Below are positions 1 to 64,000 of a stretch of 64,000 nucleotides of DNA, in pieces. The position numbers and the translations under genes were made by a program. The stretch comes from an uncultured Gammaproteobacteria bacterium (GTDB lineage Bacteria; Patescibacteriota; Patescibacteriia; Magasanikbacterales; UBA922): positions 59,637-123,636 of the forward strand of contig CAZMEW010000001.1 of assembly GCA_964565405.1 (NCBI GenBank), in the 5' to 3' direction. The number at the start of each line of letters is the position of its first letter. The first letter of the stretch is position 1. Below the pieces are notes generated by a model that made no database searches, was not told where the DNA came from, and worked only from the letters and a program-made list of their open reading frames with translations.

Positions 1-189
<189 letters not shown>

Positions 190-260
190 TTACCTCGCGG
201 GATAGTTTCTGATTAAAGAATAATATCGTAGAAAAATTTTTTCTCTACGAATCATAGTCT

Positions 261-1049
261 TTAATGATGCTCTTCTGCTCCATGGGGGGCCTGTCCATTT
301 ACGGTTAAATATACAAGTGTAAGCATCGCAAATACGCTTGCCTGTATTAGGCCGACCAACAATTCAAGCAACATAAATGGCGCAGGCACTACTGCTGCAA
401 CCAGACCGCTCATGACTGAAATCAATACTTCACCGGCAAAAATGTTACCAAACAATCGAAGTGAGAGCGAAAGTACTTTTGCAGCCTCACTTACAATTTC
501 GAGTAGCCCCACACCAAATTCAATGATAGCCTGGAACACCCCCATAGGACCCTTCTTAAAACTTTTGAGCAATCCGCCAATCTGTATAAATTTTCCCAAA
601 TGTGTGAATACACCGATGCTTAAAAATGCGAAAATGTGTGATGACACTACAGCCACTAGCGCCATAACTACAGTGAGATTGAGATCAGAATTTGCAGGTC
701 TAAGTAATGGAGCATGGCCCAGAACAATGCTTCCAGTTCCTGGCAAGAGTCCAAGCCAGTTTGAAAGTAAAATAAAAAAGAAGATCGATCCGACTACTGG
801 TAGAAACCGTATAGTTTTTTTTCGATCTCCGGTCACTTGGTCAAAGTATGGTAATAAAAGTTCAAGTATATATTCAAATCCATTCTGCAATTTTGTTGGA
901 CGAAGAGCAATCTTTCGTTTGATAAAAATTCCAATTACCAGAAAAATGAGTAGCGCAAGCCAGACATTGATCATGGTATTCGTAATCGAAATAGGTCCGA
1001 TATGGAATAAAACATCTGGTGCTAATTCTGGAATATGGATTTCCGCCAT
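261..1049 (-). CDS. atpB: ATP synthase F0 subunit a
   Basis: 262-aa polytopic membrane protein. The C-terminal region (LSLRLFGNIFAGE...) matches the subunit a signature around the conserved Arg. It sits between the atpI-like and atpE genes. Confidence 0.85.
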   Translation of the reverse strand: MAEIHIPELAPDVLFHIGPISITNTMINVWLALLIFLVIGIFIKRKIALRPTKLQNGFEYILELLLPYFDQVTGDRKKTIRFLPVVGSIFFFILLSNWLGLLPGTGSIVLGHAPLLRPANSDLNLTVVMALVAVVSSHIFAFLSIGVFTHLGKFIQIGGLLKSFKKGPMGVFQAIIEFGVGLLEIVSEAAKVLSLSLRLFGNIFAGEVLISVMSGLVAAVVPAPFMLLELLVGLIQASVFAMLTLVYLTVNGQAPHGAEEHH

Positions 1050-1052
1050 AGT

Positions 1053-1328
1053 CTACTGTTGGTCATTCTTATTTTTGTCTAATTCTTGGTATCTTTTACC
1101 GTATTCTTTTGCTTTCTCGTAGATCATCCTGCCTGAGATCGTTGCAGCAAGCACAAACGCGCTTATCGTAATCCAAGGAGCGTGACCATATTTTCTCTCT
1201 AATAATTGGGCAAGTAGTACTAGAACTACCACCGGAATTGCAATGGTTGCCCCAAAATCTCCTACGATCTGGAGTCCTAACAGTACATACTCTCGATCAC
1301 TCGATTTTTTTGGTGTTTGGTTCTCCAT
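1053..1328 (-). CDS. small membrane protein, AtpI/AtpZ-like (ATP synthase protein I candidate)
   Basis: 91 aa with two hydrophobic helices, immediately upstream of atpB in the same orientation. Position-based assignment only. Confidence 0.35.
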   Translation of the reverse strand: MENQTPKKSSDREYVLLGLQIVGDFGATIAIPVVVLVLLAQLLERKYGHAPWITISAFVLAATISGRMIYEKAKEYGKRYQELDKNKNDQQ

Positions 1329-1505
1329 AGAAAGCGCCCTAAATTGTATAGCAAATACTCAGATTTGTCAATACAATTTTGCGTTTATCCCCACATCTCG
1401 GCATCAAACCTAGTCTTCTTAATTACTCTTATACGTTTTTAGGCTCAATAGAGTATAAAAAAAGAGCTTTATTCAAGCTCTTTTGGTTTAGTCGTAAGCT
1501 GTTGT

Positions 1506-2438
1506 TTATGAGGCTTTTGCTTTCTTCTCTGCCATTCTCATTTCTTTTATCGAGAGGAAGAGGAATAGCCCACCAATAATAATAGTATTTGCTGGTGCGA
1601 GCCACGTAGGGACATGCACATGGAATGCTTCGAGTGCCATAATAGTTCCCAATACACCGATCGAATACATGGCACCATTTTTCAAGTATGCGTATTTTGA
1701 AATGAGGTTGATTCCTTTGATGGTAAATTCTCGAACCACAAATGCTCCGATACCATTTCCAATAAGAATGAGAGGTACAGACATAGTGAATGCAAATGCC
1801 CCGATAACCCCATCAATTGAGAATGAAGCATCGAGAATTTCGAGATAGAGAATCTTACTCCACGCACTCATCGTTGAAGTCCCACTCATGAGTTGCTTTT
1901 CTTTCTCTTCAGCATTTCGCTTGAACCCATCGGTCAGGAAGTACGCAGTTGTACCGATTGCAGTCGCGAGCGCGAGCGCTGGATTGGTTTTGAGTGAGAG
2001 CCAGATTACAACAGTAAAGAGGAGTGATGAGAGGAAATAGAACCACATTCCTTGTTTGTGAATAAAATGTTCCACAAGAAATGCATATTTCTTTTCTTCT
2101 AGAAATAGCCAACCGAGGAATACCATGATCAAATACATCCCACCACCAAGTAATAGTAGTGGACGCGATTCATCGAGTGCTTCTTCGCTTCCACCTTCTG
2201 CAAATGCCATGTGCCATACTTCTCCAAGTCCTGTACCTGGATTTGCAATCCAGATAATCAAGAATGGTAGCACGCCACGGACTACAACTACCGCAATGAG
2301 GAGTCCCCATACCAAGAATATTTTTCTATACTTTTCTGGAAGAGTTTTGAGTACATGTGCATTGACAATTGCATTATCAATTGAGCTGATAACTTCGAAT
2401 ACCACGAGACCTAAGATAATCATTATTGCTTCGAGCAT
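1506..2438 (-). CDS. integral membrane protein, TerC/DUF475-like
   Basis: 310 aa, multi-TM. It has the SSIDNAIVNA motif seen in TerC/DUF475 family membrane proteins. Confidence 0.4.
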   Translation of the reverse strand: MLEAIMIILGLVVFEVISSIDNAIVNAHVLKTLPEKYRKIFLVWGLLIAVVVVRGVLPFLIIWIANPGTGLGEVWHMAFAEGGSEEALDESRPLLLLGGGMYLIMVFLGWLFLEEKKYAFLVEHFIHKQGMWFYFLSSLLFTVVIWLSLKTNPALALATAIGTTAYFLTDGFKRNAEEKEKQLMSGTSTMSAWSKILYLEILDASFSIDGVIGAFAFTMSVPLILIGNGIGAFVVREFTIKGINLISKYAYLKNGAMYSIGVLGTIMALEAFHVHVPTWLAPANTIIIGGLFLFLSIKEMRMAEKKAKAS

Positions 2439-2488
2439 AGTTCGTTGTTATGTCATTCCCATGAAAGCGCGAATGACGTTAAGCAAAA

Positions 2489-3346
2489 TCACACTTTAAT
2501 TTTATTGAATAAGTGTACTGTATTTTTGTTGATTTGACTAGTCATCTCAGGAACATCCAATCCTCGAACAACAGCAAACTTCTTGATCACTTCTTCAACC
2601 ATCCACGGTTCTGACTGTTCTCCACGATATGTCTGAGGTGCCAAAAATGGCGCATCAGTCTCAACCAGTATTCTTTCAAGAGGAATATTAGTTATTACTT
2701 TTTCAAGTTCGAGTTGCGGTTCTGGATTGGTCTTTTTTGGGGGAAATGTGACCACACCAGTAAACCCGAGGTTAAAGCCAAGTGCCAAATATTCTTCTGC
2801 CTGTTTCCAATTTCCCGTATAACAATGCACCACACCACGGATGAGTGATCCTTTTTCTTTTTTAATATCTTGAAGAAGCTCAATCATTTCATCATGCGCA
2901 TCACGAACGTGCATCACGAGTGGCAACTCAAATTCCTCTGCTATATCATAATGTTTTCTAAATACTTCTTTTTGTGCGGATAGTATGAGTTCTTCTGATT
3001 CATCTTTTGGAATATGGAACCGATCGAGTCCTGTTTCCCCTACGCCAATTACTTTTGGATGTTTCGCAAGCTCGCGATAAAATTCTGGATCAAAATTTTC
3101 TCCACGCGACGTAAAATTGGTAGTTTCTTCAAATACATCCACCTCGTGAATCTGAATCGGATGAAGACCGATCGTCGCATACATCCAATCATATTGTTCT
3201 GCAAGCTCAACTCCTTTTTTGCTCGTACTTTGCTGAGTGCCGACCAAATTCAAAATCATCCCTTTTTCTTTTGAGCGAGCAATTACTTCGTCTCTATTTT
3301 GTTCAAATGCTTTGAAATGTATGTGGCAATGTGTGTCGATCATCAT
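2489..3346 (-). CDS. tatD: TatD family metal-dependent hydrolase/DNase
   Basis: The N-terminal MIDTHCHI motif and length (about 285 aa) are typical of the TatD/YcfH family. Confidence 0.85.
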   Translation of the reverse strand: MMIDTHCHIHFKAFEQNRDEVIARSKEKGMILNLVGTQQSTSKKGVELAEQYDWMYATIGLHPIQIHEVDVFEETTNFTSRGENFDPEFYRELAKHPKVIGVGETGLDRFHIPKDESEELILSAQKEVFRKHYDIAEEFELPLVMHVRDAHDEMIELLQDIKKEKGSLIRGVVHCYTGNWKQAEEYLALGFNLGFTGVVTFPPKKTNPEPQLELEKVITNIPLERILVETDAPFLAPQTYRGEQSEPWMVEEVIKKFAVVRGLDVPEMTSQINKNTVHLFNKIKV

Positions 3347-3876
3347 AATGACTGTTCTATTTTGTCTACGGTTGTTTCTAGTGCACGTAATGCTTCTGGA
3401 AATAGTGGTATGAGTAGAGACGCAAATGCGATTACCGATGGCGCGAACGTTGACCCAAGTATTGCGTCCATTACCTTGTCTCCGAGTGGGAATTTATCAA
3501 TAAAATAGAGAGAGATACCAACGGTGAACACTCCTTCTGCAGCACCGACGATCATTCCAAGGAACCGGTTGAGAGCTTTCTTGAATGGAATAGGAATCAA
3601 CACTCCTCCAACTTTTCCAATAAGCCAGAACGCAGCACCAATTGCCCGTGTGATAATAAAAAATATTGCGATAAACATGACCACACGCGAGACATTCTCT
3701 CCCCACCCCGTCGTATGTATCAGCCACTGTGCCCCACCCTCGTAATATCTACTCGCAATGTATGTCCCGACTACAGTTCCAAATAGTGAACCAAGGGTAT
3801 GGAATAATCCGAACCATAATCCACCGAGGGCGAATATGGCGACGATGATTATGATTATGATGTCGAGGAAATTCAT
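3343..3876 (-). CDS. CvpA family membrane protein
   Basis: 177 aa with 4 TM helices. The N-terminus (MNFLDIIIIIIVAIFALGGLWFG) resembles CvpA (colicin V production) family proteins. Confidence 0.5.
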   Translation of the reverse strand: MNFLDIIIIIIVAIFALGGLWFGLFHTLGSLFGTVVGTYIASRYYEGGAQWLIHTTGWGENVSRVVMFIAIFFIITRAIGAAFWLIGKVGGVLIPIPFKKALNRFLGMIVGAAEGVFTVGISLYFIDKFPLGDKVMDAILGSTFAPSVIAFASLLIPLFPEALRALETTVDKIEQSL

Positions 3877-4205
3877 AGTTGGGTTAACTGCTTGTTAACT
3901 TTCTTATTTTTAAGCATCCAAAATATATTTCCAAATATATAAAACATAATTGCAAAGAATAATGCTGGTGCTGAAAGTAAGCAAATAAAAGTCTGATATA
4001 CAGCACAGATTTTTCCAATCGTTATTGTAGGTAAATACATGAATACGTAAGTCATGAACGTGCCCAGGTAACACAAAAACATGCTGTCATTTGCAAAACA
4101 CATATTTAGTAAGAGAATCACTAATAATCCTCCAATAATGCCAACTGCTGCGCCAATTATTACGAGCCTTACTTGAAATCTTTTAGGAGGAAAAATTAGT
4201 TTCAT
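3873..4205 (-). CDS. hypothetical small membrane protein
   Basis: 110-aa ORF, hydrophobic, in the same operon orientation. Confidence 0.3.
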   Translation of the reverse strand: MKLIFPPKRFQVRLVIIGAAVGIIGGLLVILLLNMCFANDSMFLCYLGTFMTYVFMYLPTITIGKICAVYQTFICLLSAPALFFAIMFYIFGNIFWMLKNKKVNKQLTQL

Positions 4206-4537
4206 ATCTTTTGATCACTTTTTTGTACTATTCTGTATAAAGTCCAACCTACTGTAGCTCCAATCGTTGCATTTATTACCGAGAATAGAATAAGACTTAG
4301 CACAATATTATCAACAAATTGAGTTAAAAGAAATGTTGGTGGTAATAAAAGAAGACATCCCATTACATTTTCAGATGTATATCCTCCGTCATTTGGAATT
4401 TCAAACGAGCTTGTACAATAATGCATCAGTCCAAGCAAGACAAAGCCAACAGCAATTCCAATTAGCGCACCACCAACAAGATAGCGGGATCTTTTTTTAA
4501 GTAACACTATTTTAACTTCACCATCTTTTGATTCCAT
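4202..4537 (-). CDS. hypothetical small membrane protein
   Basis: 111-aa ORF with 3 predicted TM helices. Its start overlaps the downstream gene by 4 nt. Confidence 0.3.
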   Translation of the reverse strand: MESKDGEVKIVLLKKRSRYLVGGALIGIAVGFVLLGLMHYCTSSFEIPNDGGYTSENVMGCLLLLPPTFLLTQFVDNIVLSLILFSVINATIGATVGWTLYRIVQKSDQKI

Positions 4538-4548
4538 ATATCTCTTCG

Positions 4549-6078
4549 TTACCTCTTTTCGAGGCGTGGAAACACTGGCTCGCCTTTCTTAATTTCCTGC
4601 CCTACTTGTAGATTTCCCCATTTGGTAATTTCAGATAACACTAACTCTTTTGAGTTTACCCCCAGTGAAACAAGAATTTTTTCTACAGCAGTTGGGATTA
4701 ATGGTAGCAATGAAACTCCGAGATGAAATAGTCCTTCAGAAATTTGATACAGATGTCCGTTAATATCTTCTCCCGCTTTTGCTTTTTCCCATGGCTTATA
4801 GGTAGAGATTGCAGTGTCGATTTTTGTCGTCAACTTATTGATATGCTGGATCACTTCATCAAACGAATAATTCTCAAATGAAGAAATGTACTCTTTCCAA
4901 AATATTTCAACACCAAACATATCTTCAGTATTTTTTTCTGGAACTTTATTATCACAATATTTTTCGAGCATGGTAAGAATTCGGTGTGTGAGATTTCCGA
5001 TTCCGTTTGCAAGATGCGCTGTGTAAAATTCTTCGAATCGTGCGTATGAAAAATCTCCATCTTGCGCAGCAGGAATAGCACCGAGCAGATAATATCGTGT
5101 AGCGTCAGTCCCATATTTCTCTACCACCTCACTCGGATCAATCACATTACCCAATGATTTACTAATTTTCTCTCCTTCAACAGTAACATAGCCGTGGATA
5201 AAAATTTCAGTTGGCAATGGAATTCCAGCTGAGAGTAGAAATGCTGGCCAGTAGAGCACATGAAATTTACCAATTCCTTTTCCAATCACATGTGACACTC
5301 GTCTATTCTCATTCTGAACCCAATACGTATCAAACTGTTTTTCGTCGCCACCATATCCAAGCGCCGTAATATAGTTTGACAATGCATCAACCCACACGTA
5401 CATGATCTGCGATTCGTCACTAGGAACTGGTACACCCCAACCATGCGCACGTTCGTGTGAGCGGGAAATACTAAAGTCCTCGAGTCCGCGGTCGATGAAT
5501 GCAAGCCACTCGTTCTTGCGAGCTTCTGGATAGATTTTGATAACATTTTTTTCAACTAATTCGCGAAGTTGTTTTGAATAATTACCAAGTTTGAAAAAAT
5601 AATTTTCTTCCTCAATTGCTTCAAGCGGTTTCTTGTGTTCTGGACAGAGTCCGTCAACCAGTTCTTCCTCGGTATAAAATGCTTCACACCCGACACAATA
5701 TAATCCTTTATAAGTCTTTTTATATACATCTTCTTTTTTAAATGATTCCCATAATTTTTTTGCACCATCAAAATGTCTTTTCTCAGTCGTACGGATAAAG
5801 TCGTCGTAAGAAATATCTAGGACTGTTTTAAATTTTTTGAAATGTTCCGCATTGTCTGCTACAAATTTTTCAGTTGATTCTCCTGCTTTTTCTGCAGCCT
5901 GCACATTCTTAAGTGAATTTTCATCAGTTCCGGTCAAAAAAAATACATCACGACCATTGAGTCGTTCAAATCGTGCCCTGGCATCAGTTTGTACATACTC
6001 AAGAGCATGTCCAATGTGTGGTTTGGCATTCACGTATGGTATTGCTGTTGAAATGTAAAATGGTTTTTTTGTCTTCAT
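4549..6078 (-). CDS. metG: methionine--tRNA ligase
   Basis: Class I signatures are present: PYVNAKPHIGHA (HIGH), KISKSLGN (KMSKS) and a CVGC...CPEH zinc knuckle. 509 aa. Confidence 0.9.
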   Translation of the reverse strand: MKTKKPFYISTAIPYVNAKPHIGHALEYVQTDARARFERLNGRDVFFLTGTDENSLKNVQAAEKAGESTEKFVADNAEHFKKFKTVLDISYDDFIRTTEKRHFDGAKKLWESFKKEDVYKKTYKGLYCVGCEAFYTEEELVDGLCPEHKKPLEAIEEENYFFKLGNYSKQLRELVEKNVIKIYPEARKNEWLAFIDRGLEDFSISRSHERAHGWGVPVPSDESQIMYVWVDALSNYITALGYGGDEKQFDTYWVQNENRRVSHVIGKGIGKFHVLYWPAFLLSAGIPLPTEIFIHGYVTVEGEKISKSLGNVIDPSEVVEKYGTDATRYYLLGAIPAAQDGDFSYARFEEFYTAHLANGIGNLTHRILTMLEKYCDNKVPEKNTEDMFGVEIFWKEYISSFENYSFDEVIQHINKLTTKIDTAISTYKPWEKAKAGEDINGHLYQISEGLFHLGVSLLPLIPTAVEKILVSLGVNSKELVLSEITKWGNLQVGQEIKKGEPVFPRLEKR

Positions 6079-6079
6079 A

Positions 6080-6520
6080 TTATTTTTTTAGCTTTCGATG
6101 GAATTCAAATCCTTTTTTAAGTATTTTTGGCATGTTTGCCCACGCGTATTCGAACTTATCAATTTCACTTTCAGTTATCCATGAATATTGCATATGTTCG
6201 TCACTTAACCGAACTTCATCTACATCATTTTGAATATATCTCACCACTGCCGCTCGTGCTAACCCATCTTCATTATACCAAGTTTCAAAATCTACTATCC
6301 CAATAGTTATAAAATTTTCAAACCCCAATTCTTCTTGCAATTCCCTCTCAAACGCTTCATTACCTTTCTCAGCCTCACCTTCATCAATTCTTCCACCAGG
6401 TAAGCCCCATTTTTCTGAAAACGTAGTCCCTACACTTGCTTGAAGAATCAAGCATTTATTATCTCTGAACAAAAGAGCTGATTGACTAATCACAAATTTT
6501 TCAAACGGCTTTTTATTCAT
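6080..6520 (-). CDS. NUDIX hydrolase
   Basis: Nudix box GGRIDEGEAEKGNEAFERELQEELG (GX5EX7REUXEEXGU). Confidence 0.7.
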   Translation of the reverse strand: MNKKPFEKFVISQSALLFRDNKCLILQASVGTTFSEKWGLPGGRIDEGEAEKGNEAFERELQEELGFENFITIGIVDFETWYNEDGLARAAVVRYIQNDVDEVRLSDEHMQYSWITESEIDKFEYAWANMPKILKKGFEFHRKLKK

Positions 6521-6525
6521 AACTA

Positions 6526-7224
6526 CTATCTTTTTCCTCTCACTACTACGACAAACTCCCCTTTTTCTGAAATATTCATGTCTTTAATTTGTTCGATGGT
6601 ACCTGTATATGTTGTCTCAAATTTTTTTGTCAGCTCTCGACACAAGACCACCTGTCTACTACTTTCCAAAACCTCAGCAAGCTCATCAATACATTTTTTT
6701 ATTCTATGGTTTGATTCGTAAAACGCTACGGTATACTCAGCATTCGCTACTTCCTCAAAAAAAGACTTTCTACCTTTCTTATGCGGAGGAAAACCCAAAA
6801 ATAAAAACTTATCCGTAGGAAATCCTGAAACAGAAAGCGCTGAAATTACGGCACTTGCACCAGGAATTGGAATAATCTGGCACTCTGACAAACTTTCTCG
6901 AACTCTTGAAACGAGGATATTTCCTGGATCACTGATCCCAGGTGTTCCCGCATCAGATACGCACGCGAGTTTTTTTCCACTTCGTAAAAGCTCAATAATT
7001 TCGACAATGACCGCTTCAGAGGAATGATGGTGGTAACTCTTGGTTTCTTTCTTCAGATTATATCGAGTGAGTAGATTTGCAGTAACCCGAGTGTCTTCAC
7101 ACAGAACTAAATCAACAGCCGAAAGTACCTCAAGAGCTCGAGATGAGATATCAGAGAGGTTACCGATGGGCGTTGCGACAATATAGAGAATTCCAGTTTT
7201 TTCCATAGTACAAAGTATCCACAT
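6526..7224 (-). CDS. rsmI: 16S rRNA (cytidine1402-2'-O)-methyltransferase RsmI
   Basis: Tetrapyrrole-methylase fold motifs are present: GILYIVATPIGNLSDIS, CEDTR and DAGTPGISDPG. The true start is likely the internal MEKTG. Confidence 0.8.
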   Translation of the reverse strand: MWILCTMEKTGILYIVATPIGNLSDISSRALEVLSAVDLVLCEDTRVTANLLTRYNLKKETKSYHHHSSEAVIVEIIELLRSGKKLACVSDAGTPGISDPGNILVSRVRESLSECQIIPIPGASAVISALSVSGFPTDKFLFLGFPPHKKGRKSFFEEVANAEYTVAFYESNHRIKKCIDELAEVLESSRQVVLCRELTKKFETTYTGTIEQIKDMNISEKGEFVVVVRGKR

Positions 7225-7286
7225 CGTAACAGAAAAATGGCTTCATGTAAACAAAATACCTGCTACATGGAAGTGACGCTTATTTT

Positions 7287-9605
7287 TTGATATACTTATC
7301 CATGTTCGTAATTAACATTCTTATGCAATTATATAAAAAGGCTTTTTTAGGTTTTATTTCGCTTACACTTACCCTCCCGACCCCCCTTCTTGCCGCAACA
7401 TTTGATCCTAATTACCTTATCTCTGACGAAGAGTTGCAGAATTATCAGAGCATGAACCGAGAAGATATCCAGGCATTTCTGACTGACAAGGGTGGCTATA
7501 TTGCCAACCTCTCAACACCTGATTTTGAGGGAAATAATCGACCTGTGTCTGATATTATTTATCGATCAGCAATTAATAACAAAATTAATCCTAAATACCT
7601 CTTGGTTAAACTCCAAAAAGAGCAAAGTCTGATTTCTGAAGAAAGTCCGACCCAAAAACAACTGGATTGGGCAACGGGGTATGGTGTGTGCGATAGTTGC
7701 TCCATGGATGATCCAAGTATCCAGAAATTCAAAGGTCTTGGAACACAGATCGAAAATGCTGCCGGCATTATGCGGTGGTATTATGATAATGTGAATTCGC
7801 AGGGATGGATTAAAAAACCATCAACTGCATACTTGATTGACGATGTACCTGTCACCCCTGCAAACTATGCGACTGCATTTCTCTACACCTACACTCCACA
7901 TATTCATGGAAATCTCAATTTTTGGAATCTATGGCAACAATGGTTTGACCAAGTATACCCGGATGGATCACTCATTAAGACAGCCGATAGTCCTGATGTG
8001 TATCTGATAGAAGAAGGACAAAAACGAAAATTTACCACGCTTACAGCACTCACAACACGATTTAACCCTAAATTGATTTTACTTGTTCCTTCAAGCGAGC
8101 TCGCTCGTTACCCCGATGGGCCACAAATTTCTTTACCTAATTATTCGATTGTATTTGATGGTTATAATTATTATCTTCTTGATTATGATTACAAACGTCA
8201 ATTTGCAAACGCACAAGTGGTCAAACAAATTGGCTATAACCCTGATGAAATTATCACAGTTAGCGCAAGTGATCTTGATCCATACATCCTCGGAAAGGAA
8301 ATCAGTGCTGAGACTACTGCCCCGCTCGGTCGTGTAGTTGAGGTAACTGAATCAAAAAATCAATATTTTGTTGAAGATGGGGTAATGCACCCGATTCTTG
8401 ATCCGGTTATTCTCAAGGTTAATTTTCCTCACCTAATACTAGAAAAAATTCCCGCTGCACAATTTGCAACTCTCAATCTAAAATTCGGAGAGCCTGTGCA
8501 ATTGAAAGATGGAACCGTATTTGGAATCAAGGGATTCAATGAAATCTATGTTGTTGAAAAAGGAACCAAACGACATATAGCAAGCGAAGACGTGTTCAAT
8601 GGCCTCGGATATTCGTGGAGTAATATTGTGTGGGTGAGCGAATATGTTGGAATGGCACTTCCAGCTGGCGAACCTATCTATCTAAAAACTGATAAATCCT
8701 CATCGGGCTCAGGTATTGCGACTACACCTCCTAAAACACAGTCTACGTCAGTTTCGAAAACCGAAACTGCGATACCCGCAAAACAACCTGTTGATGATAT
8801 GGTCAGGACTCCTGCTGACCAGATTTCTTTTATTGGAGAAAAGTTCGATACTGCGATTGAATCCTATGTTGTAGCGGATCCTGATACTGGTACTATTGTT
8901 GCAGGGAAAAATGTAGACACCGTGCGCCCGCTTGCTTCCCTTTCCAAACTTATGACCGCACATATACTTCTGGATCGTGGAATATCGCTAAGTGCAAGCA
9001 CGGTATACTCCGCGGTAAAGCACAGATCTGATTATCATAATTTTAATGTAGCTGAAGGTGATATACTAACGAATAAAGATATTTTATATTCAATGCTTGT
9101 TGCGTCAAACAATACCGCAGCTGTCATGCTCACTGATGCTCTCGGATACCGCCAATCTGATTTTGTAACACTCATGAATACCGAAGCTTCAACGTTAGGC
9201 CTCACTCACATGACCTTTGCTGATTCCTATGGTTACAACCCACAAAACCAAGGAACTCCACGTGAAGTGGTAACCCTATTCCGTGAGGCACTCAAAAGTG
9301 ATACTATAGCTGCAGCACTTGGTACCAGTAGATATTCGTATACCGAATCAGTAAGTACCGATGGTGTTGTCTCGCACACCGAAGTACACAGTAATGGTTT
9401 GCTCAAACGAACACTCCCCTACACCATACTAGCAAGTAAAACTGGATTCTTGTATGAATCGGGTGCATGCCTTATCATACTTGTTGAGCGACCAAGTGAC
9501 GGCAAAAAATTCCTTCTTCTCACCATGGGTAATCCCGACTTTGGCTCAGATTCACGATTTGATGAGCCGAATCGATTTGCTTCATGGGCTCTCAAAAATT
9601 TTTAA
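7287..9605 (+). CDS. secreted protein with C-terminal D-alanyl-D-alanine carboxypeptidase (peptidase S11, PBP5-like) domain
   Basis: N-terminal signal/TM segment. The C-terminal domain carries SLSK (SxxK), SNN (SxN) and SKTG (KTG) motifs. About 450 aa of the N-terminal region has no family I recognise. Confidence 0.6.
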   Translation: MIYLSMFVINILMQLYKKAFLGFISLTLTLPTPLLAATFDPNYLISDEELQNYQSMNREDIQAFLTDKGGYIANLSTPDFEGNNRPVSDIIYRSAINNKINPKYLLVKLQKEQSLISEESPTQKQLDWATGYGVCDSCSMDDPSIQKFKGLGTQIENAAGIMRWYYDNVNSQGWIKKPSTAYLIDDVPVTPANYATAFLYTYTPHIHGNLNFWNLWQQWFDQVYPDGSLIKTADSPDVYLIEEGQKRKFTTLTALTTRFNPKLILLVPSSELARYPDGPQISLPNYSIVFDGYNYYLLDYDYKRQFANAQVVKQIGYNPDEIITVSASDLDPYILGKEISAETTAPLGRVVEVTESKNQYFVEDGVMHPILDPVILKVNFPHLILEKIPAAQFATLNLKFGEPVQLKDGTVFGIKGFNEIYVVEKGTKRHIASEDVFNGLGYSWSNIVWVSEYVGMALPAGEPIYLKTDKSSSGSGIATTPPKTQSTSVSKTETAIPAKQPVDDMVRTPADQISFIGEKFDTAIESYVVADPDTGTIVAGKNVDTVRPLASLSKLMTAHILLDRGISLSASTVYSAVKHRSDYHNFNVAEGDILTNKDILYSMLVASNNTAAVMLTDALGYRQSDFVTLMNTEASTLGLTHMTFADSYGYNPQNQGTPREVVTLFREALKSDTIAAALGTSRYSYTESVSTDGVVSHTEVHSNGLLKRTLPYTILASKTGFLYESGACLIILVERPSDGKKFLLLTMGNPDFGSDSRFDEPNRFASWALKNF

Positions 9606-10411
9606 TCACGACGTATATGCCTCTCGTATTTGGAGCGATTACCCCTCATTCACCTGTACTCATTCCTGAAATCGGTACTAAAAGTCGAGAGAAAGCAACC
9701 AAGACCATTGAAGCACTGTCTACACTTGAAGAAAATCTTTATCTTGCAAAACCACATTTGGTAATTATTTTTACTCCCCACTCTCAAGCACATTCTGATA
9801 CCTTTGTAATCAATGCACACACTAATTTTAATTCCTCATTCGAAGAATTTGGCGAACACTCACTCAAGAACACCTATGAAGGATCACCCGATTTTGCAGC
9901 AAAAATTTCGCACGAAGCGAATAAACTCAATATACCTGTTAAACTAGTAAGTGAACAAAAACTTGATCACGGATCAAGTGTTCCTTTGTACGCTCTTGCA
10001 GGACATCTCGATCATATTAAAGTTCTCCCTATCAGCCCCTGTGATCTTGATCCCAAAAGTCATCTCAACTTTGGAAATCTAATCAAAGAGTTATGCATGG
10101 AATCAGATAAACGAGTCGCTGTCATTGCATCTTCGAATCTTTCACACGGTATTACTACAGATTCTCCTGCAGGATTTCGCGAAGAAGGAAAAAAGTTTGA
10201 TGAGACGTTGATTCAACTTCTCGAATCCCACAACACAAGTGGTATTGCGACACTTGATCCAGTGCTTATAGAAAACGCCGCTGAAACTGGCTATAAACCG
10301 CTCCTACTGCTTCTTGGTGCGCTCAAAAATATTAATTACGAGTTCAAGCGTCTTGCCTACGAACATCCTTTTGGCGTAGGATACCTCACCGCTGAGTTTA
10401 TTTTTTCATAA
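9584..10411 (+). CDS. class III extradiol dioxygenase (LigB/YgiD/MEMO1-like) family protein
   Basis: ITPHSPVLIP and SSNLSHG motifs resemble the His ligand regions of LigB/YgiD family proteins. The true start is probably the internal MPLVFG. Confidence 0.45.
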   Translation: MGSQKFLITTYMPLVFGAITPHSPVLIPEIGTKSREKATKTIEALSTLEENLYLAKPHLVIIFTPHSQAHSDTFVINAHTNFNSSFEEFGEHSLKNTYEGSPDFAAKISHEANKLNIPVKLVSEQKLDHGSSVPLYALAGHLDHIKVLPISPCDLDPKSHLNFGNLIKELCMESDKRVAVIASSNLSHGITTDSPAGFREEGKKFDETLIQLLESHNTSGIATLDPVLIENAAETGYKPLLLLLGALKNINYEFKRLAYEHPFGVGYLTAEFIFS

Positions 10412-10420
10412 CCTTGCCCT

Positions 10421-12337
10421 GTGATTGCTTCGATTGCACCGCTGAAGCGCTTGCCGCGGTCTTCTTCAATTTTTGATTATGCGGTCCCGCACGATCTTGA
10501 GAAAAATATACAGCCTGGACAGTTGGTTATTGTTGAATTTCGCAAAAAAAAAGAATATGGGATTGTATTGAGTACTTCCACAACCATGAATACTGATTAT
10601 GCATACAAACCCCTTGACTCAATCGTACACACCACACCTCTTTTCTTATTACAACACCGACAGTTACTTCGAGAGATTTCAATTTTGTACGGTGTTTCAA
10701 TTGCCACCTTGTGCAAAACATCGGTTCTACCATTACAAAAAAGAAAACTTAAAAAACTTGAACTCCTGCCTGACAGTGCTCCATTCTCAACAAAACCTGC
10801 CTCTTCTAATTCTTATTTTTTGTATCAAAATGAAGTTGAGCATGCGCTATTGTTTTCACAGATAAAAAATTTTCATACCACTCTCATTCTTGTTCCTGAA
10901 ATTTCAAAATTATCAAGTGTAGAAAAATTTGCAACAAATAATTCGTCAGCAAAAATTATCGTATGGAGATCCGATCTTTCTATAAAAGAAAAATTCGATT
11001 TGTGGTTACAGATCAGAAATAATACCGAACCCCTTATTGTTATTGGAACAAGAAGTGCAATCACTCTTCCCTTCACGCGTTTGGATCAAATTATCATGGA
11101 TTTTGAACATGATGAACAATACAAAAACTATGACCAACAGCCCAAATTTCATACCAGGGATATGGTCGGTATTCTTACTCGGCTCTATGCTTGTAACTGT
11201 ACGTACGCGAGTTTTTCCCCGAGTTTTGAACTCTACTATTCGATAGTCAAAGACACGTTGCTCTGTAATATGGGCACTCGCACATATACTTCTGGACTTT
11301 TGTTTACGACTCAAGGCAGAGCTGACTCTATTCGGATTATCGAGCATACACAATTTTCACAGAAAGATCAGGTTTGTTCAATTACAACCGAAGAAGCCAT
11401 CGTTACCCGCGCGCGAGAGAATACTACAGACATCGTCATACTCGTCCAGCGGAAAGGTTATGCGACCATGGTTATTTGTTCTGACTGCGGACATGTAGAA
11501 ACTTCACTAGACGCTCGACTTCCTATGATCTATCGAAAAGAAACCAAGATGATGTATGCGCCGTATAGCAGTGAAACACGCCCGCTCCCGCTCACATGCA
11601 GTGTCTGCGCATCGACCAAACTTCGACTTCAAGGTATTGGTACTGAGAAAGTTGCCACATATTTTTCCCATCTTTTCAAAAAAGAAGGTATTTCTCTTCC
11701 TGTATTTAGAATCGATGATAATACTGAATCATCAGTATTTGGACATCTTGAGAGCACTGCGCCCCGTCTACTGATCGGTACTGAAAAAGTCTTATCATAT
11801 ATCCGGTATAATCAGACTTCAATCTTTGCAATTTTAGATCTTGATCGTTTTCTCGCAATTCCTGAATATAATTCTTTTGAACATATTGTTCACCTGATTG
11901 ATGAATTCAATTACCACCGCTATGAAAATTCTCAATTACTCTTCGAAGTCTCATCGGGAGAGAAAAATATATTCAAGTTATTCGCCGAGCGTGATCGTGT
12001 TTATCGTACTGAGCTTAGTCTAAGACAAACTCTCAGTTACCCCCCATACCAAAGTATGATAAAATATACCCTATCATCAGTTTCACCTGCTCACGCTCGC
12101 ACTCTCGCGAATAATTTACGACATACTATAGCTCTCCGATTGACAGAGCACCATATACCTGCTACACTCAGCGAAATTTATGAAACCCATCCCAATTTTG
12201 AAAAAAGAAAATATTGGTATGGTATACTTCTAAAAACTGAAGCGAAATATATTCCATCAATTGCTGAGCTTCTACACCCTTTCCTACCTCGTGAATGCAT
12301 AGTCGATATCCATCCACTTTCCGTTCTTTCTCCTTAG
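10421..12337 (+). CDS. priA: primosomal protein N' (PriA) homologue with degenerate ATPase motifs
   Basis: PriA-like N-terminus (IFDYAVPHDL...GQLVIVEF...GIVL). Core blocks ILVPEI, VIGTRSAI and a DFEHDEQYK box are present, plus two CxxC pairs (CSDCGH, CSVCAS). No GxGKT Walker A is present. Confidence 0.55.
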   Translation: MIASIAPLKRLPRSSSIFDYAVPHDLEKNIQPGQLVIVEFRKKKEYGIVLSTSTTMNTDYAYKPLDSIVHTTPLFLLQHRQLLREISILYGVSIATLCKTSVLPLQKRKLKKLELLPDSAPFSTKPASSNSYFLYQNEVEHALLFSQIKNFHTTLILVPEISKLSSVEKFATNNSSAKIIVWRSDLSIKEKFDLWLQIRNNTEPLIVIGTRSAITLPFTRLDQIIMDFEHDEQYKNYDQQPKFHTRDMVGILTRLYACNCTYASFSPSFELYYSIVKDTLLCNMGTRTYTSGLLFTTQGRADSIRIIEHTQFSQKDQVCSITTEEAIVTRARENTTDIVILVQRKGYATMVICSDCGHVETSLDARLPMIYRKETKMMYAPYSSETRPLPLTCSVCASTKLRLQGIGTEKVATYFSHLFKKEGISLPVFRIDDNTESSVFGHLESTAPRLLIGTEKVLSYIRYNQTSIFAILDLDRFLAIPEYNSFEHIVHLIDEFNYHRYENSQLLFEVSSGEKNIFKLFAERDRVYRTELSLRQTLSYPPYQSMIKYTLSSVSPAHARTLANNLRHTIALRLTEHHIPATLSEIYETHPNFEKRKYWYGILLKTEAKYIPSIAELLHPFLPRECIVDIHPLSVLSP

Positions 12338-12346
12338 TTATTCTAT

Positions 12347-12847
12347 ATGCTTCCCATTGTCACCATACCAAACAAAATTCTAGAAACCCGAGCTCGAGAA
12401 CTCACACTCGCTGAAATAAATTCAGCAGAGGTCCAATCGCTTATTGATGAAATGATTCCTACGATGTATACAAGTGAAGGAATCGGTCTTGCTGCGCCCC
12501 AAGTGAATCATTCACTCAGGGTTTGTATTATTGGAAAAGAAGCAGTCAAACTCGACCGAAAAGCCAAACTTCCTCATGATGACCTCGTACTTATTAATCC
12601 AACATGGAGAAAGACCAGTAAGAAGACTAATAATGATCAAGAAGGGTGTCTCTCAATTCCCGGTGTATATGGTAAGGTAAAACGACATTCAGATATACAA
12701 GTCGAAGCACTTGATCGACAAGGTAATAAATTCTCATTTGAAGCACGGAATTTCTTTGCTCGTGTAATACAACATGAAGTCGATCATCTGGATGGGGTAC
12801 TATTCACCAGTAAAGCAACCGACGTCAAGACAATTCCCAAAACGTAA
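12347..12847 (+). CDS. def: peptide deformylase
   Basis: Motifs GIGLAAPQV, EGCLSIPG and QHEVDHLDG are present. Confidence 0.9.
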   Translation: MLPIVTIPNKILETRARELTLAEINSAEVQSLIDEMIPTMYTSEGIGLAAPQVNHSLRVCIIGKEAVKLDRKAKLPHDDLVLINPTWRKTSKKTNNDQEGCLSIPGVYGKVKRHSDIQVEALDRQGNKFSFEARNFFARVIQHEVDHLDGVLFTSKATDVKTIPKT

Positions 12848-12889
12848 TTGACGAGTACACACTTTTGTAGTACACTATGTGCACTATAT

Positions 12890-12964
12890 TCGGCGGTAGC
12901 TCAGTGGTAGAGCAATTGGCTGTTAACCAATGGGTCCTGGGTTCGAGCCCCAGCCGCCGAGCCA
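12890..12964 (+). tRNA. tRNA-Asn (anticodon GUU), CCA encoded
   Basis: Cloverleaf: acceptor TCGGCGG/CCGCCGA, D-arm GCTCAGTGGTAGAGC, anticodon arm ATTGG-CTGTTAA-CCAAT, T-arm CTGGG-TTCGAGC-CCCAG, then G-CCA. Confidence 0.85.
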
Positions 12965-13002
12965 CGAAAAGTGGCTACGCCACAGGGTGGCACTGCCACT
13001 AT

Positions 13003-13033
13003 AAAAAAATTAGCTATATGAGCTAATTTTTTT
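13003..13033. terminator. A-tract/hairpin/T-tract bidirectional terminator-like structure
   Basis: Perfect inverted repeat AAAAAAATTAGCT-atatg-AGCTAATTTTTTT downstream of def and tRNA-Asn. Confidence 0.5.
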
Positions 13034-13077
13034 CTATTACAACGATACAATACTTATCCACCTGATAGCATATTGAC

Positions 13078-13386
13078 GTGCATACCCCCAGGGGGGTATA
13101 CTTTTTGTATATGAAATACATGAACGAAGAAAATAAAGCGAAAGTTATCCGCCGACTCAAGCTTCTTGAGGGGCAAGTACGCGGGCTTCAAAAAATGGTC
13201 GAAAACGATACCTACTGTATTGATGTGATCACGCAAACATCAGCAGTAAAACAAGGTTTGTCGAATGTTGAGGACTTACTTTTGGAAAATCACCTGGATC
13301 ACTGCGTGAGTCACCAAATGAAATCCGGACAAGAAGCTAAAGCAAAGGCTGAAATTATTAAGGTGTATAAACTCAAAAGAAAATAG
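13078..13386 (+). CDS. csoR: CsoR/RcnR family copper-sensing transcriptional repressor (probable start at 13111, MKYMNEENK)
   Basis: Four-helix DUF156 pattern with the conserved metal-ligand context (YCIDV...HLDHCVSHQM). About 85% aa identity to the second copy at 45750..46031. Confidence 0.8.
   Translation: MHTPRGVYFLYMKYMNEENKAKVIRRLKLLEGQVRGLQKMVENDTYCIDVITQTSAVKQGLSNVEDLLLENHLDHCVSHQMKSGQEAKAKAEIIKVYKLKRK
13082..13099. promoter_or_regulatory. putative CsoR operator (GC-rich palindrome) overlapping csoR-I start
   Basis: ATACCCCC-AG-GGGGGTAT inverted repeat just upstream of the probable csoR start (ATG 13111). It is preceded by TTGACG (-35-like). Palindromes of the TACCC-N-GGGTA type are known CsoR sites. 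Confidence 0.5.
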
Positions 13387-13400
13387 TTTGATACACTGGT

Positions 13401-15770
13401 TTGATACATTCACCATTCATTACTATACATAGTATGTATACACAAACGTACAAAGTAAAAGGCATGCATTGTGCCTCATGCTCCTCGGTCATCGAGAAGA
13501 CGTTCAAAAAAGTTGAAGGGGTACAGTCAGCAGAGGTCAACTATGGCACTGAGAAAGCAAAAATTTCTTTTGATCCGTCAAAGACGAATCCTCACGATCT
13601 CTCCAAACACATCGAGCCGTTGGGCTATTCACTGGAGGTTCCACTCAGTGCAGGTGAAATGGGTATGTCTCCTGAAGAACATGCGGCTCACTTGGGACTT
13701 AATCAGTCAAAGAAGGAAAAGCTCGCAGAAGTTGCCGACATGAGAATTAAAGTTCTCTCAGCTACTCCTCTCGCAATTTTTGCTGCACTCGTCATGGGTT
13801 GGGACATTCTTGCAGAGTATCGCGCAGTTCCTGCAATGAGTTATACACTCAAGGAGTTCTTCCACCACCTCCTTCCTATTTTTGCGACATACATTCTCTT
13901 TGTTGTAGGCAAGCCGTATCTCCTTGGTTTTTATAGATTTCTCCGATATGGCAAGGCAAATATGGATACGCTCATTGGTATCGGAACTACTGCCGCCTTT
14001 TTATACAGTTTTGCAGTTACGGCTCTCGAGGAAACGCTGAGTCCTTTTATAAATGTTGAGTATCAATACTACGATGTGACGATCGTGGTTATTACTTTTA
14101 TCGCCCTCGGTAAGTATTTGGAAGCTCGATCGAAAATAAAGACGGGTGACGCTATAGAAAAACTTCTTAATTTGCAAGCCAAGACAGCACTGGTTATCCG
14201 CGACGGTAAAGAAGTAGAAATATCGGTCAATGAGGTAAAACATGGCGACCTGCTTATCGTGAAGCCTGGTGCAAAGATTCCCGTAGACGGCGTGATAACA
14301 GACGGCAGTTCTTTTGTTGATGAATCCATGGTCACAGGGGAACCGATGCCAGCACAGAAAAAGATTGGAGACGGTGTTGTATCGGGAACAATCAATACCA
14401 ATGGTTCGTTTACATTCAAAGCAACAAAAGTTGGATCAGAAACACTCCTCGCCCAGATCATCAAGATGGTTGAAGATGCGCAGGGGAGCAAGGCTCCAAT
14501 CCAGGCACTTGCAGACAAAATTTCTTCAGTCTTTGTACCCATTGTTTTGGTTATCGCTTTTCTCACTCTCGGTGCTTGGCTCATTGTTGGGTACCAGTAT
14601 TTAGGTTTCTCTCAAGCGCTGTCATTTGGTCTCGTTTCGTTTGTAGGCATTCTGGTCATTGCGTGTCCGTGTGCCCTCGGTCTTGCTACTCCGACGGCCA
14701 TTATCGTCGGCGTTGGGAAAGGGGCAAAAGAGGGCATTCTGATCAAAGATGCGGCAACGCTCGAAAAACTCCATAAGGTAAATACAGTTGTAGTTGATAA
14801 AACAGGTACCATAACCCGTGGCAAGCCGACGCTCGTCGATATCCAAAATTTTTCAAAGTTAAAAGACGATGAATTCATATCGATTCTGGCGTCGCTTGAA
14901 AAAAAATCAGAACATCCTATTGCTCACGCGATCTTGAACTATGCACGGGACCTGCCTGCGACTCGAGTGAGCTCGCCGAAATCCGGCAGGCAGGGAAAAA
15001 TAACTCTGCAAGAAGTCTCAAATTTTGAAGCAATACAAGGCAAAGGGCTTAAGGGGACAGTGAACGGGACAGAATATTTTATCGGAAACACAAAACTCAT
15101 AAGTCATCTAAAAGTTTCATTCGATACGACAAAATTGAATGTGTTTACTTCACAAGGCAAAACACCGGTCATTCTTGCAACATCGGAGAAAGTGCTTGGT
15201 TTTGTGATGGTTGCGGATGAAATAAAACCGGAATCAATCGAAGCAGTAAAGAATCTCCGCAAACTTGGAATCAACGTGGTTATGCTTACCGGTGATGATC
15301 AAAAAGCCGCTAAGTACATTGGGTCGCTTGTTGGCATTGATGATGTTGTTGCCCACGTGCTACCACATGATAAGCTCGAAAAGATACAAGAGCTTCAATC
15401 ACAAGGTCGAGTGGTGACTATGGCAGGTGACGGAGTAAACGATGCCCCCGCACTCGCACAAGCCGATGTAGGTATTGCGATGGGGACAGGAACTGATGTA
15501 GCGATAGAGTCGGCCGGCATCACGCTTCTTGGTGGAGATATTTCAAAGCTCGTAAAGGCAATCAAGCTCTCAAAAATAACCATGCGAGGGATTAGGCAGA
15601 ATCTCTTTTGGGCGTTTATCTATAACATCATCGGCATTCCTCTTGCTGCCGGAGTTCTGTATCCGGTATTCGGCTGGCTCCTGAATCCTGTTTTTGCCGG
15701 CTTCGCTATGGCAATGTCGAGTGTCTCTGTTGTGTCGAATTCATTACGAATAAAAAGTAAAAAGTTATAG
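13401..15770 (+). CDS. copA: copper-translocating P1B-type ATPase
   Basis: N-terminal HMA ([13 protein letters not shown]), CPC motif ([10 protein letters not shown]), DKTGTIT phosphorylation site and [11 protein letters not shown] hinge. Confidence 0.9.
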
Positions 15771-15799
15771 TGTGATACACTACTCTCTACAAATACAGT

Positions 15800-16807
15800 A
15801 TGAAAACATATACATTCCATGTTTCCGGCACGCATTGCGCTTCATGTAAAATTTTCATTGAAGATGTTTTGAATGAACACAGTGGTATACAGAACGCGCG
15901 CGTCGATTTAAAACGAGAGATTGTTGAAATTGAAACCGATAGCGATCAAAGCCCTGAAGTATTGGCCCAAGTCCTGACAGAAAAAATTAAAGCAAATGGA
16001 TACAAGGTATCGGTGGAAAAGTCTATCAGAGAAAAACAAAGTACTGACGTTATTTGGCAAGCTGTACCGATAGGGCTTGCGTTTCTCGCGGTATTCTTTC
16101 TTTTGCAAAAATCGGGAATTCTCAATCTCGGTATTGGCGGACAAACGACCCCGGTCACAAGTTTTATCATTGGTCTTATCGCCTCGGTATCAAGTTGTCT
16201 CGCCATCGTTGGCGGTTTGGTCTTGTCCCTTTCAGCCAAAGTATCTCAGGACACTGTAAGCGATACAAAAACGTTCTTGCTTTTCCATACAGGAAGATTG
16301 GTTAGTTTTGCTGTATTAGGCGGAGTTCTCGGAGCGGTCGGCAGTGCAATCGGTATCAATGTTACTTTTACGACAATTCTGGGAATTTTAGCTTCTGTTG
16401 TAATGCTATTGCTCGGTTTAAATTTAATTGGAGTGCTTGCAAAAAATAAAGTTGCGTTACCTTCAGGAATCTTTAATTTCTTCAGAAAAATGGAGCACAA
16501 GACTCTCACGCCGCTCATCATCGGCTTCGCTACATTTTTCTTGCCGTGCGGGTTTACGCAGTCAATGCAGGTTTCCGCACTAGGAAGCGGATCGTTTATG
16601 TCCGGACTTCTTATCATGTTTGCGTTTGCTCTTGGAACGTTACCAATGCTTCTACTTCTTTCTTTCGGATCCGCATCATTTGCACACGGAAAAAATGCGC
16701 CGCTATTTTTTAAATCGGCAGGAGTGGTTGTAATCGGCCTTGGATTGTTTGCACTTCTCGCTGGGCTTGCTGGGCTCGGAATTATTCCTCCGTTATTTAC
16801 TATATAA
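15800..16807 (+). CDS. HMA-domain fused to DsbD_2/UreH-like polytopic permease (putative Cu/metal transporter)
   Basis: N-terminal GTHCASCK HMA motif followed by 6-7 TM helices with an FLPCGFTQ motif. Paralogue of 42451..43443. Confidence 0.55.
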   Translation: MKTYTFHVSGTHCASCKIFIEDVLNEHSGIQNARVDLKREIVEIETDSDQSPEVLAQVLTEKIKANGYKVSVEKSIREKQSTDVIWQAVPIGLAFLAVFFLLQKSGILNLGIGGQTTPVTSFIIGLIASVSSCLAIVGGLVLSLSAKVSQDTVSDTKTFLLFHTGRLVSFAVLGGVLGAVGSAIGINVTFTTILGILASVVMLLLGLNLIGVLAKNKVALPSGIFNFFRKMEHKTLTPLIIGFATFFLPCGFTQSMQVSALGSGSFMSGLLIMFAFALGTLPMLLLLSFGSASFAHGKNAPLFFKSAGVVVIGLGLFALLAGLAGLGIIPPLFTI

Positions 16808-17210
16808 TCACCGTATGAATAAAACTATCTCAATTATCATCACGATCGTACTTATCATAGGCATTGGCATTGTATTTTTTGGACAATCAAGAGAGGACTC
16901 TGATTCGACTGGTGATCAGTCTGCACAAAATGTTGAAATAAGAGATGGTGTCCAATACGTCACGATAACCGCTCGAGGTGGGTATTCGCCCAAAGTATCT
17001 CCCGCACAAGCAAACATCCCAACCAAGTTGATTGTGAAGACAAATGGCACATACGATTGTTCGGCGGCGTTGGTTATTCGATCAATTGGTTATCAAAAAA
17101 TTCTGCCTCAGACGGGTGAGGAAATTATTGATCTGGGCACTCCAGAGAAGGGTATGCTGCAAGGGCTGTGCAGTATGGGAATGTATAATTTTGTCGTCAA
17201 TTTTAACTAG
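16740..17210 (+). CDS. membrane-anchored cupredoxin-like domain protein (probable start 16815, MNKTIS)
   Basis: N-terminal TM anchor. The C-terminal YDCSAAL...GLCSMGMYNFV region matches the C-terminal domain fused to the permease in the second operon (YTCAQSF...FSCSMGMYTGV). Cys/His/Met ligand spacing is cupredoxin-like. Confidence 0.5.
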   Translation: MDCLHFSLGLLGSELFLRYLLYNHRMNKTISIIITIVLIIGIGIVFFGQSREDSDSTGDQSAQNVEIRDGVQYVTITARGGYSPKVSPAQANIPTKLIVKTNGTYDCSAALVIRSIGYQKILPQTGEEIIDLGTPEKGMLQGLCSMGMYNFVVNFN

Positions 17211-17284
17211 TTACTGGTATTTCCTGGATAGTACGGTTCTAACGTCGTCCAGCCGCCCGAGCCAGATGGCGCAGTGTGCCTACG

Positions 17285-17316
17285 AAAGAGAGCTTCAAAG
17301 CTCTCTTTTAGTTTTA
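17285..17316 (+). terminator. Rho-independent terminator-like hairpin after copper operon I
   Basis: AAAGAGAGCTTcaAAGCTCTCTTT hairpin followed by TAGTTTT. Confidence 0.5.
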
Positions 17317-17415
17317 AACTAGCCAAATTTCCACCATGGAAGGTAAGTTCGGTACATACTTGTCGATATTGCTTACCTATTTTATAATTAGTACCGTTTT
17401 GAACTGATACAACCT

Positions 17416-18540
17416 ATGAGACCAAAACAATCCATTGCAGTGTATGTCCCAACCTGGCTCTATCAATTTGATAAAGGTATAACTATCTTTGTGCGAGGTC
17501 TGTATCGTTCGATCAGACAAAGCGGCAAGTATAGACTCCTAAAAATAACACCCTCCATGTGCAGATTTACTTCACGCGAAGAAGCACAGGCATTTGTAAA
17601 AAAACACCACATCCAGCTTGTTATCTACCATAACACCAGAATTCTACCTCAACGTAAATCATGGGAAATAGGACTCGATCATCTTGAATCATGTGTCCCC
17701 TTTCTCAACACAAAAGCAGTACATATTGCTGACGATAAATTTGAGACAAAGCGAATTCTACGTGCAAGGAATCTGCCGGTACTCCCTGATGCTCCAATCA
17801 CCAATCGTACTGAACTTTGGCAATCTATGGAAGAAAATGCGCTTTACGTTGGAAAATTTCATAATTCAGAATCAGGACGAGGAGTAAAATTACTCAAAAG
17901 AACTGCAACTGACTTTTTTGAGTATCTTGACGGATCATGGAGAAAAATTCAGGTACGAGACACAGAAAAGGGGCTCTCAATTTCAGGTAGTCTTGGATTA
18001 TACGCATCCATTGTTATCGGATTATGTATTTTTTCACTTATCCCTCTTATTTTCAACCTATACCCCCTAATTGCTTTATTTGTTATCGCTCTACTAATCA
18101 TCATTATGGGGATCATGCATATCCCCTATAAACTAGACCAAAATTTCACCTATAGTCCACTCATGCTCGAACCTTTCTTTGGTGATGATACTCGCGAATT
18201 CTATTGTTTACGATGTACTGTTATTGGTGATAAGGTCGTTGAATCAGCAAAAAAAACGAACAAAAAAAATGTAACCCCAAACATTTCTCACGGTGGTAAA
18301 GCTACTCATATTACACTTTCGCCAGAACAAATTGATATGGCAATAGCCGCAACCCAGGCGGTCGGCGCAACGTACGCAGGAATTGACCTCCTCTGTTCTC
18401 GTGGCAAGACGGTCATATGTGAAGTTAATGTTGGTCCTATTGGTGTGTACTGTGAACAAACCAAGGTTCCGGTTGGTGAATTACTCGGCGAATATGCGAT
18501 GCATTACTGTGATACATTAGCTTTATCAGGATCTAAATAG
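17416..18540 (+). CDS. RimK-type ATP-grasp protein interrupted by two transmembrane helices
   Basis: The N-terminal half has the Gly-rich ATP-grasp loop (GKFHNSESGRGVKLL). The C-terminal half has ISHGGKATHITLSPEQIDMAIAATQAVGATYAGIDLL...ICEVNVGP (RimK C-terminal signature). Between them are two hydrophobic helices: LGLYASIVIGLCIFSLIPLIF and LYPLIALFVIALLIIIMGIM. Confidence 0.45.
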   Translation: MRPKQSIAVYVPTWLYQFDKGITIFVRGLYRSIRQSGKYRLLKITPSMCRFTSREEAQAFVKKHHIQLVIYHNTRILPQRKSWEIGLDHLESCVPFLNTKAVHIADDKFETKRILRARNLPVLPDAPITNRTELWQSMEENALYVGKFHNSESGRGVKLLKRTATDFFEYLDGSWRKIQVRDTEKGLSISGSLGLYASIVIGLCIFSLIPLIFNLYPLIALFVIALLIIIMGIMHIPYKLDQNFTYSPLMLEPFFGDDTREFYCLRCTVIGDKVVESAKKTNKKNVTPNISHGGKATHITLSPEQIDMAIAATQAVGATYAGIDLLCSRGKTVICEVNVGPIGVYCEQTKVPVGELLGEYAMHYCDTLALSGSK

Positions 18541-18633
18541 AATCAATTATTCACTGCTGTGTACAGCAGGGTATTGCAGTACTCTTTTCTTATATGCTAC
18601 GATGAGTATATTATTTATTAACTGTATTTCTCT

Positions 18634-19287
18634 ATGCAGAAAATGAGCTATACTGTACTCGCTGCAGCAGCCCTCTTATTGATCGGCGCTGGATGTAGCA
18701 AAACACCGTCAGACATGAATACTACTGACTCGATCACGACAGACACCGAAACTGCGACCACAGATGAGGGCAGTACCTCTATGCCTGAGACGACTGATTG
18801 GTCCCTCGGTCAATCAACTGGCGCACAAACAAAAGATGTTCCAAATACTGAAAAAGGAAATGAATACCGCAATACACTTGTTGATAACGAAATCGGTATC
18901 CAGGTAACCTGCCCTCCAGACAAAACATGGAAATGTACACTCGACAGTAGTGGTAAATTCTATATCTATGACTGGAGTTCGAACTATTTTGCACTTCGAG
19001 TGGTGCCCGGCGTATCGAATGCCGACGAAGCAGTTGCACATGAACAGAAGTTCCTTGAGGCAACCTACCCTGGAGTAGTATCAAAAACTTCTTCAGGTGA
19101 TGAAGCAACCTTTACCGTAGGTCCTGATCCAAGTTGGGCAACACAAGTCAACCGAACAGCATGGCTCAAAGTGAAAGAAATAAATGGAAAATTCATCGCA
19201 TGTCATGGTATCAGCTCTGAAGGAAACTTCGAAAATGCTAGTATTGATTATAAGGATATGTGTGATTCTGTGAAAGCAGCCCAATAA
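18634..19287 (+). CDS. hypothetical lipoprotein
   Basis: Signal peptide with lipobox LIGAGC|S, then a Thr/Asp-rich linker. Confidence 0.4.
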   Translation: MQKMSYTVLAAAALLLIGAGCSKTPSDMNTTDSITTDTETATTDEGSTSMPETTDWSLGQSTGAQTKDVPNTEKGNEYRNTLVDNEIGIQVTCPPDKTWKCTLDSSGKFYIYDWSSNYFALRVVPGVSNADEAVAHEQKFLEATYPGVVSKTSSGDEATFTVGPDPSWATQVNRTAWLKVKEINGKFIACHGISSEGNFENASIDYKDMCDSVKAAQ

Positions 19288-19343
19288 TCAAGAAGATAAA
19301 AAACCGAGTATCTCACTCGGTTTTTTGTTTATAATGATTTGTA

Positions 19344-19907
19344 TTATTTTACAATTTTCAATGAGTCGAAGAAACTCTTTGAAGGCAATTCTTTGCCTTC
19401 ATCATAGATATATCCCACTGAGTATAGTTTCCGACCATTAATAATGTTTCTTCCTTTGAATACATACTGTTGTTCAGGAATATTGATCACATAGTCTACT
19501 GAAGGAAACCCCTGATATGTCCCAGTCTCAGTTGAGATAATTTTTCCCGCAACCGAGCTCTCAGTTCCTCTTACAGTATTCAATAATACATTTTCTGGAT
19601 TTGATATGTCAGTGCTTTCCGGATATTCTGTATAAAATACTTGCCAGATACTTTCATCTACGGCTTTATATTGATATAGGTGTGTAGGATATGTCTCACC
19701 TGTAGTCATGGTCAGTGTACCGGGGGTATACTGCGGCATTCCTTCAAAATGAATTGAAAAATTTCCTTTTTCAGAGGTAAAATTTTCATTCAGTACTTCG
19801 GCCACAGTAGCAGATTCTTTATGTGGTGTTTCGATAGTGCTGCCCCACCAAATAAATAAAATAAACATGCCTAGCACTATTCCCATACCTATCAACATTT
19901 TCTTCAT
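19344..19907 (-). CDS. hypothetical secreted/membrane-anchored protein
   Basis: 187 aa with an N-terminal TM/signal segment (MLIGMGIVLGMFILFIWW). Confidence 0.4.
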   Translation of the reverse strand: MKKMLIGMGIVLGMFILFIWWGSTIETPHKESATVAEVLNENFTSEKGNFSIHFEGMPQYTPGTLTMTTGETYPTHLYQYKAVDESIWQVFYTEYPESTDISNPENVLLNTVRGTESSVAGKIISTETGTYQGFPSVDYVINIPEQQYVFKGRNIINGRKLYSVGYIYDEGKELPSKSFFDSLKIVK

Positions 19908-20042
19908 ACGAACATAATAATTATACCCGCGAATAAAAATCGTGATTAGTATACCTAAAGAGGATTTAAAATACTAGGATATTGATACATCGCAAAAATT
20001 GCTATAATAGACTATACTGGATATTGTAATTAACCTACATAT

Positions 20043-21269
20043 ATGAAAAAAATGCTTATTTTGATTATTTTTTGTTATTTACTAAGTCCTATTATCACGC
20101 ATAGTGCGCCCCTGCCGGGTTCGGTTGGTGAGGCTATTGAGGCTGATACTTCCTTCTCCTTTCCATCCGAAAATACTGAAGCAGAGAGCCCTCTTGAGAC
20201 AATTGATGAATTTTATAAAGGAAGAATCACCAAAATTATCAGTGAGGAAGAAAATAGAGGATATGGGCCAGGAAGTGAAATGTACGTCCAAGAACTCGAG
20301 GTAAAAATAATTTCTGGGACCGATAAAAATACGCTTGTAGTAGTAAGCAATGAAATACCACTCAATGAAGCTCACACGAGGAAACTCGAACCAGGAGATA
20401 CCTTACTTATTGGTAAAAGTGTTGTTGGCGATGAAGTGCAATATTATATCAATGATGTATATCGACTGAATGCTTTGTGGATCGTACTTTCAATCTTTGT
20501 CATTATCGTTGTTGTTCTTACAAGGCTACACGGAATACGTGCGTTTGTCGGATTGGGAACTAGCTTTCTCGTCATTATCTGGTTTATTGTCCCGCGCATT
20601 CTTGCTGGTAATAACCCCCTATTAATTAGTCTTATTGGGACTACAGTTATTGCCGCAACCTCAATCTATATCGCGCATGGATTCCATCGAAGAACCACGC
20701 TCGCATTTATCGGTACGATCATTTCAATTGGAATTTCTCTCACGTTATCCTATTTTTTTGTAACATTCACGCACTTGTTTGGTCTCGGCACCGAAGAGGC
20801 ATTCTACCTGCAATTTGCACCAGGCACGTCAATCAATCTGCAGGGATTATTACTTGGGGGTATCATCATCGGTGTCCTTGGAATCCTGGACGATATTACC
20901 ACTGCACAGGCGGCGGTAGTCGAGCAAATACACTATGCAAATCCTGATCTTAATACCAAAGAATTGTACAAACGCGGATCAAGCGTGGGAAGAGAACATA
21001 TTCTCTCTCTTGTAAATACATTAGTACTAGCATACACAGGCGCGTCACTCCCGCTTCTATTGTTATTCAAAGTATATACTCGCCCCATATGGATTACTCT
21101 CAATAGCGAAATCATTATGGAAGAAGTAATCCGTATGATCATCGGGAGTATTACTCTTATTCTGGCCGTTCCTATCACTACTTTCCTTGCTGCGCGCTAT
21201 TACAGTCATACAAAACCAGGAACCAGTGGTGATGTCCCACAGGATGTCGCACACCTCCATATACATTAA
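20043..21269 (+). CDS. YibE/F family membrane protein
   Basis: N-terminal signal plus extracytoplasmic domain followed by multiple TM helices. GVLGILDDITTAQAAVVEQ matches the YibE/F signature region. Confidence 0.65.
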   Translation: MKKMLILIIFCYLLSPIITHSAPLPGSVGEAIEADTSFSFPSENTEAESPLETIDEFYKGRITKIISEEENRGYGPGSEMYVQELEVKIISGTDKNTLVVVSNEIPLNEAHTRKLEPGDTLLIGKSVVGDEVQYYINDVYRLNALWIVLSIFVIIVVVLTRLHGIRAFVGLGTSFLVIIWFIVPRILAGNNPLLISLIGTTVIAATSIYIAHGFHRRTTLAFIGTIISIGISLTLSYFFVTFTHLFGLGTEEAFYLQFAPGTSINLQGLLLGGIIIGVLGILDDITTAQAAVVEQIHYANPDLNTKELYKRGSSVGREHILSLVNTLVLAYTGASLPLLLLFKVYTRPIWITLNSEIIMEEVIRMIIGSITLILAVPITTFLAARYYSHTKPGTSGDVPQDVAHLHIH

Positions 21270-21314
21270 AAATTGATACAAAAAAACTGGCTCACTACCA
21301 GTTTTTTTATTTTT

Positions 21315-21833
21315 CTAATTTAAGCCAAAAATTTGACTCCACGGTTGGGTCATTTTGCTCTCAATTGTACATACATTTCGATACATTACAAATTTGGTAT
21401 ATACATTACCATCGCCAGACTCTTGATTTTCAAGTGTACCCGCGACAATAAATCCGCATTTTTTGTATAGATCAATCGCTGCATCTTGCTTGGTATTCAC
21501 TATAAGTTCGATTTTTTTTGCGCCGTAGAGGTGATCAAGTTTCCACATCATCGCTTCGAGCAATGTTGTTCCAATTCCTTGCTTACGATAACCCGCTCGT
21601 ACGTACACCTCTTTTAGTACCCAGTTGTTTTCCTCTTTCTTACTTGCGCCTACAATTCCGACTACTTTACCCTCATACTTTGCAATAATAAAAAATTCAT
21701 GTGCATTCGGAACACATGAATTAATAATTCTATTTTGCCAATCAGCATCAGTCAATTTTATTTCTTGTTTGAGAGAACCTTTGAATGCTCGTGGTTCTTT
21801 TTCGAGAGCTTCAAGCCTTAGATCTCTGATCAT
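21315..21833 (-). CDS. GNAT family N-acetyltransferase
   Basis: Acetyl-CoA binding motif RKQGIGTTLLEAMM (Q/RxxGxG/A). Confidence 0.7.
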   Translation of the reverse strand: MIRDLRLEALEKEPRAFKGSLKQEIKLTDADWQNRIINSCVPNAHEFFIIAKYEGKVVGIVGASKKEENNWVLKEVYVRAGYRKQGIGTTLLEAMMWKLDHLYGAKKIELIVNTKQDAAIDLYKKCGFIVAGTLENQESGDGNVYTKFVMYRNVCTIESKMTQPWSQIFGLN

Positions 21834-21904
21834 TTTCCAGTCCTCCGCTTTAGGTATTGTAATTTCAAATTTTGGTATAGGCCCGGGATTATTTTTACCG
21901 AGAA

Positions 21905-23791
21905 TTAGTGTATCATATCCTTAATTTTCTTTGCAATAGAGCTGGCATTGATACCTGCTCGTTCATACAGCTCCTCAGCAGTGCCTGAAAGCTGGTATTC
22001 TCGTACCCCCAGACTCTCGAATTGTTTTATCTCCAGACCCCGTAACACACACTCTCGTGAGAGCATAGCACCCAATCCTGAATAGGGATTATGATCTTCA
22101 ACCGTAAGTACTACGTTGGTTTTTTGAATTGAATCAAACAGTGTTTTATCGAACAATTTTATCGAACTTGCAATCACTAATTCTACTGAAATCCCCTGTT
22201 GTTTCAATTGTTCCCACGCACGAAACGCTTCACTCACGACTCCGCCAATTGCTACCAGTGTTATCTGATCACCTTTTCTAAGTATATCAGTTTTCCCATA
22301 CACGTACTCATATTTTTCATCGAAAAATGGTTTTCCATTATCTTTCATGAGAATGGGTATTTTGTGCCTACCCATACGCATATAGACATTTCCCTCGTGA
22401 GATGCTGCAAAACGTACCAATCGATCACAATGATTAGGATCAGCAGGCTCGAGGTGCATGGTATTGAAGAATCCAACAACTGAAGCTGAATCATCAATTG
22501 CTTGGTGAGTCGAACCGTCCTCACCTACTGAAAGTCCACAATGAGTAGCTACCATTTTTACACTTGTTCGATTGATATCGTTCACCCGGGCCTGATCTTT
22601 TGCTCTGCTTGTCATGAAAACTCCAAATGTTGAACAGAATGGCACAAACCCTGCGATTTCCAATCCAGCACTGGCTGAAACCATCAGCTGTTCTGCAACC
22701 CCACATTCGATATGCCGATCCGGAAAGTTTTTTTGTACACCATCAGTTTTTACAGACCCACCGAGATCAGCAGTCAAGGCAATAATATTCTTATTGAGTT
22801 TTGCCAAATCAACTAATGCTGCTCCATATGCGCTTCTACAATCAGTGAGAACTTCTCCTCCGTTTACCCTTGCCTTTCCTGTTCGTATTTTTGTCTTGGT
22901 ACCAAATTCTTCAGGAGAAAAATGATATGGCTTACCAGCTACATTTTTTCTAAATTTGCGTAATACCTGCTCCTCATCAGCTGAAAGTATCAATGTATCT
23001 ATTGCTGTGGTAATTTGTTCACTGGTTGGTGCCTTGCCATGCCATGTTGCTTTGCGCAACTTACCTTCTTCTTCCATAAAATCGACCCCCTTACCCATGA
23101 TTGTATTTGCGCAGATATATGTTGGAAAGCCGTTTTGGTTTTGTGCAATTTCTAGTGCCTCAAAAATATCGTCATAATTATGCCCGTCAATCTCAAGCAC
23201 ATTCCATCCACCAGCTTTGAATATCTCAACCGGATTGTACGGCATGATGTTGCGAATCGAGTCAGAAAGTTGCACCTGATTGAAATCCATTGCGACAATC
23301 AAGTTATCGAGCTTATATTTGTGTGCAAAATTCATGGCTTCGTAAATTTGTCCTTCATTTGCCTCACCATCACCAATAAGAGCATATACTTTTTGTTTGT
23401 GTTTCTTTATCTTATAGCCAAGTGCTGTACCACAAGCAACGCTAAGACCTATCCCCAGGGGACCCGTACCATACCACACCCCTGGAACATGCCTGGTTAC
23501 ATGCCCTTCAAATATTGAGCCCATTTTTCTAAAGTTTTTGATTGCTTCTTTTTTTGAAATCCAACCAAGCTCGCCCAATATTGAATACACGGCGGGTGAA
23601 ATGTGGCCATTGGAAATAAACACCGGCTCACCTGTTTGTGAGATTATTGACGTGTAGAGTGCCGAAAGATAATCAATTGATGACAGTGATCCGCCTGGAT
23701 GTCCACTACCGGCATTCGCGGTCATTTCTAAGATTGACCTGCGGCAAGATTTGGCGAATATTTGAGCAATATTTTTTTTATCAACAGCCAT
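21905..23791 (-). CDS. tkt: transketolase
   Basis: GHPGGSLS TPP-binding motif, GDGEANEGQ and full-length architecture (628 aa). Confidence 0.85.
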   Translation of the reverse strand: MAVDKKNIAQIFAKSCRRSILEMTANAGSGHPGGSLSSIDYLSALYTSIISQTGEPVFISNGHISPAVYSILGELGWISKKEAIKNFRKMGSIFEGHVTRHVPGVWYGTGPLGIGLSVACGTALGYKIKKHKQKVYALIGDGEANEGQIYEAMNFAHKYKLDNLIVAMDFNQVQLSDSIRNIMPYNPVEIFKAGGWNVLEIDGHNYDDIFEALEIAQNQNGFPTYICANTIMGKGVDFMEEEGKLRKATWHGKAPTSEQITTAIDTLILSADEEQVLRKFRKNVAGKPYHFSPEEFGTKTKIRTGKARVNGGEVLTDCRSAYGAALVDLAKLNKNIIALTADLGGSVKTDGVQKNFPDRHIECGVAEQLMVSASAGLEIAGFVPFCSTFGVFMTSRAKDQARVNDINRTSVKMVATHCGLSVGEDGSTHQAIDDSASVVGFFNTMHLEPADPNHCDRLVRFAASHEGNVYMRMGRHKIPILMKDNGKPFFDEKYEYVYGKTDILRKGDQITLVAIGGVVSEAFRAWEQLKQQGISVELVIASSIKLFDKTLFDSIQKTNVVLTVEDHNPYSGLGAMLSRECVLRGLEIKQFESLGVREYQLSGTAEELYERAGINASSIAKKIKDMIH

Positions 23792-23884
23792 ATTTCAAAG
23801 TCAAAGCTAGAAACTCAAAAGTTAAGGCTTTAATGCAAATCTGCCATAAGTATATCATAATTTGTCTTGAGTTTCAGCCTTGAT

Positions 23885-25336
23885 TCAATCAATTGAAACT
23901 GTTTTTACGTTCACAAATTCACGAAGCCCGAAATATGAGAGTTCACGACCAATTCCTGACTTCTTTACTCCACCAAAAGGAAGTCGGGGGTCTGATTTTA
24001 CCATTCCATTTACGAATACACTACCAGCTTCGATCTGAGGAATGATACGCCTGACTTGCTCCACATCATTCGACCACAGCGATGATCCAAGCCCAAATCG
24101 CGTATCATTTGCCACACGAATTGCCTCTTCCTCATCCCTTACCTTGATAACTGATGCGACTGGTCCAAAAATCTCTTCATCGTATGCAGGCATACCTGGT
24201 GCCACATTAATCAAGATGGTAGGGGCATAAAAATACCCTCCATTTGCAATACGAGCACCCCCGACAACAGCACTGGCCCCTTTTTCAATCGAACTTAATA
24301 CTTGTTTTTCAACATCTTCCAAGCTTGATTGCGACGCAACTGGTCCAATTTTTGTATCTTCTTTGGTAGGATCACCGGGGATATATGTCTTAAACTCAGC
24401 AATAAAAATTTCCAAAAATTTATCGTATACAGATTCTTCTATAATAAACCTTTTTGCAGCAATACAACTCTGCCCGCAATTCTGTAGTCGTGCAGCTGTG
24501 GCTATTTTTGCTGCCTTTTCGATATCTGCGCTTGCAAGCACAATGAATGCATCACTCCCACCCAATTCTAATACTGATGGCTTAATCTCATCTCCTGCGA
24601 TTTCTGCGACTTTTCTACCCGCCCATTCACTTCCCGTAAGGGTTACTGCTTTTACACGCGAGTCACGAATAATAATTTCAATTCGTCTTCCGCTTACAAA
24701 TAAATTCTGAAATATTCCTTCTTCGTATCCACATTCAAGAAAAATATTTTCAAGTGCCTCAGCGCATCGTGGTACACTTGATGCATGTTTGAGCAGTGCC
24801 ACATTTCCAGCCATAATAGCCGGTGCAGCGAACCGAAGTACCTGCCAGAATGGAAAATTCCAAGGCATGACCGCAAATACAATTCCCAGCGGTTCGAGCG
24901 TCACATAACTTTCTTTTGCTTCTGTTTGAATAACTTCTTTTTCAAGCATACGTTCTCCGTGGTCAGCATAATATTCGCACACCCACGCACACTTCTCAAT
25001 TTCCGCAATCGATGGAGTAATAGGACGCCCAATTTCCTCAGTAATTAATCTTCCGTACTCTGTCTTATGTTCTCGCAAATGTACCGCGACTTTTCGAAGT
25101 AGTTCCGCTCGTTTCGTAATGGATGTTTTTTTGTACACCTGAAAAGCTATTGTAGCTTTTGCAATTTTTTCTTTGATTTTCACATCAGTCAATTCTTCAA
25201 ACTTCTGTATATCCTGGCCAGTCGCTGGATTATGAGAGATAATAGGCATATACGTAATATTAAACTGGACAAATTTTTTCCTGTAATTCCCTAGTAAACA
25301 CTTTGTAATTTTCACTATAATCAATCGGCACTTCAA
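23885..25336 (-). CDS. NAD(P)-dependent aldehyde dehydrogenase (probable start at internal MPIISHNPATGQ, about 25249)
   Basis: ALDH motifs: ELGGSDAF (catalytic Glu region), GQSCIAAKR (catalytic Cys) and a GSEWAG Rossmann region. Confidence 0.8.
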   Translation of the reverse strand: MKCRLIIVKITKCLLGNYRKKFVQFNITYMPIISHNPATGQDIQKFEELTDVKIKEKIAKATIAFQVYKKTSITKRAELLRKVAVHLREHKTEYGRLITEEIGRPITPSIAEIEKCAWVCEYYADHGERMLEKEVIQTEAKESYVTLEPLGIVFAVMPWNFPFWQVLRFAAPAIMAGNVALLKHASSVPRCAEALENIFLECGYEEGIFQNLFVSGRRIEIIIRDSRVKAVTLTGSEWAGRKVAEIAGDEIKPSVLELGGSDAFIVLASADIEKAAKIATAARLQNCGQSCIAAKRFIIEESVYDKFLEIFIAEFKTYIPGDPTKEDTKIGPVASQSSLEDVEKQVLSSIEKGASAVVGGARIANGGYFYAPTILINVAPGMPAYDEEIFGPVASVIKVRDEEEAIRVANDTRFGLGSSLWSNDVEQVRRIIPQIEAGSVFVNGMVKSDPRLPFGGVKKSGIGRELSYFGLREFVNVKTVSID

Positions 25337-26897
25337 TTATATGCACTCCTGATGATACGAGTGTTTTTTCTAATAATGATTTCAGAGATTCAGTCTCTGA
25401 CACTCTATAACCACTGGCTCCATAACTCTCAGCATATTTTACAAAATCAGGATTATTGAAGCTCAAACCAAAATCCACCATCTTTTGGCTCTTTTGTTTC
25501 CACTTGATCATGCCATATCCATTGTCATTGAGAATTAGGATAACCAGATCAAGCTTCAATCTCAGTGCGGTTTCCAATTCTTGCGAATTCATCATGAATC
25601 CACCATCTCCCGCCACAACTAACACTTTTTTTTCTGGATTTACCAATTTTGCCGCAATACCAGCGGGTAATCCCGCACCCATTGTAGCGAGCGCGTTATC
25701 AAGGAGAATGGTGTTTCTCTCATATGTCTTGAAATACCGTGCAAACCATAATTTGTACATCCCATTATCAAGAGACAAAATACCGTCCCGTGGCAATACT
25801 TCTCGCACCGTTTTCACTATTGATTGGGGCTTTGGTGGAAAGGAGTCCCCATTCATTTCGCGTGCCATGTGTTCGTCTAACTTTGCCTTTACTTTGAGCG
25901 CGTAACTCGTATCCCATTGCTGAGGTGAGATTTTTTCTGTCATCTGCCAGAGCGCGTTTCCAATATCTCCTACCACTTCCCATTGTGGGAAATAAATACT
26001 ATCAATACGTGCCGCACAAAAATTAACATGAATCACCGATTGTTCTTTATTCATGAAAAATGGCGGTTTCTCGATAACATCATGCCCCACATTGATAATC
26101 ATGTCTGCTCGATCAACAGCACAATGCACATAATCATTCCCTGACAATGCAGCACACCCAATATACAGGGGATGAGATTCATCGATTACTCCTTTCCCCA
26201 TTTGAGTCGTAAAAAATGGTATCTTTGTTTTTTCAATAAATTGCAGAAGTAATTTACTTACTAATTTTCGATTTGCGCCAGCACCAATCAAAATTAAAGG
26301 ATTTTTTGCGTGCTCGATCATTTCAACTGCGCGAGTAATTGCCTTTTCTTCTGCTGCAGGACGTCTTAGTTGATTAATTTCAAACAACGCTCGCTCACCG
26401 ACTTCTTCCGCTGCAATATCTTCTGGTAACTCTAGATGTACCGCACCGGGTCTCTCCTCTATCGCAATTCTAAAAGATTCGCGTACCAGACTTGGGATAT
26501 TTTCTGCATGCACTATTTGTTTGGTAAATTTAGTCAGTGGACGCATCATCTGAACCGTATCAATAATCTGAAAATGTCCTTGTTTACTTTTCTTTATTGG
26601 TTTTTGCCCAGTAATCATAAGCATAGGCATAGCACCAAGCTCTGCATATGCGGCAGCGGTTACCAAATTGGTCGCGCCCGGACCAAGTGTTGAGAGACAA
26701 ATCCCCACTTTGCCTGTAAGCCGCCCGTAGGTCGAAGCCATAAAACCCGCACTTTGTTCATGCCGTGTAACAATAAGCTTGATTGAAGAATGGCTCAATG
26801 CTTCCAGAAAATCCAAATTTTCTTCTCCAGGTATCCCAAAGATATAGGTGACACCTTCATGCTCAAGTGCCTTCACCAATAATTCCGCCGCTTTCAT
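25260..26897 (-). CDS. thiamine-diphosphate enzyme, acetolactate synthase large-subunit-like
   Basis: N-terminal TPP-Pyr domain (GVTYIFGIPGEENL), central domain and C-terminal GDGGFMMNSQELETA TPP-binding motif. Confidence 0.8.
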   Translation of the reverse strand: MKAAELLVKALEHEGVTYIFGIPGEENLDFLEALSHSSIKLIVTRHEQSAGFMASTYGRLTGKVGICLSTLGPGATNLVTAAAYAELGAMPMLMITGQKPIKKSKQGHFQIIDTVQMMRPLTKFTKQIVHAENIPSLVRESFRIAIEERPGAVHLELPEDIAAEEVGERALFEINQLRRPAAEEKAITRAVEMIEHAKNPLILIGAGANRKLVSKLLLQFIEKTKIPFFTTQMGKGVIDESHPLYIGCAALSGNDYVHCAVDRADMIINVGHDVIEKPPFFMNKEQSVIHVNFCAARIDSIYFPQWEVVGDIGNALWQMTEKISPQQWDTSYALKVKAKLDEHMAREMNGDSFPPKPQSIVKTVREVLPRDGILSLDNGMYKLWFARYFKTYERNTILLDNALATMGAGLPAGIAAKLVNPEKKVLVVAGDGGFMMNSQELETALRLKLDLVILILNDNGYGMIKWKQKSQKMVDFGLSFNNPDFVKYAESYGASGYRVSETESLKSLLEKTLVSSGVHIIEVPIDYSENYKVFTRELQEKICPV

Positions 26898-26963
26898 AGA
26901 TATAACGTAAAAGCCCGTAATAGGGCTTTTGTAGTATAGTTCAAATAGTATCGGTACACAAGC

Positions 26964-27377
26964 TTATTTTTTCTTGAGCAAATCTCGGATTTCTTCCAAC
27001 AATATTTCCTGTTTTGGTGGAGTTGTAGGTTTCGGATCCTCTTTTTTTGCGAGCTTATTTATCACTCGAACCATCACAAAGATTGCAAGAGCAATAATGA
27101 GAAAATCAATAATGTTTTGAATAAACGCACCATAATTAAATGCAACTTCTGGATTTATGATCTCTCCTGCGGTGCCCATTTCGGCGGCTTTTAACACTAC
27201 TTTTAGATCCTTGAAATTTACCCCACCAATCAGTAATCCTAGTGGTGGCATGATAATATCGTTTACGAGTGAGGTTACTATTTTGCCAAACGCTCCACCT
27301 ACAATAATACCAATCGTCATGTCCATCACATTCCCACGCATTGCAAACTTTTTGAATTCACTAAAAAACTTTGGCAT
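26964..27377 (-). CDS. mscL: large-conductance mechanosensitive channel
   Basis: [27 protein letters not shown]...[13 protein letters not shown] matches the MscL TM1/periplasmic loop signature. Confidence 0.85.
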
Positions 27378-27400
27378 AATTTATTTTAACTATGCGATAT

Positions 27401-27814
27401 TTATTGAGTAAGTGTACCTATTTTAAATGAACTAAGTTCGTTTTCAGGTCGTGGTTGTCCACCATGTTTTCCCTCGAACTGTGCCGTACCATCCTTTCCG
27501 CATATAGACAGTATCGCCTTTTCACCTCCTGGATGTTTCGAAATCCATGCAGTTACATCATATACTGAACCACGCACCGCAGTATAACAATCATCTTTTG
27601 AACCATGCTTTTCAACATCTTCAAGGGTAAACATTATATCTCCTGTTACCGTATCCCCAGATGCTTTATTGTCAACTGTATTTCCCTCTGGCGATACTTC
27701 TTTTGCCCCACCCACGGAGTCAGGTGATTCTGATCGCGTACCCGTCTCTACATACGATGAACATCCTGCACCAATGAGTAGGAGTCCTGCTAGTAAAATA
27801 TACATTCTTTTCAT
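27401..27814 (-). CDS. exported lipoprotein with cytochrome b5-like heme-binding domain
   Basis: Lipobox LLIGAGC|S. C-terminal HGSKDDCYTAVRGSVYDVTAWISKHPGG...FEGKHG matches the cyt b5 heme-binding HPGG pattern. Confidence 0.55.
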   Translation of the reverse strand: MKRMYILLAGLLLIGAGCSSYVETGTRSESPDSVGGAKEVSPEGNTVDNKASGDTVTGDIMFTLEDVEKHGSKDDCYTAVRGSVYDVTAWISKHPGGEKAILSICGKDGTAQFEGKHGGQPRPENELSSFKIGTLTQ

Positions 27815-27880
27815 ATAAATATTCGATAAGAAAATAAATTATTTGAGTAGTATACTGATACTACATCTCAAGTCTCAATA

Positions 27881-29050
27881 TTATTTCATTGGCATAACAG
27901 TTTTTGTATCATCCTTAAATATACTCACTGCGAGCACACCCTTTTCTATCGATTCTATGAAAAATCTATCACCAATCGACGCTCGCGCAACTGAGGCCAG
28001 TATTGAATCCCGTTCAATCGTACCTGTAAGTGCAGGCTGACTCTCTCTACTTATATGAATAGGCATTAGTCGTATCTCTGCTTCGACACTTGCGGTGGTC
28101 TTTTCCAACAAGATATTGAGTAAAAGCCCCTGCATAGTCTCAAGAGAAAAGTACTGATCAAACACAAAATTTCCCAAACTATAAAAGATTGGCTTACCCT
28201 GATACATCTCAATTGGCTGAATTACATGTGGATGTGCGCCAATAACTATATCAACCCCCGCATCAATAAGCGCATGACCTTCTTTTTTCTGAAGCATCGA
28301 CGGAGTATGAGTGACATATTCAATTCCCCAGTGTGGATAAGCAATAACCACATCAACATGTGGACGGATTTTTTTCACTTCAGTAATAACATTTTCAAAG
28401 CCAGTTTCCACCAACTGGTGGTATCCGACCAACCCGATTTTGATCCCATTTTTTTCCATGATTTCTGATATTTTTTCTCCTCGCCGATTATTCGGGTCAC
28501 CAAACCAACCTATCCCCGCGCTATCAAGAAATTCATGTGTTTGTTCGAGACCTTCAAACCCAAAATTGGTCGTATGATTATTCGCCAGACTTACTACATC
28601 AAAGTTTGTTTTGAGCGATGAAGTTACTTTTGGGGAAAAGGTAAAACTAAATCTCGCCCCTCCTTCGCCATTTGAAATTGATTTATTCGTAGTGATAGGC
28701 CCCTCAAGATTTGCAACTCGAAGATCAGCCTGGCTCAATGTTGAGGAAATCATCTGAAACGCATAACCGAAATCATTATTTTTTTGAGCAAGTAATAGCA
28801 TGGTGCGATCGAGCATGATATCCCCTGCTGCAAGTAGGGTGAGTCTATCTTTTCCTGGAATTATAGGCTCTTTTTCTACTTTTTCTTCAACCACTTCATT
28901 TTTCTGAGTAAAGTTCCTTGTTTCAGATTCAGTTGAGCTCGATGGCCAGAGTAGCCACGTCACGATAGTAGCAACACAAGTTGCTGCTATACTCACGATT
29001 GCAAAATATTTCCAGAAGTTTGGGTGCATAGTATGGTAACAGACTAGCAT
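27881..29050 (-). CDS. CapA family (poly-gamma-glutamate synthesis-type) metallophosphoesterase, membrane anchored
   Basis: GDIMLDR, NNHTTNFG and GAHPHVIQPIE...SLGNFVFDQ motifs after an N-terminal TM anchor. Confidence 0.7.
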   Translation of the reverse strand: MLVCYHTMHPNFWKYFAIVSIAATCVATIVTWLLWPSSSTESETRNFTQKNEVVEEKVEKEPIIPGKDRLTLLAAGDIMLDRTMLLLAQKNNDFGYAFQMISSTLSQADLRVANLEGPITTNKSISNGEGGARFSFTFSPKVTSSLKTNFDVVSLANNHTTNFGFEGLEQTHEFLDSAGIGWFGDPNNRRGEKISEIMEKNGIKIGLVGYHQLVETGFENVITEVKKIRPHVDVVIAYPHWGIEYVTHTPSMLQKKEGHALIDAGVDIVIGAHPHVIQPIEMYQGKPIFYSLGNFVFDQYFSLETMQGLLLNILLEKTTASVEAEIRLMPIHISRESQPALTGTIERDSILASVARASIGDRFFIESIEKGVLAVSIFKDDTKTVMPMK

Positions 29051-29089
29051 AAAAACACACGATATTCAACCGTGTGTTTTTTATTCTTG

Positions 29090-30676
29090 CTACATTCTTG
29101 GCTCGACTGCCGGCTCTGACATGGGCACAGGATTAATCACCGCGTCCTTCATAATCGTTGGGTCGTATGGCATGATATGAATCGGCTCTTCTGACTGTTT
29201 TTCAAGCTCGGTCAGCATTTCGTCTGCAAGCGGAATAATAACCGTATTCTGCCACAATCCTTCACTCTGTAGCGACTCAAAATCTTTTACATCGAGTACT
29301 AGGGCTGGGACAAAAAGTTCACTTGAGTTTCCATTACTCTCATTATACTGCCATTTTTGCATATACCCTATGCGCGCGTTTTCAAGCACTACATCAACCG
29401 TCTTCGTAGGTTCGGCATATACTGCCATTCGGCCTTTTTTAATCATTGCTTTCAGACGTGTCTCGTCAGTAACCCCTGTGTAGTCCGACCCACTAAACGT
29501 TTTAGTCATAATTCCCTCAACACCGGTTACCTTCATCTCTTTCACATTGATATTCACGCGGATCCCCATTATTCCACCATATTCCTCATATACTGGCTTA
29601 CCGTTGATCATGAATTGATACAGGACTGTATGAATATTCGAAATATAGAACTCACCCTTATCCTCTGCTCTTTCATATCCAATCTTCCAGCTGGTATCCA
29701 CTTTTCCCTCTGCATATTCACTCATATCAATTCCATATTCCGCCAAGAAGTCGTTGGCAATATTCACCAATTCACTTTCCGAAGGAACTTCATCAATAGT
29801 AATTCTGTTGGGGTCAACTCCACAACCACCCATTCTGCAATCATACTCTGTAGGGATTGCGTGCCATTTACTATAATTCTCAGAAATCGATACTACACCA
29901 CCCACCATATCCACATTTACAACGTAGCCCTGGTTCCTATCCTCAGCAAGCGAAAAATTTTGAACATATGTATTTCTTAATTTGGAGAGATCGAACACGC
30001 CTAATTGCAATTTCTGAAGTACACTCGCGTACTGTTTTGCAGCGTCAAGACCCGATTCACGTTTCAATACCTCGACAGTTTCACTCAATTGAGGAAGCTC
30101 ACCTATCAAATCAAAATCGTAATTAACGTAGACTGGGTTATAGATGAGAGAAGTCGCAGCTATTTTTGCACTCTCTCCTCCCATGCCGAATGCCATATTT
30201 GCGACCCCAGCATTGGCTTGGGCACTTTCAGCATTACCACTCGCATTCCAATTCAAGGTAATAGGATCCAGTGGACCAAAAGCATTGGCAGCAGCCTTTA
30301 CCACACGGGTACCTCTAGTAAAACTATTATCCATAACCTGTGAGGATAAATTGGAGCTCAGATAGACTACCGGAAGTGCAATTATGAGAGTTGCAAGTGC
30401 GCCACCTAATGTGTATACCAATCTGGATTTGAAAAATGAAAATATTGGTTTCTTTTCCTCCATTGATGCATGTGAGAATTTCTCAAGTACGCGTGTTTTG
30501 AGTTCACGAGCAAACTGTTCATCAAATTGCGTATTGGGTTTATTTTTTATCATACTCTCGATAATCTGTGCGATTTCTATTTCGTGGTTTCTGAGCTCAG
30601 AATCTATCATGTAGAGCTCTTCTAATATGTGCTGAATATTTTTTTCCATACTGACGACTAAATTATAGTTAAACAT
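29090..30676 (-). CDS. putative anti-sigma factor / membrane-anchored protein with large extracytoplasmic domain
   Basis: Immediately downstream of, and co-oriented with, an ECF sigma gene. About 90-aa cytoplasmic N-terminus, single TM (LGGALATLIIALPVVYL) and an extracytoplasmic domain of about 420 aa. Confidence 0.35.
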   Translation of the reverse strand: MFNYNLVVSMEKNIQHILEELYMIDSELRNHEIEIAQIIESMIKNKPNTQFDEQFARELKTRVLEKFSHASMEEKKPIFSFFKSRLVYTLGGALATLIIALPVVYLSSNLSSQVMDNSFTRGTRVVKAAANAFGPLDPITLNWNASGNAESAQANAGVANMAFGMGGESAKIAATSLIYNPVYVNYDFDLIGELPQLSETVEVLKRESGLDAAKQYASVLQKLQLGVFDLSKLRNTYVQNFSLAEDRNQGYVVNVDMVGGVVSISENYSKWHAIPTEYDCRMGGCGVDPNRITIDEVPSESELVNIANDFLAEYGIDMSEYAEGKVDTSWKIGYERAEDKGEFYISNIHTVLYQFMINGKPVYEEYGGIMGIRVNINVKEMKVTGVEGIMTKTFSGSDYTGVTDETRLKAMIKKGRMAVYAEPTKTVDVVLENARIGYMQKWQYNESNGNSSELFVPALVLDVKDFESLQSEGLWQNTVIIPLADEMLTELEKQSEEPIHIMPYDPTIMKDAVINPVPMSEPAVEPRM

Positions 30677-30703
30677 TGGATATCCTTACAACAGTACTAC
30701 GCA

Positions 30704-31270
30704 TTATTTCAACTGGAGTAACAGCGCAATATAGAGGGCTATTGGTAATTGTGTTCGAAGCGCTCTCAGTGCTCGTGAAGCAGCCATTTTCAGACTTGCC
30801 TCACTCTTCCCTAATACTTGAGCAATTTCTTTATATGAGAGTTCATCCCACACACGCAATACAATAATTTCACGTTCTTTTTCTGAAAGTTTTTGCAGCG
30901 CATGTTCGACTTTATACAACATATCCTTATTCTCCATGTCTATTTTCAAACTTGACGTATCAGCAATGTCGAAATCCTCAGGAAACTGCGTGGTTTTTTT
31001 GTGTGACCGATAGTAATCAACAAGTGTATTTCTTGCAATGCGATAGAGCCAGGAAGCGGCGCTCCCTTTGGTCGGGTCAAACGATCCCACATGCTCAAGT
31101 GCTTTCATAAAAGTGTCCGATACAATATCCTCTGCGGCTTGTTTATCTTTAATTCTAAAAAATGAATAATCGTAGAGTTTTTTTACAAATCCATCATACA
31201 CTTCGCCAAAAGCTGCTTGATTGCCTTTTTGTGCACTTAGCAACTTTTCCTCAAAAAAACCTATAGCCAT
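30704..31270 (-). CDS. ECF-type RNA polymerase sigma-70 factor
   Basis: Region 2 (DIVSDTFMKALEH...ASWLYRIARNTLVDYYR) and region 4 HTH (SYKEIAQVLGKSEASLKMAASRALRAL). Confidence 0.8.
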   Translation of the reverse strand: MAIGFFEEKLLSAQKGNQAAFGEVYDGFVKKLYDYSFFRIKDKQAAEDIVSDTFMKALEHVGSFDPTKGSAASWLYRIARNTLVDYYRSHKKTTQFPEDFDIADTSSLKIDMENKDMLYKVEHALQKLSEKEREIIVLRVWDELSYKEIAQVLGKSEASLKMAASRALRALRTQLPIALYIALLLQLK

Positions 31271-31359
31271 ATAGATCGGTTATAATTCTTGTATAGTATA
31301 CGACAATTTTTGCAAAAAGTAACATATACACATCTACATATTTTCTCACACCATATAAC

Positions 31360-31815
31360 GTGCTACGCTACTATCCTTCTGGGTTTTACGGCATACCTGG
31401 AAAAAGAGTTCGTATAAATAATGCCGTCCAAGGAGAGAGTGGCCGCATGGCCTATGTGTTTACGATGCTGATTGAGGGCAAGCAAAACCCGAGCGAAGCT
31501 GACCTCATTCTCCGCCTCGCAAAGTCTCGCGACTTCTTCGGCGAGTGCATGGAAACCTTCTACGGCAGAGATTCTGTCACCGACGAACCTGTTCAACATT
31601 CGTTCCTTATCACGAGTGTAGGGTGGGTCCCGAAGTCGATGAATCAACTGCGGATCGAAGGATGCTACCGCATCACCGATGACAGTCCGTCTGTTCTGAT
31701 CGAGAAATACGACTTCTCGAGCAAAACCGGCACGATGACTTACCGACTCCCCAAATCGAATCCTGGGGAGATGGTGAATGATGTGGGCTCTGGAAAAGGA
31801 TTTGCAGCAGCCTAA
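31360..31815 (+). CDS. hypothetical protein within GC-rich island (start possibly ATG 31446, preceded by AAGGAG)
   Basis: Long ORF in a roughly 550-bp segment of about 50% GC. An equally long antisense ORF (31363..31908) exists, so coding status is uncertain. Confidence 0.25.
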   Translation: MLRYYPSGFYGIPGKRVRINNAVQGESGRMAYVFTMLIEGKQNPSEADLILRLAKSRDFFGECMETFYGRDSVTDEPVQHSFLITSVGWVPKSMNQLRIEGCYRITDDSPSVLIEKYDFSSKTGTMTYRLPKSNPGEMVNDVGSGKGFAAA

Positions 31816-31954
31816 TCCTCGATGACCAAGCGTCGTTATCCACGCCCGTATAGTTCTATCTTCACAGATGGTTCTATCGGGTGTGGATCCTTTCATATTG
31901 CCAAACACATTGCTCTAGTATATACTATTCTCCTTATATTCCACTCCGTATCAT

Positions 31955-32641
31955 ATGTACGAAAAAAAGAAAAAAGTAGCTGTTTTTGATATTGACGGTA
32001 CGATATTCCGTTCCAATCTTCATTTTGAACTTTTTAAGGGTCTTGTCCAATATGATATTTTCCCTTCGATTGTACTCAAAGAAATTGAAGAATATCATGA
32101 TGACTGGATCAATCGACGTGGACATTATCGAGATTTTGAGCAGTCTCTTATTAAGTCATATCAAAATCGTATACGAAGAAAAGTAGTTGAAGATATAGAA
32201 AAAGTGAGTCGATATGTAGTTGCTGACAAAACAGAGCATGTATATGTATATACAAGAAATCTGATAGAAGGGCTGAGAAAAGATTACGTATTACTTGCAA
32301 TTTCCGGTTCTCCTCGTGAAGTTGTTGATGTATTCACAGATAATTGGAAATTCGATAAAGCGTACGGCACGATCTATGGCTCAGAAGATGGAATCTATAC
32401 TGGAGAAGTCGTATTCCCGTCATATGAAGTTAAAGATACTACACTTAAAAATTTTTGTGCTGAACACAATCTCACTCTCGAGGGATCAATCGGTGTTGGT
32501 GATACTAGTGGAGATGTCGCCTTCCTCAATCTCGTCGAACATCCGATCGCATTTAACCCAAGCCAAGAATTATTTGAAACTGCAAAACAGCGAGGATGGA
32601 AAGACGTGATTGAACGCAAAGATGCGGAATGCGAAAGATAG
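31955..32641 (+). CDS. HAD-IB family hydrolase (phosphoserine-phosphatase-like)
   Basis: Motif I VFDIDGTI, motif IV GVGDTSGD, and a cap region typical of HAD-IB. Confidence 0.7.
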   Translation: MYEKKKKVAVFDIDGTIFRSNLHFELFKGLVQYDIFPSIVLKEIEEYHDDWINRRGHYRDFEQSLIKSYQNRIRRKVVEDIEKVSRYVVADKTEHVYVYTRNLIEGLRKDYVLLAISGSPREVVDVFTDNWKFDKAYGTIYGSEDGIYTGEVVFPSYEVKDTTLKNFCAEHNLTLEGSIGVGDTSGDVAFLNLVEHPIAFNPSQELFETAKQRGWKDVIERKDAECER

Positions 32642-32702
32642 ATAAATTACAAAAGTCCCGATTTACAGTCGGGACTTTTTTTATTCCAACACGTACTCAC
32701 TC

Positions 32703-33173
32703 TTAGAATCTTCCTCCGAAGAAACCCCCTTCATGCGGTCTGTCAGATCCACCCTTGCCCATTCCAGTTTTCATTTCTGCAGCCTTAGCCTGCATGGTAC
32801 TTAATCGAGTATCTGCCTGCGCCTGGGTAATGACTCCTTGACTCACCAATGTCTGTAATTCTTCCTTCATACGCGCTTCAGCTTGTGTTTTCATTTTTGT
32901 CTTTATCACTTCTTCATCAATTCCTTTTTCTTCAATCAGTTCTTTCATTCCTTTACCCTCTGCCCAAGCCTGTTTTACCTCACCCACACTAATACCTAGC
33001 AGTTCAGCCTGGTTTGCAAACATCTCTGTCTGATGAGCCGCGATTTCTTCTGGTGTTGCTTTGTTGAATATTCGACCGAACGCTCCCTGTGCCGAAGCGG
33101 TCTGAGAAAGTCCCAATACCCCTAGCCCCAAGACTGGGAGTGCTGCGAGTGCAGCTATTTTCGCATATTTCAT
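32703..33173 (-). CDS. hypothetical secreted protein
   Basis: Signal peptide (AALAALPVLGLGVLGLSQTASA); helical, Glu/Lys-rich. Confidence 0.4.
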   Translation of the reverse strand: MKYAKIAALAALPVLGLGVLGLSQTASAQGAFGRIFNKATPEEIAAHQTEMFANQAELLGISVGEVKQAWAEGKGMKELIEEKGIDEEVIKTKMKTQAEARMKEELQTLVSQGVITQAQADTRLSTMQAKAAEMKTGMGKGGSDRPHEGGFFGGRF

Positions 33174-33247
33174 AGATGTAGATTTTATGATTAAGGTTGC
33201 TTCTTGTTTCCCCGGGTTACATTAGTACTACCACATCGGATCAAAAT

Positions 33248-33949
33248 TTATTTCATTTTTGGAATTTCTCTAATCCCAAACGCCTCAACCATATCTCCAA
33301 TACGAGGCCCAATAACCATTACATAATCTCCACGCTTCAATTGTACCTGCCGAAATATCCGAGTATTCGGTGTTACTGACACAATAATTATTTCTTTTCT
33401 AGGATTTTCCATATCAAAACCCATGGGGGTTATCACCATAATTTTCCCCATCTCCGCATCATGAAACATAGGTTCTCGAATATCTCTATACGCATGACCT
33501 ACAACCGGAATATTGAAATGATCCATTCGTTGCATAATTGCGCCATGCATGGGAGTTCTCGTCAATACCCAACCCGTGATACATACTACAGCCAAAATTC
33601 CACACACAGAAAATAGTAACGGCTTTCGATACGCAAATGAATATTTTTTTACCAACAGTTCAAGCACAATCAAAAATATTCCTACTAATATAATTAGCAC
33701 CCATGGTAATGCTCGAGCAAATACGAATAACCCTCTCAGACCAAGACCAGGTGCAAAAATAATTCCAGTCTCGCGAAGTCCAAATATAATAAGACTGGTT
33801 AGGTAAATCGTGACCAGCGATAGAATAACGACCCCAAGTGTTATGAGAATCGTCTTCAATACGAAATGCCACCGCGGACGCATGACCACTTCACCCTTTT
33901 TGATGGCATCGAATATTTTATCTTGTAATTTTTTTGACTTTTCATCCAT
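33248..33949 (-). CDS. membrane protein, putative anti-sigma factor partner of adjacent ECF sigma
   Basis: Downstream of an ECF sigma gene, with multiple TM helices. Position-based assignment. Confidence 0.3.
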   Translation of the reverse strand: MDEKSKKLQDKIFDAIKKGEVVMRPRWHFVLKTILITLGVVILSLVTIYLTSLIIFGLRETGIIFAPGLGLRGLFVFARALPWVLIILVGIFLIVLELLVKKYSFAYRKPLLFSVCGILAVVCITGWVLTRTPMHGAIMQRMDHFNIPVVGHAYRDIREPMFHDAEMGKIMVITPMGFDMENPRKEIIIVSVTPNTRIFRQVQLKRGDYVMVIGPRIGDMVEAFGIREIPKMK

Positions 33950-33955
33950 ATCCCT

Positions 33956-34507
33956 TTATTTAGAAATTTCTTTTTTGAGCATTGCACGACCTCTGGCAAT
34001 CCGAACTCCAACGGTTGAAATCGGTATCGCGAGCACCTCAGCAATTTCTTTATACTCCATTTCTTCAAAATAATATAGCACCAGAACTTCACGATATTTG
34101 GGCGATACACCCATCAACATTTTTTCAAGTTCATCCCGATCCTCTTTTTTGAGCAAATCATCCTCAAGCGTAGGCGATGGTTTGGTTGGAATATTGATCA
34201 AGGTATCAAAATCAAAAAAGCTAACCTGCTCTCTTCCCCTTTTTTTGATTACGTTGATAAAGGTGTTATGTGCAATCCGATAGAGCCATGTTGAGAATTT
34301 TCTTTCTACCTGAAAGCTCTGAATATTTTGGTATGCTTTGATAAAAACTTCTTGTACCGCATCTTCAAGATCTTCGTAGGTAAATAAAAACCGCCTCCCA
34401 TACCGAAGCATCTTTTGCTCATAACGATTGAATAAGGCCGTATAGGCTTCTGTTTTTCCCTGCTGAACCTCACGAGCCAATGCTTCATCAGTTGGTATTT
34501 CCACCAT
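33956..34507 (-). CDS. ECF-type RNA polymerase sigma-70 factor
   Basis: Region 2 (DAVQEVFIKAYQN...STWLYRIAHNTFINVIK) and region 4 (EYKEIAEVLAIPISTVGVRIARGR). Confidence 0.8.
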   Translation of the reverse strand: MVEIPTDEALAREVQQGKTEAYTALFNRYEQKMLRYGRRFLFTYEDLEDAVQEVFIKAYQNIQSFQVERKFSTWLYRIAHNTFINVIKKRGREQVSFFDFDTLINIPTKPSPTLEDDLLKKEDRDELEKMLMGVSPKYREVLVLYYFEEMEYKEIAEVLAIPISTVGVRIARGRAMLKKEISK

Positions 34508-34909
34508 ACAGTAATTCTCAATAGCTACTATCTAATACAATCCTATGTCACACTTTATTTCAAATATGCATAACTAGCCCAATACGGGCTAGCTTGGAGA
34601 ATCAGTCTCACACTATGAAGAAGAGTTATGATGAGACTCCGCCTTCTTCTCTATCTCATCATGGACTCTCTTTTGTTCAGCCTTTTTTTCGTCTCTCTTT
34701 TCCTTGGCATCATCCATACCAGCCTTGACTGACCCAAAAAATAAACCAGCTCTTTTTCCCATATAGATATAATTAGATAAATAAAGAAGTACAATTGTGC
34801 TTACCCATATTTTTACTATAGACTCATCTTGTATACATGTCAACCACTAGTTGACTACTCATCAAAATCTCTGCTACATTGAGTAGTACCTGTATGAGCA
34901 AACATATAT

Positions 34910-35413
34910 ATGCAACTCCCATATCGAAAACCCGGAAAATTCAGTACCCCCTCTTCAGATCCTTATTTGACGCAAAAAAAATTTGACGAGTTGACGCAGA
35001 AGCTCGAACGGCTAAAAAAAATAACTCAACCCCATGCAGCACGCGAAGTTGCTCGATTAGCTGAATTTGGAGATTTTTCTGAAAATGCAGAATATCAACT
35101 CGCAAAAGGAAAATTGAGGAGTATTAATTCTACTATCCTTCTACTCGAGCATCGACTAAATCAGGCTGAAGTCATTCCCAAACACCGTACAGCACAGACG
35201 ATCCGTGTGGGACATACAGTAACTCTCACGATAGACGGAGTGGTAAAAAAATATCAAATACTTGGCTCGACAGAAACCAAGCCTGAAGGAGGTATCATTT
35301 CACATGCGTCACCATTGGGTACTGCTCTCATGGGTAGATCGATCGGGGATAAATTCACACTCCATATAGCCAACAAAGATACCCTATGTGAAATAATAGC
35401 GATTGAGTATTAG
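34910..35413 (+). CDS. greA: transcription elongation factor GreA
   Basis: N-terminal coiled coil with DFSENAEYQLAKGKL and a C-terminal FKBP-like domain (TLTIDGV...ISHASPLGTALMG). Confidence 0.8.
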   Translation: MQLPYRKPGKFSTPSSDPYLTQKKFDELTQKLERLKKITQPHAAREVARLAEFGDFSENAEYQLAKGKLRSINSTILLLEHRLNQAEVIPKHRTAQTIRVGHTVTLTIDGVVKKYQILGSTETKPEGGIISHASPLGTALMGRSIGDKFTLHIANKDTLCEIIAIEY

Positions 35414-36625
35414 CTATTTCTTTTCAAGAATCTGAGCGAGCAATTGTTTTCCTTTTTCTTTCCACTTTTCTTCTCCTTGATGTTCCATTTCGAGTATGTA
35501 ATCAGAAACTAGAGTCTTTTTTTCTGCGACATCATCGAGATATGACACATACTTTTCAATACATTCATACTCAAATTCGAGTCGCTTTGGATCATCTTCA
35601 ATCTGAAGCCACAGATTGTTTTCGTAAGCCCATACAATAAATTCTTTATTATTTTTCTTCTCATCGATCAACTGCAATAACCCCTTCTGGACTTCTTCAG
35701 TGTTTGAACCACTAAAATCATTTTTTGAAAGGTAGTTTTTTATCGGATTCAAAGTTTTTTCCAAATACTTAGTTAATTCCTCAGGAACGTAAGGTATATC
35801 CGCAACGCTGTGTGCTGGACGCATAGACAATCGTATGCGTTCGGGGTGTTTTGATATATCAATTTTTACCAACGCTTGTACGATTGCTTCTGCTTCGTCA
35901 AAACTCAAATCAGTTTTAACAATTTTATAGACGATATAGTGAAGCGCAGTGTCAATTTTTGAAATATCAGTATCTGATAAATATTTTATCATCATTTGCT
36001 TTAAGAATGTCGAATGGTTATGCGCACGTTGAGGCTCACCTATCGAATATACATGCCGCTGGCGCAACCACTGCAGTGTTTCGGTGGTGGGGAGTTTAAG
36101 GGTACGTAGAATACCCAGCGTTTCTGAAAACCCAACGATTACGAGATAATCTGCCTTCATTCCTAATATTTTTTCTATCTGATTGATTCCGTATTCAATT
36201 CCCGCAAGTCCACACGCATTCGACACATAATAATCACTTGTTGTCACTCCCATTCCTGGAGGAAGCGGAGAATAAGTGCCTCGAGGTACGGCAGTAATGG
36301 TAACTTCTTGTTTTTTTGTATTAATCTCAATCATCTGAATCACATCACAATGGCCGCTGGTCTGTCCCACCCGCTTGTCGAGTCCAATCAACAATACACG
36401 GACTACCTGGTCCTCTCCGATTGGATCACTGTTGCTGCCATTTTCAACCTCTGCTTCTAGACGTTTTCGTCTAACCCCAAGCACGCGGTCAACCGCTTCA
36501 TTATGAGCAGCAGCCTCAGCACGAGCTACATCATGCGCTCGAGAATTCACGATCAAATCCTTGATAAGCCAACCCAAAGAACCAATGGCTATCATACTGC
36601 CCAGAATAAATAGGGTTTTTTTCAT
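35414..36625 (-). CDS. LytR-CpsA-Psr (LCP) family protein with C-terminal extension
   Basis: N-terminal TM, then LLIGLDKR...HCDVIQMIEINTKKQEVTITAVPRGT...ADYLVIVGFS, resembling the LCP core. About 150 extra C-terminal residues. Confidence 0.45.
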   Translation of the reverse strand: MKKTLFILGSMIAIGSLGWLIKDLIVNSRAHDVARAEAAAHNEAVDRVLGVRRKRLEAEVENGSNSDPIGEDQVVRVLLIGLDKRVGQTSGHCDVIQMIEINTKKQEVTITAVPRGTYSPLPPGMGVTTSDYYVSNACGLAGIEYGINQIEKILGMKADYLVIVGFSETLGILRTLKLPTTETLQWLRQRHVYSIGEPQRAHNHSTFLKQMMIKYLSDTDISKIDTALHYIVYKIVKTDLSFDEAEAIVQALVKIDISKHPERIRLSMRPAHSVADIPYVPEELTKYLEKTLNPIKNYLSKNDFSGSNTEEVQKGLLQLIDEKKNNKEFIVWAYENNLWLQIEDDPKRLEFEYECIEKYVSYLDDVAEKKTLVSDYILEMEHQGEEKWKEKGKQLLAQILEKK

Positions 36626-36733
36626 AGTACATTTGTTTCAGAAATCAATAAAATAATTGCGGGCTGTATTGTACTGGTTTCCCAAAAAAAAGACAATGTG
36701 CGCTGTATGGGACGCACTACAGTAACAATACCA

Positions 36734-37426
36734 TTAGGTTGTTTTTGTTCGATATAAAAAAATCTTTACTAATCGCATACGAACATAACGCAGACTCTCT
36801 ATAGCGTGCGTAGTTACAAAAAATGTTCCTGCTGCAACCACTAACATATAGACAGGCCATAACAGTGTGTAATGCCATTCGGGTATCAAAGCTGCACACG
36901 GTCGAAAGACACAGTTCATATTTTTAGAATTCGGACTAAAGAGTACCGTGAGTACATATAGGGCAGTACTATACAGTACCGAATATACTATTGCTTTTTT
37001 TGTAACATGTTTTTTACTTATCAAATATAGGGCGTAGGTCGGAAGAATTGCATGCAGGAATAGAGAAACTAATTTATTGTAATCAAAACTTCCTTCAAAC
37101 ATATAATCGACTACGTGGAGTATATGTATACCAAACAATCGTGTGATGAAATCAACAAGCCACAACAACTGCACGATAAGCCCAACGCACGTAACTCCCA
37201 TCATGAGTTCAGGATTTTCTCTATACCATGCGTATGCATAGACCAAAGAAATATGGTTACAAAACCAAAATATATTGGGCCAGAGTACTGGATTCGTTAC
37301 AAACGCACTAATGATCAATCCTTGCACGAACAAAAATATGATTGTCGGTGTGAGAATTTGCTTTCGATATATTTGTAATTGATGTGTTTGAGACCATAGA
37401 TTGTAGACGAGGGTAGGAGTGAACAT
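36734..37426 (-). CDS. hypothetical polytopic membrane protein
   Basis: 230 aa with about 6 TM helices. Confidence 0.35.
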   Translation of the reverse strand: MFTPTLVYNLWSQTHQLQIYRKQILTPTIIFLFVQGLIISAFVTNPVLWPNIFWFCNHISLVYAYAWYRENPELMMGVTCVGLIVQLLWLVDFITRLFGIHILHVVDYMFEGSFDYNKLVSLFLHAILPTYALYLISKKHVTKKAIVYSVLYSTALYVLTVLFSPNSKNMNCVFRPCAALIPEWHYTLLWPVYMLVVAAGTFFVTTHAIESLRYVRMRLVKIFLYRTKTT

Positions 37427-37550
37427 ATATGAACGTTAATAATACCCTTTATTTTTACCTTACACCGGCATCACAGATTTGTCCAGCTTTTTTCTATATA
37501 AAAAAAGATGACCTAAGTCATCTGATATAAAACCATCCACACCGTATGTC

Positions 37551-37868
37551 TTATGGGGCGTTGGTTTTTTTCTTTTTCAATTCTGTACCTGTGACAATTA
37601 AATAAATCAAAACGCTTACTATTGCAGCAAAAAAACACCATACTGATGTAAAATTTTCGTAATACAACCAGGAAGCGATAAACGCAAGAAAGGCAATGAG
37701 ACCGAACAATATCTTGACCATGTATCTACCAGACAATGCTCCTGCCCCGACGACAATCGCAATATATACTGCAGCCGCTGCCGTACCAAAAGGAGCAGTG
37801 TATTCGTAATAGATACAATGATTCATGATTGAGGCAGGTTGTGGGTGTATAAGAAAATTCGTATACAA
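37551..37868 (-). CDS. hypothetical membrane protein
   Basis: 105 aa with 3 TM helices. Confidence 0.3.
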   Translation of the reverse strand: MYTNFLIHPQPASIMNHCIYYEYTAPFGTAAAAVYIAIVVGAGALSGRYMVKILFGLIAFLAFIASWLYYENFTSVWCFFAAIVSVLIYLIVTGTELKKKKTNAP

Positions 37869-38237
37869 CTATACTCCAAGTACAATTCCGGCCAGACAAA
37901 ACATTGTCAGTATCCGGCGCCTCAACCCAAAAGATTCAAGGCTTCGAATAGCAAATGGTACAAATGCTGGCCACCAAAAAAGAGCAAAGAATAAAAATAA
38001 CGCGCTCAGCAGTATCACTACTTGTCTCGAATTCTGTATATTCAACCAGAGCATTCCTTCAATTGCCTGTTGGATTGCAAAAATGATTGGAATCGTGGCC
38101 AGTGGAAGGAATTTTTTATTTTTTGTTTTTGCAATTGATGCGACACCGGTTACGCCGAGTAGTGCGCTTGCAGTGAAACTAGCTGTTGCTGAAAAACACA
38201 TATTATTCCGTAGTTTTTCCGTCAAAGTGTTCATCAT
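37869..38237 (-). CDS. hypothetical membrane protein
   Basis: 122 aa with 3-4 TM helices, contiguous with the previous ORF. Confidence 0.3.
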   Translation of the reverse strand: MMNTLTEKLRNNMCFSATASFTASALLGVTGVASIAKTKNKKFLPLATIPIIFAIQQAIEGMLWLNIQNSRQVVILLSALFLFFALFWWPAFVPFAIRSLESFGLRRRILTMFCLAGIVLGV

Positions 38238-38598
38238 CCGCTTCAGCTTCTAGTTTTGTTCGATGGACTACCTTATCTCGATGATGAGGTGGTGTATAGA
38301 GCGTATAGAGCTTCATGGAATCCGTACTTGAGTTAATGATATTATGCGTAGTTCCTGCAGGAACAATAATTACACTCCCATCCTGTATATCATGTTCAAT
38401 ATCGTTAATTATTGCTCGCACCTCACCCTTTTCAACACGCAAAAATTGATCGACATCATGGACTTCTTCCCCGATTTCTTCGTGACCCACTAGCGACATT
38501 ACCACCAACTGGCATTTCTTATCCGTATATAATACTTTTCGAAAGTTATCATTCTCGAGCGTTAACTTTTCTATATTTTCTACGTATCCTTTTTTCAT
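38203..38598 (-). CDS. cupin domain protein
   Basis: GSVIIVPAGTTHNIINSS...LYTLYTPPHH matches cupin_2 motifs. Confidence 0.6.
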   Translation of the reverse strand: MKKGYVENIEKLTLENDNFRKVLYTDKKCQLVVMSLVGHEEIGEEVHDVDQFLRVEKGEVRAIINDIEHDIQDGSVIIVPAGTTHNIINSSTDSMKLYTLYTPPHHRDKVVHRTKLEAEADDEHFDGKTTE

Positions 38599-38686
38599 AT
38601 AATTTACTCAATATTAATCTAATATAATGTACCTATAATTTATCGCACATACCTACTTGCTGACGCGACTCCCTATCATGTGAATA

Positions 38687-40426
38687 TCAACCCGGAACAA
38701 CGGTTTGACAATATTGTCCCGTAAATTCGGTAGGACACGAACATTCGTATTCACCATACACTCCGCCCCATGCCGGTCTCATCATGACACCATGGTTAGC
38801 GCAGAAATTGCCGACCGGATCATCTTGAACCAGGTTCATAATAATGGTGAAAGTAGTAGAAGCTGCATTGTAGTTCATAGTCGCAGCCTGGTACAATGTC
38901 GCAGTTGCGGTAAATGGTCCAGGCGTGAGTAAATTAAACAAATCAAATGCTAGCGACCCAAAATAGAATGAAGAATCTATAACGGGGTAACCGAGAACAT
39001 GTTCGACTGCTTCTGTACTAGTAGGAATCACATCGCTATTAAGTGCAGCCAACGATGTAAACAAACCATTACTGGTCGAAGTAGGAAGGTCTAGTATGAG
39101 TGCTCCGCTATCAGGCGCACAATACGGTACCGGCGTATCAGTATCTTCAAAACAAATTCCGGAGTAGTCACTCGAATCAAATGTAAAATTGCTCAATGCT
39201 GTTATAACTGGGTTAGCTTTCCCGACCGTAAGTATTGCTGTCGTTGATGTTGCGGCATACGTCGCGGTTGCCGCCTGTGTCGCAGTGATGGTGGTAGAGC
39301 CGGCATTTACCATAGTAACCGTGTTTCCACTAATCGTCGCTGTCGAGGTATTACTGCTCGTATAGGTAATCACTCCATCACTAGTACTTGTGATCGATAT
39401 AGAGAACGGACTATCTCCATATGTTTTTGATATACTTGCCAGTTCAATCGTTGGGATACTGATACAGGAGACTGAAATCGATGTAACATCGCCCTGCATT
39501 GTTCCACTGCCATTGGAAATACTGCACGTCTGTGCAGGAACTGTTGGATGGGTCTCAACAATGACTGAATAGATACTTCCTTTTGAAATACGTGAACCGA
39601 ATTCAAAGACTCCATCTGCTGTCAGTGTAAGTACTTGTCCAGTATTTAGTCGTAACACTAGAGTTCCGAGTAAGCCAGACGCTGTACCCCCAAGCGTATA
39701 GCTCTGTGATCCACCGCCCGTAAAAATACTTTCAAATGGATTTGCGAATGGCGTTGGTCCACACTGCACTTGAATCGTATTGATCGAATGATCCGCTACT
39801 ACACCACTCCCATTTTTTGACACATAGCAGAGTTGTTTGCCTGGCACGAGTGGTTTTGCTGTTACCCTATACTCATCACCCGAGGCAAGTAAGTGTGAAA
39901 AGTTGAATTGCGCTGTATCTTCAGGATGTATCATGAGTTGCTCTCCCCCATTGTTTGACACAATAACTTGATCAACAATACCCGAGATAGTTCCGCCAAT
40001 AGTATATTTATTTTTTTGTGATTGCGTCTCTGGGCTTCGTAATAATTGCCCGTACGTTAATACATCACCGGTAGTCACTGTATTTACGAGATTTCTTGTT
40101 GATGAAAAAAAATTACCTGTTCCCACTGAAAGACCAAGCGGTTCAAGAATGATACTTTGATTTAATTCTTGAAATATTTTTACAGCCCTAAATGTCTTTG
40201 TTCCAAAAAAATCTGTCTCATTTCCATGAGACCCCGGTCCTGTATCCGAAACCGGCGCACCATGGCGATTTAGGAACTCTTGCAGCCGTTGTACATCCTG
40301 ACCTTGGTCTCCGAATCGCAAATTTCTCTCGAATAATTCCTGACTGTGAACAGCACTCATCATTCCAAAAACAGAGAGTATGATAATTGTTAGGTTGATT
40401 ATCGAAAAATGGCGGTATTCGCGCAT
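38687..40426 (-). CDS. secreted protein with peptidoglycan-binding domain, Ser/Thr-rich repeats and C-terminal EGF-like Cys motif
   Basis: Signal peptide. PG_binding_1-like GDQGQDVQRLQEFLNRHGAPVSD...FGTKTFRAVKIFQ, then a long S/T-rich beta region. C-terminal YECSCPTEFTGQYCQ fits CxCx5Gx2C. Confidence 0.5.
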   Translation of the reverse strand: MREYRHFSIINLTIIILSVFGMMSAVHSQELFERNLRFGDQGQDVQRLQEFLNRHGAPVSDTGPGSHGNETDFFGTKTFRAVKIFQELNQSIILEPLGLSVGTGNFFSSTRNLVNTVTTGDVLTYGQLLRSPETQSQKNKYTIGGTISGIVDQVIVSNNGGEQLMIHPEDTAQFNFSHLLASGDEYRVTAKPLVPGKQLCYVSKNGSGVVADHSINTIQVQCGPTPFANPFESIFTGGGSQSYTLGGTASGLLGTLVLRLNTGQVLTLTADGVFEFGSRISKGSIYSVIVETHPTVPAQTCSISNGSGTMQGDVTSISVSCISIPTIELASISKTYGDSPFSISITSTSDGVITYTSSNTSTATISGNTVTMVNAGSTTITATQAATATYAATSTTAILTVGKANPVITALSNFTFDSSDYSGICFEDTDTPVPYCAPDSGALILDLPTSTSNGLFTSLAALNSDVIPTSTEAVEHVLGYPVIDSSFYFGSLAFDLFNLLTPGPFTATATLYQAATMNYNAASTTFTIIMNLVQDDPVGNFCANHGVMMRPAWGGVYGEYECSCPTEFTGQYCQTVVPG

Positions 40427-40534
40427 ATTAATATGTGTGTAAGTATATTAAATTTTAATATACTGTACAAGCTATATCCATTCATACCTATATTTGAATA
40501 AAAAAATACCGCTTTGTTAAACGATATTTTTTTG

Positions 40535-40565
40535 GCTCGGGGACAGGGTGCTATGCTATTCGAAC
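40535..40565. repeat. tRNA-Gln 3'-end fragment (candidate att core, direct repeat of 56103..56123)
   Basis: GCTCGGGGACAGGG (14/14) and ATTCGAAC (8/8) are identical to the acceptor-3'/T-arm of tRNA-Gln at 56103..56123. The two blocks are split by a 9-nt insertion, in the same orientation. Confidence 0.45.
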
Positions 40566-40570
40566 ATCTC

Positions 40571-40628
40571 ACGAAAACCTTCGGGTTTTCGTGTACTTTC
40601 CTCAGAATGTGAAACCTCACGGTTTCAC
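40571..40628. other. two adjacent perfect hairpins (ACGAAAACC-ttcg-GGTTTTCGT and GTGAAACC-tcac-GGTTTCAC)
   Basis: Read directly from the sequence. The stems share GAAAACC/GGTTTTC-type arms; one has a UUCG tetraloop. Confidence 0.5.
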
Positions 40629-40663
40629 CCTTCCCTCGTTCGAATCTCCTTTAATCTCCAATA

Positions 40664-40701
40664 TAATAATAACTCCCGGCTTAAGCCGGGAGTTATTATT
40701 A
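40664..40701. terminator. 17-bp perfect hairpin TAATAATAACTCCCGGC-ttaa-GCCGGGAGTTATTATTA (bidirectional terminator-like)
   Basis: Perfect inverted repeat flanked by A/T runs, downstream of the minus-strand gene 40847..41728. Confidence 0.5.
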
Positions 40702-40846
40702 GCTCCCGACCCCGGTCTAGAACACTGGAAATAACCAATCAACCGTGAGATTTTTAGGAGTCCAGTATACCATACTTCTGGACGGGGGTCGATCAGAGGG
40801 AAAAAGAGACAAATGAGACACTATAGAGGGGTCTTTTAGGACTGTC

Positions 40847-41728
40847 TCATTTTGACTGTTTTTCGAGGATCTCCTCCCTCTTTTTCTCAAGCTGTCCTGC
40901 TTCTAAAAGCATCTGAACGCCATTCGGAGTTTCATGCTTTTTAAGGATCGCTTCATACTCGTATTTGTCTTGCCCCTTATATCCCACTGGAATGCGTCGA
41001 ATATAGTTAGCTTCACTCCCGTTGATATAATGGAACATGTATTGATGGAATACTTGTCCAGAATCATCGGTAAAGTTCTCGAGCTTGGATGCAAAGCCAT
41101 TATCTATGTGTTGATTCATCGCAAGACAGAGAAACTCTTCTTTGCCTTTGCCATCTGCATGATCCCAGACTTCAGAGATAAGCTGTGCCCGCATCCAGAT
41201 AAAATCTCGATGCCCGTTGTTATTCATGAGTAATTCCCATGCTTGCTTACGCGCAGTTTCATTGTCACTAATAATCATCTGAATGAGCATGTTGTATATC
41301 TCATTGTATCCCATGCCTGCATATTTCCTGATCGCTGCTACACCTTTTTCATTATCCTCTCTAATTTTCTCCGCAAGAGTCGTGATTTCTTTGAATACTA
41401 CTCTATGTCTTTCTTTTTTCTCTTCAGCGGTTGCTTTGCGATGAAATACACCCCCAGGAGAATCGACGACGTATAAGAAGGCATCCTTTTTATATTCTTT
41501 AATTGAATGCGCTTCTACTTGATTAAAGGTAACAATAAAAAATGGGTTTACCTTGTCTAGGATATCTCGGTAGTTTTCGTACTCGGTATAATGAACTTCA
41601 CCAATATCGTATTCAGCGATGAGCTTAGTAAAGTACTCGTTTTCTTTGATCTGACGAGGCTTTGCTTGGGAAGTGTCTTTGAGAGGTGTGAATCCGATAA
41701 TAACCGTATGGATGGTAGGCATAGGCAT
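40847..41728 (-). CDS. hypothetical protein
   Basis: 293 aa, soluble, no motif I recognise. Confidence 0.4.
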   Translation of the reverse strand: MPMPTIHTVIIGFTPLKDTSQAKPRQIKENEYFTKLIAEYDIGEVHYTEYENYRDILDKVNPFFIVTFNQVEAHSIKEYKKDAFLYVVDSPGGVFHRKATAEEKKERHRVVFKEITTLAEKIREDNEKGVAAIRKYAGMGYNEIYNMLIQMIISDNETARKQAWELLMNNNGHRDFIWMRAQLISEVWDHADGKGKEEFLCLAMNQHIDNGFASKLENFTDDSGQVFHQYMFHYINGSEANYIRRIPVGYKGQDKYEYEAILKKHETPNGVQMLLEAGQLEKKREEILEKQSK

Positions 41729-41745
41729 ATATTAAGGATATATAC

Positions 41746-42228
41746 CTAGCTTATACCTGAAGGATTATTTTTTGCAATACATCTTTTTAAAAAAAGATAC
41801 ACGCTACTTACGACAAAAATGGAAATTATAATACTCCCCAAGATATCTAAAATATGATGTACTCCAGTCAAAATCCTTCCCACTCCTACCAATACTCCTA
41901 AAATAAGTAATAAGATGCCAACTTTTTTATTAACATAATAAACGCTTAATGCAAGAGTAAATACTAACAATGCATGTTCAGAGGGAAATCCATTGTTTGG
42001 GATATGAGAAACAAGTGGTAAAAAATTCCCTTCTACAAAAGGACGTGGGTTGATAATAAATATACTCAAAACCCTGCCAACCATAAAGGCAACTAACAAA
42101 GAAAGTATGGTTAAAAGTATGAATTGTAATCTTACCTTTTTTGGCGAAAACAAAATAAAAAGAAATGTTATTCCTATAACAATAAGATAAAGATATTTAG
42201 CTAGAAAAATAATTATACTTTCTGTCAT
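41746..42228 (-). CDS. PAP2 family membrane phosphatase
   Basis: PAP2 motifs present: INPRPF (KX6RP), GFPSEHA (PSGH) and GRILTGVHHILD (SRX5HX3D). Confidence 0.55.
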   Translation of the reverse strand: MTESIIIFLAKYLYLIVIGITFLFILFSPKKVRLQFILLTILSLLVAFMVGRVLSIFIINPRPFVEGNFLPLVSHIPNNGFPSEHALLVFTLALSVYYVNKKVGILLLILGVLVGVGRILTGVHHILDILGSIIISIFVVSSVYLFLKRCIAKNNPSGIS

Positions 42229-42233
42229 ACATA

Positions 42234-42449
42234 CTATGCCCCAAGCTTTACCTCATACCCTAATTTTTGAATAACTCCAAAAATAATTTCAATTGAAATA
42301 TTACTCTCATCAAACGTCACGTTCGTCTCATTTTTTGCATAACTTGTTTTAGATTCTTTCACACCCATATCTTCAAGCTCACCATCAATATTCATGGCAC
42401 AACTGGTACAATGCATGCCGTTAATTTTTAGTTTTATTGTTTTTTCCAT
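42234..42449 (-). CDS. copZ: copper chaperone CopZ-like HMA protein
   Basis: 71 aa with a GMHCTSCAMNI metal-binding motif. Confidence 0.8.
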   Translation of the reverse strand: MEKTIKLKINGMHCTSCAMNIDGELEDMGVKESKTSYAKNETNVTFDESNISIEIIFGVIQKLGYEVKLGA

Positions 42450-42450
42450 A

Positions 42451-43443
42451 CTATAAGATATTGATTACTCCCGTGTACATTCCCATACTACATGAGAACA
42501 CAAGTTTTCCTGGTTTGCTTGGGGCAGTAAATTCGACTACACCTTCTTCTCCTGGCGCCACGACTTTCTGTATACCAAGCTTAGGAATCGTAAATGACTG
42601 AGCACAAGTATACCCATTGATATTTTTTAAGTTTATTTTTACTTTTTCACCAGCTTTTACCGATAGACTTCTAGGGCTATATCCCGATGGGCCAATTTGA
42701 ATGGTAAGATCAGAATTTGAAGTAACTGTAGTAGAAGTTACAGGCTCTGAAGACAAATTTAGACTTGTTCCACTAAGTACAATCGCTCCTTTAAGATTGT
42801 AGAGTGCTAAGAGAATAATAGCGACAGCAGCTACTTTGAAGAACTTTTTTTGATATGCGTCACCAAGTTTGGTCGCAAAGTACCCAAGGATAAAAAACAG
42901 TGGTGAAGTTCCAAGTATAAAAGCAAAAAGTACTGCTGCACCGTACCATGGGCTTCCTGAGGCAATCGAGAGAGCCATCATACCCTGTGTAATGCCACAG
43001 GGAATAAATACCGTAAACGCACCAAGTAGGGCTGGCGCAAACATATCTTTACTCTTTGACTGATTTCGTACCAGACGCGTAAGGAATTTTGGTGGTTGAA
43101 TCACAAAATAACGAAAAAAAGGATGGACATTGAGAAGATTGAGAGCAGTACCGATCATAAAAATCGCAACTACAAACTGCATAATTGCTTGAGCCTTCAC
43201 TGAAAGCTGAAAAATTGATCCGAACCACCCAAGAAGGAAACCAAGTATTGTATAGGCGACAAGTTTTGCGGCAATAAAGAAAAGGATCGGCTTTGCATTT
43301 CCTTTATTAGCTCCTTCTTGCAGTCGTTCTTGTTCACGCTCAGCAATCGTGGTTGCCAGAAGTCCTCCTTGTACTGCGAGACACGTGAGTCCGCCGGTAA
43401 TCAGTCCTGTGAAAAAAATTACTAACAAATTTGATTGTCCCAT
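42451..43443 (-). CDS. DsbD_2/UreH-like permease fused to C-terminal cupredoxin-like domain
   Basis: TM core with FIPCGITQG (compare FLPCGFTQS in 15800..16807). C-terminal YTCAQSF...FSCSMGMYTGV is homologous to the separate ORF 16815..17210. Confidence 0.55.
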   Translation of the reverse strand: MGQSNLLVIFFTGLITGGLTCLAVQGGLLATTIAEREQERLQEGANKGNAKPILFFIAAKLVAYTILGFLLGWFGSIFQLSVKAQAIMQFVVAIFMIGTALNLLNVHPFFRYFVIQPPKFLTRLVRNQSKSKDMFAPALLGAFTVFIPCGITQGMMALSIASGSPWYGAAVLFAFILGTSPLFFILGYFATKLGDAYQKKFFKVAAVAIILLALYNLKGAIVLSGTSLNLSSEPVTSTTVTSNSDLTIQIGPSGYSPRSLSVKAGEKVKINLKNINGYTCAQSFTIPKLGIQKVVAPGEEGVVEFTAPSKPGKLVFSCSMGMYTGVINIL

Positions 43444-43453
43444 AGTGAAAATA

Positions 43454-45748
43454 TTATAATTTCATGCTTTTAATTCGGAGTGAATTCGTGACGACGGTCA
43501 CGCTTTCAAATGCCATAATCGCCCCAGCGATTGCAGGACTGAGTGTCCACCCAAAGAATGGGTAGAGAATGCCCGCTGCAACCGGAATGCCGAATGAGTT
43601 ATATGCAAATGACCAGGTCAGGTTCTGCCAAATCGTCTTATTAGTTCTTTGTGCCAGATGAATTGCTTCAGCGACTTTTACAATATCGCCCTTCAGAAGC
43701 ACAATGTCAGAGCTTTCGATTGCAATATCTGATCCATCACTCATAGAAATTGCAACATCAGCTTGGGCTAGTGCCGGAGCATCATTTACCCCGTCCCCAA
43801 TCATTGCTACTTTATGACCTTTCTTTTGCAACTCTTTAATGATATTTAGTTTATCTTCGGGCTGTACCCCGGCATAGACTTCATCAATGCCGAGACCTTT
43901 GGCAACGGCCTCACCAGTTGTTTTATTATCTCCTGTTGCCATGACAACTTTTAGTCCGAGTTTTTTGAGTTTGGTAATTTCTGCTTGAGCTTCTATTTTT
44001 ATTTGGTCATGAATTTTAATCAGTGAAAGCACTTCTCGGTCGTCTGAAAGATACAGCTCGCGACCTTTTTCAAAACGTGTACCATCAAAATCTTTTTGTA
44101 CGCTTGCTTCTGACTGTTTAATAACTTCAGCAATAAATGAACGAGAACCTAGATAATACTTTTTACCCTGATACTCTGCAGTCACTCCTTTACCCGCAAC
44201 CTCTACTACATGAGTAATCGGCAGCGCAGGTACCTTATTTTCTTTCATCCACGATGCGACACTTTCAGAAACCGGATGTTTTGAAGATTTGGTGATTGCG
44301 TAAATAAGTGATTGTTTGAACGAGATGTCCTTGAGATCGCACGTGTGATTTTTGTCTTTACAATACACCCCCTCAATTCCAAGTGTATTATGTGTAAGAG
44401 TTCCAGTTTTATCAAAGACAAGTGCCGTAACTTTGGCGAGTTTTTCCAAGCTTTCTGCGTTTTTGATAAGTATCCCTCGTTCAGCTCCTCGGCCAACACC
44501 GGTAATGATTGCGGTAGGAGTAGCAAGCCCGAGCGAGCACGGACATGCGATCACCAAGACAGCCATGGTAGTAGAAATCGCAAATGCTAGAGCGTGGGTT
44601 AATCCAAGAGTTGCGGGTCCGAATATCATCCATGATGCGAAGGTAATAACTGCAAGCCCAAGTACTACATAGACAAATATGCCAGATATTTTATCTGCAA
44701 TACGCTCAATCGGTGCTTTGGAGTTTTGAGCATTTTCAACAATAGAAATAATATGAGCCAAGGCAGTATCTTTCGGGTCTTTCGTAACTTTGATATGAAG
44801 TATTCCCTGAAAATTCTGTGTTCCTGCGAATACCGTATCTTTTGGTCCTTTGTCTACGGGAATTGATTCACCAGTTAAAGTTGCTTCATCAATCGAACTC
44901 GACCCCTCGATAATACTCCCATCAAGTGGAATGCGCTCATGTGGTTTTACAATAATAATATCTCCAATGGTTACTTTTTCAATTGAGACACTCATTTCTT
45001 TTCCCTTACGGATGACGGTTGCCGTTTTACTCGTAAGTCCTGCGAGTTTTTGTAGAGCATCATTTGTCTTTTTCTTTGCCCGATCTTCGAGATGTTGTCC
45101 AAGAGCAATCAGACCAATGACCACGATAACAACATCATAAAAATTAGAGGTAACATCAATATATGGCGCAAGAACGTTTTCAAACGCAGTTACGATAAAC
45201 GAATAGATAAAAGCGACGATAGTTGAAACACCGACCAGGGTATCCATGTTTGCAGTGCCGGTTTTTAGAAATATCCATACTGCTTTGATGTACTTTCTTC
45301 CAATACCAAATAACACAAACGAAGCGAAAATAGGCATCAGATGATGAAATACCTCATAAATGTTTTCTGACATCATGGGAATAATGTTGTTTTGTGAAAG
45401 TACTTCCCACAACATCATCACAAAAGAAAAGAATATCATCGGAATGACGAATTTCATTTCAAACCCCACATTTCCTTTTTCTGAAGCCGAACCTTCATGA
45501 TGATGCTCAGTACTAGTGGACATAGATTTTTCACCTACGTCTTCAAGGGTGTAGCCAAATGGAGAAATCACTCCCGAGAGTTTTACAGTATCCATAGGAG
45601 CTTCAGTAAAATTAACGATTGCTTTTTCTTGATTGAGTTTTACTGAAACAGAGGTGATCCCAGGAACTTTACGGAGTTTTCTTTCTATCAGCGACACACA
45701 ACTTGCGCAAGTCATGCCATTTACTTTATACACGTGCTCTACTGCCAT
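43454..45748 (-). CDS. copA: copper-translocating P1B-type ATPase
   Basis: HMA (GMTCASCVSLIE), CPCSLGLATP, DKTGTLT and [11 protein letters not shown] motifs. Confidence 0.9.
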   Translation of the reverse strand: MAVEHVYKVNGMTCASCVSLIERKLRKVPGITSVSVKLNQEKAIVNFTEAPMDTVKLSGVISPFGYTLEDVGEKSMSTSTEHHHEGSASEKGNVGFEMKFVIPMIFFSFVMMLWEVLSQNNIIPMMSENIYEVFHHLMPIFASFVLFGIGRKYIKAVWIFLKTGTANMDTLVGVSTIVAFIYSFIVTAFENVLAPYIDVTSNFYDVVIVVIGLIALGQHLEDRAKKKTNDALQKLAGLTSKTATVIRKGKEMSVSIEKVTIGDIIIVKPHERIPLDGSIIEGSSSIDEATLTGESIPVDKGPKDTVFAGTQNFQGILHIKVTKDPKDTALAHIISIVENAQNSKAPIERIADKISGIFVYVVLGLAVITFASWMIFGPATLGLTHALAFAISTTMAVLVIACPCSLGLATPTAIITGVGRGAERGILIKNAESLEKLAKVTALVFDKTGTLTHNTLGIEGVYCKDKNHTCDLKDISFKQSLIYAITKSSKHPVSESVASWMKENKVPALPITHVVEVAGKGVTAEYQGKKYYLGSRSFIAEVIKQSEASVQKDFDGTRFEKGRELYLSDDREVLSLIKIHDQIKIEAQAEITKLKKLGLKVVMATGDNKTTGEAVAKGLGIDEVYAGVQPEDKLNIIKELQKKGHKVAMIGDGVNDAPALAQADVAISMSDGSDIAIESSDIVLLKGDIVKVAEAIHLAQRTNKTIWQNLTWSFAYNSFGIPVAAGILYPFFGWTLSPAIAGAIMAFESVTVVTNSLRIKSMKL

Positions 45749-45749
45749 A

Positions 45750-46031
45750 TTACTTTCGTTTTAATTTATACACTTTTAAAACTTCTTCTTGTGCTTTACC
45801 AACCTGCCCTGAAGACATTTGATGATGCACACAATGCCCTAAATGATTTTCAAGGAGCGCATCTTCAACACCTGAAAGACCCTGCTTTACGGCAGATGTT
45901 TGAGTGATTACGTCTATGCAGTAGGTATCATTCTCAATCAACTTTTGTAGTCCACGAACTTGCCCTTCTATGAGTTTGAGACGACGAATTATTTTTGCTT
46001 TACTTTTTTCATTCATGTATTTCATATACAT
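45750..46031 (-). CDS. csoR: CsoR/RcnR family metal-sensing repressor
   Basis: 93 aa, about 85% identical to the first CsoR. Same YCIDV...H.HCVHHQM ligand context. Confidence 0.8.
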   Translation of the reverse strand: MYMKYMNEKSKAKIIRRLKLIEGQVRGLQKLIENDTYCIDVITQTSAVKQGLSGVEDALLENHLGHCVHHQMSSGQVGKAQEEVLKVYKLKRK

Positions 46032-46036
46032 CGTAG

Positions 46037-46055
46037 TATACCCCTAGGGGGTATA
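46037..46055. promoter_or_regulatory. putative CsoR operator palindrome upstream of csoR-II
   Basis: TATACCCC-TA-GGGGGTATA, 6 nt upstream of the csoR-II start codon. Same architecture as 13082..13099. Confidence 0.5.
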
Positions 46056-46361
46056 CTTATCAAAGCCAGGGGTGTGGACAACCCATATTTAACCAAAATC
46101 TAAAAAGTGCTATTATGAATTTACCAGTCCTTTTAACGGTTATTATATTGCAATCCCCCCTCGGGCTGACTCTAAAGGGTCGCTAAATGGGCGTACACTA
46201 CTAAGATTGTCACAATGGACAATTTCATAGAACAATCGCAAGACGAGGAAATATACAAGCTTAGCTTGTTATTTCTTTGATCTGCGATTTTAAAAAATCA
46301 ACTATCAAAAATACCAGGCTTTACTTAAGAGCCTGGTATTTTATTTCTAACTCACCCTGCT

Positions 46362-47633
46362 ATGCCCAAATTAGTTTGGCACACAGAAAAGCGTACGGTT
46401 AATGACCTTATACCTTACGAACAGAATCCTCGGACCTTGAGTGACACACAACTCAAAGGTTTGAAACGCAGTCTCACAAAGTTCAATCTCGTAGAAATTC
46501 CCGCAATTGATCTGGATGGCAAGATTCTTGCTGGTCATCAAAGAATAAAAGTATTGCAACTCTTGGGACGTGGAGATGAAGAAATCGAAGTACGTGTCCC
46601 TAGTCGAAAACTCTCTGAAGAAGAATTTCGAGATTATCTCTTAACTTCCAATCGCTCAGGTGGTTCCTGGGATTGGGAGAAGCTTGCGTCTGACTTTGAT
46701 TTACAGGAAATCCTCATTGCTGGATTTGATGCGGTCGACCTTGCAACTATCTTTGATAGTAACCTAACCATTCACGATGATGAATTCAATGAAGAGAAAG
46801 AATTGAAGAAGGCACAGAATACAAAGATTAAACCCGGAGACATGTTTGCATTAGGCAGACATCGGCTGATTTGTGGCAGTTCACTTGATCTCAGTGTAGT
46901 CAAAAGACTTATAGGTAATGCCCACGTTGATCTTATTAACACCGACACCCCATATAACATAAACCTAAGCTATGACAAAGGTGTTGGGAATCGGAGCAGC
47001 TATGGAGGATCAACAAAAGATAATAAGTCAGATGAGGAGTACCGGGTATTCGTTAAAACCATTATGGAGAATGCATTAGCTGTAGCGAAACCAGATTGTC
47101 ATGCATTCTTCTGGTGTGATGAGCGGTATGTCTGGTTATTCCAAGAACTGTACAAAGAACTCGGACTCGATTCAAAACGCTTATGTATCTGGATCAAGGA
47201 TAATGCGTCTCCCACACCGAACGTCGCATTTAACAAGGTAACTGAGTTTGCAGTATACGGAACCCGAGGAAGACCGTTTCTCGCGAAAGGTGTAACTAGC
47301 TACAATGAGATTCAGAACAAAGAAATGGGAACAGGTAATCAACTGACTGAAGACATATTGGATCAACTGAACATTTGGCTCATTAAACGACTGCCTGGTA
47401 ATCAATATTCACATCCCACTCAGAAGCCCCCTACTCTGCATGAAAAGGCTCTACGTCGTTGTAGTAAGCCAGGAGACATTGTACTCGATCTGACTGCTGG
47501 ATCAGGAAGTATTCTTTCAGCATGTGAACAGCTTAAACGAACCGCGTATCTCTGTGAGCTTGAACCCGTATTTTGTCAGCTCATAATAAACAGATTCAAA
47601 GCATTGACTAATCTTAATGTACAAAAGATATGA
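46362..47633 (+). CDS. ParB-like nuclease domain fused to beta-class N6A/N4C DNA methyltransferase
   Basis: N-terminal ParB/Srx-like region (LVEIPAIDLDGKILAGHQRIKV), then motif IV DTPYN followed by motif I LDLTAGSGS. The IV-before-I order indicates the beta class. Confidence 0.7.
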   Translation: MPKLVWHTEKRTVNDLIPYEQNPRTLSDTQLKGLKRSLTKFNLVEIPAIDLDGKILAGHQRIKVLQLLGRGDEEIEVRVPSRKLSEEEFRDYLLTSNRSGGSWDWEKLASDFDLQEILIAGFDAVDLATIFDSNLTIHDDEFNEEKELKKAQNTKIKPGDMFALGRHRLICGSSLDLSVVKRLIGNAHVDLINTDTPYNINLSYDKGVGNRSSYGGSTKDNKSDEEYRVFVKTIMENALAVAKPDCHAFFWCDERYVWLFQELYKELGLDSKRLCIWIKDNASPTPNVAFNKVTEFAVYGTRGRPFLAKGVTSYNEIQNKEMGTGNQLTEDILDQLNIWLIKRLPGNQYSHPTQKPPTLHEKALRRCSKPGDIVLDLTAGSGSILSACEQLKRTAYLCELEPVFCQLIINRFKALTNLNVQKI

Positions 47634-48061
47634 AACCATCTTCATCAATCGCTCGACGCCAAGCACGAGAAAAGCAAGCACTCCTTGAGCAACTTACTCG
47701 GACGCCAACGATCGAGGTTGCGTGCCAAAAAGTTGGTATTGCACGCGCAACCTTCTATCGCTGGAGAAAAGCAAGCAAACAGTTTGCTCAGGATGTAGAG
47801 GAAGCACAACAACGTGGTCGAGAGTTTATAACCGATGTTGCTGAATCCAATCTGATTGCACTCATCGGTGAAAAGAAGTTTGAAGCAATCAGACTATGGC
47901 TTACCAACCACTCACCTCGATTTGCGAATAAACTTGAATTATCTGGCACGGTGAATCATACGGATGTACCACTCACCAAAGAACAGAAAGCAATTGTGAG
48001 ACAAGCGCTTAAGTTATCTAGCCTTAACACCTATGAGGCAAAACCTCCAAAAACTCGTTGA
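47630..48061 (+). CDS. phage terminase small subunit-like HTH protein
   Basis: HTH segment IEVACQKVGIARATFYRWRK. Its end overlaps the start of the large-subunit gene, as in phage packaging modules. Confidence 0.5.
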   Translation: MKPSSSIARRQAREKQALLEQLTRTPTIEVACQKVGIARATFYRWRKASKQFAQDVEEAQQRGREFITDVAESNLIALIGEKKFEAIRLWLTNHSPRFANKLELSGTVNHTDVPLTKEQKAIVRQALKLSSLNTYEAKPPKTR

Positions 48062-49469
48062 GAAAGTACTGAAAGACCCAGATGTTCGACGTGCGGTTGT
48101 TACCAAAAATTTTGAATGGTTTTTCTCAATTTACTTTCATGCGTATATCAAATACGAAACTGCTCCGTTCCAGCGGGAGATCTTTCGTATTGCAGAAGAC
48201 CTGCGTACCCGACTCTCGGTTATTGTTGCATTCAGAGGCTCGGCAAAATCTACGATTATTACGACTGCCTATCCACTCTGGGCGATTCTTGGGGTGCAGA
48301 AAAAGCACTTTGTGGTTATCTTGAGCCAAACGCAAACCCAGGCACGACAACATCTAGCAAACATTAAATATGAACTGGAACAAAATGAGTTACTACGGAA
48401 AGATTTAGGACCATTCAAAGAAGAACCTCCTGATGAATGGGGTCGATCAGCGATTGTCATTCCTAAATACCGGGCAAAAATTATTGCAGCGTCAGTCGAA
48501 CAAAGTATTCGTGGTATCCGATACTTGGAGTATCGCCCTGACCTTATTATTGCTGACGATATTGAAGACTTAGACTCCGTACGAACGCTTGAGAGTAGAA
48601 ATAAAACATACGACTGGTTCAAGGGTGATGTGCTTCCTTCAGGAGACAAGAATCTCAAGACCATTATTGTAGGAAATCTATTGCATGAGGATTCAGTTTT
48701 AAAAAGACTGCAACAAGAGATTGAATCAGGCGTGCTTACCGGTATATACCGAGAATATCCCCTCGTAACCGATGAAGATACAATTTTATGGCCAGGTAAA
48801 TTTCCAACTATGCAAGACGTAGAGATCGAGCGAAAAAAATTCGGTAATGATCTTAGTTGGCATCGAGAATTCTTACTAAAGATACTCCCGAGCGATGGGC
48901 AAGTAGTGTATCATGAATGGATTCAGTATTATGATACTCTTCCTACGAACATGTATGCCGTATGGACAAAAACCGGCATTGATTTAGCAATTTCAAAACG
49001 AGATACTGCTGACTTTACCGCGATGGTTACGGGTACTCTGTATCGACGAGGTAACGAATTATTTCTCTACATCCATCCGTATCCCATTAATGAACGGATG
49101 GATTTCCCAGAAACCCTTGAGAAAGCAAAATTAGTAGCGGGTACCGGTAAAAGAAACGAACTCTTGATTGAAGAAGTGGCATACCAAACTTCATTGCATC
49201 AGCAATTAAGCAAAGAATGGTACTTTGCTCGAGGTGTTCAGACCCGTGGCTTAGATAAACGAACACGATTAGCCTACATCTCAAACTTCATCAAGAACGG
49301 CAATATCCTCTTCCCTGAGAAAGGATGCGAGACACTTATTGCCCAAATTGTCGGGTTTGGAGTGGAAAAACACGACGATCTTATGGATGCGTTTGTGATC
49401 CTCGTGAATGAGGCTATGAATCAACGGAGAGTGTTTCCGGGCTTTGTGGAGAAACCTGATCGAATTTAA
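48033..49469 (+). CDS. phage terminase large subunit
   Basis: Walker A-like RGSAKSTI, Walker B LIIADDIEDLD and a C-terminal RNaseH-like nuclease region with acidic residues (DDLMDAFV). Confidence 0.6.
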   Translation: MRQNLQKLVEKVLKDPDVRRAVVTKNFEWFFSIYFHAYIKYETAPFQREIFRIAEDLRTRLSVIVAFRGSAKSTIITTAYPLWAILGVQKKHFVVILSQTQTQARQHLANIKYELEQNELLRKDLGPFKEEPPDEWGRSAIVIPKYRAKIIAASVEQSIRGIRYLEYRPDLIIADDIEDLDSVRTLESRNKTYDWFKGDVLPSGDKNLKTIIVGNLLHEDSVLKRLQQEIESGVLTGIYREYPLVTDEDTILWPGKFPTMQDVEIERKKFGNDLSWHREFLLKILPSDGQVVYHEWIQYYDTLPTNMYAVWTKTGIDLAISKRDTADFTAMVTGTLYRRGNELFLYIHPYPINERMDFPETLEKAKLVAGTGKRNELLIEEVAYQTSLHQQLSKEWYFARGVQTRGLDKRTRLAYISNFIKNGNILFPEKGCETLIAQIVGFGVEKHDDLMDAFVILVNEAMNQRRVFPGFVEKPDRI

Positions 49470-49602
49470 GTTATCAACAACTTACCTGGACTTACTAAAG
49501 AGCATGCGTCATCAGTAAACCTGGAACAAAATATGGATTGACCGACCATGCTCTTTATAGTACACTTTTTGTGCTGCCTATATTAACTGAATTTTAACCA
49601 AA

Positions 49603-50391
49603 ATGGACGACTGTCTAACTGGCCAATTGTGCCTAGAGATGGACAGTCGTACCTCCACAATTGAGTCCTTTTGGGATTCAGTTAATGTGGGCAGCAGGTT
49701 CGGCTGTCCTTTTTTGTTTTTATACACACCCAAAGGTCGAAAATATACTCATTTTAATATAACTAATTCTATGGATGAGAAACGAACGTTTTTTAAGACT
49801 CCTACTGGCAAGTCAATAATCGTTATTATTATTCTAGCCATTGGATTCTTTGCGGGAATGGAATATAAGGCGTATCAGATACGATCAGTCATTAATAAGG
49901 CGGAAAAAGAAATCGGTGCTTTATTTACTGGAGGAACCACTACTGCTTCTGATGAAGAAACTAAAAAAGCTCCTGAGGAGGAAAAATTTATTGATAAAGC
50001 TGTAGGAGATGAAGTTACGTTGCGTACAGTAAAAATTCAAGTTAACAAATTCAAAGAACAGGAAGATATCTCAAATAGTTACGGTTCAATGAAGGTAGCT
50101 GCGAACGGAGCAAAGTTTGTGGTGATAACTATGACGGTAACTAATTTAACCAACTCGAGCATATCATTTGGTTCTGAACCATTCCCGCTCTTTGATAGTC
50201 AGGGACGAAAGTTCACGACGTATAGCGAAACTATTGGAAATATCGATAACTATCTTGATGTGGCAGATTTTGCACCAGGTATTCCAAAACAAGGTGTATA
50301 TGTGTACGAAGTACCTCTAGATTCAACAGGAATGTACATTGGAGCATCTAAAGCTGGGACAGACGAGGCGTACCGTATAAACTTAAGATAA
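49603..50391 (+). CDS. membrane-anchored DUF4352-like protein (probable start near 49770, MDEKRTFFK)
   Basis: TM anchor followed by a beta-rich domain (KFVVITMTVTNLTNSSISF...) resembling DUF4352 lipoproteins. Confidence 0.35.
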   Translation: MDDCLTGQLCLEMDSRTSTIESFWDSVNVGSRFGCPFLFLYTPKGRKYTHFNITNSMDEKRTFFKTPTGKSIIVIIILAIGFFAGMEYKAYQIRSVINKAEKEIGALFTGGTTTASDEETKKAPEEEKFIDKAVGDEVTLRTVKIQVNKFKEQEDISNSYGSMKVAANGAKFVVITMTVTNLTNSSISFGSEPFPLFDSQGRKFTTYSETIGNIDNYLDVADFAPGIPKQGVYVYEVPLDSTGMYIGASKAGTDEAYRINLR

Positions 50392-50423
50392 TACTACTTA
50401 AGAGCGACATAAAAAGCCAAGAT

Positions 50424-51593
50424 TTAATCCTGGCTTTTTTCTTTATCCTTCGCAAACCCTGCCCACCTATCTATTGGATATTCAATAACTGGCACGCCTG
50501 GAATAATGAAAGATCTCCATTCGCCAAATGGATAGCGACCCGTGAACGTCTGGGCAACTGATTTTGTACGTTCATACGCATCTCTGTGACACTTCTTATA
50601 CTTCTTCTCACTACCACACGGACAAGGCTTATTAACCTCTACCTTTTTGTATCTTTCAAAAAGTGCATAATGCAACAAATCATCAGTCTTAGTCTCTGTA
50701 TCAGTGAGAAATACTTCCTTTTTTACTACAGCACCCATTGAAAATCCATCCGGATTTCCTCCCGCAAATATTTGCGATGGGTATTGTTGATTAAACGCAC
50801 CTACAACTTCTTGCAATCGTTCTGTCTTTTGAGCTACGCACTTAACATAAGAATTATTGATTATAGCTCGATTTATGAGATGTAAAAGTTTTTCATCTAC
50901 TTCATGAACAGTATTTGGTTTTACTCCAAATCCATTCTTTGAATTCCATAAAGCAATATAGTGACTAGAAGAAATTGGTATGAGTACTAACGTTTCTTGA
51001 AGACCAATATTCCTGTTACTTACATCATGGAAGCGGCTTTTAACCTGAAGAGCGACAGTTGATACGCACTGATCACTTAATAAAAAATCACCATTACTTT
51101 TTAAGACCGTAAAATTATATCCACGCTTCATTGTTTCTGCAAGCGCATCAATGTATCTCGAATCAAATATTTTCTGCGTGAGGAGAGGTATCTTGTCTTC
51201 CTTTTTGAACATAGAAGATTCAGCGAGGAGTGCGCCACTACGATAGTACGAGAGAATGTAAAATTTATATAGACTTTCAGCTCTTTTCTTAAGATCTGTA
51301 ATATTCATCGTCCCTTTATCAACCGCCTCAGCATTTTCTCTTAGTCTTTTTACCGTAGGCGCAGTTACATCTTCAATACGGCTTAATAAATCTTCTATAC
51401 TGTTTTCCTGAATATCTGGATGTTCATATGTATGGTTTTCGGTCATGGCATTAGCCGGACTTGTAGGGTAAATCGCTTCCTTTGGTATAAACAGCTCGAT
51501 CACTTGGTCGTCAGCGTTCAAAAAGCCATCTAGGATAAATTGTGGAATATAATGTTGATTTTTCTTCCTCATATGCTTCAAAACATAACACAA
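50424..51593 (-). CDS. DUF4238-like protein with C-terminal SEC-C zinc-binding motif
   Basis: N-terminal HYIPQF motif, typical of the DUF4238 start. C-terminal KPCPCGSEKKYKKCH is a SEC-C metal-binding motif. Confidence 0.45.
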   Translation of the reverse strand: MCYVLKHMRKKNQHYIPQFILDGFLNADDQVIELFIPKEAIYPTSPANAMTENHTYEHPDIQENSIEDLLSRIEDVTAPTVKRLRENAEAVDKGTMNITDLKKRAESLYKFYILSYYRSGALLAESSMFKKEDKIPLLTQKIFDSRYIDALAETMKRGYNFTVLKSNGDFLLSDQCVSTVALQVKSRFHDVSNRNIGLQETLVLIPISSSHYIALWNSKNGFGVKPNTVHEVDEKLLHLINRAIINNSYVKCVAQKTERLQEVVGAFNQQYPSQIFAGGNPDGFSMGAVVKKEVFLTDTETKTDDLLHYALFERYKKVEVNKPCPCGSEKKYKKCHRDAYERTKSVAQTFTGRYPFGEWRSFIIPGVPVIEYPIDRWAGFAKDKEKSQD

Positions 51594-51690
51594 AAACCAA
51601 TCAATTCAAACACCTAAGTTACCAACAGCTCGGGTCTAGACGGGCTTGGGTCGGGTGCGTCATTAATGTAGTAGTAATAACTAAGGTTAT

Positions 51691-52986
51691 ATGGAAACTA
51701 CAGCGCAACCTATTGTACGGTATTGTCTCTATGCTCGTAAGAGTACGGAACAAGATGAATACCAAGCACTCTCTATTGATTCTCAAATTAAGGAAATGAC
51801 TGACATGGCACATCATGAAGGTCTCTACATTTCTGAAGTACGAAAAGAAGCTCATTCAGCCAAAGAATCCGGACAACGTCCGGTTTTTTTGCAATTACTC
51901 CAAGATATTAAGCAAGGATTATTCAATGGAATTATTGCCTGGGATCCATCTCGCATTAGTAGAAACGCTGGAGATTTAGGAAGTGTTGTCGATTTGATGG
52001 ATCAAAAACTCATTGTCGACATACGAACACATGGGCAGCGATTTACCAATTCACCGAATGAAAAGTTCTTACTTATGATTCTGTGTAGCCAAGCAAAACT
52101 TGAAAATGATCATAAAGGAGAAAATGTAAAACGAGGACTACGAGCAAAATGCGAACAAGGATGGAGACCTGGGCTTGCACCCATTGGTTACTACCACGAT
52201 AAATATGCAGACAAAGGAAGTAAGCGAGTGATGACTGACCCTGAACGAGCTCCCGTCATTCGTAAAATGTTTGAGAAAGTTGCGTATGAAAACTGGAGTG
52301 GCAGAACTATTTCAAAGTGGCTGAACGAACAAATGGACTTTACTACGCGCAAAGGCAAGCGAATGACCTTGAGCATGATTTACCGAGCGCTTAAAGAACC
52401 GTTCTATTACGGGGTGTTTGAGTTTCCGGTCGGGAGTGGAAAGTTCTATTCTGGTAATCATGAGCCTATTGTTAAGAAAGATCTCTTCGATTTAGCCCAA
52501 GCTAATCTACTCGCACCTGCACGGAGGCATCCCGGAAGTGTTGAGTATGAGTTTACGAATCTCCTGTATTGCGGAGCGTGTGGATCTGGTATCTGTGCTG
52601 AAGAGAAGTTCAAACACCAACAGAATGGGAATACTCATCGATACGTGTATTATCACTGCACCAGAGGCAAAAATCGGGACTGTAAGGAGGGCGCGATACG
52701 AGAAGAGGAGTTGTTGAGGCAGATCCTGCAATTGATGGATAATATGGAGTTTGATGAGGCTATTTTACATGAACGTATTAGGGATGAGGTTTTGAAACTA
52801 AAAAAGTTCGCTCTTGGGGTGTTTGGGAAAGAAAGCGAACTGTTTGAGAATCTCACGTCAGGAGATATTCGGAACTACGCGAAGTATATTTTGAGAGAAG
52901 GAACGAAGGATCAGAAACGAGAGTTATTGAAATGTTTGAAGAGTAAGTTGGAATTGAAAGAAAAAATAATAAATTTGTCGAGTTAA
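51691..52986 (+). CDS. large serine recombinase (resolvase/integrase family)
   Basis: N-terminal catalytic domain (YARKSTEQ with the nucleophile Ser), recombinase domain, and a C-terminal Zn ribbon CGACGSG...YYHC. Confidence 0.8.
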   Translation: METTAQPIVRYCLYARKSTEQDEYQALSIDSQIKEMTDMAHHEGLYISEVRKEAHSAKESGQRPVFLQLLQDIKQGLFNGIIAWDPSRISRNAGDLGSVVDLMDQKLIVDIRTHGQRFTNSPNEKFLLMILCSQAKLENDHKGENVKRGLRAKCEQGWRPGLAPIGYYHDKYADKGSKRVMTDPERAPVIRKMFEKVAYENWSGRTISKWLNEQMDFTTRKGKRMTLSMIYRALKEPFYYGVFEFPVGSGKFYSGNHEPIVKKDLFDLAQANLLAPARRHPGSVEYEFTNLLYCGACGSGICAEEKFKHQQNGNTHRYVYYHCTRGKNRDCKEGAIREEELLRQILQLMDNMEFDEAILHERIRDEVLKLKKFALGVFGKESELFENLTSGDIRNYAKYILREGTKDQKRELLKCLKSKLELKEKIINLSS

Positions 52987-53421
52987 TCATTCCTTATTTA
53001 TAAGATATGCAACTTTACTTGACAACAAGATTGTTAGTAATACAAACGGGGAAATTAGCAGACCCCACAGTGAACCTTGGAGTCCTATATAATCAAACCA
53101 TCCAGAGATTTTTCCATCTAGTTTTGAAGCAGAAACAATTAAAATGGGTAGAATAAAAAGGCTTAATCCAATGAGAAGTATTCTATTTATCCATTTATAT
53201 GAACAATTTGTTAATTTATTTTTTGTCACTGAAAAGAAAATATAGTCCAATAAATACACTCCTATTAAAAATGACCATGCGAGTGTTGTTTGTGCTACTT
53301 GTGTACCTGAGTTTTCAATCCTTTGAAATATTGTTGCCAAGAAAGTTGGAAATAAAATTGATATCGTTAAGGCTAACTGGAATCTTGAATCTATCTCATG
53401 AATTATATCTTTTACACTCAT
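52987..53421 (-). CDS. hypothetical 4-TM membrane protein (candidate effector)
   Basis: 144 aa with four hydrophobic helices. Terminal gene of a co-oriented helicase cluster. Confidence 0.4.
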   Translation of the reverse strand: MSVKDIIHEIDSRFQLALTISILFPTFLATIFQRIENSGTQVAQTTLAWSFLIGVYLLDYIFFSVTKNKLTNCSYKWINRILLIGLSLFILPILIVSASKLDGKISGWFDYIGLQGSLWGLLISPFVLLTILLSSKVAYLINKE

Positions 53422-53451
53422 AGTTTCTTATTTTTACTTTAAATTAACTAA

Positions 53452-54162
53452 CTATTCTAAATTTGTTTTTTCGCGGTTTAATTCAATATATTTAATCATT
53501 TCTTCAATGTACTTATCAAGCAAATCTTTTACCTGATGAATGTCCTTACTTTCCTCCTGTACATCTTTTTCCGTTGGGTAAAGTCTTACAGTGCTGATGG
53601 TTGCGGTTTTGCTTCTTAGACTAAAAGAAGTACCTCTAATAGTTCTTGGGCTTTTTTCATGGCTAATTTGATAATCACGATAGTCTGAAATATCTTGCTT
53701 TGCTTTTGCAATCAAATCTTTAAGGTTAGGCGGCAAAGGTGATAAGGATTTATCTTTGATGTACTTTTCTAAGTTTTTACTTAAATCATCGTGAGAGTCT
53801 AGGGGCAAACCTCTCGATGGTCCAAAATAAAACTCTATCGATCTAGCTATCTTATCTAGAAGTATTTTTGCAAATAAATAAAAAGATTCAATTTCTAAAT
53901 GAAGAATCTCGGTAAACTCCTCGCTCTCCTTCAAGAGGTTCAGTTCTTTTTCATCAAGTGTGTGGTTTCCTGGTTGGAAGATTGTCTGTAACTTATCTCT
54001 GTTATTTGAGTAATCTCTACAGGCTTTTTCGTATCTAGTCATTATAATAACTAAAAACTTGTAATACCTAACTATCTGGGCAAAAGAATTAGCAAATAAA
54101 TTATTATGTCTTGTAGAAAATTTCTCTCGTTCTCTACCTATAAAACTACTTAGGATCTCCAT
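53452..54162 (-). CDS. hypothetical protein (helical, Glu/Lys-rich)
   Basis: 236 aa, no recognisable motif. Middle gene of the cluster. Confidence 0.4.
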   Translation of the reverse strand: MEILSSFIGREREKFSTRHNNLFANSFAQIVRYYKFLVIIMTRYEKACRDYSNNRDKLQTIFQPGNHTLDEKELNLLKESEEFTEILHLEIESFYLFAKILLDKIARSIEFYFGPSRGLPLDSHDDLSKNLEKYIKDKSLSPLPPNLKDLIAKAKQDISDYRDYQISHEKSPRTIRGTSFSLRSKTATISTVRLYPTEKDVQEESKDIHQVKDLLDKYIEEMIKYIELNREKTNLE

Positions 54163-54181
54163 ATGTCTAATTAATTTTATC

Positions 54182-55957
54182 TTAGCTTATATCTCCAACC
54201 ACACACAACTCCTTCATGGCTCGCGTTAAAGCCACATACAACAAATCACGGTTTATTTTCTCTTTTTCTTTTCTCAATTCTACTGGATAGTTTGCAGTAC
54301 TCCACGTATTTTCAGTATTTCCTACCAAAAATACCGTATCAAATTCCACTCCTTGCGCTTCGCGTACTGGCATTACCTTTACCCATCCACATTTTTTGAG
54401 TGCCTGATAGGGTTCCAATGAAGACTCGTCTTTTGCAAGTACACCGATCAATCGGTCAGTATTTTTCTCTACAAACGAATTAATAAATTCTTCTGTCTCC
54501 TTTGTATCACTCATTACTTCAACCGTCTTACCTTCTTCAAGAGATGGTGGAATTTCTACTATATATCCCAACGATTGAATAAACTTTAATATTTCTTTGG
54601 TATTTCGATAGACTTTTTCAAGTGTAATATGCCGAGCGGTAGGAATTTGCTCGTTGAAATCATTCCAGGACTGTAGAGTACCTAGTTTCGTTTGCTGACG
54701 AAGATCGCCGACATATACAGCAGCGTTCGTATCTTCACTTACACAACCTTTGATCAACTGGAGCTGTTCGGGCAGATAATTTTGGAATTCATCAATAATA
54801 CAGAGATTATAAACTGCCTGAAACTTTCCTTTTTTACGCTTTACTTCGAAAGAGTTTCGCTGTTGTACCAAAAATTCACGTGTTTCATCCAATACTTTAT
54901 TCTGCTTTTTGTAGTGTGTAAGCATGATCGTGAGATCAACCTCGTCATATACTTTCTGATTCAAACGGTCGAGTACCAGATCTACATGAGATGTTACATG
55001 TTTCTTATACACTTTGTATAGCCAATCAGCTGGTTTATCATTAGGAAAATCAGGTACAGACCGAAGAATACGTAATTTTTGGTGCCTGATTACATCTTCA
55101 GTTATATCGTCAAATCTTTTATCCTCCACCCCTTTAGTATCTATTCCAAGGATGTCGGTAGCCCAATCAGTAAATGTAACAATTGCCACATTCTCGATTC
55201 CCAGCTCGGGCAAGAGTGAACTAAAATATGATTTCGTACCATTGTCCTGTACAAACACTTTAATTCGATGTCCTGGAAAATGTTCAGATATTTCAGGAAC
55301 TTGCATCAGATATGCAACCCGATGCAGAGCAAGCGTTGTCTTTCCTGATCCAGCTGGACCTGAAATAACCATCGGACCTTTCCATGATGAGCGTATGACT
55401 CGATCCTGTGCTTCTTCCATCTGTGACACAATTTCAGGAAGTATAAATCCTGTTTTACGGTTTGAAAAATTTTCTTGATAGACTAAGGTACGAGGTGCGT
55501 TACTGGTTTCTGTTGCGAAAAACATGACCTTACCATCTTTTATGAGATATTCATCTTTTCGGGTAAGTTCTACTTTTCTTTTTTCTCTATTTGGCATGAT
55601 ATACTCAGCCGTCCCAGGATGTGAGAATCTGAGAGTTGCAACTGGAGAAATCCATGAAACAATTGATTCTTCAGAATACGCAAATTTTCCTATGTATACC
55701 TGTGAAAATTTATGTTCGGAATTGAAATTGCAACGTGAAAAATATGGCGACGGATGCAGTGCCGATAATTCGTGCTGACGTTTTTTTGTGTACTGCAAAA
55801 GCGTGTGAAGTGTGAGCTTCTCAGCACCTTCAGCTTTTACATACTGCTGCCCCATTTTCTTATATTGTTCTTCTAGCTTTTCTCCAGTTTTCTGAAGGGA
55901 CGCTTGAATGACTGCAATATGTTCGCGTGCTTCTTCTAATAATTGTGTTGAAGACAT
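54182..55957 (-). CDS. SF1 UvrD/HelD-like helicase with uncharacterised N-terminal domain
   Basis: Walker A GPAGSGKTT, Walker B IIDEFQN, and a UvrD_C-like tail (GVEFDTVFLVG...YVALTRAMKELCVV). The N-terminal region of about 190 aa is unassigned. Confidence 0.7.
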   Translation of the reverse strand: MSSTQLLEEAREHIAVIQASLQKTGEKLEEQYKKMGQQYVKAEGAEKLTLHTLLQYTKKRQHELSALHPSPYFSRCNFNSEHKFSQVYIGKFAYSEESIVSWISPVATLRFSHPGTAEYIMPNREKRKVELTRKDEYLIKDGKVMFFATETSNAPRTLVYQENFSNRKTGFILPEIVSQMEEAQDRVIRSSWKGPMVISGPAGSGKTTLALHRVAYLMQVPEISEHFPGHRIKVFVQDNGTKSYFSSLLPELGIENVAIVTFTDWATDILGIDTKGVEDKRFDDITEDVIRHQKLRILRSVPDFPNDKPADWLYKVYKKHVTSHVDLVLDRLNQKVYDEVDLTIMLTHYKKQNKVLDETREFLVQQRNSFEVKRKKGKFQAVYNLCIIDEFQNYLPEQLQLIKGCVSEDTNAAVYVGDLRQQTKLGTLQSWNDFNEQIPTARHITLEKVYRNTKEILKFIQSLGYIVEIPPSLEEGKTVEVMSDTKETEEFINSFVEKNTDRLIGVLAKDESSLEPYQALKKCGWVKVMPVREAQGVEFDTVFLVGNTENTWSTANYPVELRKEKEKINRDLLYVALTRAMKELCVVGDIS

Positions 55958-56103
55958 AAAACACTCTACTTAATAATAGAGGGATGATGTTGAGTGGCAA
56001 CACCTAGAATGCTCCCTTGGCACTGCCAAGGGGCTGGTGTTTTGAAGAAGCTACAAACTGATGTTTTCGGATAGAGTCGGGTCACTTTCACAAGACTCAT
56101 GTG

Positions 56104-56174
56104 CTCGGGGACAGGGATTCGAACCCCGATAGTTGGGACCAAAACCCAAAGTCCTACCATTAGACGATCCCCGA
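56104..56174 (-). tRNA. tRNA-Gln (anticodon UUG), no encoded CCA
   Basis: Acceptor TCGGGGA/TCCCCGA (U1:A72, G73 as in bacterial tRNA-Gln). D-arm GTCT-AATGGTA-GGAC. Anticodon arm TTGGG-TTTTGGT-CCCAA. T-arm CGGGG-TTCGAAT-CCCTG. Confidence 0.8.
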
Positions 56175-56420
56175 ATCTTTAAGAATATTTACTTTTTCTT
56201 CGCGTCCATAACCGGACTTCAAAAATAATTCACGTTTATAAGCTTCTTCCCTAGAGCTATATTCTTCAGTATGAATTACTTTTAATGGCCGATGCCCCTT
56301 TGTCGATCTTGTCTTTCCTGCATTATGATCTTTGATTCGCTGTAGCAAGTCAGACGTACTGCCAACATACGACCAATCTGATTTGATAGTGCTTATCAAA
56401 ATGTATACATAATGCTTCAT
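56160..56420 (-). CDS. GIY-YIG nuclease family protein (small, stand-alone)
   Basis: N-terminal HYVYIL...YVGSTSDLLQRIKDHN matches the GIY-YIG motif. The last 5 codons plus the stop are encoded by the first 15 nt of tRNA-Gln. Confidence 0.7.
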   Translation of the reverse strand: MKHYVYILISTIKSDWSYVGSTSDLLQRIKDHNAGKTRSTKGHRPLKVIHTEEYSSREEAYKRELFLKSGYGREEKVNILKDSGIV

Positions 56421-56471
56421 AAGCCCCCACTTATGTTACATTGAAATGGAACCCCTGCCTGCCGGCAGGTG

Positions 56472-56493
56472 GACCATTAGACAATCCCCGAAT
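56472..56493. repeat. 22-nt direct repeat of tRNA-Gln 5' segment (matches 56155..56176 with 1 mismatch)
   Basis: ACCATTAGACaATCCCCGAAT versus ACCATTAGACgATCCCCGAAT. It lies immediately after the ftsX stop and upstream of the GIY-YIG gene, followed by the palindrome CCTGCCGGCAGG. Confidence 0.55.
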
Positions 56494-57417
56494 TTATGTC
56501 CGCAAATACCTACGCATTGCGAGCATACTCGAGAACAGTGTGAGAAAAAATACTGACCCAAACTGGATTCCGAGTAAAAAGAGTATATGGGACGTGAAGT
56601 AATTTGTCAAGATACTACTAGATTCAAAAATCACACTCATATAGGGATCTAAAAACTTGAGTGTGAACCAGACGACTACCGATGTAATCAGGATACTTAG
56701 AACACTAAAAATAAATGATTCAAAGAGATATGGCCCGCTAATAAACCAGTTTGTCGCTCCGACAAGTCTCTTAATCCCAATCTCAGCTCGCTGAGTGTAG
56801 ATTGCAACCCGAATGGTATTGAAGATAATCACGAACGCGATAATTGCAAATAATGCAGTGAGCGCATAGGTAAACCTCTCTACTTGTAAGGTGATCGTCT
56901 GAATTCGATCAATCGCGGTCTCTGTGTCCCCGAACGTCTTGGCTTCAATAATACTTTCATACTCAGGCACCGAGAGTGCTGTAATAATTTTTTCATAATC
57001 TTTTGGCTCTCTAGTCTTTACAATGAGAGTCGAGCCGAGCGGATTACCACCCAGTTCATTGAGCGAGTCAATAATTTCTGTATTTCCAGAATAGGTTTTT
57101 TTGAAATCTTCGAGCACTTCTTCTCGAGAAAGATATCTCTCTTCGGTGACTTCTGGTAATGATGATACAAAATCACGTACTTCTTTTATCTTCTCTTCAG
57201 TCGCTGTCGGATCAAAATAGATACTCACATCAATCTGATCTTTGACTGATCGGATCGATTGATTGGTTAGCACACGCACGATAATCAGCGTATTAATCGA
57301 GAGTAACATCAAAATTAAAATAAGCACTGTCATAAACGACAGGCTCATATTTCGTATGATATCTTGAAATGAAAATTTGATAATACGACTGACAGACATA
57401 GAAAAATGAAAACTCAA
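56494..57417 (-). CDS. ftsX: cell division ABC transporter permease FtsX
   Basis: 4-TM topology with a large periplasmic loop. KRLVGATNWFISGPYLFE matches the FtsX signature. It is downstream of ftsE. Confidence 0.75.
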   Translation of the reverse strand: MSFHFSMSVSRIIKFSFQDIIRNMSLSFMTVLILILMLLSINTLIIVRVLTNQSIRSVKDQIDVSIYFDPTATEEKIKEVRDFVSSLPEVTEERYLSREEVLEDFKKTYSGNTEIIDSLNELGGNPLGSTLIVKTREPKDYEKIITALSVPEYESIIEAKTFGDTETAIDRIQTITLQVERFTYALTALFAIIAFVIIFNTIRVAIYTQRAEIGIKRLVGATNWFISGPYLFESFIFSVLSILITSVVVWFTLKFLDPYMSVIFESSSILTNYFTSHILFLLGIQFGSVFFLTLFSSMLAMRRYLRT

Positions 57418-57433
57418 TAATCAAAACTAAAAA

Positions 57434-58270
57434 CTAAATACGATATTTTCCTTCACGTTCGTCTGAGACTACACGGCCATCATGGAGTACCACGACTCGA
57501 CGACGAAGCTGATTTACGATTTCTCGATTGTGAGTTACCAAGAGAATCGTGGTGCCGAATTCATTTATTTTTTTCAAAATTTCAATAATTTCCTGAGTAT
57601 TGATCGAATCCAGATTACCTGTGGGCTCATCTGCCACGAGAATCTTGGGGCGATGCACGAGTGAGCGAGCAATTGCAACGCGTTGTTGCTCCCCCCCAGA
57701 AAGCTGATGCGGATATCGATCGAGTTTATGGGATAATCCCACAATTTCGAGTACTCGCGGTACAATCTGTTTGATCCTATTTTTCCTCTCTCCCGCAACT
57801 TCAAGCGCGAATGATACATTTTCCAAGACCGTCCTCTTTGGCAATAGTTTGAAATCCTGAAAAATAACTCCGATTTGTCGACGTAGCAATGGGATATCTC
57901 GGACATGAATTTTGGTAATATCCCATCCCCCAATTTCAATTGTTCCTGAGGTTGGCTTCTCTTCTGCGATCAATACTTTGACGAGCGTTGTCTTTCCTGT
58001 TCCGCTTTGTCCTACAACAGATACGAATTCTCCCGGCTCAATATGCAGACTTACCTCGCTCAATCCCACACTGTCGTGAGAATAGTATTTGCTTATGTTT
58101 TTGAGAGTGATCATAATATATACACAAGTGAGATACAGTATAACACACTCCAAAAAAGAGAACAAAATAATATACCCCCACGCTTCTCTCACAATATGTA
58201 GCCATACGTAAAAAGTCAATGTATTCCACTGACTTTCTAATCTCCTGTTCTCTTTTATTTTATTGGACAA
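57434..58270 (-). CDS. ftsE: cell division ATP-binding protein FtsE (probable start at internal [11 protein letters not shown])
   Basis: Walker [14 protein letters not shown] signature [15 protein letters not shown] and Walker [13 protein letters not shown]. Confidence 0.85.
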
Positions 58271-59126
58271 TCTGGCTCAGCAACTCATGTTTACCCTGAA
58301 GAATATGGTATATTGTTTTGAGCAGTGGAAATGAGCTAATATCACCCAACAATTCAACTACAGTAGGGGTCGAAATAACACCTTCACACGGTGAAGGTGT
58401 ATTGCCTTGCGCTATTGAACGCCCTTCTGATCGGTGTCTCGAATGATCGCTCATACCAGTCGCAACAAAATCACCTATACCCGCAAGTGTGTATGCAGTT
58501 TTACTTCTCCCACCCAATATTTCGATTTCACGTGACATCTCTTCTATCGCCTTGGTTACATACCAACCCCGAGCATTTGTACCCATTCCTTGCTCATCAA
58601 GCATACCGAATCCCATCGCATATATATTTTTCAATACTCCGGCCAAGACTGTTCCACGTACATCAGTCACATGATTCAATAACACTTTACTCCCAACAAA
58701 TAATGAGGACACAGTAGTATATGTTTCGACTGTTTTTGTCGCTACCACACCAAACGCATATCTACCTTCTTCAACTTCTGTCGCAACAACAGGCCCTCCA
58801 AAAAACACGAAGGGGTGATGCGGTACCACTTCTTCAACAATCTGTTCAGCGGTTTTCATAGTTTTTTCTTCAAATCCTTTTGCCACAGAAACCACAATCA
58901 TACCTTTTTTGAGGTACGATTCGATCCGGTTCAGTGTCTCACGTATAACCCACGAGTGAACGCACAAAAACACGATATCAGCGTGTGCGGTCCTTTCTTC
59001 CAAAGTTTCTGTGCCCGAGTATTTGCTCGGGTCAATATCCCACCACATGACTTCGTTTCCACTTTTGAGCATAGCATTACCTATGGCGCTTCCGATTTTT
59101 CCGGCTCCGATTATGAGTACTTTCAT
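58260..59126 (-). CDS. gpsA: NAD(P)H-dependent glycerol-3-phosphate dehydrogenase-like
   Basis: N-terminal Rossmann motif MKVLIIGAGKIGSAIG. LKNIYAMGFGMLDEQGMGTNARG resembles the GpsA substrate-binding region. Shorter than typical (288 aa). Confidence 0.6.
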   Translation of the reverse strand: MKVLIIGAGKIGSAIGNAMLKSGNEVMWWDIDPSKYSGTETLEERTAHADIVFLCVHSWVIRETLNRIESYLKKGMIVVSVAKGFEEKTMKTAEQIVEEVVPHHPFVFFGGPVVATEVEEGRYAFGVVATKTVETYTTVSSLFVGSKVLLNHVTDVRGTVLAGVLKNIYAMGFGMLDEQGMGTNARGWYVTKAIEEMSREIEILGGRSKTAYTLAGIGDFVATGMSDHSRHRSEGRSIAQGNTPSPCEGVISTPTVVELLGDISSFPLLKTIYHILQGKHELLSQIVQ

Positions 59127-59242
59127 ATATTTCCATTATTTGTTGAAACTGTATCATACTAGTATACTAGTAATCAATTAATATGCAATCCCACATTACA
59201 AGCCAAAAAATTAATAACCCCTAAATGGGGTTATTAATTTTG

Positions 59243-59315
59243 AGCCGACATCGGGGATCGAACCCGAGACCTACAGTTTACGATACTGTCGCTCTACCAG
59301 CTGAGCTATGTCGGC
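59243..59315 (-). tRNA. tRNA-Thr (anticodon CGU)
   Basis: Reverse complement reads GCCGACATAGCTCAGCTGGTAGAGCGACAGTATCGTAAACTGTAGGTCTCGGGTTCGATCCCCGATGTCGGCT. The anticodon loop ATCGTAA gives CGT. Confidence 0.85.
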
Positions 59316-59360
59316 GTATAATTTGTTTGAAATTTTAGCTAATTGTACGCATTTTGTCAA

Positions 59361-60500
59361 TTATACCCGATGATAAATTCCCACTGCTTCACTGATATTT
59401 TTATACCCATCCTGCTTGAGGAATTCAACAAGCCCTTCATTAATTTCCCCAATCAATTGTGGCCCTTCATAAATCATACCCGTAATCAATTCGACCAATG
59501 TAGCGCCTCGTTTGATTTTCTCATACGCATCTGCGGCTGAAAAAATGCCCCCAGTACCAATAATTACCATCTTGTGACCACAGTACACGTACGTTCGTGA
59601 AATAAGATCATTTGAAAGTTCCCAAGTAGATTTTCCACTCAGAGATCCCTTGATTTCTTCTGGAACCACTTCTTTTAGCGATGGATCGTTCCGATTCTTA
59701 TTCAAATTACCAATATTTACCGCATGTATATTATACTGCATTGCAACATCTAGAAGCGGACGAAATTCTTCCCAATCGAGATTGATGGGCATTTTTAGAA
59801 TTATCGGTTTTCCAATCTTTTGCACATTAAGTGCCGTGAGTAATTTTTGTAACTTTTCGGGCGTAGTAAATGGTTCTCCCCCGAACGTATTGGGGCATGA
59901 AATGTTCAATTCGTAGGCATCGCCAATGCTGGCATTTTCAAATATAGACAACCCATTTTTGTAGTCATCTATTGCTTTTACTTCTTCAGCAGTTCTCACA
60001 CAATTGGTCTTACCTATGGAGATTATTTGCGGTATTTTTTTTGGTTGTTTTTTTAGATATTCAACTATTGCGCGTGCGCCCCGATTCTTGAGACCATAAT
60101 AAACTAACAAACTACGTGATTTTGGAAGACGATAAAGTCTGGGTTTTGGGTTCCCTTCATATGATCCGAACGTTACCGTGCCAACCTCAGCGAAGCCAAA
60201 CCCGACACTTCCCAATACACCATAGACCACACCTTCTTTATCGAATCCTGCAGCCAGACCTACTGGATTTGAAAAATGTATGTCCCATACCTGCTGTTCA
60301 AGCGAGGGATGGTGGTATCCAAAACAGAGACGAATCACTGCATTCCCTACCCGACTTCTACCCAATCGTTCACCAATAGCAGTCATGCGATCATGGATAT
60401 ATTCCGGATCTTGCGCGAAAAAAAAGGGTTTCAATAATACCCGATACAAAAAATGAAACAATATACCTCGAAATCGCATAAGGATGGAGTCTGATATCAA
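59361..60500 (-). CDS. pyrD: dihydroorotate dehydrogenase (quinone), class 2
   Basis: N-terminal membrane-association helix. FSNPVGLAAGFDKEG signature and C-terminal GASLVELITGMIYEGP. Confidence 0.8.
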   Translation of the reverse strand: MISDSILMRFRGILFHFLYRVLLKPFFFAQDPEYIHDRMTAIGERLGRSRVGNAVIRLCFGYHHPSLEQQVWDIHFSNPVGLAAGFDKEGVVYGVLGSVGFGFAEVGTVTFGSYEGNPKPRLYRLPKSRSLLVYYGLKNRGARAIVEYLKKQPKKIPQIISIGKTNCVRTAEEVKAIDDYKNGLSIFENASIGDAYELNISCPNTFGGEPFTTPEKLQKLLTALNVQKIGKPIILKMPINLDWEEFRPLLDVAMQYNIHAVNIGNLNKNRNDPSLKEVVPEEIKGSLSGKSTWELSNDLISRTYVYCGHKMVIIGTGGIFSAADAYEKIKRGATLVELITGMIYEGPQLIGEINEGLVEFLKQDGYKNISEAVGIYHRV

Positions 60501-60585
60501 CTACTAAGACTTATCGTACAGAGCACGGCACCTCCATTCTCATTGCCATAGAATCACTGACCTACAGAGAAAACTGCTCATGATG

Positions 60586-60657
60586 AGCGAGTGAGGGGAA
60601 TCGAACCCCCTTCCCATGCTTGGGAAGCATGAATAATAACCATTATACGACACTCGC
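60586..60657 (-). tRNA. tRNA-Gly (anticodon CCC)
   Basis: Reverse complement reads GCGAGTGTCGTATAATGGTTATTATTCATGCTTCCCAAGCATGGGAAGGGGGTTCGATTCCCCTCACTCGCT. Anticodon arm CATGC-TTCCCAA-GCATG. Confidence 0.8.
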
Positions 60658-60712
60658 GTGAAAAACAGTCCCACCCTTTACGAGGGGTAGGACTGTCATA
60701 TTACTTAGGTGA

Positions 60713-61816
60713 TTATTGTTCTGTTGTACTTGCGCTAGGAGCGGGTTCTGTTTCTAGCACCTCAGCTGAGTTTCCCATTTCTTCAAACGGATTGCGGAGA
60801 CCTTTTGACACTTTGATTTCTGAAGAAAGTAAGCGCTGATTCATATACGTCGCGAATTTTGAGGTATCCTGGTCATCAGTTTTGAACAAGATATGACTCG
60901 CTTTTATCTCTTCAACTTCATCGCCATTCTGATCCTTGGTAACTCTTTGATCGGTCTTTTTGATAATATGGTATCCGAATTGGCTTTCTACCAAATTTTC
61001 TGCGAGTTCGCCCTTTTTGAGCGCAAATGCAGCAGCCTCAAATTCTGGAACTTTTTTAATGATACGGCGACCACCGAGATCTACACCTGATTCAGCTGTA
61101 CTATCAGAACCAAATTCTTTTGCTAGTTTTTCAAATGATTCACCTTTCTTGATTCGATCAAGGACAGTCTGTGCTTGGGTACGTACTGCTTCTTTTTTTG
61201 CAGGATCCTTAGTTGCTTCGAGATATGCATTGCTTAATTTTTGCTCAAGCTCAGTAGGTGCTACGATCTTTTGTACAAATTCATCAAGTGTCCATCCATA
61301 ACGTTTCATAATTTCCTCCTCTGCTTTTTCTCGACTTTCAAAACTTACCAAAAGCTTGGTATTCACAATTGTATCAATATCTTCCTGTGTTAGAGCGGTT
61401 TTATATTCTTTTGCAACCTGATCAACCAGATGATTAATGAGTAGACGACTGATAATGTAATCAGACATTTCCGCATCAGTGGGTCGAGGTGTACCTTCAG
61501 CCTCAGTATTATAGAATGTCTTCATTGCACGCAATTTGTCTACGTACTTAGTGTATTGAATTTTCTCACCGTTCATTGATGCTACCGGTATTCTAAAAAT
61601 CCGTGCGGTAGTTACCGCAAAAGGAGATTCTGAGAGGGCTCGGACACTCTGAATTCCGACTACATACCAGATAATAACACCGACTACCACTGCCACACTT
61701 ACACCAGCAACCAAAAGCGAACCTGCTTTTGATGATTTTGTTTTAGGCTCAGGTGTTTCATTGGTGGTGGGAGCTCCAGACACTTCTGTATTATCTATTA
61801 CAGGCTTCTCTTCCAT
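60713..61816 (-). CDS. membrane-anchored parvulin-type peptidyl-prolyl isomerase (PrsA/SurA-like)
   Basis: N-terminal TM, chaperone-like helical domain, and a C-terminal PpiC domain (ASHILFK...FGYHIIKK). Confidence 0.7.
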   Translation of the reverse strand: MEEKPVIDNTEVSGAPTTNETPEPKTKSSKAGSLLVAGVSVAVVVGVIIWYVVGIQSVRALSESPFAVTTARIFRIPVASMNGEKIQYTKYVDKLRAMKTFYNTEAEGTPRPTDAEMSDYIISRLLINHLVDQVAKEYKTALTQEDIDTIVNTKLLVSFESREKAEEEIMKRYGWTLDEFVQKIVAPTELEQKLSNAYLEATKDPAKKEAVRTQAQTVLDRIKKGESFEKLAKEFGSDSTAESGVDLGGRRIIKKVPEFEAAAFALKKGELAENLVESQFGYHIIKKTDQRVTKDQNGDEVEEIKASHILFKTDDQDTSKFATYMNQRLLSSEIKVSKGLRNPFEEMGNSAEVLETEPAPSASTTEQ

Positions 61817-61827
61817 ATCTTAATAAA

Positions 61828-62253
61828 TTAGTGCCCATTAGTATCGGGCGATTGGTGAATAAAATAATACCACCATTTTAGCGGATTGGAAATAGGTTGT
61901 CCACCAGCCCCTTCGGTTTCTTCTACTACCCTCCCCTGTTCTGCAGTTAACGTATTATCAATAAAGAGCACGTGTTCACCTGGCTTTTTCATATTCAGAT
62001 CGACTCTTGCCGTATCCTCAAGATAGCTTGTACTCGAGACATATTTTAAGAGCTCGAGCGACTCAAGCTTTTTTTTCTCTAATTTATCAATTTCCCCCTC
62101 CAAACGCTTCACCTCTTCCCTAAATGCATAATCCTTGAAATATGCACGCGCAAATCCGAACGCAAATGCGAGGGTCAACAAAAAAGCACAACCCAAAAAT
62201 ATTTTTGAGCCAAAAAACGTACGTACACGGGACGGGTTATCATTGCGATTCAT
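61828..62253 (-). CDS. FtsB/DivIC-like septum formation initiator
   Basis: N-terminal TM followed by a coiled coil (EEVKRLEGEIDKLEKKKLESLEL) and a short C-terminal domain. Confidence 0.4.
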   Translation of the reverse strand: MNRNDNPSRVRTFFGSKIFLGCAFLLTLAFAFGFARAYFKDYAFREEVKRLEGEIDKLEKKKLESLELLKYVSSTSYLEDTARVDLNMKKPGEHVLFIDNTLTAEQGRVVEETEGAGGQPISNPLKWWYYFIHQSPDTNGH

Positions 62254-62281
62254 AACACGATCTAGTATAGCACGAGGTTGC

Positions 62282-62890
62282 TTAGCTTCTCAATTGTTTG
62301 AGTCTTGTCTCAATAATTTTTTTTAAGTACAAGAGATCTTCTGAGTCGAGTTCGGTAATACTTTTATGAATCTCGTTTAAGGAGTATTGCGGCTTGCTAC
62401 TTCCCACATCGCTATATTGTTTTTTTAGTTCATTGATCAATCTCTGAACACCAATTGGTCGTTTGACATATTCCACATCAATCCTCACCTTTGATTCTCT
62501 AATCCTAATTTCTATCGTCCCATAATTGGACATCATTCGCCAGACCCCCCGTTGACGCACCACCACTTCTTCCACATCTCCAAGCTCCGCTTCAGAAATA
62601 GTTCTTCCAAAAATTCCATCTTTTGCAACATCTACAATTCTATAATTGGTCAGGATAAGCACCGTGCCCTTAAAGCGAACATAATTTGAAATACACCCCG
62701 CGCTCCCCATAATAAGTAGGGTTACAAATCCAATCGTACCCCACGTACCATGTCGAAATAACCAAAACATGTATAATCCAGCCACAACAAATGGAATAAG
62801 AGCGCCTACCCATCTCCATACATAGGTAAACCCAAAACGACGGATTTCAGCAACAATTTGTTCGTCGGTACGCAGAGGAATGCGTGGCAT
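62282..62890 (-). CDS. bacterial PH domain (bPH_2/YdbS-like) membrane protein
   Basis: Two N-terminal TM helices followed by ILTNYRIVDVAKDGIF...VEEVVVRQ, matching the bPH_2 domain. Confidence 0.6.
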   Translation of the reverse strand: MPRIPLRTDEQIVAEIRRFGFTYVWRWVGALIPFVVAGLYMFWLFRHGTWGTIGFVTLLIMGSAGCISNYVRFKGTVLILTNYRIVDVAKDGIFGRTISEAELGDVEEVVVRQRGVWRMMSNYGTIEIRIRESKVRIDVEYVKRPIGVQRLINELKKQYSDVGSSKPQYSLNEIHKSITELDSEDLLYLKKIIETRLKQLRS

Positions 62891-62929
62891 AGTGATAAAT
62901 AAAAAAGAAAAAAGATAATAAAAAATCGC

Positions 62930-63961
62930 CTAAATCCAAGGCTTTATTTTCTCAAGCTGGACACGTGGAATAAATATTTCTTCTACGCGTTTTTTTCCTG
63001 CAGCACCAAATCTCATAGATGCTTCCCGATCCGACAGAAGGTCGGACACAGCATCAACCACTTTATTTGCCTCATGATATACATCAAGCACACGACCGGT
63101 TTCACCATCAATCACCGCTTCAGAGACGCCACCACTTTTCCCCGCAACTACCGGCAGTCCAGAGAGTGATGCTTCGAGGAACACCAATCCCAATCCTTCT
63201 TCCCGACCATTATCCGGATGAGTCAGTAATACGAATATATCAGCAAGATGATAGTAAATAGATAATTGCTCATGTGGGATAGACCCCATATATCTAATCA
63301 CATTCTGAAGTGAACGGTTTTGAATTTCCTTTAGTAATTCTTCTTTCTTCGGCCCATCGCCGATTATAATCCATACTGCATGCGGTTCTCGTTCCAAGAT
63401 CTCACTGAACGCACGAATCATGTGGGGATACCCTTTGCCTTCGTCCAATCGGCCTACAGACAATATGACTTTTTTTCCTTGCAAGGCAAGTGTGTGTCTC
63501 AGTGTCTCTATTTTTTCCCTATCAGGAGGCGTCCCGAATGATGCATCAGGCCATGGATACATGACGGTACATTTATTCTCAAATTGAGGAAGAATTTCCA
63601 AAAATCGACGCTTGAGCGATTCACTATTAAAAATTACCTGTTCTGAATCTCGTATGATTTTTTTGAGCCAATACTTTTTCCATTTGTTTTTTGTTCCATA
63701 GATTATATCGGTACCATGAGAAATAATACAATATGGAATTCGGTTTCTTTTCTTCGCGTACCACGCTGCATACCCAAGCGGCAATACATGATTTACCAAA
63801 ATGACTTCTATTTTTTCTTTTTTTATGATGGATACAAATTGAAATGCTGCACGTATCCACCGAGGCCAGAATAGCGGAGGTGTGAGTGCTTTTTTTCTAA
63901 GAATCTTATAATTTTGAGTTGCATCAAATTTGGCGTCATTCGGCTGTCTGAGTGCATACAC
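62930..63961 (-). CDS. glycosyltransferase family 4 (N-terminus may extend beyond the listed start)
   Basis: C-terminal GT4 core RLDEGKGYPHMI...EGLGLVFLEASLSGLPVVAGKSGGVSEAV (EX7E motif). Confidence 0.75.
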   Translation of the reverse strand: MYALRQPNDAKFDATQNYKILRKKALTPPLFWPRWIRAAFQFVSIIKKEKIEVILVNHVLPLGYAAWYAKKRNRIPYCIISHGTDIIYGTKNKWKKYWLKKIIRDSEQVIFNSESLKRRFLEILPQFENKCTVMYPWPDASFGTPPDREKIETLRHTLALQGKKVILSVGRLDEGKGYPHMIRAFSEILEREPHAVWIIIGDGPKKEELLKEIQNRSLQNVIRYMGSIPHEQLSIYYHLADIFVLLTHPDNGREEGLGLVFLEASLSGLPVVAGKSGGVSEAVIDGETGRVLDVYHEANKVVDAVSDLLSDREASMRFGAAGKKRVEEIFIPRVQLEKIKPWI

Positions 63962-64000
63962 TACGACTTTTTCTGGTTCAAGTGCGCGTGCACATTGTTG

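What the first reader, a model, noticed from the sequence alone, without database searches (positions are those of the whole stretch)
10421..12337. PriA homologue with apparently inactivated ATPase motifs
The protein clearly aligns to PriA. The N-terminal 3' DNA-binding region, the ILVPEI and VIGTRSA blocks, and both Zn-binding CxxC pairs are present. However, the Walker A position reads LFSQIKNFHTT instead of GxGKT, and the DEEH(D) Walker B reads DFEHD. A helicase-dead PriA could still serve as a primosome or replication-restart scaffold. It would, however, be an unusual reduction, perhaps linked to a streamlined genome.
Basis: seen in the sequence. Interest (0 to 1): 0.5.

Follow-up and report, generated by a model that had tools for sequence, protein, structure and literature searches.

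The report
PriA replication-restart protein without its motor
This gene encodes an intact, conserved version of the bacterial replication-restart protein PriA that has lost every sequence element needed to burn ATP, and it belongs to a large, apparently undescribed family of such motor-less PriAs in ultra-small (Patescibacteria/CPR) bacteria.

Summary
The ORF at 10421-12337 (+), 638 aa with a GTG start, is a real PriA orthologue. It sits in the conserved priA-def slot, and its AlphaFold model (pLDDT 92) matches E. coli PriA at TM 0.81.

The quoted string 'LFSQIKNFHTT' is in the wrong register, because it aligns to the helix after the P-loop. The true site, NSYFLYQNEVEHAL, has a 3-residue turn in place of the glycine-rich loop.

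The Q-motif helix, the catalytic Glu, the motif V Lys-Gly, the motif VI arginines, the winged-helix domain and the inner four of the eight zinc cysteines are also missing. The 3'-end pocket (F18, D19, Y20, K63), motifs Ia, Ib and IV, the aromatic-rich loop, the outer zinc site and the C-terminal domain are kept.

The gene is not decaying: dN/dS is 0.10-0.15. All 73 clade members at 90% clustering lack Walker A, as do 149 of the top 150 representatives at 50% clustering. Named members are mostly Candidatus Magasanikbacteria.

The most likely function is an ATP-independent adaptor that recognises forks and reloads the helicase, like the Deinococcus PriA pseudohelicase. This version is probably an independent origin and is more degraded.

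The parts
10421..12337 (+). priA orthologue, 638 aa, GTG start, encoding a motor-less ('pseudohelicase') PriA
   Evidence: ORF. PF17764 hit. TIGR00595 scores 189 bits against a cut-off of 230. PDB PriA hits at E about 1e-31. AF2 model pLDDT 92, Foldseek TM 0.81 to 8fak_H.
10421..10735 (+). 3' DNA-binding domain (residues 1-105) with the 3'-end pocket F18, D19, Y20, K63
   Evidence: PF17764 covers residues 15-100. The pocket columns are conserved in the clade: D 63/73, Y 70/73, K 69/73. The role of E. coli D17, Y18 and K61 is taken from PMC5778457.
10727..10750 (+). Clade-specific basic motif LPLQKRKL (residues 103-110). It leads into a 19-residue linker (111-129), so that 24 residues (106-129) stand where the 94-residue winged-helix domain would be.
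   Evidence: P104, Q106, K107, R108, K109 and L110 are at least 85% conserved. The winged-helix segment is 9 aligned residues against 94 in E. coli.
10808..10849 (+). Former motif I (Walker A) site, NSYFLYQNEVEHAL (residues 130-143): strand beta1, a 3-residue turn, then helix alpha1, with no glycine-rich loop
   Evidence: MAFFT and hhalign alignments. DSSP gives E130-134 and H138-150, against E154-158, a 6-residue GPAGSG loop and H165 in the canonical control P0103. Y135, E140 and H141 are conserved within the clade.
10883..10903 (+). Motif Ia, LILVPEI (kept)
   Evidence: V158, P159 and E160 are at least 90% conserved in the clade.
11039..11059 (+). Motif Ib, VIGTRSA (kept)
   Evidence: G209, T210 and R211 are at least 90% conserved.
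11099..11113 (+). Degenerate motif II, DFEHD: the catalytic Glu (E. coli E321) is replaced by Phe
   Evidence: At this column the clade has Y28, D12, F11, H5, with Glu in only 3 of 73.
11120..11161 (+). Aromatic-rich loop, YKNYDQQPKFHTRD (kept)
   Evidence: K235 and P241 are invariant and D247 is nearly invariant. This loop crosslinks to the fork junction in E. coli PriA (PMC5175346).
11210..11224 (+). Altered motif III, SFSPS (canonical GSATP)
11447..11458 (+). Motif IV, QRKG (kept; canonical NRRG)
   Evidence: R344 and G346 are nearly invariant.
11471..11620 (+). Cysteine-rich insertion with only the outer zinc site (C353, C356, C393, C396); the inner four Cys are replaced by S362, A365, A380 and S383
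   Evidence: The outer Cys are invariant (71 of 71 aligned). The inner Cys are kept in 46 of 73 clade members and lost in the 24 nearest the query.
11768..11800 (+). Degenerate motif V, LLIGTEKVLSY: GT is kept, Lys-Gly is lost
   Evidence: G453 and T454 are conserved. The K544 column reads P/S/Q and the G545 column reads Y/H.
11903..11926 (+). Former motif VI, EFNYHRYE: the GRxGR arginine fingers are lost
   Evidence: The G583 column is Tyr or Phe in 65 of 73.
12077..12334 (+). PriA C-terminal domain, ending in the conserved D629-x-x-P632 ...LSP
   Evidence: hhalign covers the protein to the C-terminus. D629 and P632 are invariant. Segment length is 85 residues against 92 in E. coli.
12347..12847 (+). 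def (peptide deformylase), the conserved downstream neighbour that marks the priA slot
   Evidence: PF01327, E 1.9e-50. priA-def(-fmt) is seen in L002-L012, L015 and next to the canonical Moranbacteria priA in L014.
9584..10411 (+). LigB/Memo-family gene, the conserved upstream neighbour within the clade
   Evidence: PF02900. Synteny.

Best explanation
The gene is the organism's priA orthologue, and it has become a pseudohelicase.

Shown here:
- It keeps the PriA architecture: the 3' DNA-binding domain, two RecA-like lobes, a zinc-ribbon insertion and the C-terminal domain.
- The nucleotide site has been dismantled. The Q-motif helix is gone, the P-loop is replaced by a 3-residue turn, the catalytic Glu is Phe, and the motif V Lys-Gly and the motif VI arginine fingers are gone.
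- The winged-helix domain and the inner zinc site are also absent.
- The residues that contact DNA in E. coli PriA are conserved: the 3'-end pocket, motifs Ia, Ib and IV, and the aromatic-rich loop.
- The gene is under purifying selection.

Inferred:
- The protein binds abandoned forks and D-loops without ATP. It would clamp the nascent leading-strand 3' end in the 3'BD pocket and the fork junction or template on the surface of the dead motor.
- It would then act as a landing pad that brings the replicative helicase DnaB back to the fork, directly or through a loader or SSB.
- Any duplex unwinding that is needed would come from another enzyme, or would not be needed.
For: Identity and fold:
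- PF17764 hit and PriA structure hits.
- AF2 model with pLDDT 92 and pTM 0.90. The nine best Foldseek hits are all PriA chains, with TM 0.81 to fork-bound E. coli PriA; next comes Mfd at E about 1e-8.
- hhalign of the clade profile against a canonical profile: probability 100%, E 4e-117, 615 columns.

Orthology:
- The gene sits directly upstream of def, or def-fmt, in every clade locus examined and in the canonical Moranbacteria locus.

Loss of ATPase elements:
- Motif table and column statistics.
- Regex: 0 of 73 clade proteins have a Walker A.
- DSSP: a 3-residue turn against a 6-residue P-loop in the matched canonical control, which also has an upstream Q-motif helix that the query lacks.

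Retention of DNA-binding elements.

Selection:
- dN/dS is 0.10-0.15 in unsaturated pairs, against 0.04-0.10 for neighbouring genes.
- 149 of the 150 best representatives at 50% identity lack the P-loop and are 470-680 aa long.

Precedent:
- E. coli priA300 (K230R) lacks ATPase and helicase activity but supports restart (PMC5778457).
- D. radiodurans PriA has no ATPase or helicase activity, yet binds ssDNA and forks and interacts with DnaB (PMC4504706).
Against: - There is no biochemistry for any member of this clade. DNA binding, lack of ATPase activity and partner interactions are all inferred.
- priA evolves about twice as fast as its neighbours. It shows 47-66% amino-acid identity where metG shows 75-92%, and root-to-tip depth is 2.16 against 1.21 for canonical PriAs. 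Constraint is therefore relaxed and the function may have shifted.
- I could not scan any whole genome of the clade for a second, canonical PriA, or for restart partners such as DnaB loaders, PriB, DnaT, DnaD, RecG or Rep. Only the 64-kb window was checked, and it holds none.
- In E. coli, PriA helicase activity is required in the PriA-PriC pathway. A motor-less PriA therefore implies a different or narrower set of pathways.
Confidence: 0.75

Rival explanations
1. The protein is still an ATP-driven helicase or translocase. It would use a non-canonical nucleotide site built from the clade-specific conserved residues Y135, E140, H141, E229 and Y498.
For: These positions are conserved within the clade. 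Y135 is at least 90% conserved, E140 is present in 55 of 73, H141 in 46 of 73, E229 in 69 of 73, and Tyr or Phe at 498 in 65 of 73. The former cleft is therefore not drifting freely.
Against: - There is no glycine-rich loop, no Lys-Thr/Ser, no arginine finger and no Q motif.
- The beta1-alpha1 connection is only 3 residues.
- An acidic residue sits where the phosphate-binding glycine was.
- A single K230R change is enough to abolish activity in E. coli.
Confidence: 0.04
2. The protein has taken on a new function. The PriA scaffold would be used for a role other than replication restart, such as fork protection, recombination control or DNA-end sensing. Restart would be absent or handled by another system.
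For: Evolution is accelerated and dN/dS is about twice that of neighbouring genes. The winged-helix domain and the inner zinc site, implicated in PriB contact and helicase coupling, are lost. There is a clade-specific basic motif, QKRKL.
Against: - The 3'-end pocket, the fork-junction loop and the positional orthology upstream of def-fmt are all kept.
- The experimentally studied pseudohelicase from Deinococcus retains fork binding and DnaB interaction.
- No new domain was gained.
Confidence: 0.12
3. The gene is an auxiliary paralogue. A canonical, active PriA would be encoded elsewhere in the same genomes, and this protein would modulate it or divide the work with it.
For: This was not excluded, because whole genomes could not be searched with these tools.
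Against: - The gene occupies the same priA-def-fmt slot as the canonical gene of Moranbacteria.
- No named Magasanikbacteria protein appears among the canonical hits.
- CPR genomes are small and poor in paralogues (general knowledge).
- No second PriA-like motif I..Ia pattern occurs in the 64-kb window.
Confidence: 0.07
4. The gene is a decaying pseudogene, or a sequencing or assembly artefact such as a frameshift that hides the P-loop.
For: One orthologous MAG contig (L003) does carry an internal duplication with a frame change of about 100 nt.
Against: - The reading frame is intact with no alternative-frame P-loop.
- Eight of nine independently assembled orthologous loci are intact (seven read through to the stop; L008's match stops six residues short), and all nine share the same motif state.
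- dN/dS is 0.10-0.15.
- At least 149 representatives at 50% identity share the loss.
Confidence: 0.01

Closest known systems
Canonical PriA (primosomal protein N', replication-restart SF2 helicase; E. coli and K. pneumoniae; PDB 4NL4, 6DGD, 8FAK)
   Same: - 3'BD with the D/Y/K 3'-end pocket
- Two RecA-like lobes
- Motifs Ia, Ib and IV
- Aromatic-rich loop
- Zinc-ribbon insertion in lobe 2
- C-terminal domain
- Gene position upstream of def-fmt
   Different: - No Q motif, Walker A, catalytic Glu, motif V Lys-Gly or motif VI arginines
- No winged-helix domain (9 aligned residues against 94)
- Four rather than eight zinc cysteines
- Below the curated NCBIfam cut-offs: TIGR00595 scores 189 against 230
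Deinococcus-Thermus PriA pseudohelicase (Lopper et al. 2015, PMC4504706)
   Same: It is a natural PriA orthologue with degenerate motifs I and II. That protein was shown to lack ATPase and helicase activity while keeping ssDNA and fork binding and a DnaB interaction. This is the functional model adopted here.
   Different: - A different phylum, and probably an independent origin. No Deinococcus-Thermus sequence was available, so this was not tested phylogenetically.
- According to the paper, the Deinococcus-Thermus proteins have the catalytic Lys of the GKT sequence replaced by Arg and match the motif I and II consensus poorly. Here the P-loop is physically removed and motifs Q, V and VI are erased as well.
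- Here the winged-helix domain is absent and, in the query's subclade, the inner zinc site too.
E. coli priA300 (K230R) laboratory allele
   Same: It is a PriA without ATPase, helicase or translocase activity that still assembles primosomes and supports restart through the PriA-PriB pathway (PMC5778457).
   Different: It is a single engineered substitution in an otherwise intact motor. It depends on PriB and DnaT, which are restricted to some proteobacteria (general knowledge). The protein here is a lineage-wide natural state with many motif losses.
Winged-helix-less but catalytically canonical CPR PriA (for example Candidatus Moranbacteria P0103, 669 aa)
   Same: It has the same reduced architecture without a winged-helix domain and the same priA-def-fmt context.
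   Different: It keeps GPAGSGKT, DEEQ, TQMLTKG, QVSGRSNR and all eight Cys. This shows that a small CPR genome does not by itself imply loss of the motor.

Membership tests
PriA (primosomal protein N' / replication restart protein) | N-terminal 3' DNA-binding domain with the 3'-end pocket (E. coli D17, Y18, K61) | tested here: met
   PF17764 scores 47.3 bits against a cut-off of 22.7. F18, D19, Y20 and K63 are conserved. Pocket residues are taken from PMC5778457.
PriA (primosomal protein N' / replication restart protein) | Overall fold: two RecA-like lobes, a zinc-ribbon insertion and a C-terminal domain | tested here: met
   AF2 model pLDDT 92. Foldseek TM 0.81 to 8fak_H and TM 0.71 to 6dcr, the winged-helix-deletion PriA. 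hhalign E 4e-117 over 615 columns.
PriA (primosomal protein N' / replication restart protein) | SF2 ATPase/helicase motifs Q, I (GxGKT), II (DExH) and VI (GRxGR) | tested here: not met
   All are absent or degenerate.
PriA (primosomal protein N' / replication restart protein) | Cysteine-rich region with eight Cys binding two Zn (CxxC x4) | tested here: not met
   Only the outer two CxxC pairs remain in the query. 46 of 73 clade relatives keep all eight.
PriA (primosomal protein N' / replication restart protein) | Winged-helix DNA-binding domain between the 3'BD and the helicase core | tested here: not met
   9 aligned residues against 94. The domain is also absent from canonical CPR PriAs, so it is not universal to the family.
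PriA (primosomal protein N' / replication restart protein) | Score above the curated equivalog cut-offs (TIGR00595 / PRK05580 models) | tested here: not met
   TIGR00595 scores 189.4 against 230.35. The best PRK05580 model scores 237.9 against 813. Close relatives are named 'hypothetical protein' at NCBI.
PriA (primosomal protein N' / replication restart protein) | Positional orthology: the gene lies immediately upstream of def(-fmt) | tested here: met
   Seen in the window, in L002-L012 and L015, and in the canonical Moranbacteria locus L014.
PriA pseudohelicase (functional class defined on D. radiodurans PriA) | Clearly descended from PriA, with motifs I and II incompatible with ATP hydrolysis | tested here: met
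PriA pseudohelicase (functional class defined on D. radiodurans PriA) | No measurable ATPase or helicase activity | not testable with these tools
   This needs purified protein. It is inferred from the motif loss.
PriA pseudohelicase (functional class defined on D. radiodurans PriA) | Retained ssDNA and fork binding, and interaction with DnaB | not testable with these tools
   Only the conservation of DNA-contact residues could be shown.
Deinococcus-Thermus PriA clade (phylogenetic membership) | Branches with the Deinococcus-Thermus PriAs, in which the catalytic Lys of GKT is replaced by Arg | not tested
The published motif description differs from the P-loop removal seen here, and named clade members are all Patescibacteria.

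The most novel reading that the evidence does not exclude
A large branch of the Patescibacteria, centred on Candidatus Magasanikbacteria and comprising at least 149 protein clusters at 50% identity, has run replication restart for a long evolutionary time with a PriA whose motor was dismantled stepwise.
- The first step removed the nucleotide site, and is shared by all members.
- A later step removed the inner zinc site, in the query's subclade only.
- The former ATP cleft was refilled by a conserved Tyr/Glu/His/Tyr set. This set may hold the two lobes in a fixed, DNA-competent conformation.

Three further unrelated Walker-A-less PriA lineages were seen here, and the Deinococcus-Thermus case is already published. 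Together these would make loss of the PriA motor a recurrent evolutionary outcome. They would also support the view that PriA's indispensable role is structure-specific helicase loading rather than unwinding.
Probability: 0.45. Interest if true: 0.55.

Novelty: new variant of a known kind. Interest (0 to 1): 0.4.

Why it matters

This clade is a second natural example. It is probably independent, it is much larger, and it is more extreme. It therefore gives a ready-made separation-of-function series: motor site gone, winged-helix domain gone, inner zinc site present or absent. That series can be used to ask which PriA surfaces are enough for fork recognition and helicase reloading.

The result also bears on how ultra-small, host-dependent bacteria maintain replication with a minimal toolkit.

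There is an annotation gap as well. Curated PriA models miss the family, and close relatives are deposited as 'hypothetical protein'.

Tried and rejected
- An exact look-up of the window's own protein (P0001) in the contig index found nothing, so the source record and organism name were not recovered. Cluster membership gave no name either.
- The search for related loci with the 67-sequence alignment failed because no conserved stretch was available. The 17-sequence alignment worked but returned only 9 loci, which used the single genome scan. No complete clade genome could therefore be searched for a second PriA or for restart partners.
- The homologue search seeded with the canonical CPR PriA (P0103) returned only close Moranbacteria and Parcubacteria relatives. 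It did not show whether Magasanikbacteria also hold a canonical copy.
- I tried to check the SSB-tail pocket using residue numbers recalled from memory (82, 86, 370, 697, 701). They did not map to the expected residues in E. coli PriA, so I dropped the test.
- The afdb50 fold library was unavailable.
- Model coordinates are not exposed, so contacts in the former ATP cleft could not be measured.
- The dN/dS values for the DD-carboxypeptidase neighbour in pairs involving L006 and L007 were artefacts of mis-framed HSP coordinates and were ignored.
- My Walker A regex missed one canonical representative (P0391, EVTGSGKT). This was caught in the alignment, so the count is 149 of 150, not 150 of 150.
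- Full-text searches for PriA with Patescibacteria or with candidate phyla radiation found no paper describing this family. A further search on PriA, replication restart and Walker A surfaced no such description in its listed hits either.
Full report
**What is at the coordinates.** 10421..12337 (+) is one uninterrupted ORF of 638 aa with a GTG start. It begins 10 nt after a LigB/Memo-family gene and ends 10 nt before peptide deformylase (def). The wider neighbourhood is housekeeping: metG, rsmI, a DD-carboxypeptidase, LigB/Memo, this gene, def, a tRNA, then csoR-copA. GC content is about 40% throughout, with no compositional break.

**Is it PriA?** Yes.
- Pfam finds the PriA 3' DNA-binding domain: PF17764, 47.3 bits against a cut-off of 22.7.
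- phmmer against PDB sequences returns only PriA chains, with E about 1e-31 over query residues 144-570.
- An AlphaFold2 model built on 67 relatives is confident: pLDDT 92, pTM 0.90.
- The nine best Foldseek matches to that model are all PriA chains. The top hit is fork-bound E. coli PriA, 8fak_H, at TM 0.81. The second is the winged-helix-deletion PriA, 6dcr. After these there is a large gap to Mfd, RecQ and RecG.
- A profile-profile alignment of the clade against canonical PriAs gives probability 100%, E 4e-117 and 615 aligned columns, from the first strand of the 3'BD to the C-terminal D-x-x-P.
- The curated NCBIfam equivalogs are nevertheless not reached (TIGR00595 scores 189 bits against 230). 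Several close relatives are deposited as 'hypothetical protein'.

LILVPEI (155-161), VIGTRSA (207-213) and DFEHD (227-231) are as described.
- The string quoted as the Walker A position, LFSQIKNFHTT (144-154), is in the wrong register. HMMER aligns it without gaps to E. coli 238-248, LENVLAQGKQA, which lies after the P-loop.
- The real motif I site is 130-143, NSYFLYQNEVEHAL.
- In the model, strand 130-134 joins helix 138-150 through a 3-residue turn. In a matched control model of a canonical CPR PriA (P0103), strand 154-158 is followed by the 6-residue GPAGSG loop, and the helix starts at the Walker lysine. That control also has an upstream helix carrying the LTxEQ (Q) motif, which the query lacks.
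- No Walker A pattern exists anywhere in the protein, nor in any of the six frames of the locus. A hidden frameshift is therefore excluded.
The inner four cysteine positions are S362, A365, A380 and S383.

**Full inventory of what is lost and what is kept**.
- Lost:
  - the Q motif;
  - Walker A;
  - the catalytic Glu of DExH (Phe here; Y, D, F or H across the clade);
  - SAT of motif III (now S-F-S);
  - Lys-Gly of motif V;
  - GRxGR of motif VI;
  - the whole winged-helix domain (9 aligned residues against 94);
  - the inner zinc site.
- Kept:
  - the 3'-end pocket F18, D19, Y20 and K63. The corresponding E. coli residues D17, Y18 and K61 contact the terminal nucleotide (PMC5778457);
  - motif Ia (VPE), motif Ib (GTR) and motif IV (R-x-G);
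  - GT of motif V;
  - the aromatic-rich loop, with K235 and P241 invariant. This loop crosslinks to the fork junction in E. coli PriA (PMC5175346);
  - the outer four Cys, which are invariant;
  - the C-terminal domain.
- In short, the DNA-contacting elements survive and the nucleotide-contacting elements do not.
- The old cleft is not random. Y135, E140, H141, E229 and Y/F498 are conserved within the clade.

**Is the gene alive?** Yes.
- Nine independently assembled orthologous loci at 47-66% identity were retrieved. Eight are intact; seven of these read through to the stop and L008's match stops six residues short of the C-terminus.
- Pairwise dN/dS in unsaturated comparisons is 0.10-0.15.
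- This is about twice the value for the flanking genes (0.04-0.10). priA is also the most divergent gene of the syntenic block, at 47-66% identity against 75-92% for metG.
- In a neighbour-joining tree the clade's root-to-tip depth is 2.16, against 1.21 for canonical PriAs.
- Constraint is therefore relaxed but clearly present.

**Orthologue or paralogue?**
- The block DD-carboxypeptidase - LigB/Memo - priA - def is conserved in all loci examined, down to 27-32% identity. metG and rsmI lie upstream in the closer relatives. Several loci, including the more distant ones (L011, L012, L015), also have fmt directly after def.
- A canonical, motif-intact Moranbacteria priA sits in the same priA-def-fmt slot.
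- This argues that the gene is the positional orthologue of priA and not an extra copy.
- I could not scan a whole clade genome for a second PriA. The 64-kb window has none.

**How widespread is it?**
- In the word-indexed search, hits P0001-P0073 (about 520-670 aa, 26-100% identity) all lack Walker A. By contrast, 42 of the 47 remaining hits have it.
- Named clade members are Candidatus Magasanikbacteria (six). There are also three 'Patescibacteria group', one 'Parcubacteria group' and one partial 'Peregrinibacteria'.
- The 67 full-length clade members are monophyletic in the NJ tree.
- A profile of the clade separates members (574-886 bits) from the best canonical PriA (404 bits).
- The exhaustive search of 1.84 billion representatives at 50% identity lists 150 proteins at 495-855 bits. 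149 of them lack the P-loop. The one exception, P0391, is a canonical winged-helix-less PriA. The list is truncated while still inside the family.
- 134 of those 150 keep all eight Cys. In the first hit set, 46 of 73 do, and the 24 without the inner Cys are almost all the query's closest relatives: the 22 nearest hits plus two more distant ones.
- Loss of the nucleotide site therefore preceded loss of the inner zinc site.
- E. coli C445 and C448 variants keep ATPase activity but lose helicase activity (PMC5778457). Losing that site after the motor died is therefore plausible.
- One canonical PriA (P0110) also lacks the inner Cys, so the two losses are not strictly coupled.

**Mechanism (inferred).**
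- E. coli priA300 (K230R) has no ATPase, helicase or translocase activity, yet behaves nearly like wild type and assembles primosomes. Helicase activity is needed only in some pathways (PMC5778457).
- D. radiodurans PriA, the one characterised natural pseudohelicase, does not hydrolyse ATP or unwind forks. It binds ssDNA and forks with near-E. coli affinity and interacts with DnaB (PMC4504706).
- By analogy, and given the pattern of retained residues, the protein here most likely does three things. It recognises abandoned forks or D-loops through the 3'-end pocket. It contacts the junction or template with the dead-motor surface. It then recruits the replicative helicase without consuming ATP.
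- The partners are unknown, and no replication gene lies in the window.

**Comparison with what is known, and novelty.**
- The concept of a PriA pseudohelicase is published for Deinococcus-Thermus.
- The review literature treats that group as the sole exception.
- Full-text searches for PriA with Patescibacteria or CPR found no description of this family.
- Against the Deinococcus case, this clade is from another phylum and removes the P-loop physically. In the Deinococcus-Thermus proteins the catalytic Lys of GKT is replaced by Arg. This clade also erases motifs Q, V and VI, lacks the winged-helix domain and, in the query's subclade, has a single zinc site.
- I file it as a new variant of a known kind.
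- Genome streamlining alone does not explain it, because Moranbacteria keep the motor.

**Verdict.** Interest is moderate: this is a large natural separation-of-function family for a well-studied protein, but it rests on sequence and predicted structure only.

Noticed in passing
proteins P0084, P0092, P0089/P0096 (hits): Three further PriA lineages lack Walker A and motif VI. P0084 is Candidatus Acetothermia, 701 aa, with the winged-helix domain present. P0092 is 787 aa, also with the domain present. P0089 and P0096 are 644 aa and lack the domain. Each is closer to canonical PriAs (33-36% identity) than to the clade described here (26-28%), which suggests independent losses of the motor.
   Followed up: partly
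protein P0110 (hit): This PriA has intact ATPase motifs, but its cysteine-rich region has only the outer four Cys (CCDTSSCC). Loss of the inner zinc site therefore also occurs without loss of the motor.
   Followed up: no
L003 3439-5504 (CAZCHJ010000043.1): The priA orthologue in this MAG contig has an internal duplication of about 100 nt, repeating residues 541-558 with a frame change. It is either an assembly artefact or a disrupted copy.
   Followed up: partly
window 46362-56174: This stretch holds an N6/N4 DNA methylase (46362-47633), a large serine recombinase (51691-52986), a DUF4238/SEC-C protein (50424-51593) and a UvrD-like SF1 helicase (54182-55957), ending at a tRNA (56104-56174). 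It looks like an integrated mobile element or defence island at a tRNA.
   Followed up: no
window 13078-16807 and 42451-45748: There are two CopA-type P1B copper ATPases, each next to a DsbD_2-family membrane protein. The first pair is preceded by a CsoR-type repressor, and the second DsbD_2 protein is fused to a cupredoxin-like domain. That is a notable investment in copper handling for a small genome.
   Followed up: no
L012 10824-12742 (JAGOQR010000004.1): A Pif1-family helicase and a GIY-YIG protein lie 3 kb downstream of priA-def-fmt in a distant clade member.
   Followed up: no
L002-L005, L008, L009 record titles: Several MAG records that carry the Magasanikbacteria-type syntenic block are titled 'uncultured Gammaproteobacteria bacterium'. 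This is apparently a placeholder or mislabelled taxonomy.
   Followed up: no
window 38687-40426, 29090-30676, 48033-49469, 40847-41728: Four sizeable ORFs (579, 528, 478 and 293 aa) have no Pfam match at E of 1e-5 or better.
   Followed up: no

Follow-up and report, generated by a model that had tools for sequence, protein, structure and literature searches.

Copper efflux operons of the csoR-copA-copZ type, known from Firmicutes and Actinobacteria (B. subtilis, L. monocytogenes and the CsoR of M. tuberculosis), combine a CsoR repressor with a C-H-C copper site, a GC-rich palindromic operator in the promoter, a P1B-1 CopA that carries an HMA domain, and a small HMA protein. These features recur in two operons of a 64-kb stretch of DNA (the window) from a bacterium of the small-genome, Patescibacteria type. 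Unlike the described operons, both add a DsbD_2 membrane core and a CupA-like cupredoxin, and their HMA domain pairs with this core, fused or adjacent to it in nearly all loci, and not only with CopA.

A second relative is the copY-cupA-copA operon of S. pneumoniae (structures 4F2E for CupA and 4F2F for the metal-binding domain of CopA). CupA is considered to face the cytoplasm and to supply a cupredoxin-type CopA domain, and reviews describe it as limited to a few streptococci (PMC7558416). By contrast, the CupA-like domain found here is widespread in Patescibacteria and Chloroflexota. Identity to the pneumococcal system is about 23%, and the regulator is CsoR rather than CopY. The predicted location of the window cupredoxin is extracellular and not cytoplasmic, and its partners are the DsbD_2 core and HMA domain instead of a cupredoxin-type CopA domain. 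Both window CopA proteins have an N-terminal domain of HMA and not cupredoxin type; given this and the predicted outside location, the analogy is partial and the window protein is best regarded as homologous to CupA without being equivalent in function.

The DsbD/CcdA/ScsB proteins (TC 5.A.1, LysE superfamily), of which ScsB is tied to copper tolerance, resemble the window proteins in their six-helix core of two 3-TM repeats with an essential-looking cysteine each in TM1 and TM4, and in having three stations: a cytoplasmic CxxC protein, a membrane cysteine pair and an outer Cys-bearing beta-sandwich. Their core motifs are PCxxP-type, whereas window-type cores carry (S/T)C(L/M)A...GG and PCG(T/F)TQ and belong to Pfam family DsbD_2, not DsbD_TM. 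Their partners are thioredoxin folds; here they are metal-binding HMA and CupA-like domains.

MerT-MerP and MerTP likewise couple or fuse an HMA domain to a small Cys-bearing membrane protein and pass metal between membrane sides by thiol ligand exchange. Their membrane protein family is unrelated, their HMA domain is periplasmic whereas that of the window is predicted to be cytoplasmic, and the cupredoxin is a third domain here. No MerT-family membrane protein was found, as the NCBIfam models MerTP and MerT_CopZ matched the HMA stretch only, far under their cutoffs. Closest in domain content are the COG2836 HMA-DsbD_2 proteins of gut Firmicutes, which are of the same fusion type, are also predicted members of a CsoR regulon and are called 'heavy metal transport/detoxification protein' (PMC4938975). 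That study reports DUF2318 as a partner domain, without a cupredoxin partner, complementary splits or triple fusions (PMC4938975).

Two operons with CsoR-type promoters

ORF and Pfam analysis recovered both operons in place, with the gene content and domain fusions given in the original prediction. Operon 1, on the plus strand, has the order csoR, copA, HMA-DsbD_2 fusion and free cupredoxin gene.

12890..12964, plus strand: tRNA-Asn, directly 5' of operon 1 (ARAGORN)
13073..13102, plus strand: operon 1 promoter with predicted CsoR operator (sequence)
13105..13386, plus strand: csoR1, copper-sensing repressor (PF02583, 5.4e-25; alignment with csoR2 from the start region)
13434..15770, plus strand: copA1, P1B-1 Cu(I) ATPase with N-terminal HMA (Pfam HMA, E1-E2 ATPase and HAD; TIGR01511)
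15800..16807, plus strand: HMA-TM0-DsbD_2 fusion (PF00403, 6e-12; PF13386, 5e-31)
16815..17210, plus strand: membrane-anchored CupA-like cupredoxin protein with N-terminal TM helix and Cys...CSMGM (Cupredoxin_1, 2.8e-6)

Operon 2 lies on the minus strand.

46035..46063, minus strand: operon 2 promoter with predicted CsoR operator (sequence, promoter scan)
45750..46031, minus strand: csoR2 (PF02583, 2.4e-24)
43454..45748, minus strand: copA2, P1B-1 Cu(I) ATPase of a lineage other than copA1 (44%) (Pfam, TIGR01511)
42451..43443, minus strand: DsbD_2-CupA-like (Cupredoxin_1) fusion (Pfam, 1.9e-33 and 1.2e-13)
42234..42449, minus strand: free HMA (CopZ-like) protein (PF00403, 1e-9)
41746..42228, minus strand: PAP2 (undecaprenyl-diphosphatase-like) gene (PF01569, 7.8e-15)

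The two promoters share one operator design, with a palindrome between the -35 and -10 hexamers. Operon 1 has -35 TTGACG (13073-13078), palindrome TACCCCCAGGGGGGTA (13083-13098) and -10 TATACT (13097-13102); operon 2 has -35 TTGATA, palindrome TACCCCCTAGGGGTA (46039-46053) and -10 TATACT, and its promoter-like site scored highest in the region (10/12 matches). The pattern TACCCC-N2-6-GGGGTA occurs twice in the 64-kb window (0.00 expected by chance), at precisely these two promoters. Operon 1 had been predicted to begin at 13078; the operon is there, but the GTG at 13078 falls within the operator and csoR1 starts later, most likely at TTG 13105 or ATG 13111. Two other starts were revised, that of copA1 to ATG 13434 and that of the cupredoxin gene from 16740 to ATG 16815.

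Both repressors matched PF02583 well above its cutoff (88 and 86 bits versus 22.8). A RicR-like NCBIfam model hit csoR1 (6e-23) but at 81 bits missed its 175-bit cutoff, placing the proteins in the CsoR family rather than with the RicR equivalogs. The CsoR2 translation has the Cu(I) ligands Cys38, His63 and Cys67 (C-x25-H-x3-C), a spacing for which we take M. tuberculosis CsoR (C36/H61/C65) as the reference, and CsoR1 carries the same motif (YCID...NHLDHC). Together with the operators, these features suggest that both operons are CsoR-repressed.

The pumps were assessed by the CPC of TM6, the YN of TM7, the M-x-x-S-S of TM8 and the DKTGT phosphorylation site. Translated CopA1 has ACPCALG, IYNIIG, MAMSSVS and DKTGT, and CopA2 has ACPCSLG, AYNSFG, MAFESVT and DKTGT, in which the first Ser of M-x-x-S-S is replaced by Glu while the Met and second Ser are kept. 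With TIGR01511, the model for the copper subfamily, both scored above the cutoff (614.5 and 544.7 bits versus 397).

HMA domain, membrane core and cupredoxin

Three accessory domains accompany the pumps. One is an HMA domain (CxxC) and the second a 6-TM DsbD_2/CcdA-like core; the third, tethered to the membrane, is a cupredoxin domain of CupA-like type whose Cu(I) site consists of Cys,Cys,Met,Met. The two operons split them at different points. Operon 1 fuses HMA and core, as a CxxC HMA domain, an extra TM helix and the six-helix core with a Cys in TM1 and a PCG motif in TM4, and leaves the cupredoxin free. Operon 2 fuses the core (Cys21, Cys149) to a C-terminal cupredoxin domain with Cys...CSMGM, predicted to be extracytoplasmic, and leaves the HMA free; the free HMA protein, which is without a signal peptide, represents the cytoplasmic portion of the module, here encoded separately.

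A domain census across other loci showed that these splits are complementary and nearly universal. Core-cupredoxin genes had a free HMA gene immediately downstream in 75 of 77 genome loci (median gap 14 nt), and HMA-core genes had a free cupredoxin gene downstream in all 56 of 56 metagenome loci; loci within each census are relatives of one another (39-88% identity), so these counts exceed the number of independent events. HMA-DsbD_2-Cupredoxin_1 triple fusions were present in 15 of 150 representative clusters, and when ten triple-fusion clusters were searched with Pfam, HMA and DsbD_2 were found in all ten and Cupredoxin_1 as well in six. The motifs are retained too: 83/93 cupredoxin domains keep C...CxMxM, 46/47 HMA domains keep CxxC, and 134/150 cores from representative clusters keep the cysteines of TM1 and TM4, with core Cys21 and Cys149 invariant among 62 sequences. 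The pairings and triple fusions thus support the predicted grouping of HMA, permease-like core and cupredoxin as one functional module.

To place these parts relative to the membrane, we used AF2 models and loop charge. The models have seven TM helices for the HMA form, of which the hmaPerm1 model is of low confidence (pLDDT 67.5), and six for the core. Lysine and arginine are concentrated in loops 1-2, 3-4 and 5-6 (K+R counts 4.3, 6.3 and about 3.9), the other loops having 0-0.2. This topology predicts a cytoplasmic HMA domain and a CupA-like domain outside the cell.

The cupredoxin assignment could be narrowed. CupA is the closest fold, the operon 1 protein matching PDB 2MRY/4F2E at E 1.2e-5 with aligned ligands, and in both window cupredoxins the binuclear-site ligands C...C-x-M-x-M match CupA and the pneumococcal CopA metal-binding domain column by column, whereas the B. 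anthracis Cupredoxin_1 structure 4HCF is without them. From its sequence the domain is more exactly CupA-like. The label 'permease' fared less well: the DsbD_2 match stands, but 'permease' presumes transport, and the lineage of the core, DsbD/CcdA, is one of electron carriers. The three-part module probably passes either copper or reducing power through the membrane.

Cargo and direction of the module

Most likely, the module relays Cu(I) through the membrane by way of thiols; the main rival mechanism is a DsbD-like electron relay. The HMA domain would pick up Cu(I) and hand it by thiol ligand exchange to the cysteine pair of the membrane core, from which it would move to the outer CupA-like site, to be held or let go outside the cell. 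Such a relay would run from chaperone to chaperone, alongside or independent of ATP-driven CopA, and its direction is likely outward, unlike that of Mer. No energy source for net export by this route is evident, and the literature searched contained no experimental work on any member of the module. Known members of the DsbD/CcdA lineage carry electrons, not metal (PMC4608589), which counts against a Cu(I) relay, as does the partial fit of the CupA analogy. On balance, we give an even chance to the reading in which the two operons of the window are Cu(I)-efflux cassettes, acquired independently of each other and repressed by CsoR, each with a differently split three-part Cu(I)-relay module. A wider proposal is more tentative, and we hold it somewhat more apt to fail than to stand: that HMA, DsbD_2 core and outward CupA-like domain form an uncharacterised, obligately three-part, ATP-independent thiol relay for Cu(I) through the cytoplasmic membrane, widespread in Patescibacteria and Chloroflexota and moved by phage-like and conjugative islands. 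If true, copper exporters would gain a new class next to the P-type ATPases, and the CupA family would reach far beyond streptococci with its topology inverted.

The module might instead be a copper-dedicated reductant conduit resembling DsbD, in which a CxxC donor in the cytoplasm (HMA or thioredoxin) feeds electrons through the TM1/TM4 cysteine pair to the two outer CupA-like cysteines. The CupA-like domain, kept reduced in this way, could bind Cu(I) exported by CopA, reduce Cu(II), or mend disulfides caused by copper, as ScsB does for ScsC. The core speaks for such a conduit, with its DsbD_2 match (1.9e-33) and conserved cysteines placed as in CcdA/DsbD, and the DsbD_2-cupredoxin fusion falls just under the DsbD_TM (PF02683) cutoff (26.6 versus 27.1 bits; the HMA form has no match). 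All three parts contain a cysteine pair, the S1 cysteines of CupA reduce Cu(II) in vitro (PMC7558416), and a metal island at another locus (L007) also carries DsbA-like and DsbB genes. However, HMA domains are known for metal carriage rather than electron donation, Pfam found no thioredoxin-fold domain in either operon, and metal hand-over better explains the obligatory HMA pairing. CopA adjoins the module in most loci, which favours the conduit, but among 56 loci with sufficient flanking sequence in both directions 13 lack a CopA within 7 kb; this opposes the conduit and speaks for autonomy of the gene pair under the Cu(I) relay. We regard this alternative as unlikely, though a serious one.

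An inward relay is more doubtful still. Here Cu(I) would be captured by the outer CupA-like domain and travel via the core to HMA in the cytoplasm, for copper acquisition or supply to CopA/CsoR, a layout that mirrors MerP/MerT/NmerA. DsbD-family genes, which may or may not be of this subfamily, are among those most induced by copper limitation in Nitrososphaera viennensis (PMC7785015); one homologue of 61% identity is annotated from Nitrosocosmicus, and Chloroflexota loci often have the pair with neither copA nor csoR. Against this, here and in most Patescibacteria loci the genes belong to the same CsoR-repressed operon as an efflux pump and would thus be on under copper excess, when copper uptake is counter-productive. 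We therefore think inward transport improbable and retain the outward Cu(I) relay as the preferred reading.

Origin and mobility of the operons

Pairwise alignment showed the two copies to be far from near-identical. CsoR is 81.5% identical in amino acids and 72.3% in nucleotides, so that the predicted pattern of high protein and lower nucleotide identity held while its figures (about 85% and 75%) were too high. Identity falls to 44% for CopA, 30% for the membrane core, 28% for the cupredoxin and 25% for HMA. Apart from csoR, the nucleotide sequences have essentially nothing in common, which rules out an assembly duplication.

Genes of each operon have relatives in other genomes at 81-91% amino acid identity, as against 30-44% between the two operons, in keeping with the prediction that no recent tandem duplication took place. 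CopA1 is 89% identical to the CopA of locus L001, and homologues of the operon 1 HMA-core protein occur at 82-90% across Patescibacteria; operon 1 is a cassette spreading laterally in that group. For operon 2, copA2 homologues in Patescibacteria are 84-68% identical, and csoR2 is 93% identical to the CsoR of locus L170. Together, copA and the core match one Parcubacteria genome at 81% nucleotide identity, yet the transketolase of that genome reaches just about 40% in amino acids. CopA2-type pumps accompany either split form (L170 versus L171), and by sequence comparison CsoR, CopA and accessory genes recombine independently between cassettes. With closer relatives elsewhere, this points to acquired mosaic cassettes rather than in-genome duplication; as these genes differ in history, the CsoR pair with its 81% stands apart from the rest. 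'Xenologous mosaic cassettes' fits the operons better than 'paralogous'. It is very hard to credit that they are plain in-genome paralogues of an old duplication, whose unfused HMA and cupredoxin proteins are independent CopA chaperones of the ordinary kind and whose fusions lack functional meaning: shared gene order, the CsoR identity and the commonness of csoR-copA-copZ operons speak for it, but the closer relatives elsewhere, the exchange of pumps between split forms, the att-bounded island around operon 2 and complementary pairs and triple fusions too regular for chance adjacency all oppose it.

That island had been foreseen as an integrated element carrying operon 2.

40535..40548, plus strand: attL GCTCGGGGACAGGG, direct repeat of the tRNA-Gln 3' end (exact 14-mer)
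46362..49469, plus strand: ParB-like/N6_N4 DNA methylase, terminase small subunit-like and terminase large subunit (Pfam, PHROGs)
51691..52986, plus strand: large serine recombinase (integrase) (Resolvase, Recombinase and Zn_ribbon_recom; phrog_95 integrase, 1e-68)
54182..55957, minus strand: SF1 helicase (Pfam UvrD/Viral_helicase1; phrog_1967)
56103..56174, minus strand: tRNA-Gln, whose 3' 14 nt (56103-56116) are attR (ARAGORN, repeat)

The exact 14-mer occurs only at 40535-40548 and 56103-56116 (0.00 expected by chance), and this direct repeat brackets 15.6 kb (40535..56116) with operon 2 inside. PHROGs matches included phrog_498 (6e-83), terS families (about 1e-7) and phrog_38 terL (7e-78). 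Pfam and PHROGs searches found no capsid or tail genes in the island, only terS, terL, ParB-methylase, helicase and integrase, which suggests a remnant or satellite-like island. By these features, operon 2 is cargo of a phage-derived island integrated at tRNA-Gln. At the tRNA-Asn beside operon 1 there was no att-type repeat, the repeat search giving one chance 12-mer only.

Related arrangements occur elsewhere. Homologues of the serine integrase lie beside other cop cassettes (five full-length, 49-55%; three weaker or partial), and operon-2-type cassettes were found adjoining T4SS/relaxase genes and between tyrosine integrases. In the related locus L010, the same tRNA-Gln stands beside ftsX, and after it comes a cop cassette with repeats of the tRNA end on either side. 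The PAP2 gene of the island runs in the direction of operon 2, 5 nt past the HMA gene, and is possibly its last gene; a relative, 50% identical, lies in the L007 metal island.

Gene content and regulation of the two copper operons

Both operons contain the genes and domain fusions that the original prediction had assigned to them, as borne out by ORF listing and Pfam.

Genes of the plus-strand operon 1 and minus-strand operon 2
ORF from 13078, a GTG within the operator (corrected start 13105 or 13111), +, csoR, operon 1
ORF from 13401 to 15770 (corrected start 13434), +, copA1, operon 1
15800..16807, +, HMA-DsbD_2 fusion, operon 1
16815 (corrected start)..17210, +, small Cupredoxin_1 protein, operon 1
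46031..45750, -, csoR, operon 2
45748..43454, -, copA2, operon 2
43443..42451, -, DsbD_2-Cupredoxin_1 fusion, operon 2
42449..42234, -, HMA protein of 71 aa, operon 2
41746-42228, -, PAP2 (undecaprenyl-diphosphatase-like) gene, co-directional and 5 nt past the HMA gene

Pairwise alignment of the two CsoR proteins gave 81.5% amino acid and 72.3% nucleotide identity, and the remaining pairs were 44% (CopA), 30% (membrane core), 28% (cupredoxin) and 25% (HMA) identical. Because the operons align well at the DNA level in csoR alone, where identity peaks at 72%, the pair is not an assembly artefact and assembly duplication is ruled out.

In both CsoR proteins the ligands are spaced Cys-x25-His-x3-Cys, as in Cu(I)-sensing CsoR (C38/H63/C67 in CsoR2). 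Both CopA proteins score above the curated copper P1B model TIGR01511, and CPC, YN, M..S and DKTGT motifs could be read in both translations. The palindrome TACCCC-N-GGGGTA has exactly two copies in the 64-kb window (0.00 expected by chance), each immediately upstream of csoR and flanked by a TTGAnn -35 and a TATACT -10 element. Sharing both the palindrome and the promoter placement, the two operons have one operator design in common, and they are probably cross-regulated by both repressors. In both operons (13097-13120; 46016-46040), no more than 3-9 nt separate the end of the -10 hexamer from the candidate csoR starts (MYMKYM, MKYM or MNE); given this proximity, both transcripts may be leaderless. 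In themselves, both are ordinary copper-efflux operons.

Directly 3' of operon 1 lies a gene (17416-18540, +) for a RimK-like ATP-grasp protein that contains internal hydrophobic helices; a short independent contig (L009) has the same gene, 100% identical, after the cassette. A PAP2 gene 50% identical to that of the window is found in the metal island of another related locus, L007, beside DsbB, lipoprotein signal peptidase and DsbA-like genes.

Obligate co-occurrence of the HMA, membrane and cupredoxin domains

A profile built from the two window membrane cores retrieved 6605 50%-identity clusters at E <= 1e-3, and we assigned the best 150 of these to architecture classes using local domain HMMs: 74 core-cupredoxin, 32 HMA-core, 29 core only and 15 triple HMA-core-cupredoxin fusions. 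Pfam found HMA and DsbD_2 in 10 of 10 triple candidates and Cupredoxin_1 as well in six. Among the best 150 clusters, C...CxMxM is present in 83 of 93 cupredoxin domains, CxxC in 46 of 47 HMA domains and both transmembrane (TM) Cys residues in 134 of 150 cores.

The two split forms complement each other. The core-cupredoxin set comprised 80 genome loci from Patescibacteria and Chloroflexota, including the cultured Longilinea arvoryzae KOME-1 (locus L063). By domain coordinates, a separate same-strand HMA domain lies 3' of the core-cupredoxin gene in 75 of the 77 loci with room (start -4 to +423 nt, median 14; an HMA gene just upstream is seen in one of the two exceptions), and among 80 HMA-core metagenome loci a free cupredoxin gene comes next in 56/56 with room (64/64 by a looser room criterion), although, as loci within each set are related, these counts are not independent events. 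CopA is encoded near most loci, with none within 7 kb in 13 of 56 that have room on both sides, Chloroflexota and Patescibacteria among them. Co-occurrence of the three parts is obligate and, given this regular pairing and the CopA-less loci, the conserved unit is the three-domain module, not the pump. The complementary splits and triple fusions support the earlier proposal that the three domains form one functional module. They make up an unusually clean 'Rosetta stone' case, a pattern that yields a concrete, testable hypothesis: the three proteins would work as one membrane-spanning unit.

Between csoR and copA, several other loci (e.g. L015, L016, L008) have an additional free cupredoxin gene, and in L001, from a Parcubacteria genome, a divergent multicopper-oxidase-like gene (3995-5218) lies beside an operon-1-type cassette.

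The top PDB sequence match of both window cupredoxin domains was pneumococcal CupA (E 1.8e-4 and 1.2e-5), and the next relevant match was the cupredoxin-type metal-binding domain of pneumococcal CopA. All four CupA ligands, the first Cys and Cys-x-Met-x-Met (here CSMGM), align exactly with the window domains, whereas a B. anthracis Cupredoxin_1 structure lacks them. Judged by these alignments, both window cupredoxin domains are CupA-like. CupA has been reported from only a few streptococci (PMC7558416, a review); the module would show that CupA-type copper sites are no streptococcal curiosity.

The structure model of the operon 2 fusion has six TM helices followed by a beta domain, and a low-confidence model of the HMA form has a ferredoxin-like HMA fold, an extra TM helix (residues 83-104) and the same six helices. 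Fold searches of the PDB with the membrane core returned cupredoxin matches throughout, with no transporter or CcdA among the matches listed. Across 54 homologues, Lys+Arg averaged 4.3, 6.3 and about 3.9 in loops 1-2, 3-4 and 5-6 and 0-0.2 in the N-terminus and loops 2-3 and 4-5. The positive-inside rule therefore predicts that the core has its two ends facing outward. The HMA domains lack a signal peptide, and in triple fusions seven TM helices separate HMA from cupredoxin. Both lines of reasoning predict, rather than prove, that the HMA domain is cytoplasmic and that the CupA-like domain lies outside. In operon 1, the free cupredoxin begins with a membrane anchor (MNK plus 20 hydrophobic residues) and has the same predicted orientation.

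The module would have three predicted stations with Cys residues, one cytoplasmic, one within the membrane and one outside, under the predicted control of a copper-sensing repressor. Cu(I) could be handed on by ligand exchange, first from the HMA domain to the Cys pair in the membrane and then to the CupA-like site, in a relay working beside CopA or independent of it; we consider the chances of such a relay evenly balanced. The main rival, which we hold to be rather unlikely, is a DsbD-like electron relay that keeps the outer Cys pair reduced or reduces Cu(II); it is supported by the ancestry of the core in the DsbD/CcdA lineage (PMC4608589) and by the in vitro reduction of Cu(II) by CupA (PMC7558416). 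A relay running inward, either Mer-like or serving copper acquisition, is made less likely by CsoR control, and we regard it as improbable, although an ammonia-oxidising archaeon does induce DsbD-family genes when copper is limiting (PMC7785015).

The accessory module is a new arrangement of known parts. COG2836 HMA-DsbD_2 proteins have been computationally predicted as CsoR-regulon members in gut Firmicutes (PMC4938975). In our literature search, neither the cupredoxin partner nor the complementary splits or triple fusions were described, and no experiment on the module came up. Despite the number of clusters, 'sulfite exporter TauE/SafE family protein' is the one annotation that the module carries. 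To our knowledge, copper handling in Patescibacteria, which are tiny, host-dependent bacteria, is essentially unstudied.

Mobility and mosaic composition of the cassettes

The 14-bp exact repeat GCTCGGGGACAGGG occurs solely at 40535 and 56103 (tRNA-Gln 3' end; 0.00 expected by chance). The 15.6 kb inside the repeats (40535-56116) hold operon 2, PAP2, ParB-methylase, terS, terL (phrog_38, 7e-78), DUF4352, DUF4238, a large serine integrase (phrog_95, 1e-68) and a helicase, but nothing recognisable as a capsid or tail gene. By its genes, this stretch is a phage-derived island, and the direct repeat, integrase and phage genes bear out the original prediction that operon 2 rides on an integrated element. 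A perfect, loopless 19+19-nt palindrome just inside the left end (40664-40701) may be a terminator or recombination site. For operon 1, no att-type repeat was found at tRNA-Asn beyond one chance 12-mer, and there is no integrase nearby.

In L010, from a related genome, ftsX (60% identical) and tRNA-Gln are followed by a cop cassette between 18-nt and 11-nt repeats of the tRNA end, which suggests that the ftsX-tRNA-Gln site is a recurrent hot spot, possibly with tandem islands. The minimal cop island there spans about 4.5 kb (4085-8790). Serine-integrase homologues adjoin cop cassettes in eight other loci; over about 400 aa, five of these homologues show 49-55% identity, and the other three are weaker or partial matches (34-41%). 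One locus also has a terL homologue. Other operon-2-type cassettes lie beside T4SS/relaxase genes or are flanked by two tyrosine integrases. Such mobility, seen in the tRNA-Gln islands, the serine integrases and the T4SS neighbour, is relevant to the spread of metal resistance in groundwater and sediment communities.

Each operon has closer relatives elsewhere than in the other, as expected from the earlier claim that the copies are not a recent duplication. For the operon 1 HMA-core protein there are >100 homologues that are 82-90% identical, and their names point to many Patescibacteria lineages; copA1 and the core are 81% identical in nucleotides to one Parcubacteria genome, in which the transketolase shares only about 40% amino acid identity with that of the window. 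Relatives of operon 2 reach 86% for the fusion and 84% for CopA2, and an exact look-up of the window fusion protein returned no match. It is by the names of such close homologues that the host is assigned to Patescibacteria.

Cassette composition at related loci outside the window (percentages are identity to the window copies)
L170: fusion 81%; CopA 84% to CopA2; CsoR 93% to CsoR2
L171: other split form, HMA-core 44% to operon 1; CopA 81% to CopA2; CsoR 73-76%
L007: fusion 78%; CopA 68% to CopA1; CsoR 36-40%
L001: HMA-core 88%; CopA 89% to CopA1; CsoR 61% to CsoR1
L005: CopA 88% to CopA1, like L001; CsoR 90% to CsoR1

On this evidence, the regulator-promoter unit, pump and accessory module have been exchanged between cassettes. 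Across loci, most CsoR proteins share 30-50% identity with the window copies, also at loci where CopA reaches 55-70%, so that the window pair at 81% is an outlier. The same range in related cassettes rules out slow CsoR evolution as its cause. Recent gene conversion of csoR is also ruled out, as 51 of 91 third codon positions differ, compared with 17 first and 9 second positions. The interpretation in the original prediction is supported, refined by the CupA-like cupredoxin and the mosaic cassettes.

Other features of the window

The gene for a DUF6629 membrane protein (37551-38237, -) has one in-frame TAG, which leaves two neighbouring ORFs, one matching the N-terminal and the other the C-terminal half of the profile; the TAG is either the mark of a pseudogene or a read-through site. 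Next to mscL is a gene (27401-27814, -) for a protein with a cytochrome b5-like haem/steroid-binding domain, which is unusual in a bacterium with a reduced genome. Immediately downstream of each of two ECF-type sigma factor genes (30704-31270 and 33956-34507, -) are unannotated same-strand ORFs that could encode anti-sigma factors.

Follow-up and report, generated by a model that had tools for sequence, protein, structure and literature searches.

What do the permease and the cupredoxin-like protein that follow a copper ATPase at 15800-17210 contribute to copper handling? Within the window, by which we mean the whole 64-kb stretch of DNA that was analysed, they are encoded by the two distal genes of an operon that consists of csoR, copA, a gene for an HMA-TM0-DsbD_2 permease and a gene for a membrane-anchored Cupredoxin_1 protein. 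A second, diverged copy of the module is present at 46063-42234 on the reverse strand, where the permease is fused to the cupredoxin domain and the HMA is encoded by a separate gene. The original prediction described an uncharacterised copper-handling partner of CopA. Our literature search indeed found no functional study of an HMA / DsbD_2 permease / CupA-like module, but the cupredoxin domain comes from a known copper chaperone family. The module is built from known parts in a new combination. Its cupredoxin-CupA homology, the HMA as an obligatory third part and the CsoR-type operator on both operons go beyond what had been predicted.

Two operons with CsoR-type operators

The features of the two operons are collected in Table 1.

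Table 1. Genes and signals of the two module-bearing operons in the window.
Feature	Position	Strand	Remarks
Operon 1: promoter-like site and CsoR-type operator	13073..13102	+	-35 TTGACG, 18 nt, -10 TATACT
csoR copy 1	13111..13386	+	Pfam Trns_repr_metal 88 bits
copA copy 1, P1B-type Cu(I) ATPase, N-terminal HMA	13401..15770	+	Pfam E1-E2_ATPase, Hydrolase, HMA
HMA-permease, 335 aa	15800..16807	+	HMA, then linker helix TM0 and a DsbD_2 core of six helices
Signal-anchored CupA-like cupredoxin protein (class II), 131 aa	16815..17210	+	Pfam Cupredoxin_1
Terminator-like hairpin, 11-bp stem, T-rich tail	17284..17309	+	sequence read; RNA fold -15.3 kcal/mol, z = -2.7
Operon 2: promoter-like site and CsoR-type operator	46035..46063	-	-35 TTGATA, 17 nt, -10 TATACT
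csoR copy 2	45750..46031	-	81% identical to copy 1
copA copy 2, HMA N-terminal domain	43454..45748	-	44% identical to copy 1
Permease-cupredoxin fusion, 330 aa	42451..43443	-	six-helix DsbD_2 core and C-terminal CupA-like cupredoxin domain
Free CopZ-like HMA protein, 71 aa	42234..42449	-	Pfam HMA; GMHCTSC; without signal peptide
PAP2 phosphatase gene	41746..42228	-	Pfam PAP2; start 5 nt after HMA gene

In both operons, the best promoter-like site contains a CsoR-type operator. For operon 1 this is the palindrome ATACCCCCAGGGGGGTAT at 13082-13099, within a site that showed a 10/12 match and was the best of its region in the promoter pattern scan; for operon 2 it is GTATACCCCCTAGGGGTATAC at 46056-46036 (-). 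Both were called with a GC-rich palindrome that we take to be the CsoR operator consensus. The pattern TACCC-N3-8-GGGTA has only two matches in the 64-kb window, each at a csoR start, and 27 of 32 related loci likewise have it where csoR begins. The spacing of the Cys-His-Cys set of copper-sensing CsoR is present in copy 1 (Cys47, His72, Cys76) as well as in copy 2 (Cys38, His63, Cys67). On the basis of profile, Cys-His-Cys set and palindrome at the promoter, both window regulators are predicted to be copper-sensing CsoR proteins.

The open reading frame of csoR copy 1 extends from GTG 13078, but the alternative ATG at 13111 (MKYMNE...) is the likelier start because it lies downstream of the promoter. 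The first copA, which encodes a CPC motif at residue 422, likely starts at ATG 13434. For the free cupredoxin gene the most likely start is ATG 16815 (MNKTISIII...), 7 nt past the permease stop; TTG 16740, given in the ORF list, was rejected since it would make the gene overlap the permease gene. The hairpin at 17284-17309, which was spotted by reading the sequence and is absent from the pattern-scan terminator list, would end operon 1. The PAP2 gene is probably co-transcribed with operon 2. It was rejected as a conserved partner, with a PAP2 match in 2 of 80 related loci, neither adjoining the HMA gene. The same holds for FtrD-like and multicopper oxidase genes, which are not kept across CPR loci. 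A recent duplication of the two operons was also rejected, with identities of only 44% for CopA, 30% for the permease and 31% for the cupredoxin domain.

The permease and its membrane cysteines

The HMA-permease matched Pfam HMA at residues 5-61 (46.1 bits; PF00403, cut-off 24.8) and DsbD_2 at residues 121-316 (108.7 bits; PF13386, LysE clan, cut-off 24.9). In operon 2, the free HMA scored 39.1 bits and the permease part of the fusion reached 116.5 bits with DsbD_2. The DsbD_2 matches of both copies span profile positions 2-199, and a six-helix core is seen in the models of both permeases. The metal-site motif of the HMA reads GTHCASC (Cys13/Cys16) in the HMA-permease and GMHCTSC in the free protein. 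According to the AlphaFold model of the HMA-permease (pLDDT 67, moderate), a ferredoxin-like fold (residues 2-77) is followed by seven membrane helices, of which TM1 and TM4 are broken at their Cys. For the HMA-permease, 120 homologues at 82-100% identity were recovered.

A permease with the motif F(L/I)PCG(F/I)TQ(S/G) had been claimed to follow each CopA, and this is what we found: FFLPCGFTQS in the HMA-permease and VFIPCGITQG in the fusion, both in TM4 and without a second Pro after the Cys. The membrane cysteines are Cys133 (TM1) and the Pro-Cys250-Gly cysteine (TM4) in the HMA-permease, and Cys21 and Pro-Cys149-Gly in the fusion. The TM1 Cys is embedded in SVSSCLAIVGG or GGLTCLAVQGG, with no Pro. 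Among homologues of three architectures, Pro-Cys-Gly occurred in 360 out of 360 and the TM1 Cys motif was matched in 345 of the same 360, the conserved context being ....C....GG. The conservation of two TM cysteines and their surrounding motifs across phyla argues for a functional site.

Sequence searches with the membrane domain matched no solved structure. The CcdA structure 5vkv gave E = 5.4 and was also unmatched when the profile or the membrane domain alone was used. With DsbD_TM (PF02683, cut-off 27.1), the fusion scored 26.6 bits, just under the cut-off, the HMA-permease was unmatched, and clostridial relatives scored 31-37 bits, above it. Source annotations name the permease 'sulfite exporter TauE/SafE family protein'. 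A TauE/SafE identity was rejected: there was no Pfam TauE match at E <= 0.1 and no NCBIfam model at cut-off.

A CupA-like cupredoxin domain

The cupredoxin-like domain occurs, as originally described, once in a separate membrane-anchored protein and once fused to the permease, with Cupredoxin_1 (PF13473, cut-off 27) scores of 28.5 and 51.4 bits, respectively. Each domain carries one copy of the predicted YxC...CSMGMY signature (YDC...CSMGMY and YTC...CSMGMY). A degenerate DNA pattern for CSMGMY had exactly two matches in the 64 kb, against 0.03 expected, and CxMxM was retained by 240/240 homologues carrying the cupredoxin domain.

In a phmmer comparison the domain matched CupA (2mry/4f2e) with E 1.2e-5 and with the ligand positions aligned. 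The aligned ligands are Cys82, Cys119, Met121 and Met123 in the free protein and Cys280, Cys318, Met320 and Met322 in the fusion. Structure comparison also matched the domain to Cu(I)-CupA, which supports a metal-binding domain over a non-metal-binding beta sandwich; FtrB and the EfeO cupredoxin domain were among the best fold matches. We therefore predict a CupA-type Cys2/Met2 ligand set. Of the ligand types proposed earlier, Cys and Met thus stand and His does not. A type-1 blue-copper site (His2-Cys-Met) was rejected, as there is no His in either cupredoxin domain.

In 11 related CPR loci, a separate gene flanked by csoR and copA encodes a closer relative of CupA ('class I', 41% identical, with an anchor followed by Lys-rich residues). 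Because these relatives exist separately, the window domain represents a distinct 'class II' branch. The CupA-type ligand set is found in thousands of proteins, with 3952 clusters (50% identity) at E <= 0.001 and 355 at E <= 1e-30.

Predicted membrane topology

We infer a cytoplasmic HMA and an outward-facing CupA-like domain, because helix parity and the positive-inside rule point that way and the HMA lacks a signal peptide. The number of Lys and Arg residues was 4.3, 6.4 and 2.5 in loops 1-2, 3-4 and 5-6, and 0 at the N-terminus, 0.2 in loop 2-3 and 0.2 in loop 4-5, a charge bias that places both the N- and the C-terminus of the DsbD_2 core outside. Seven helices are predicted for HMA-fused forms. 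For the free cupredoxin protein (16815-17210), the flanking charges are ambiguous (K+R 1.0 vs 1.4), and we base its orientation on its homology with the fused protein. The earlier suggestion of a periplasm-facing module is therefore supported by helix count, loop charges and model.

Linkage and distribution of the module

Three architectures were found: HMA-permease plus cupredoxin, permease-cupredoxin plus HMA and, in Clostridia, HMA-permease-cupredoxin as one polypeptide. The cupredoxin gene lies directly 3' of the HMA-permease gene in all 62 of 62 related loci, and an HMA gene directly 3' of the permease-cupredoxin fusion in 76/76 loci; of 79 such HMA genes recovered, 78 encode the CxxC. 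The HMA is thus an obligatory third part in both copies. CopA is directly 5' in 32 of 47 HMA-permease loci and 46 of 68 permease-cupredoxin loci.

The co-occurrence with copper genes that had been asked of the module is very strong, extending over 160 related CPR loci and to Clostridia, Actinomycetota, Deinococcota and Chloroflexota. CopA also adjoins it in Tsukamurella and Mycolicibacterium plasmids, Clostridium thermosuccinogenes and Sporobacter. About one CPR locus in three has permease-cupredoxin and HMA genes without a neighbouring ATPase, and so do Deinococcus and Chlorohelix. Other neighbours vary: merA directly follows the permease-cupredoxin and HMA genes on a Tsukamurella plasmid, merB and a MerR gene are near the module on a Deinococcus plasmid, separate CcdA and TlpA genes adjoin it in actinomycete islands, and a gene for an FtrD-like (DUF2318) Cys-rich membrane protein lies just upstream in Clostridia. 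Neither window operon has a thioredoxin-like gene, and the CPR operons encode no enzyme that would use copper in the cytoplasm.

Proposed mechanism and alternatives

We propose that Cu(I) crosses the membrane beside CopA through a thiolate relay, whose cargo and direction we infer; the probability of this reading is about 0.4. The last two operon genes would build one membrane machine, in which Cu(I) would be passed by ligand exchange from the CxxC of the cytoplasmic HMA to the mid-membrane Cys pair and on to the external Cys2/Met2 site. Such a relay would be an accessory Cu(I) route across the membrane, working alongside CopA. We propose the outward direction since copper is expected to relieve repression of the operon. 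Outside, the CupA-like domain would serve as acceptor and sink, and export could be pulled by Cu(I) oxidation or loss there, or powered by proton antiport, as it is in other metal exporters of the LysE clan. The LysE-clan relatives CadD, RcnA/NicO, MntP and UreH move metal ions, and the HMA is a metal-binding domain for which we know of no redox-carrier role. In broader terms, a DsbD-type fold may have been co-opted for a metal ion instead of electrons, which would give a widespread, ATP-independent chaperone-to-chaperone Cu(I) conduit from HMA via membrane Cys to the CupA-type domain; we put this forward tentatively. Against a relay it can be said that a passive uncoupled Cu(I) carrier would tend toward import under copper stress, and that the need for a second route is not obvious since CopA already is a Cu(I) exporter.

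The TM Cys pair is found where the redox-active pair of DsbD and CcdA sits, so that the anatomy would suit electron transfer just as well. The DsbD_2 core could pass cytoplasmic reducing equivalents via the TM1/TM4 pair to the external CupA-like Cys pair. The result would be either a Cu(I) trap outside the cytoplasm that stays reduced in oxidising, copper-rich surroundings, or a domain that acts as a catalytic cupric reductase. The assignment to DsbD_2, accompanied by a weaker match to DsbD_TM (26.6 bits fusion; 31-37 clostridial), and the presence of one Cys each in TM1 and TM4, as in CcdA and DsbD, favour such a reductant conduit. DsbD likewise has a beta-sandwich that carries a Cys pair, namely its periplasmic N-terminal domain, DsbD-alpha. 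The clostridial FtrD-like upstream gene fits as well, as Ftr systems pair FtrD with a Cupredoxin_1 protein for redox chemistry. Pneumococcal CupA, moreover, reduces Cu(II) via its S1 cysteines in vitro (PMC5646241, PMC7558416). On the other hand, the invariable cytoplasmic partner is an HMA and not a thioredoxin-fold protein, the CPR operons lack a thioredoxin-like gene, and bona fide CcdA and TlpA genes are located beside the module in actinomycete islands, so that reducing power may be supplied separately there. With the double-proline PCxxP context typical of DsbD and CcdA also missing in TM1 and incomplete in TM4, we regard a reductant conduit as the main rival of the relay, though less likely than it. 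Copper could also travel inward, in a relay like that of Mer or CopCD. Captured by the external CupA-like domain, it would be imported by the permease Cys pair and received by the HMA, which would hand it to CopA or present it to CsoR, clearing the surface or speeding up sensing. This layout mirrors MerP-MerT-NmerA (external dithiol domain, membrane Cys, cytoplasmic HMA), merA (Tsukamurella) and merB with a MerR gene (Deinococcus) are near the module on plasmids, and the HMA domains score with MerP and MerTP models, though under the cut-offs. Furthermore, a passive thiolate relay thermodynamically favours import, and CopC/CopD importers also occur in copper-resistance operons. However, importing copper upon CsoR de-repression and then re-exporting it brings no net benefit to a one-membrane cell, the CPR operons provide no cytoplasmic enzyme that would consume it, and the neighbour is mostly CopA and not MerA, which leaves import improbable.

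If the TM cysteines were structural, the CupA-like domain might act as an external acceptor only, taking Cu(I) at the CopA exit as CusF does in E. coli, with the permease as a scaffold that holds the CopZ-like HMA and the acceptor near the pump. CopA is the neighbour in most loci, and CopA is known to pass Cu(I) directly to CusF (cited in PMC5552934). Both TM cysteines and their motifs are nevertheless conserved across phyla, and the module also occurs where no ATPase is adjacent (Deinococcus, Chlorohelix, about a third of CPR loci); the chance of this explanation is slim. The TauE/SafE label carried by the source annotations would imply a sulfite or sulfur-anion exporter under a CsoR-family persulfide sensor similar to CstR, and some CsoR-family regulators do control sulfur genes. 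Yet the regulator has the Cys-His-Cys copper-sensing set and the partners are CopA, an HMA and a CupA-type Cu(I) site, making a sulfur exporter very improbable.

Comparison with known systems

The S. pneumoniae CupA and CopA N-terminal domains (PDB 4F2E, 2MRY, 4F2F) are 20-31% identical to the window domain. In reviews, CupA is described as membrane-anchored, cytoplasm-facing and limited to few streptococci (PMC7558416, PMC9470648). The window domain, in contrast, is predicted to face outward; a DsbD_2 permease and an HMA invariably accompany it, as separate partners or in a fusion, and the window CopAs have an HMA N-terminal domain where the pneumococcal system has a cupredoxin. The module resembles DsbD and CcdA in superfamily (DsbD_2, weak DsbD_TM), in a core of six helices whose two termini lie outside, in the essential-looking Cys in TM1 and TM4 and in having Cys-bearing domains on both membrane sides. 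It differs from them in that the cytoplasmic partner is an HMA instead of a thioredoxin and the external partner a predicted Cu(I)-binding cupredoxin instead of a thioredoxin-fold domain, in the proline context of the Cys, and in the lack of a sequence-level match to solved CcdA.

Like MerP-MerT-NmerA, the module would handle a soft metal by thiol ligand exchange, the Mer order being external dithiol domain, membrane Cys, cytoplasmic HMA. In contrast to Mer, its membrane part has no MerT homology, the HMA is inside only, the context is CsoR/CopA and the direction is probably opposite. Only the HMA parts scored with MerT/MerP/MerTP models (27-52 bits against cut-offs of 92-180), with the membrane part unmatched, and the Mer resemblance is functional, not one of family membership. 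In CopC/CopD (YcnJ), EfeO/EfeU and FtrB/FtrC, an extracytoplasmic beta-sandwich or Cupredoxin_1 domain is likewise paired or fused with a polytopic permease, but these belong to other permease families with other ligand chemistry, serve iron or copper uptake, and none has a cytoplasmic HMA.

The claim that the module is outside the textbook cop operon holds within the literature searched, where COG2836 (HMA+DsbD_2) is only listed, as a possible chaperone, in the predicted CsoR regulon of gut Firmicutes in a 2016 study (PMC4938975). These COG2836 members share protein family and predicted regulator with the window permease; the study mentions neither the cupredoxin part with its CupA ligands nor the topology and the three-part linkage.

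Implications

Since the system is small and modular and has culturable hosts (Clostridium thermosuccinogenes, Streptomyces, Tsukamurella, Deinococcus), its function is directly testable. The proposed relay bears on outer-face copper handling in one-membrane bacteria, on a possible Cu(I) acceptor for CopA and on possible Cu(I) routes other than P-type ATPases. It would also correct the misleading name 'sulfite exporter TauE/SafE' on a large family. CupA is treated in reviews as an oddity of few streptococci, but its ligand set is in fact widespread. If the proposal is true, the module would represent a previously unrecognised copper transporter class, in which the CupA site is for the first time used outside the cytoplasm.

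The two copper operons

The window holds two copper operons, one on each strand (see table), and in both of them csoR and copA are followed by an HMA domain, a DsbD_2 permease and a Cupredoxin_1 domain in different fusions. The original prediction of such a module beside CopA is thereby confirmed, and all motifs that it quoted for the permease and cupredoxin are found in the window sequences. Intergenic gaps in operon 1 are 14, 29 and 7 nt; the most likely start of the 131-aa gene is the ATG following the permease stop, in preference to the TTG at 16740, which overlaps the permease.

Features of the copper operons and their surroundings in the window
Feature	Position	Strand	Remarks
tRNA-Asn (GTT) gene	12890-12964	+	immediately 5' of operon 1 promoter
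Predicted operator palindrome, operon 1	13082-13099		ATACCCCCAGGGGGGTAT
csoR, operon 1	13111-13386	+	ORF opens at 13078
copA, operon 1	13401-15770	+	
335-aa protein, operon 1	15800-16807	+	Pfam HMA (residues 5-61), DsbD_2 (121-316)
131-aa protein, operon 1	16815-17210	+	Pfam Cupredoxin_1
Stable hairpin, T-rich tail	17284-17309		3' of operon 1
RimK-like ATP-grasp protein	17416-18540	+	gene after operon 1; Pfam RimK, 53 bits
PAP2 gene, operon 2	42228-41746	-	PAP2-family phosphatase, 5 nt after HMA gene
71-aa protein, operon 2	42449-42234	-	Pfam HMA
330-aa protein, operon 2	43443-42451	-	Pfam DsbD_2 (9-215), Cupredoxin_1 (242-327)
copA, operon 2	45748-43454	-	
csoR, operon 2	46031-45750	-	
Predicted operator palindrome, operon 2	46056-46036		GTATACCCCCTAGGGGTATAC
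423-aa ORF	46362-47633	+	divergent from operon 2 csoR

Judged by sequence, the operons are old paralogues, with identities between copies of 44% (CopA), 30% (permease) and 31% (cupredoxin domain). Whereas these parts are 30-44% identical, the csoR products share 81% identity and the operators are nearly the same; possible reasons are homogenisation of the csoR copies or a recent replacement of one by the other. Near the C-terminus, the last membrane helix of CopA copy 2 carries MAFES and that of copy 1 MAMSS; the usual Cu(I) ATPase signature is M-x-x-S-S.

The best promoter-like site of the region precedes each csoR, with a GC-rich palindrome between or over the hexamers. We take this palindrome type to be a CsoR operator on the model of Firmicute CsoR sites. 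A pattern search of the 64 kb found TACCC-N3-8-GGGTA nowhere outside the two csoR-start sites, and 27 of 32 related operon-1-type loci carry the pattern where csoR starts. Both regulators have the Cys-His-Cys spacing of copper-sensing CsoR.

Among the neighbouring genes, the PAP2 protein has undecaprenyl-diphosphate phosphatase as its best NCBIfam match, under the cut-off; just 2 of 80 related loci have a PAP2 match, adjoining the HMA gene in neither, and on a Mycolicibacterium plasmid (L085) the module likewise has a PAP2 gene nearby. The RimK-like protein has a mid-protein hydrophobic stretch of about 60 residues, unusual for its family. By eye, the 423-aa ORF resembles a fusion of a ParB-like nuclease domain with a DNA methyltransferase, a reading by which the neighbours of operon 2 may be mobile or defence-related DNA.

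Linkage and conservation of the three parts

The three parts are obligatorily linked across genomes. Among 80 species-representative genomes with the permease-cupredoxin fusion, mostly Patescibacteria/CPR, an HMA gene of the 71-aa type lies 0-282 nt downstream of the fusion in all 76 loci with enough sequence, and in 46/68 CopA, on the same strand, immediately precedes the fusion. Of the 79 recovered HMA genes, 78 carry CxxC; a hydrophobic leader is absent from the examples that were inspected. For the HMA-permease form (80 metagenome loci), a cupredoxin gene comes next in 62/62, with CopA adjacent upstream in 32/47 and CsoR upstream in 36/41. A multicopper-oxidase-like gene, whose product could oxidise exported Cu(I), is found in 3 and 4 loci of two 80-locus sets; in locus L087 it lies at 995-2218 (-), divergent from csoR.

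Outside CPR, plasmid annotations from several groups include the permease-cupredoxin and HMA pair. It lies near merB and a MerR gene in Deinococcus, with a YHS-domain gene in Candidatus Chlorohelix, after a P-type ATPase in Mycolicibacterium, and next to CcdA, TlpA, ResB and CcsB genes in Streptomyces. On a Tsukamurella plasmid the order is MerR-type regulator, P-type ATPase, the pair, merA and multicopper oxidase; the merA product of T. tyrosinosolvens (L082, 5998-8879) is short (474 aa) and seems to lack an N-terminal HMA domain. Some module members might handle mercury.

In Clostridia, a single polypeptide of 480-720 aa holds all three parts, with one or two HMA domains, an extra helix (TM0), DsbD_2 and one or two CxMxM cupredoxin domains (two in 71/120 proteins); both sequences inspected (P0264, P0342) have a Cys-rich C-terminal tail. 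In Clostridium thermosuccinogenes (L177, 5299-10337) and Sporobacter termitidis (L178, 5338-11151), the two genomes inspected, this gene comes after one for a Cys-rich membrane protein of the FtrD-like/DUF2318 kind and before a P-type ATPase gene.

Across 360 homologues of three architectures, the Pro-Cys-Gly of TM4 is invariant (360/360), the searched TM1 Cys motif occurs in 345, always within a conserved ....C....GG, and CxMxM is present in all 240 that have a cupredoxin domain. When 1.84 billion cluster representatives were searched exhaustively, 3952 relatives were retrieved (E <= 0.001), 355 of them at E <= 1e-30. Their only source names are 'sulfite exporter TauE/SafE family protein', 'heavy metal transporter' and 'UreH domain-containing'; the Pfam TauE profile gave no match.

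The cupredoxin domain

The CSMGMY DNA pattern has two matches in the 64 kb, both at cupredoxin domains (0.03 expected). By phmmer against all PDB sequences, the domain is CupA-like: the top match was CupA (2MRY/4F2E), followed by the CopA N-terminal domain of cupredoxin type (4F2F), both from pneumococcus. Modelled by AlphaFold (pLDDT 77), the 330-aa fusion shows six membrane helices plus a beta domain; the best fold matches of the latter are a Bacillus anthracis Cupredoxin_1 protein, Brucella FtrB and nitrosocyanin. The domain did not prove to be a non-metal-binding sandwich, the outcome that would have refuted the original prediction. Neither window domain contains His, which rules out a type-1, CuA or red-copper site.

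Eleven related CPR loci (L012, L016, L027, L031, L033, L034, L049, L053, L054, L055 and L058) contain one more small gene, which separates csoR from copA and lies some 100-400 nt upstream of the latter. Its product is 41% identical to pneumococcal CupA and shares the signature RKDPSxCLEE...CGMNMxHGK, so close CupA relatives occur well outside streptococci. We call this form class I; its Lys-rich residues right after the membrane anchor predict a cytoplasmic domain. Class II, the permease-linked form predicted to face outward, is the only class in the window.

Predicted topology

In 47 fusion proteins, mean Lys+Arg counts are 4.3, 6.4 and 2.5 for loops 1-2, 3-4 and 5-6, against 0, 0.2 and 0.2 for the N-terminus and loops 2-3 and 4-5. 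This bias suggests a six-helix core with both termini outside, and the charge pattern recurs in 104 HMA-permease proteins. A fused HMA domain is N-terminal, lacks a signal peptide and is followed by TM0 (H83-104 in the HMA-permease model; seven helices in total, pLDDT 67), as in the clostridial chain. With seven helices, HMA and the cupredoxin domain would lie on opposite faces in any absolute orientation, and the missing signal peptide and Lys/Arg-rich linker before TM0 place HMA probably inside and the CupA-like domain outside. The HMA-permease ends 5 residues past TM6, exactly where the fusion enters its cupredoxin domain. The free cupredoxin protein begins like a signal anchor (MNK and about 20 hydrophobic residues); since its flank charges are not decisive, its predicted outward orientation follows from homology to the fused form.

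Possible function

The module would provide a trans-membrane chain of soft-metal/thiol sites, from CxxC inside through a mid-membrane Cys/Cys to Cys2/Met2 outside. Two known systems have the same logic: DsbD/CcdA passes electrons, and MerP-MerT-NmerA passes Hg(II) by ligand exchange. We tentatively favour outward relay of Cu(I), with a probability of about 0.4. Cu(I) is the preferred cargo because the module's cytoplasmic partner is always a metallochaperone domain instead of a thioredoxin, its external domain is homologous to a Cu(I) chaperone, metal ions are transported by relatives in the LysE clan, and actinomycete islands encode CcdA and TlpA separately. The outward direction is preferred because copper should switch the operon on; we hold an inward Cu(I) relay to be improbable.

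The DsbD-like Cys positions, the cupric-reductase chemistry of CupA in vitro (PMC5646241) and the FtrD-like neighbour in Clostridia would also suit a DsbD-like electron conduit, which we consider rather unlikely given the metallochaperone partner. A scaffold or mere acceptor would fit the adjacency to CopA but leaves the invariant membrane cysteines and the ATPase-less loci unexplained, and is improbable. The original interpretation of a copper-handling partner of CopA is supported and sharpened.

According to reviews, CupA is anchored in the membrane and has CopY and the N-terminal domain of CopA as its targets in the cytoplasm (PMC7558416, PMC9470648), and the Cupredoxin_1 proteins of a Rhizobiales survey lack the Cys/Met motif (PMC5552934). 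The sole mention of the permease family that we found is a 2016 computational paper placing COG2836 (HMA, DsbD_2, DUF2318) in the predicted CsoR regulon of gut Firmicutes and suggesting a chaperone role (PMC4938975); our searches, which covered few subscription journals and may have missed earlier work, found no functional study. The parts of the module belong to known families; their assembly, the predicted outward-facing CupA-type site and the breadth of its occurrence appear to be undescribed.
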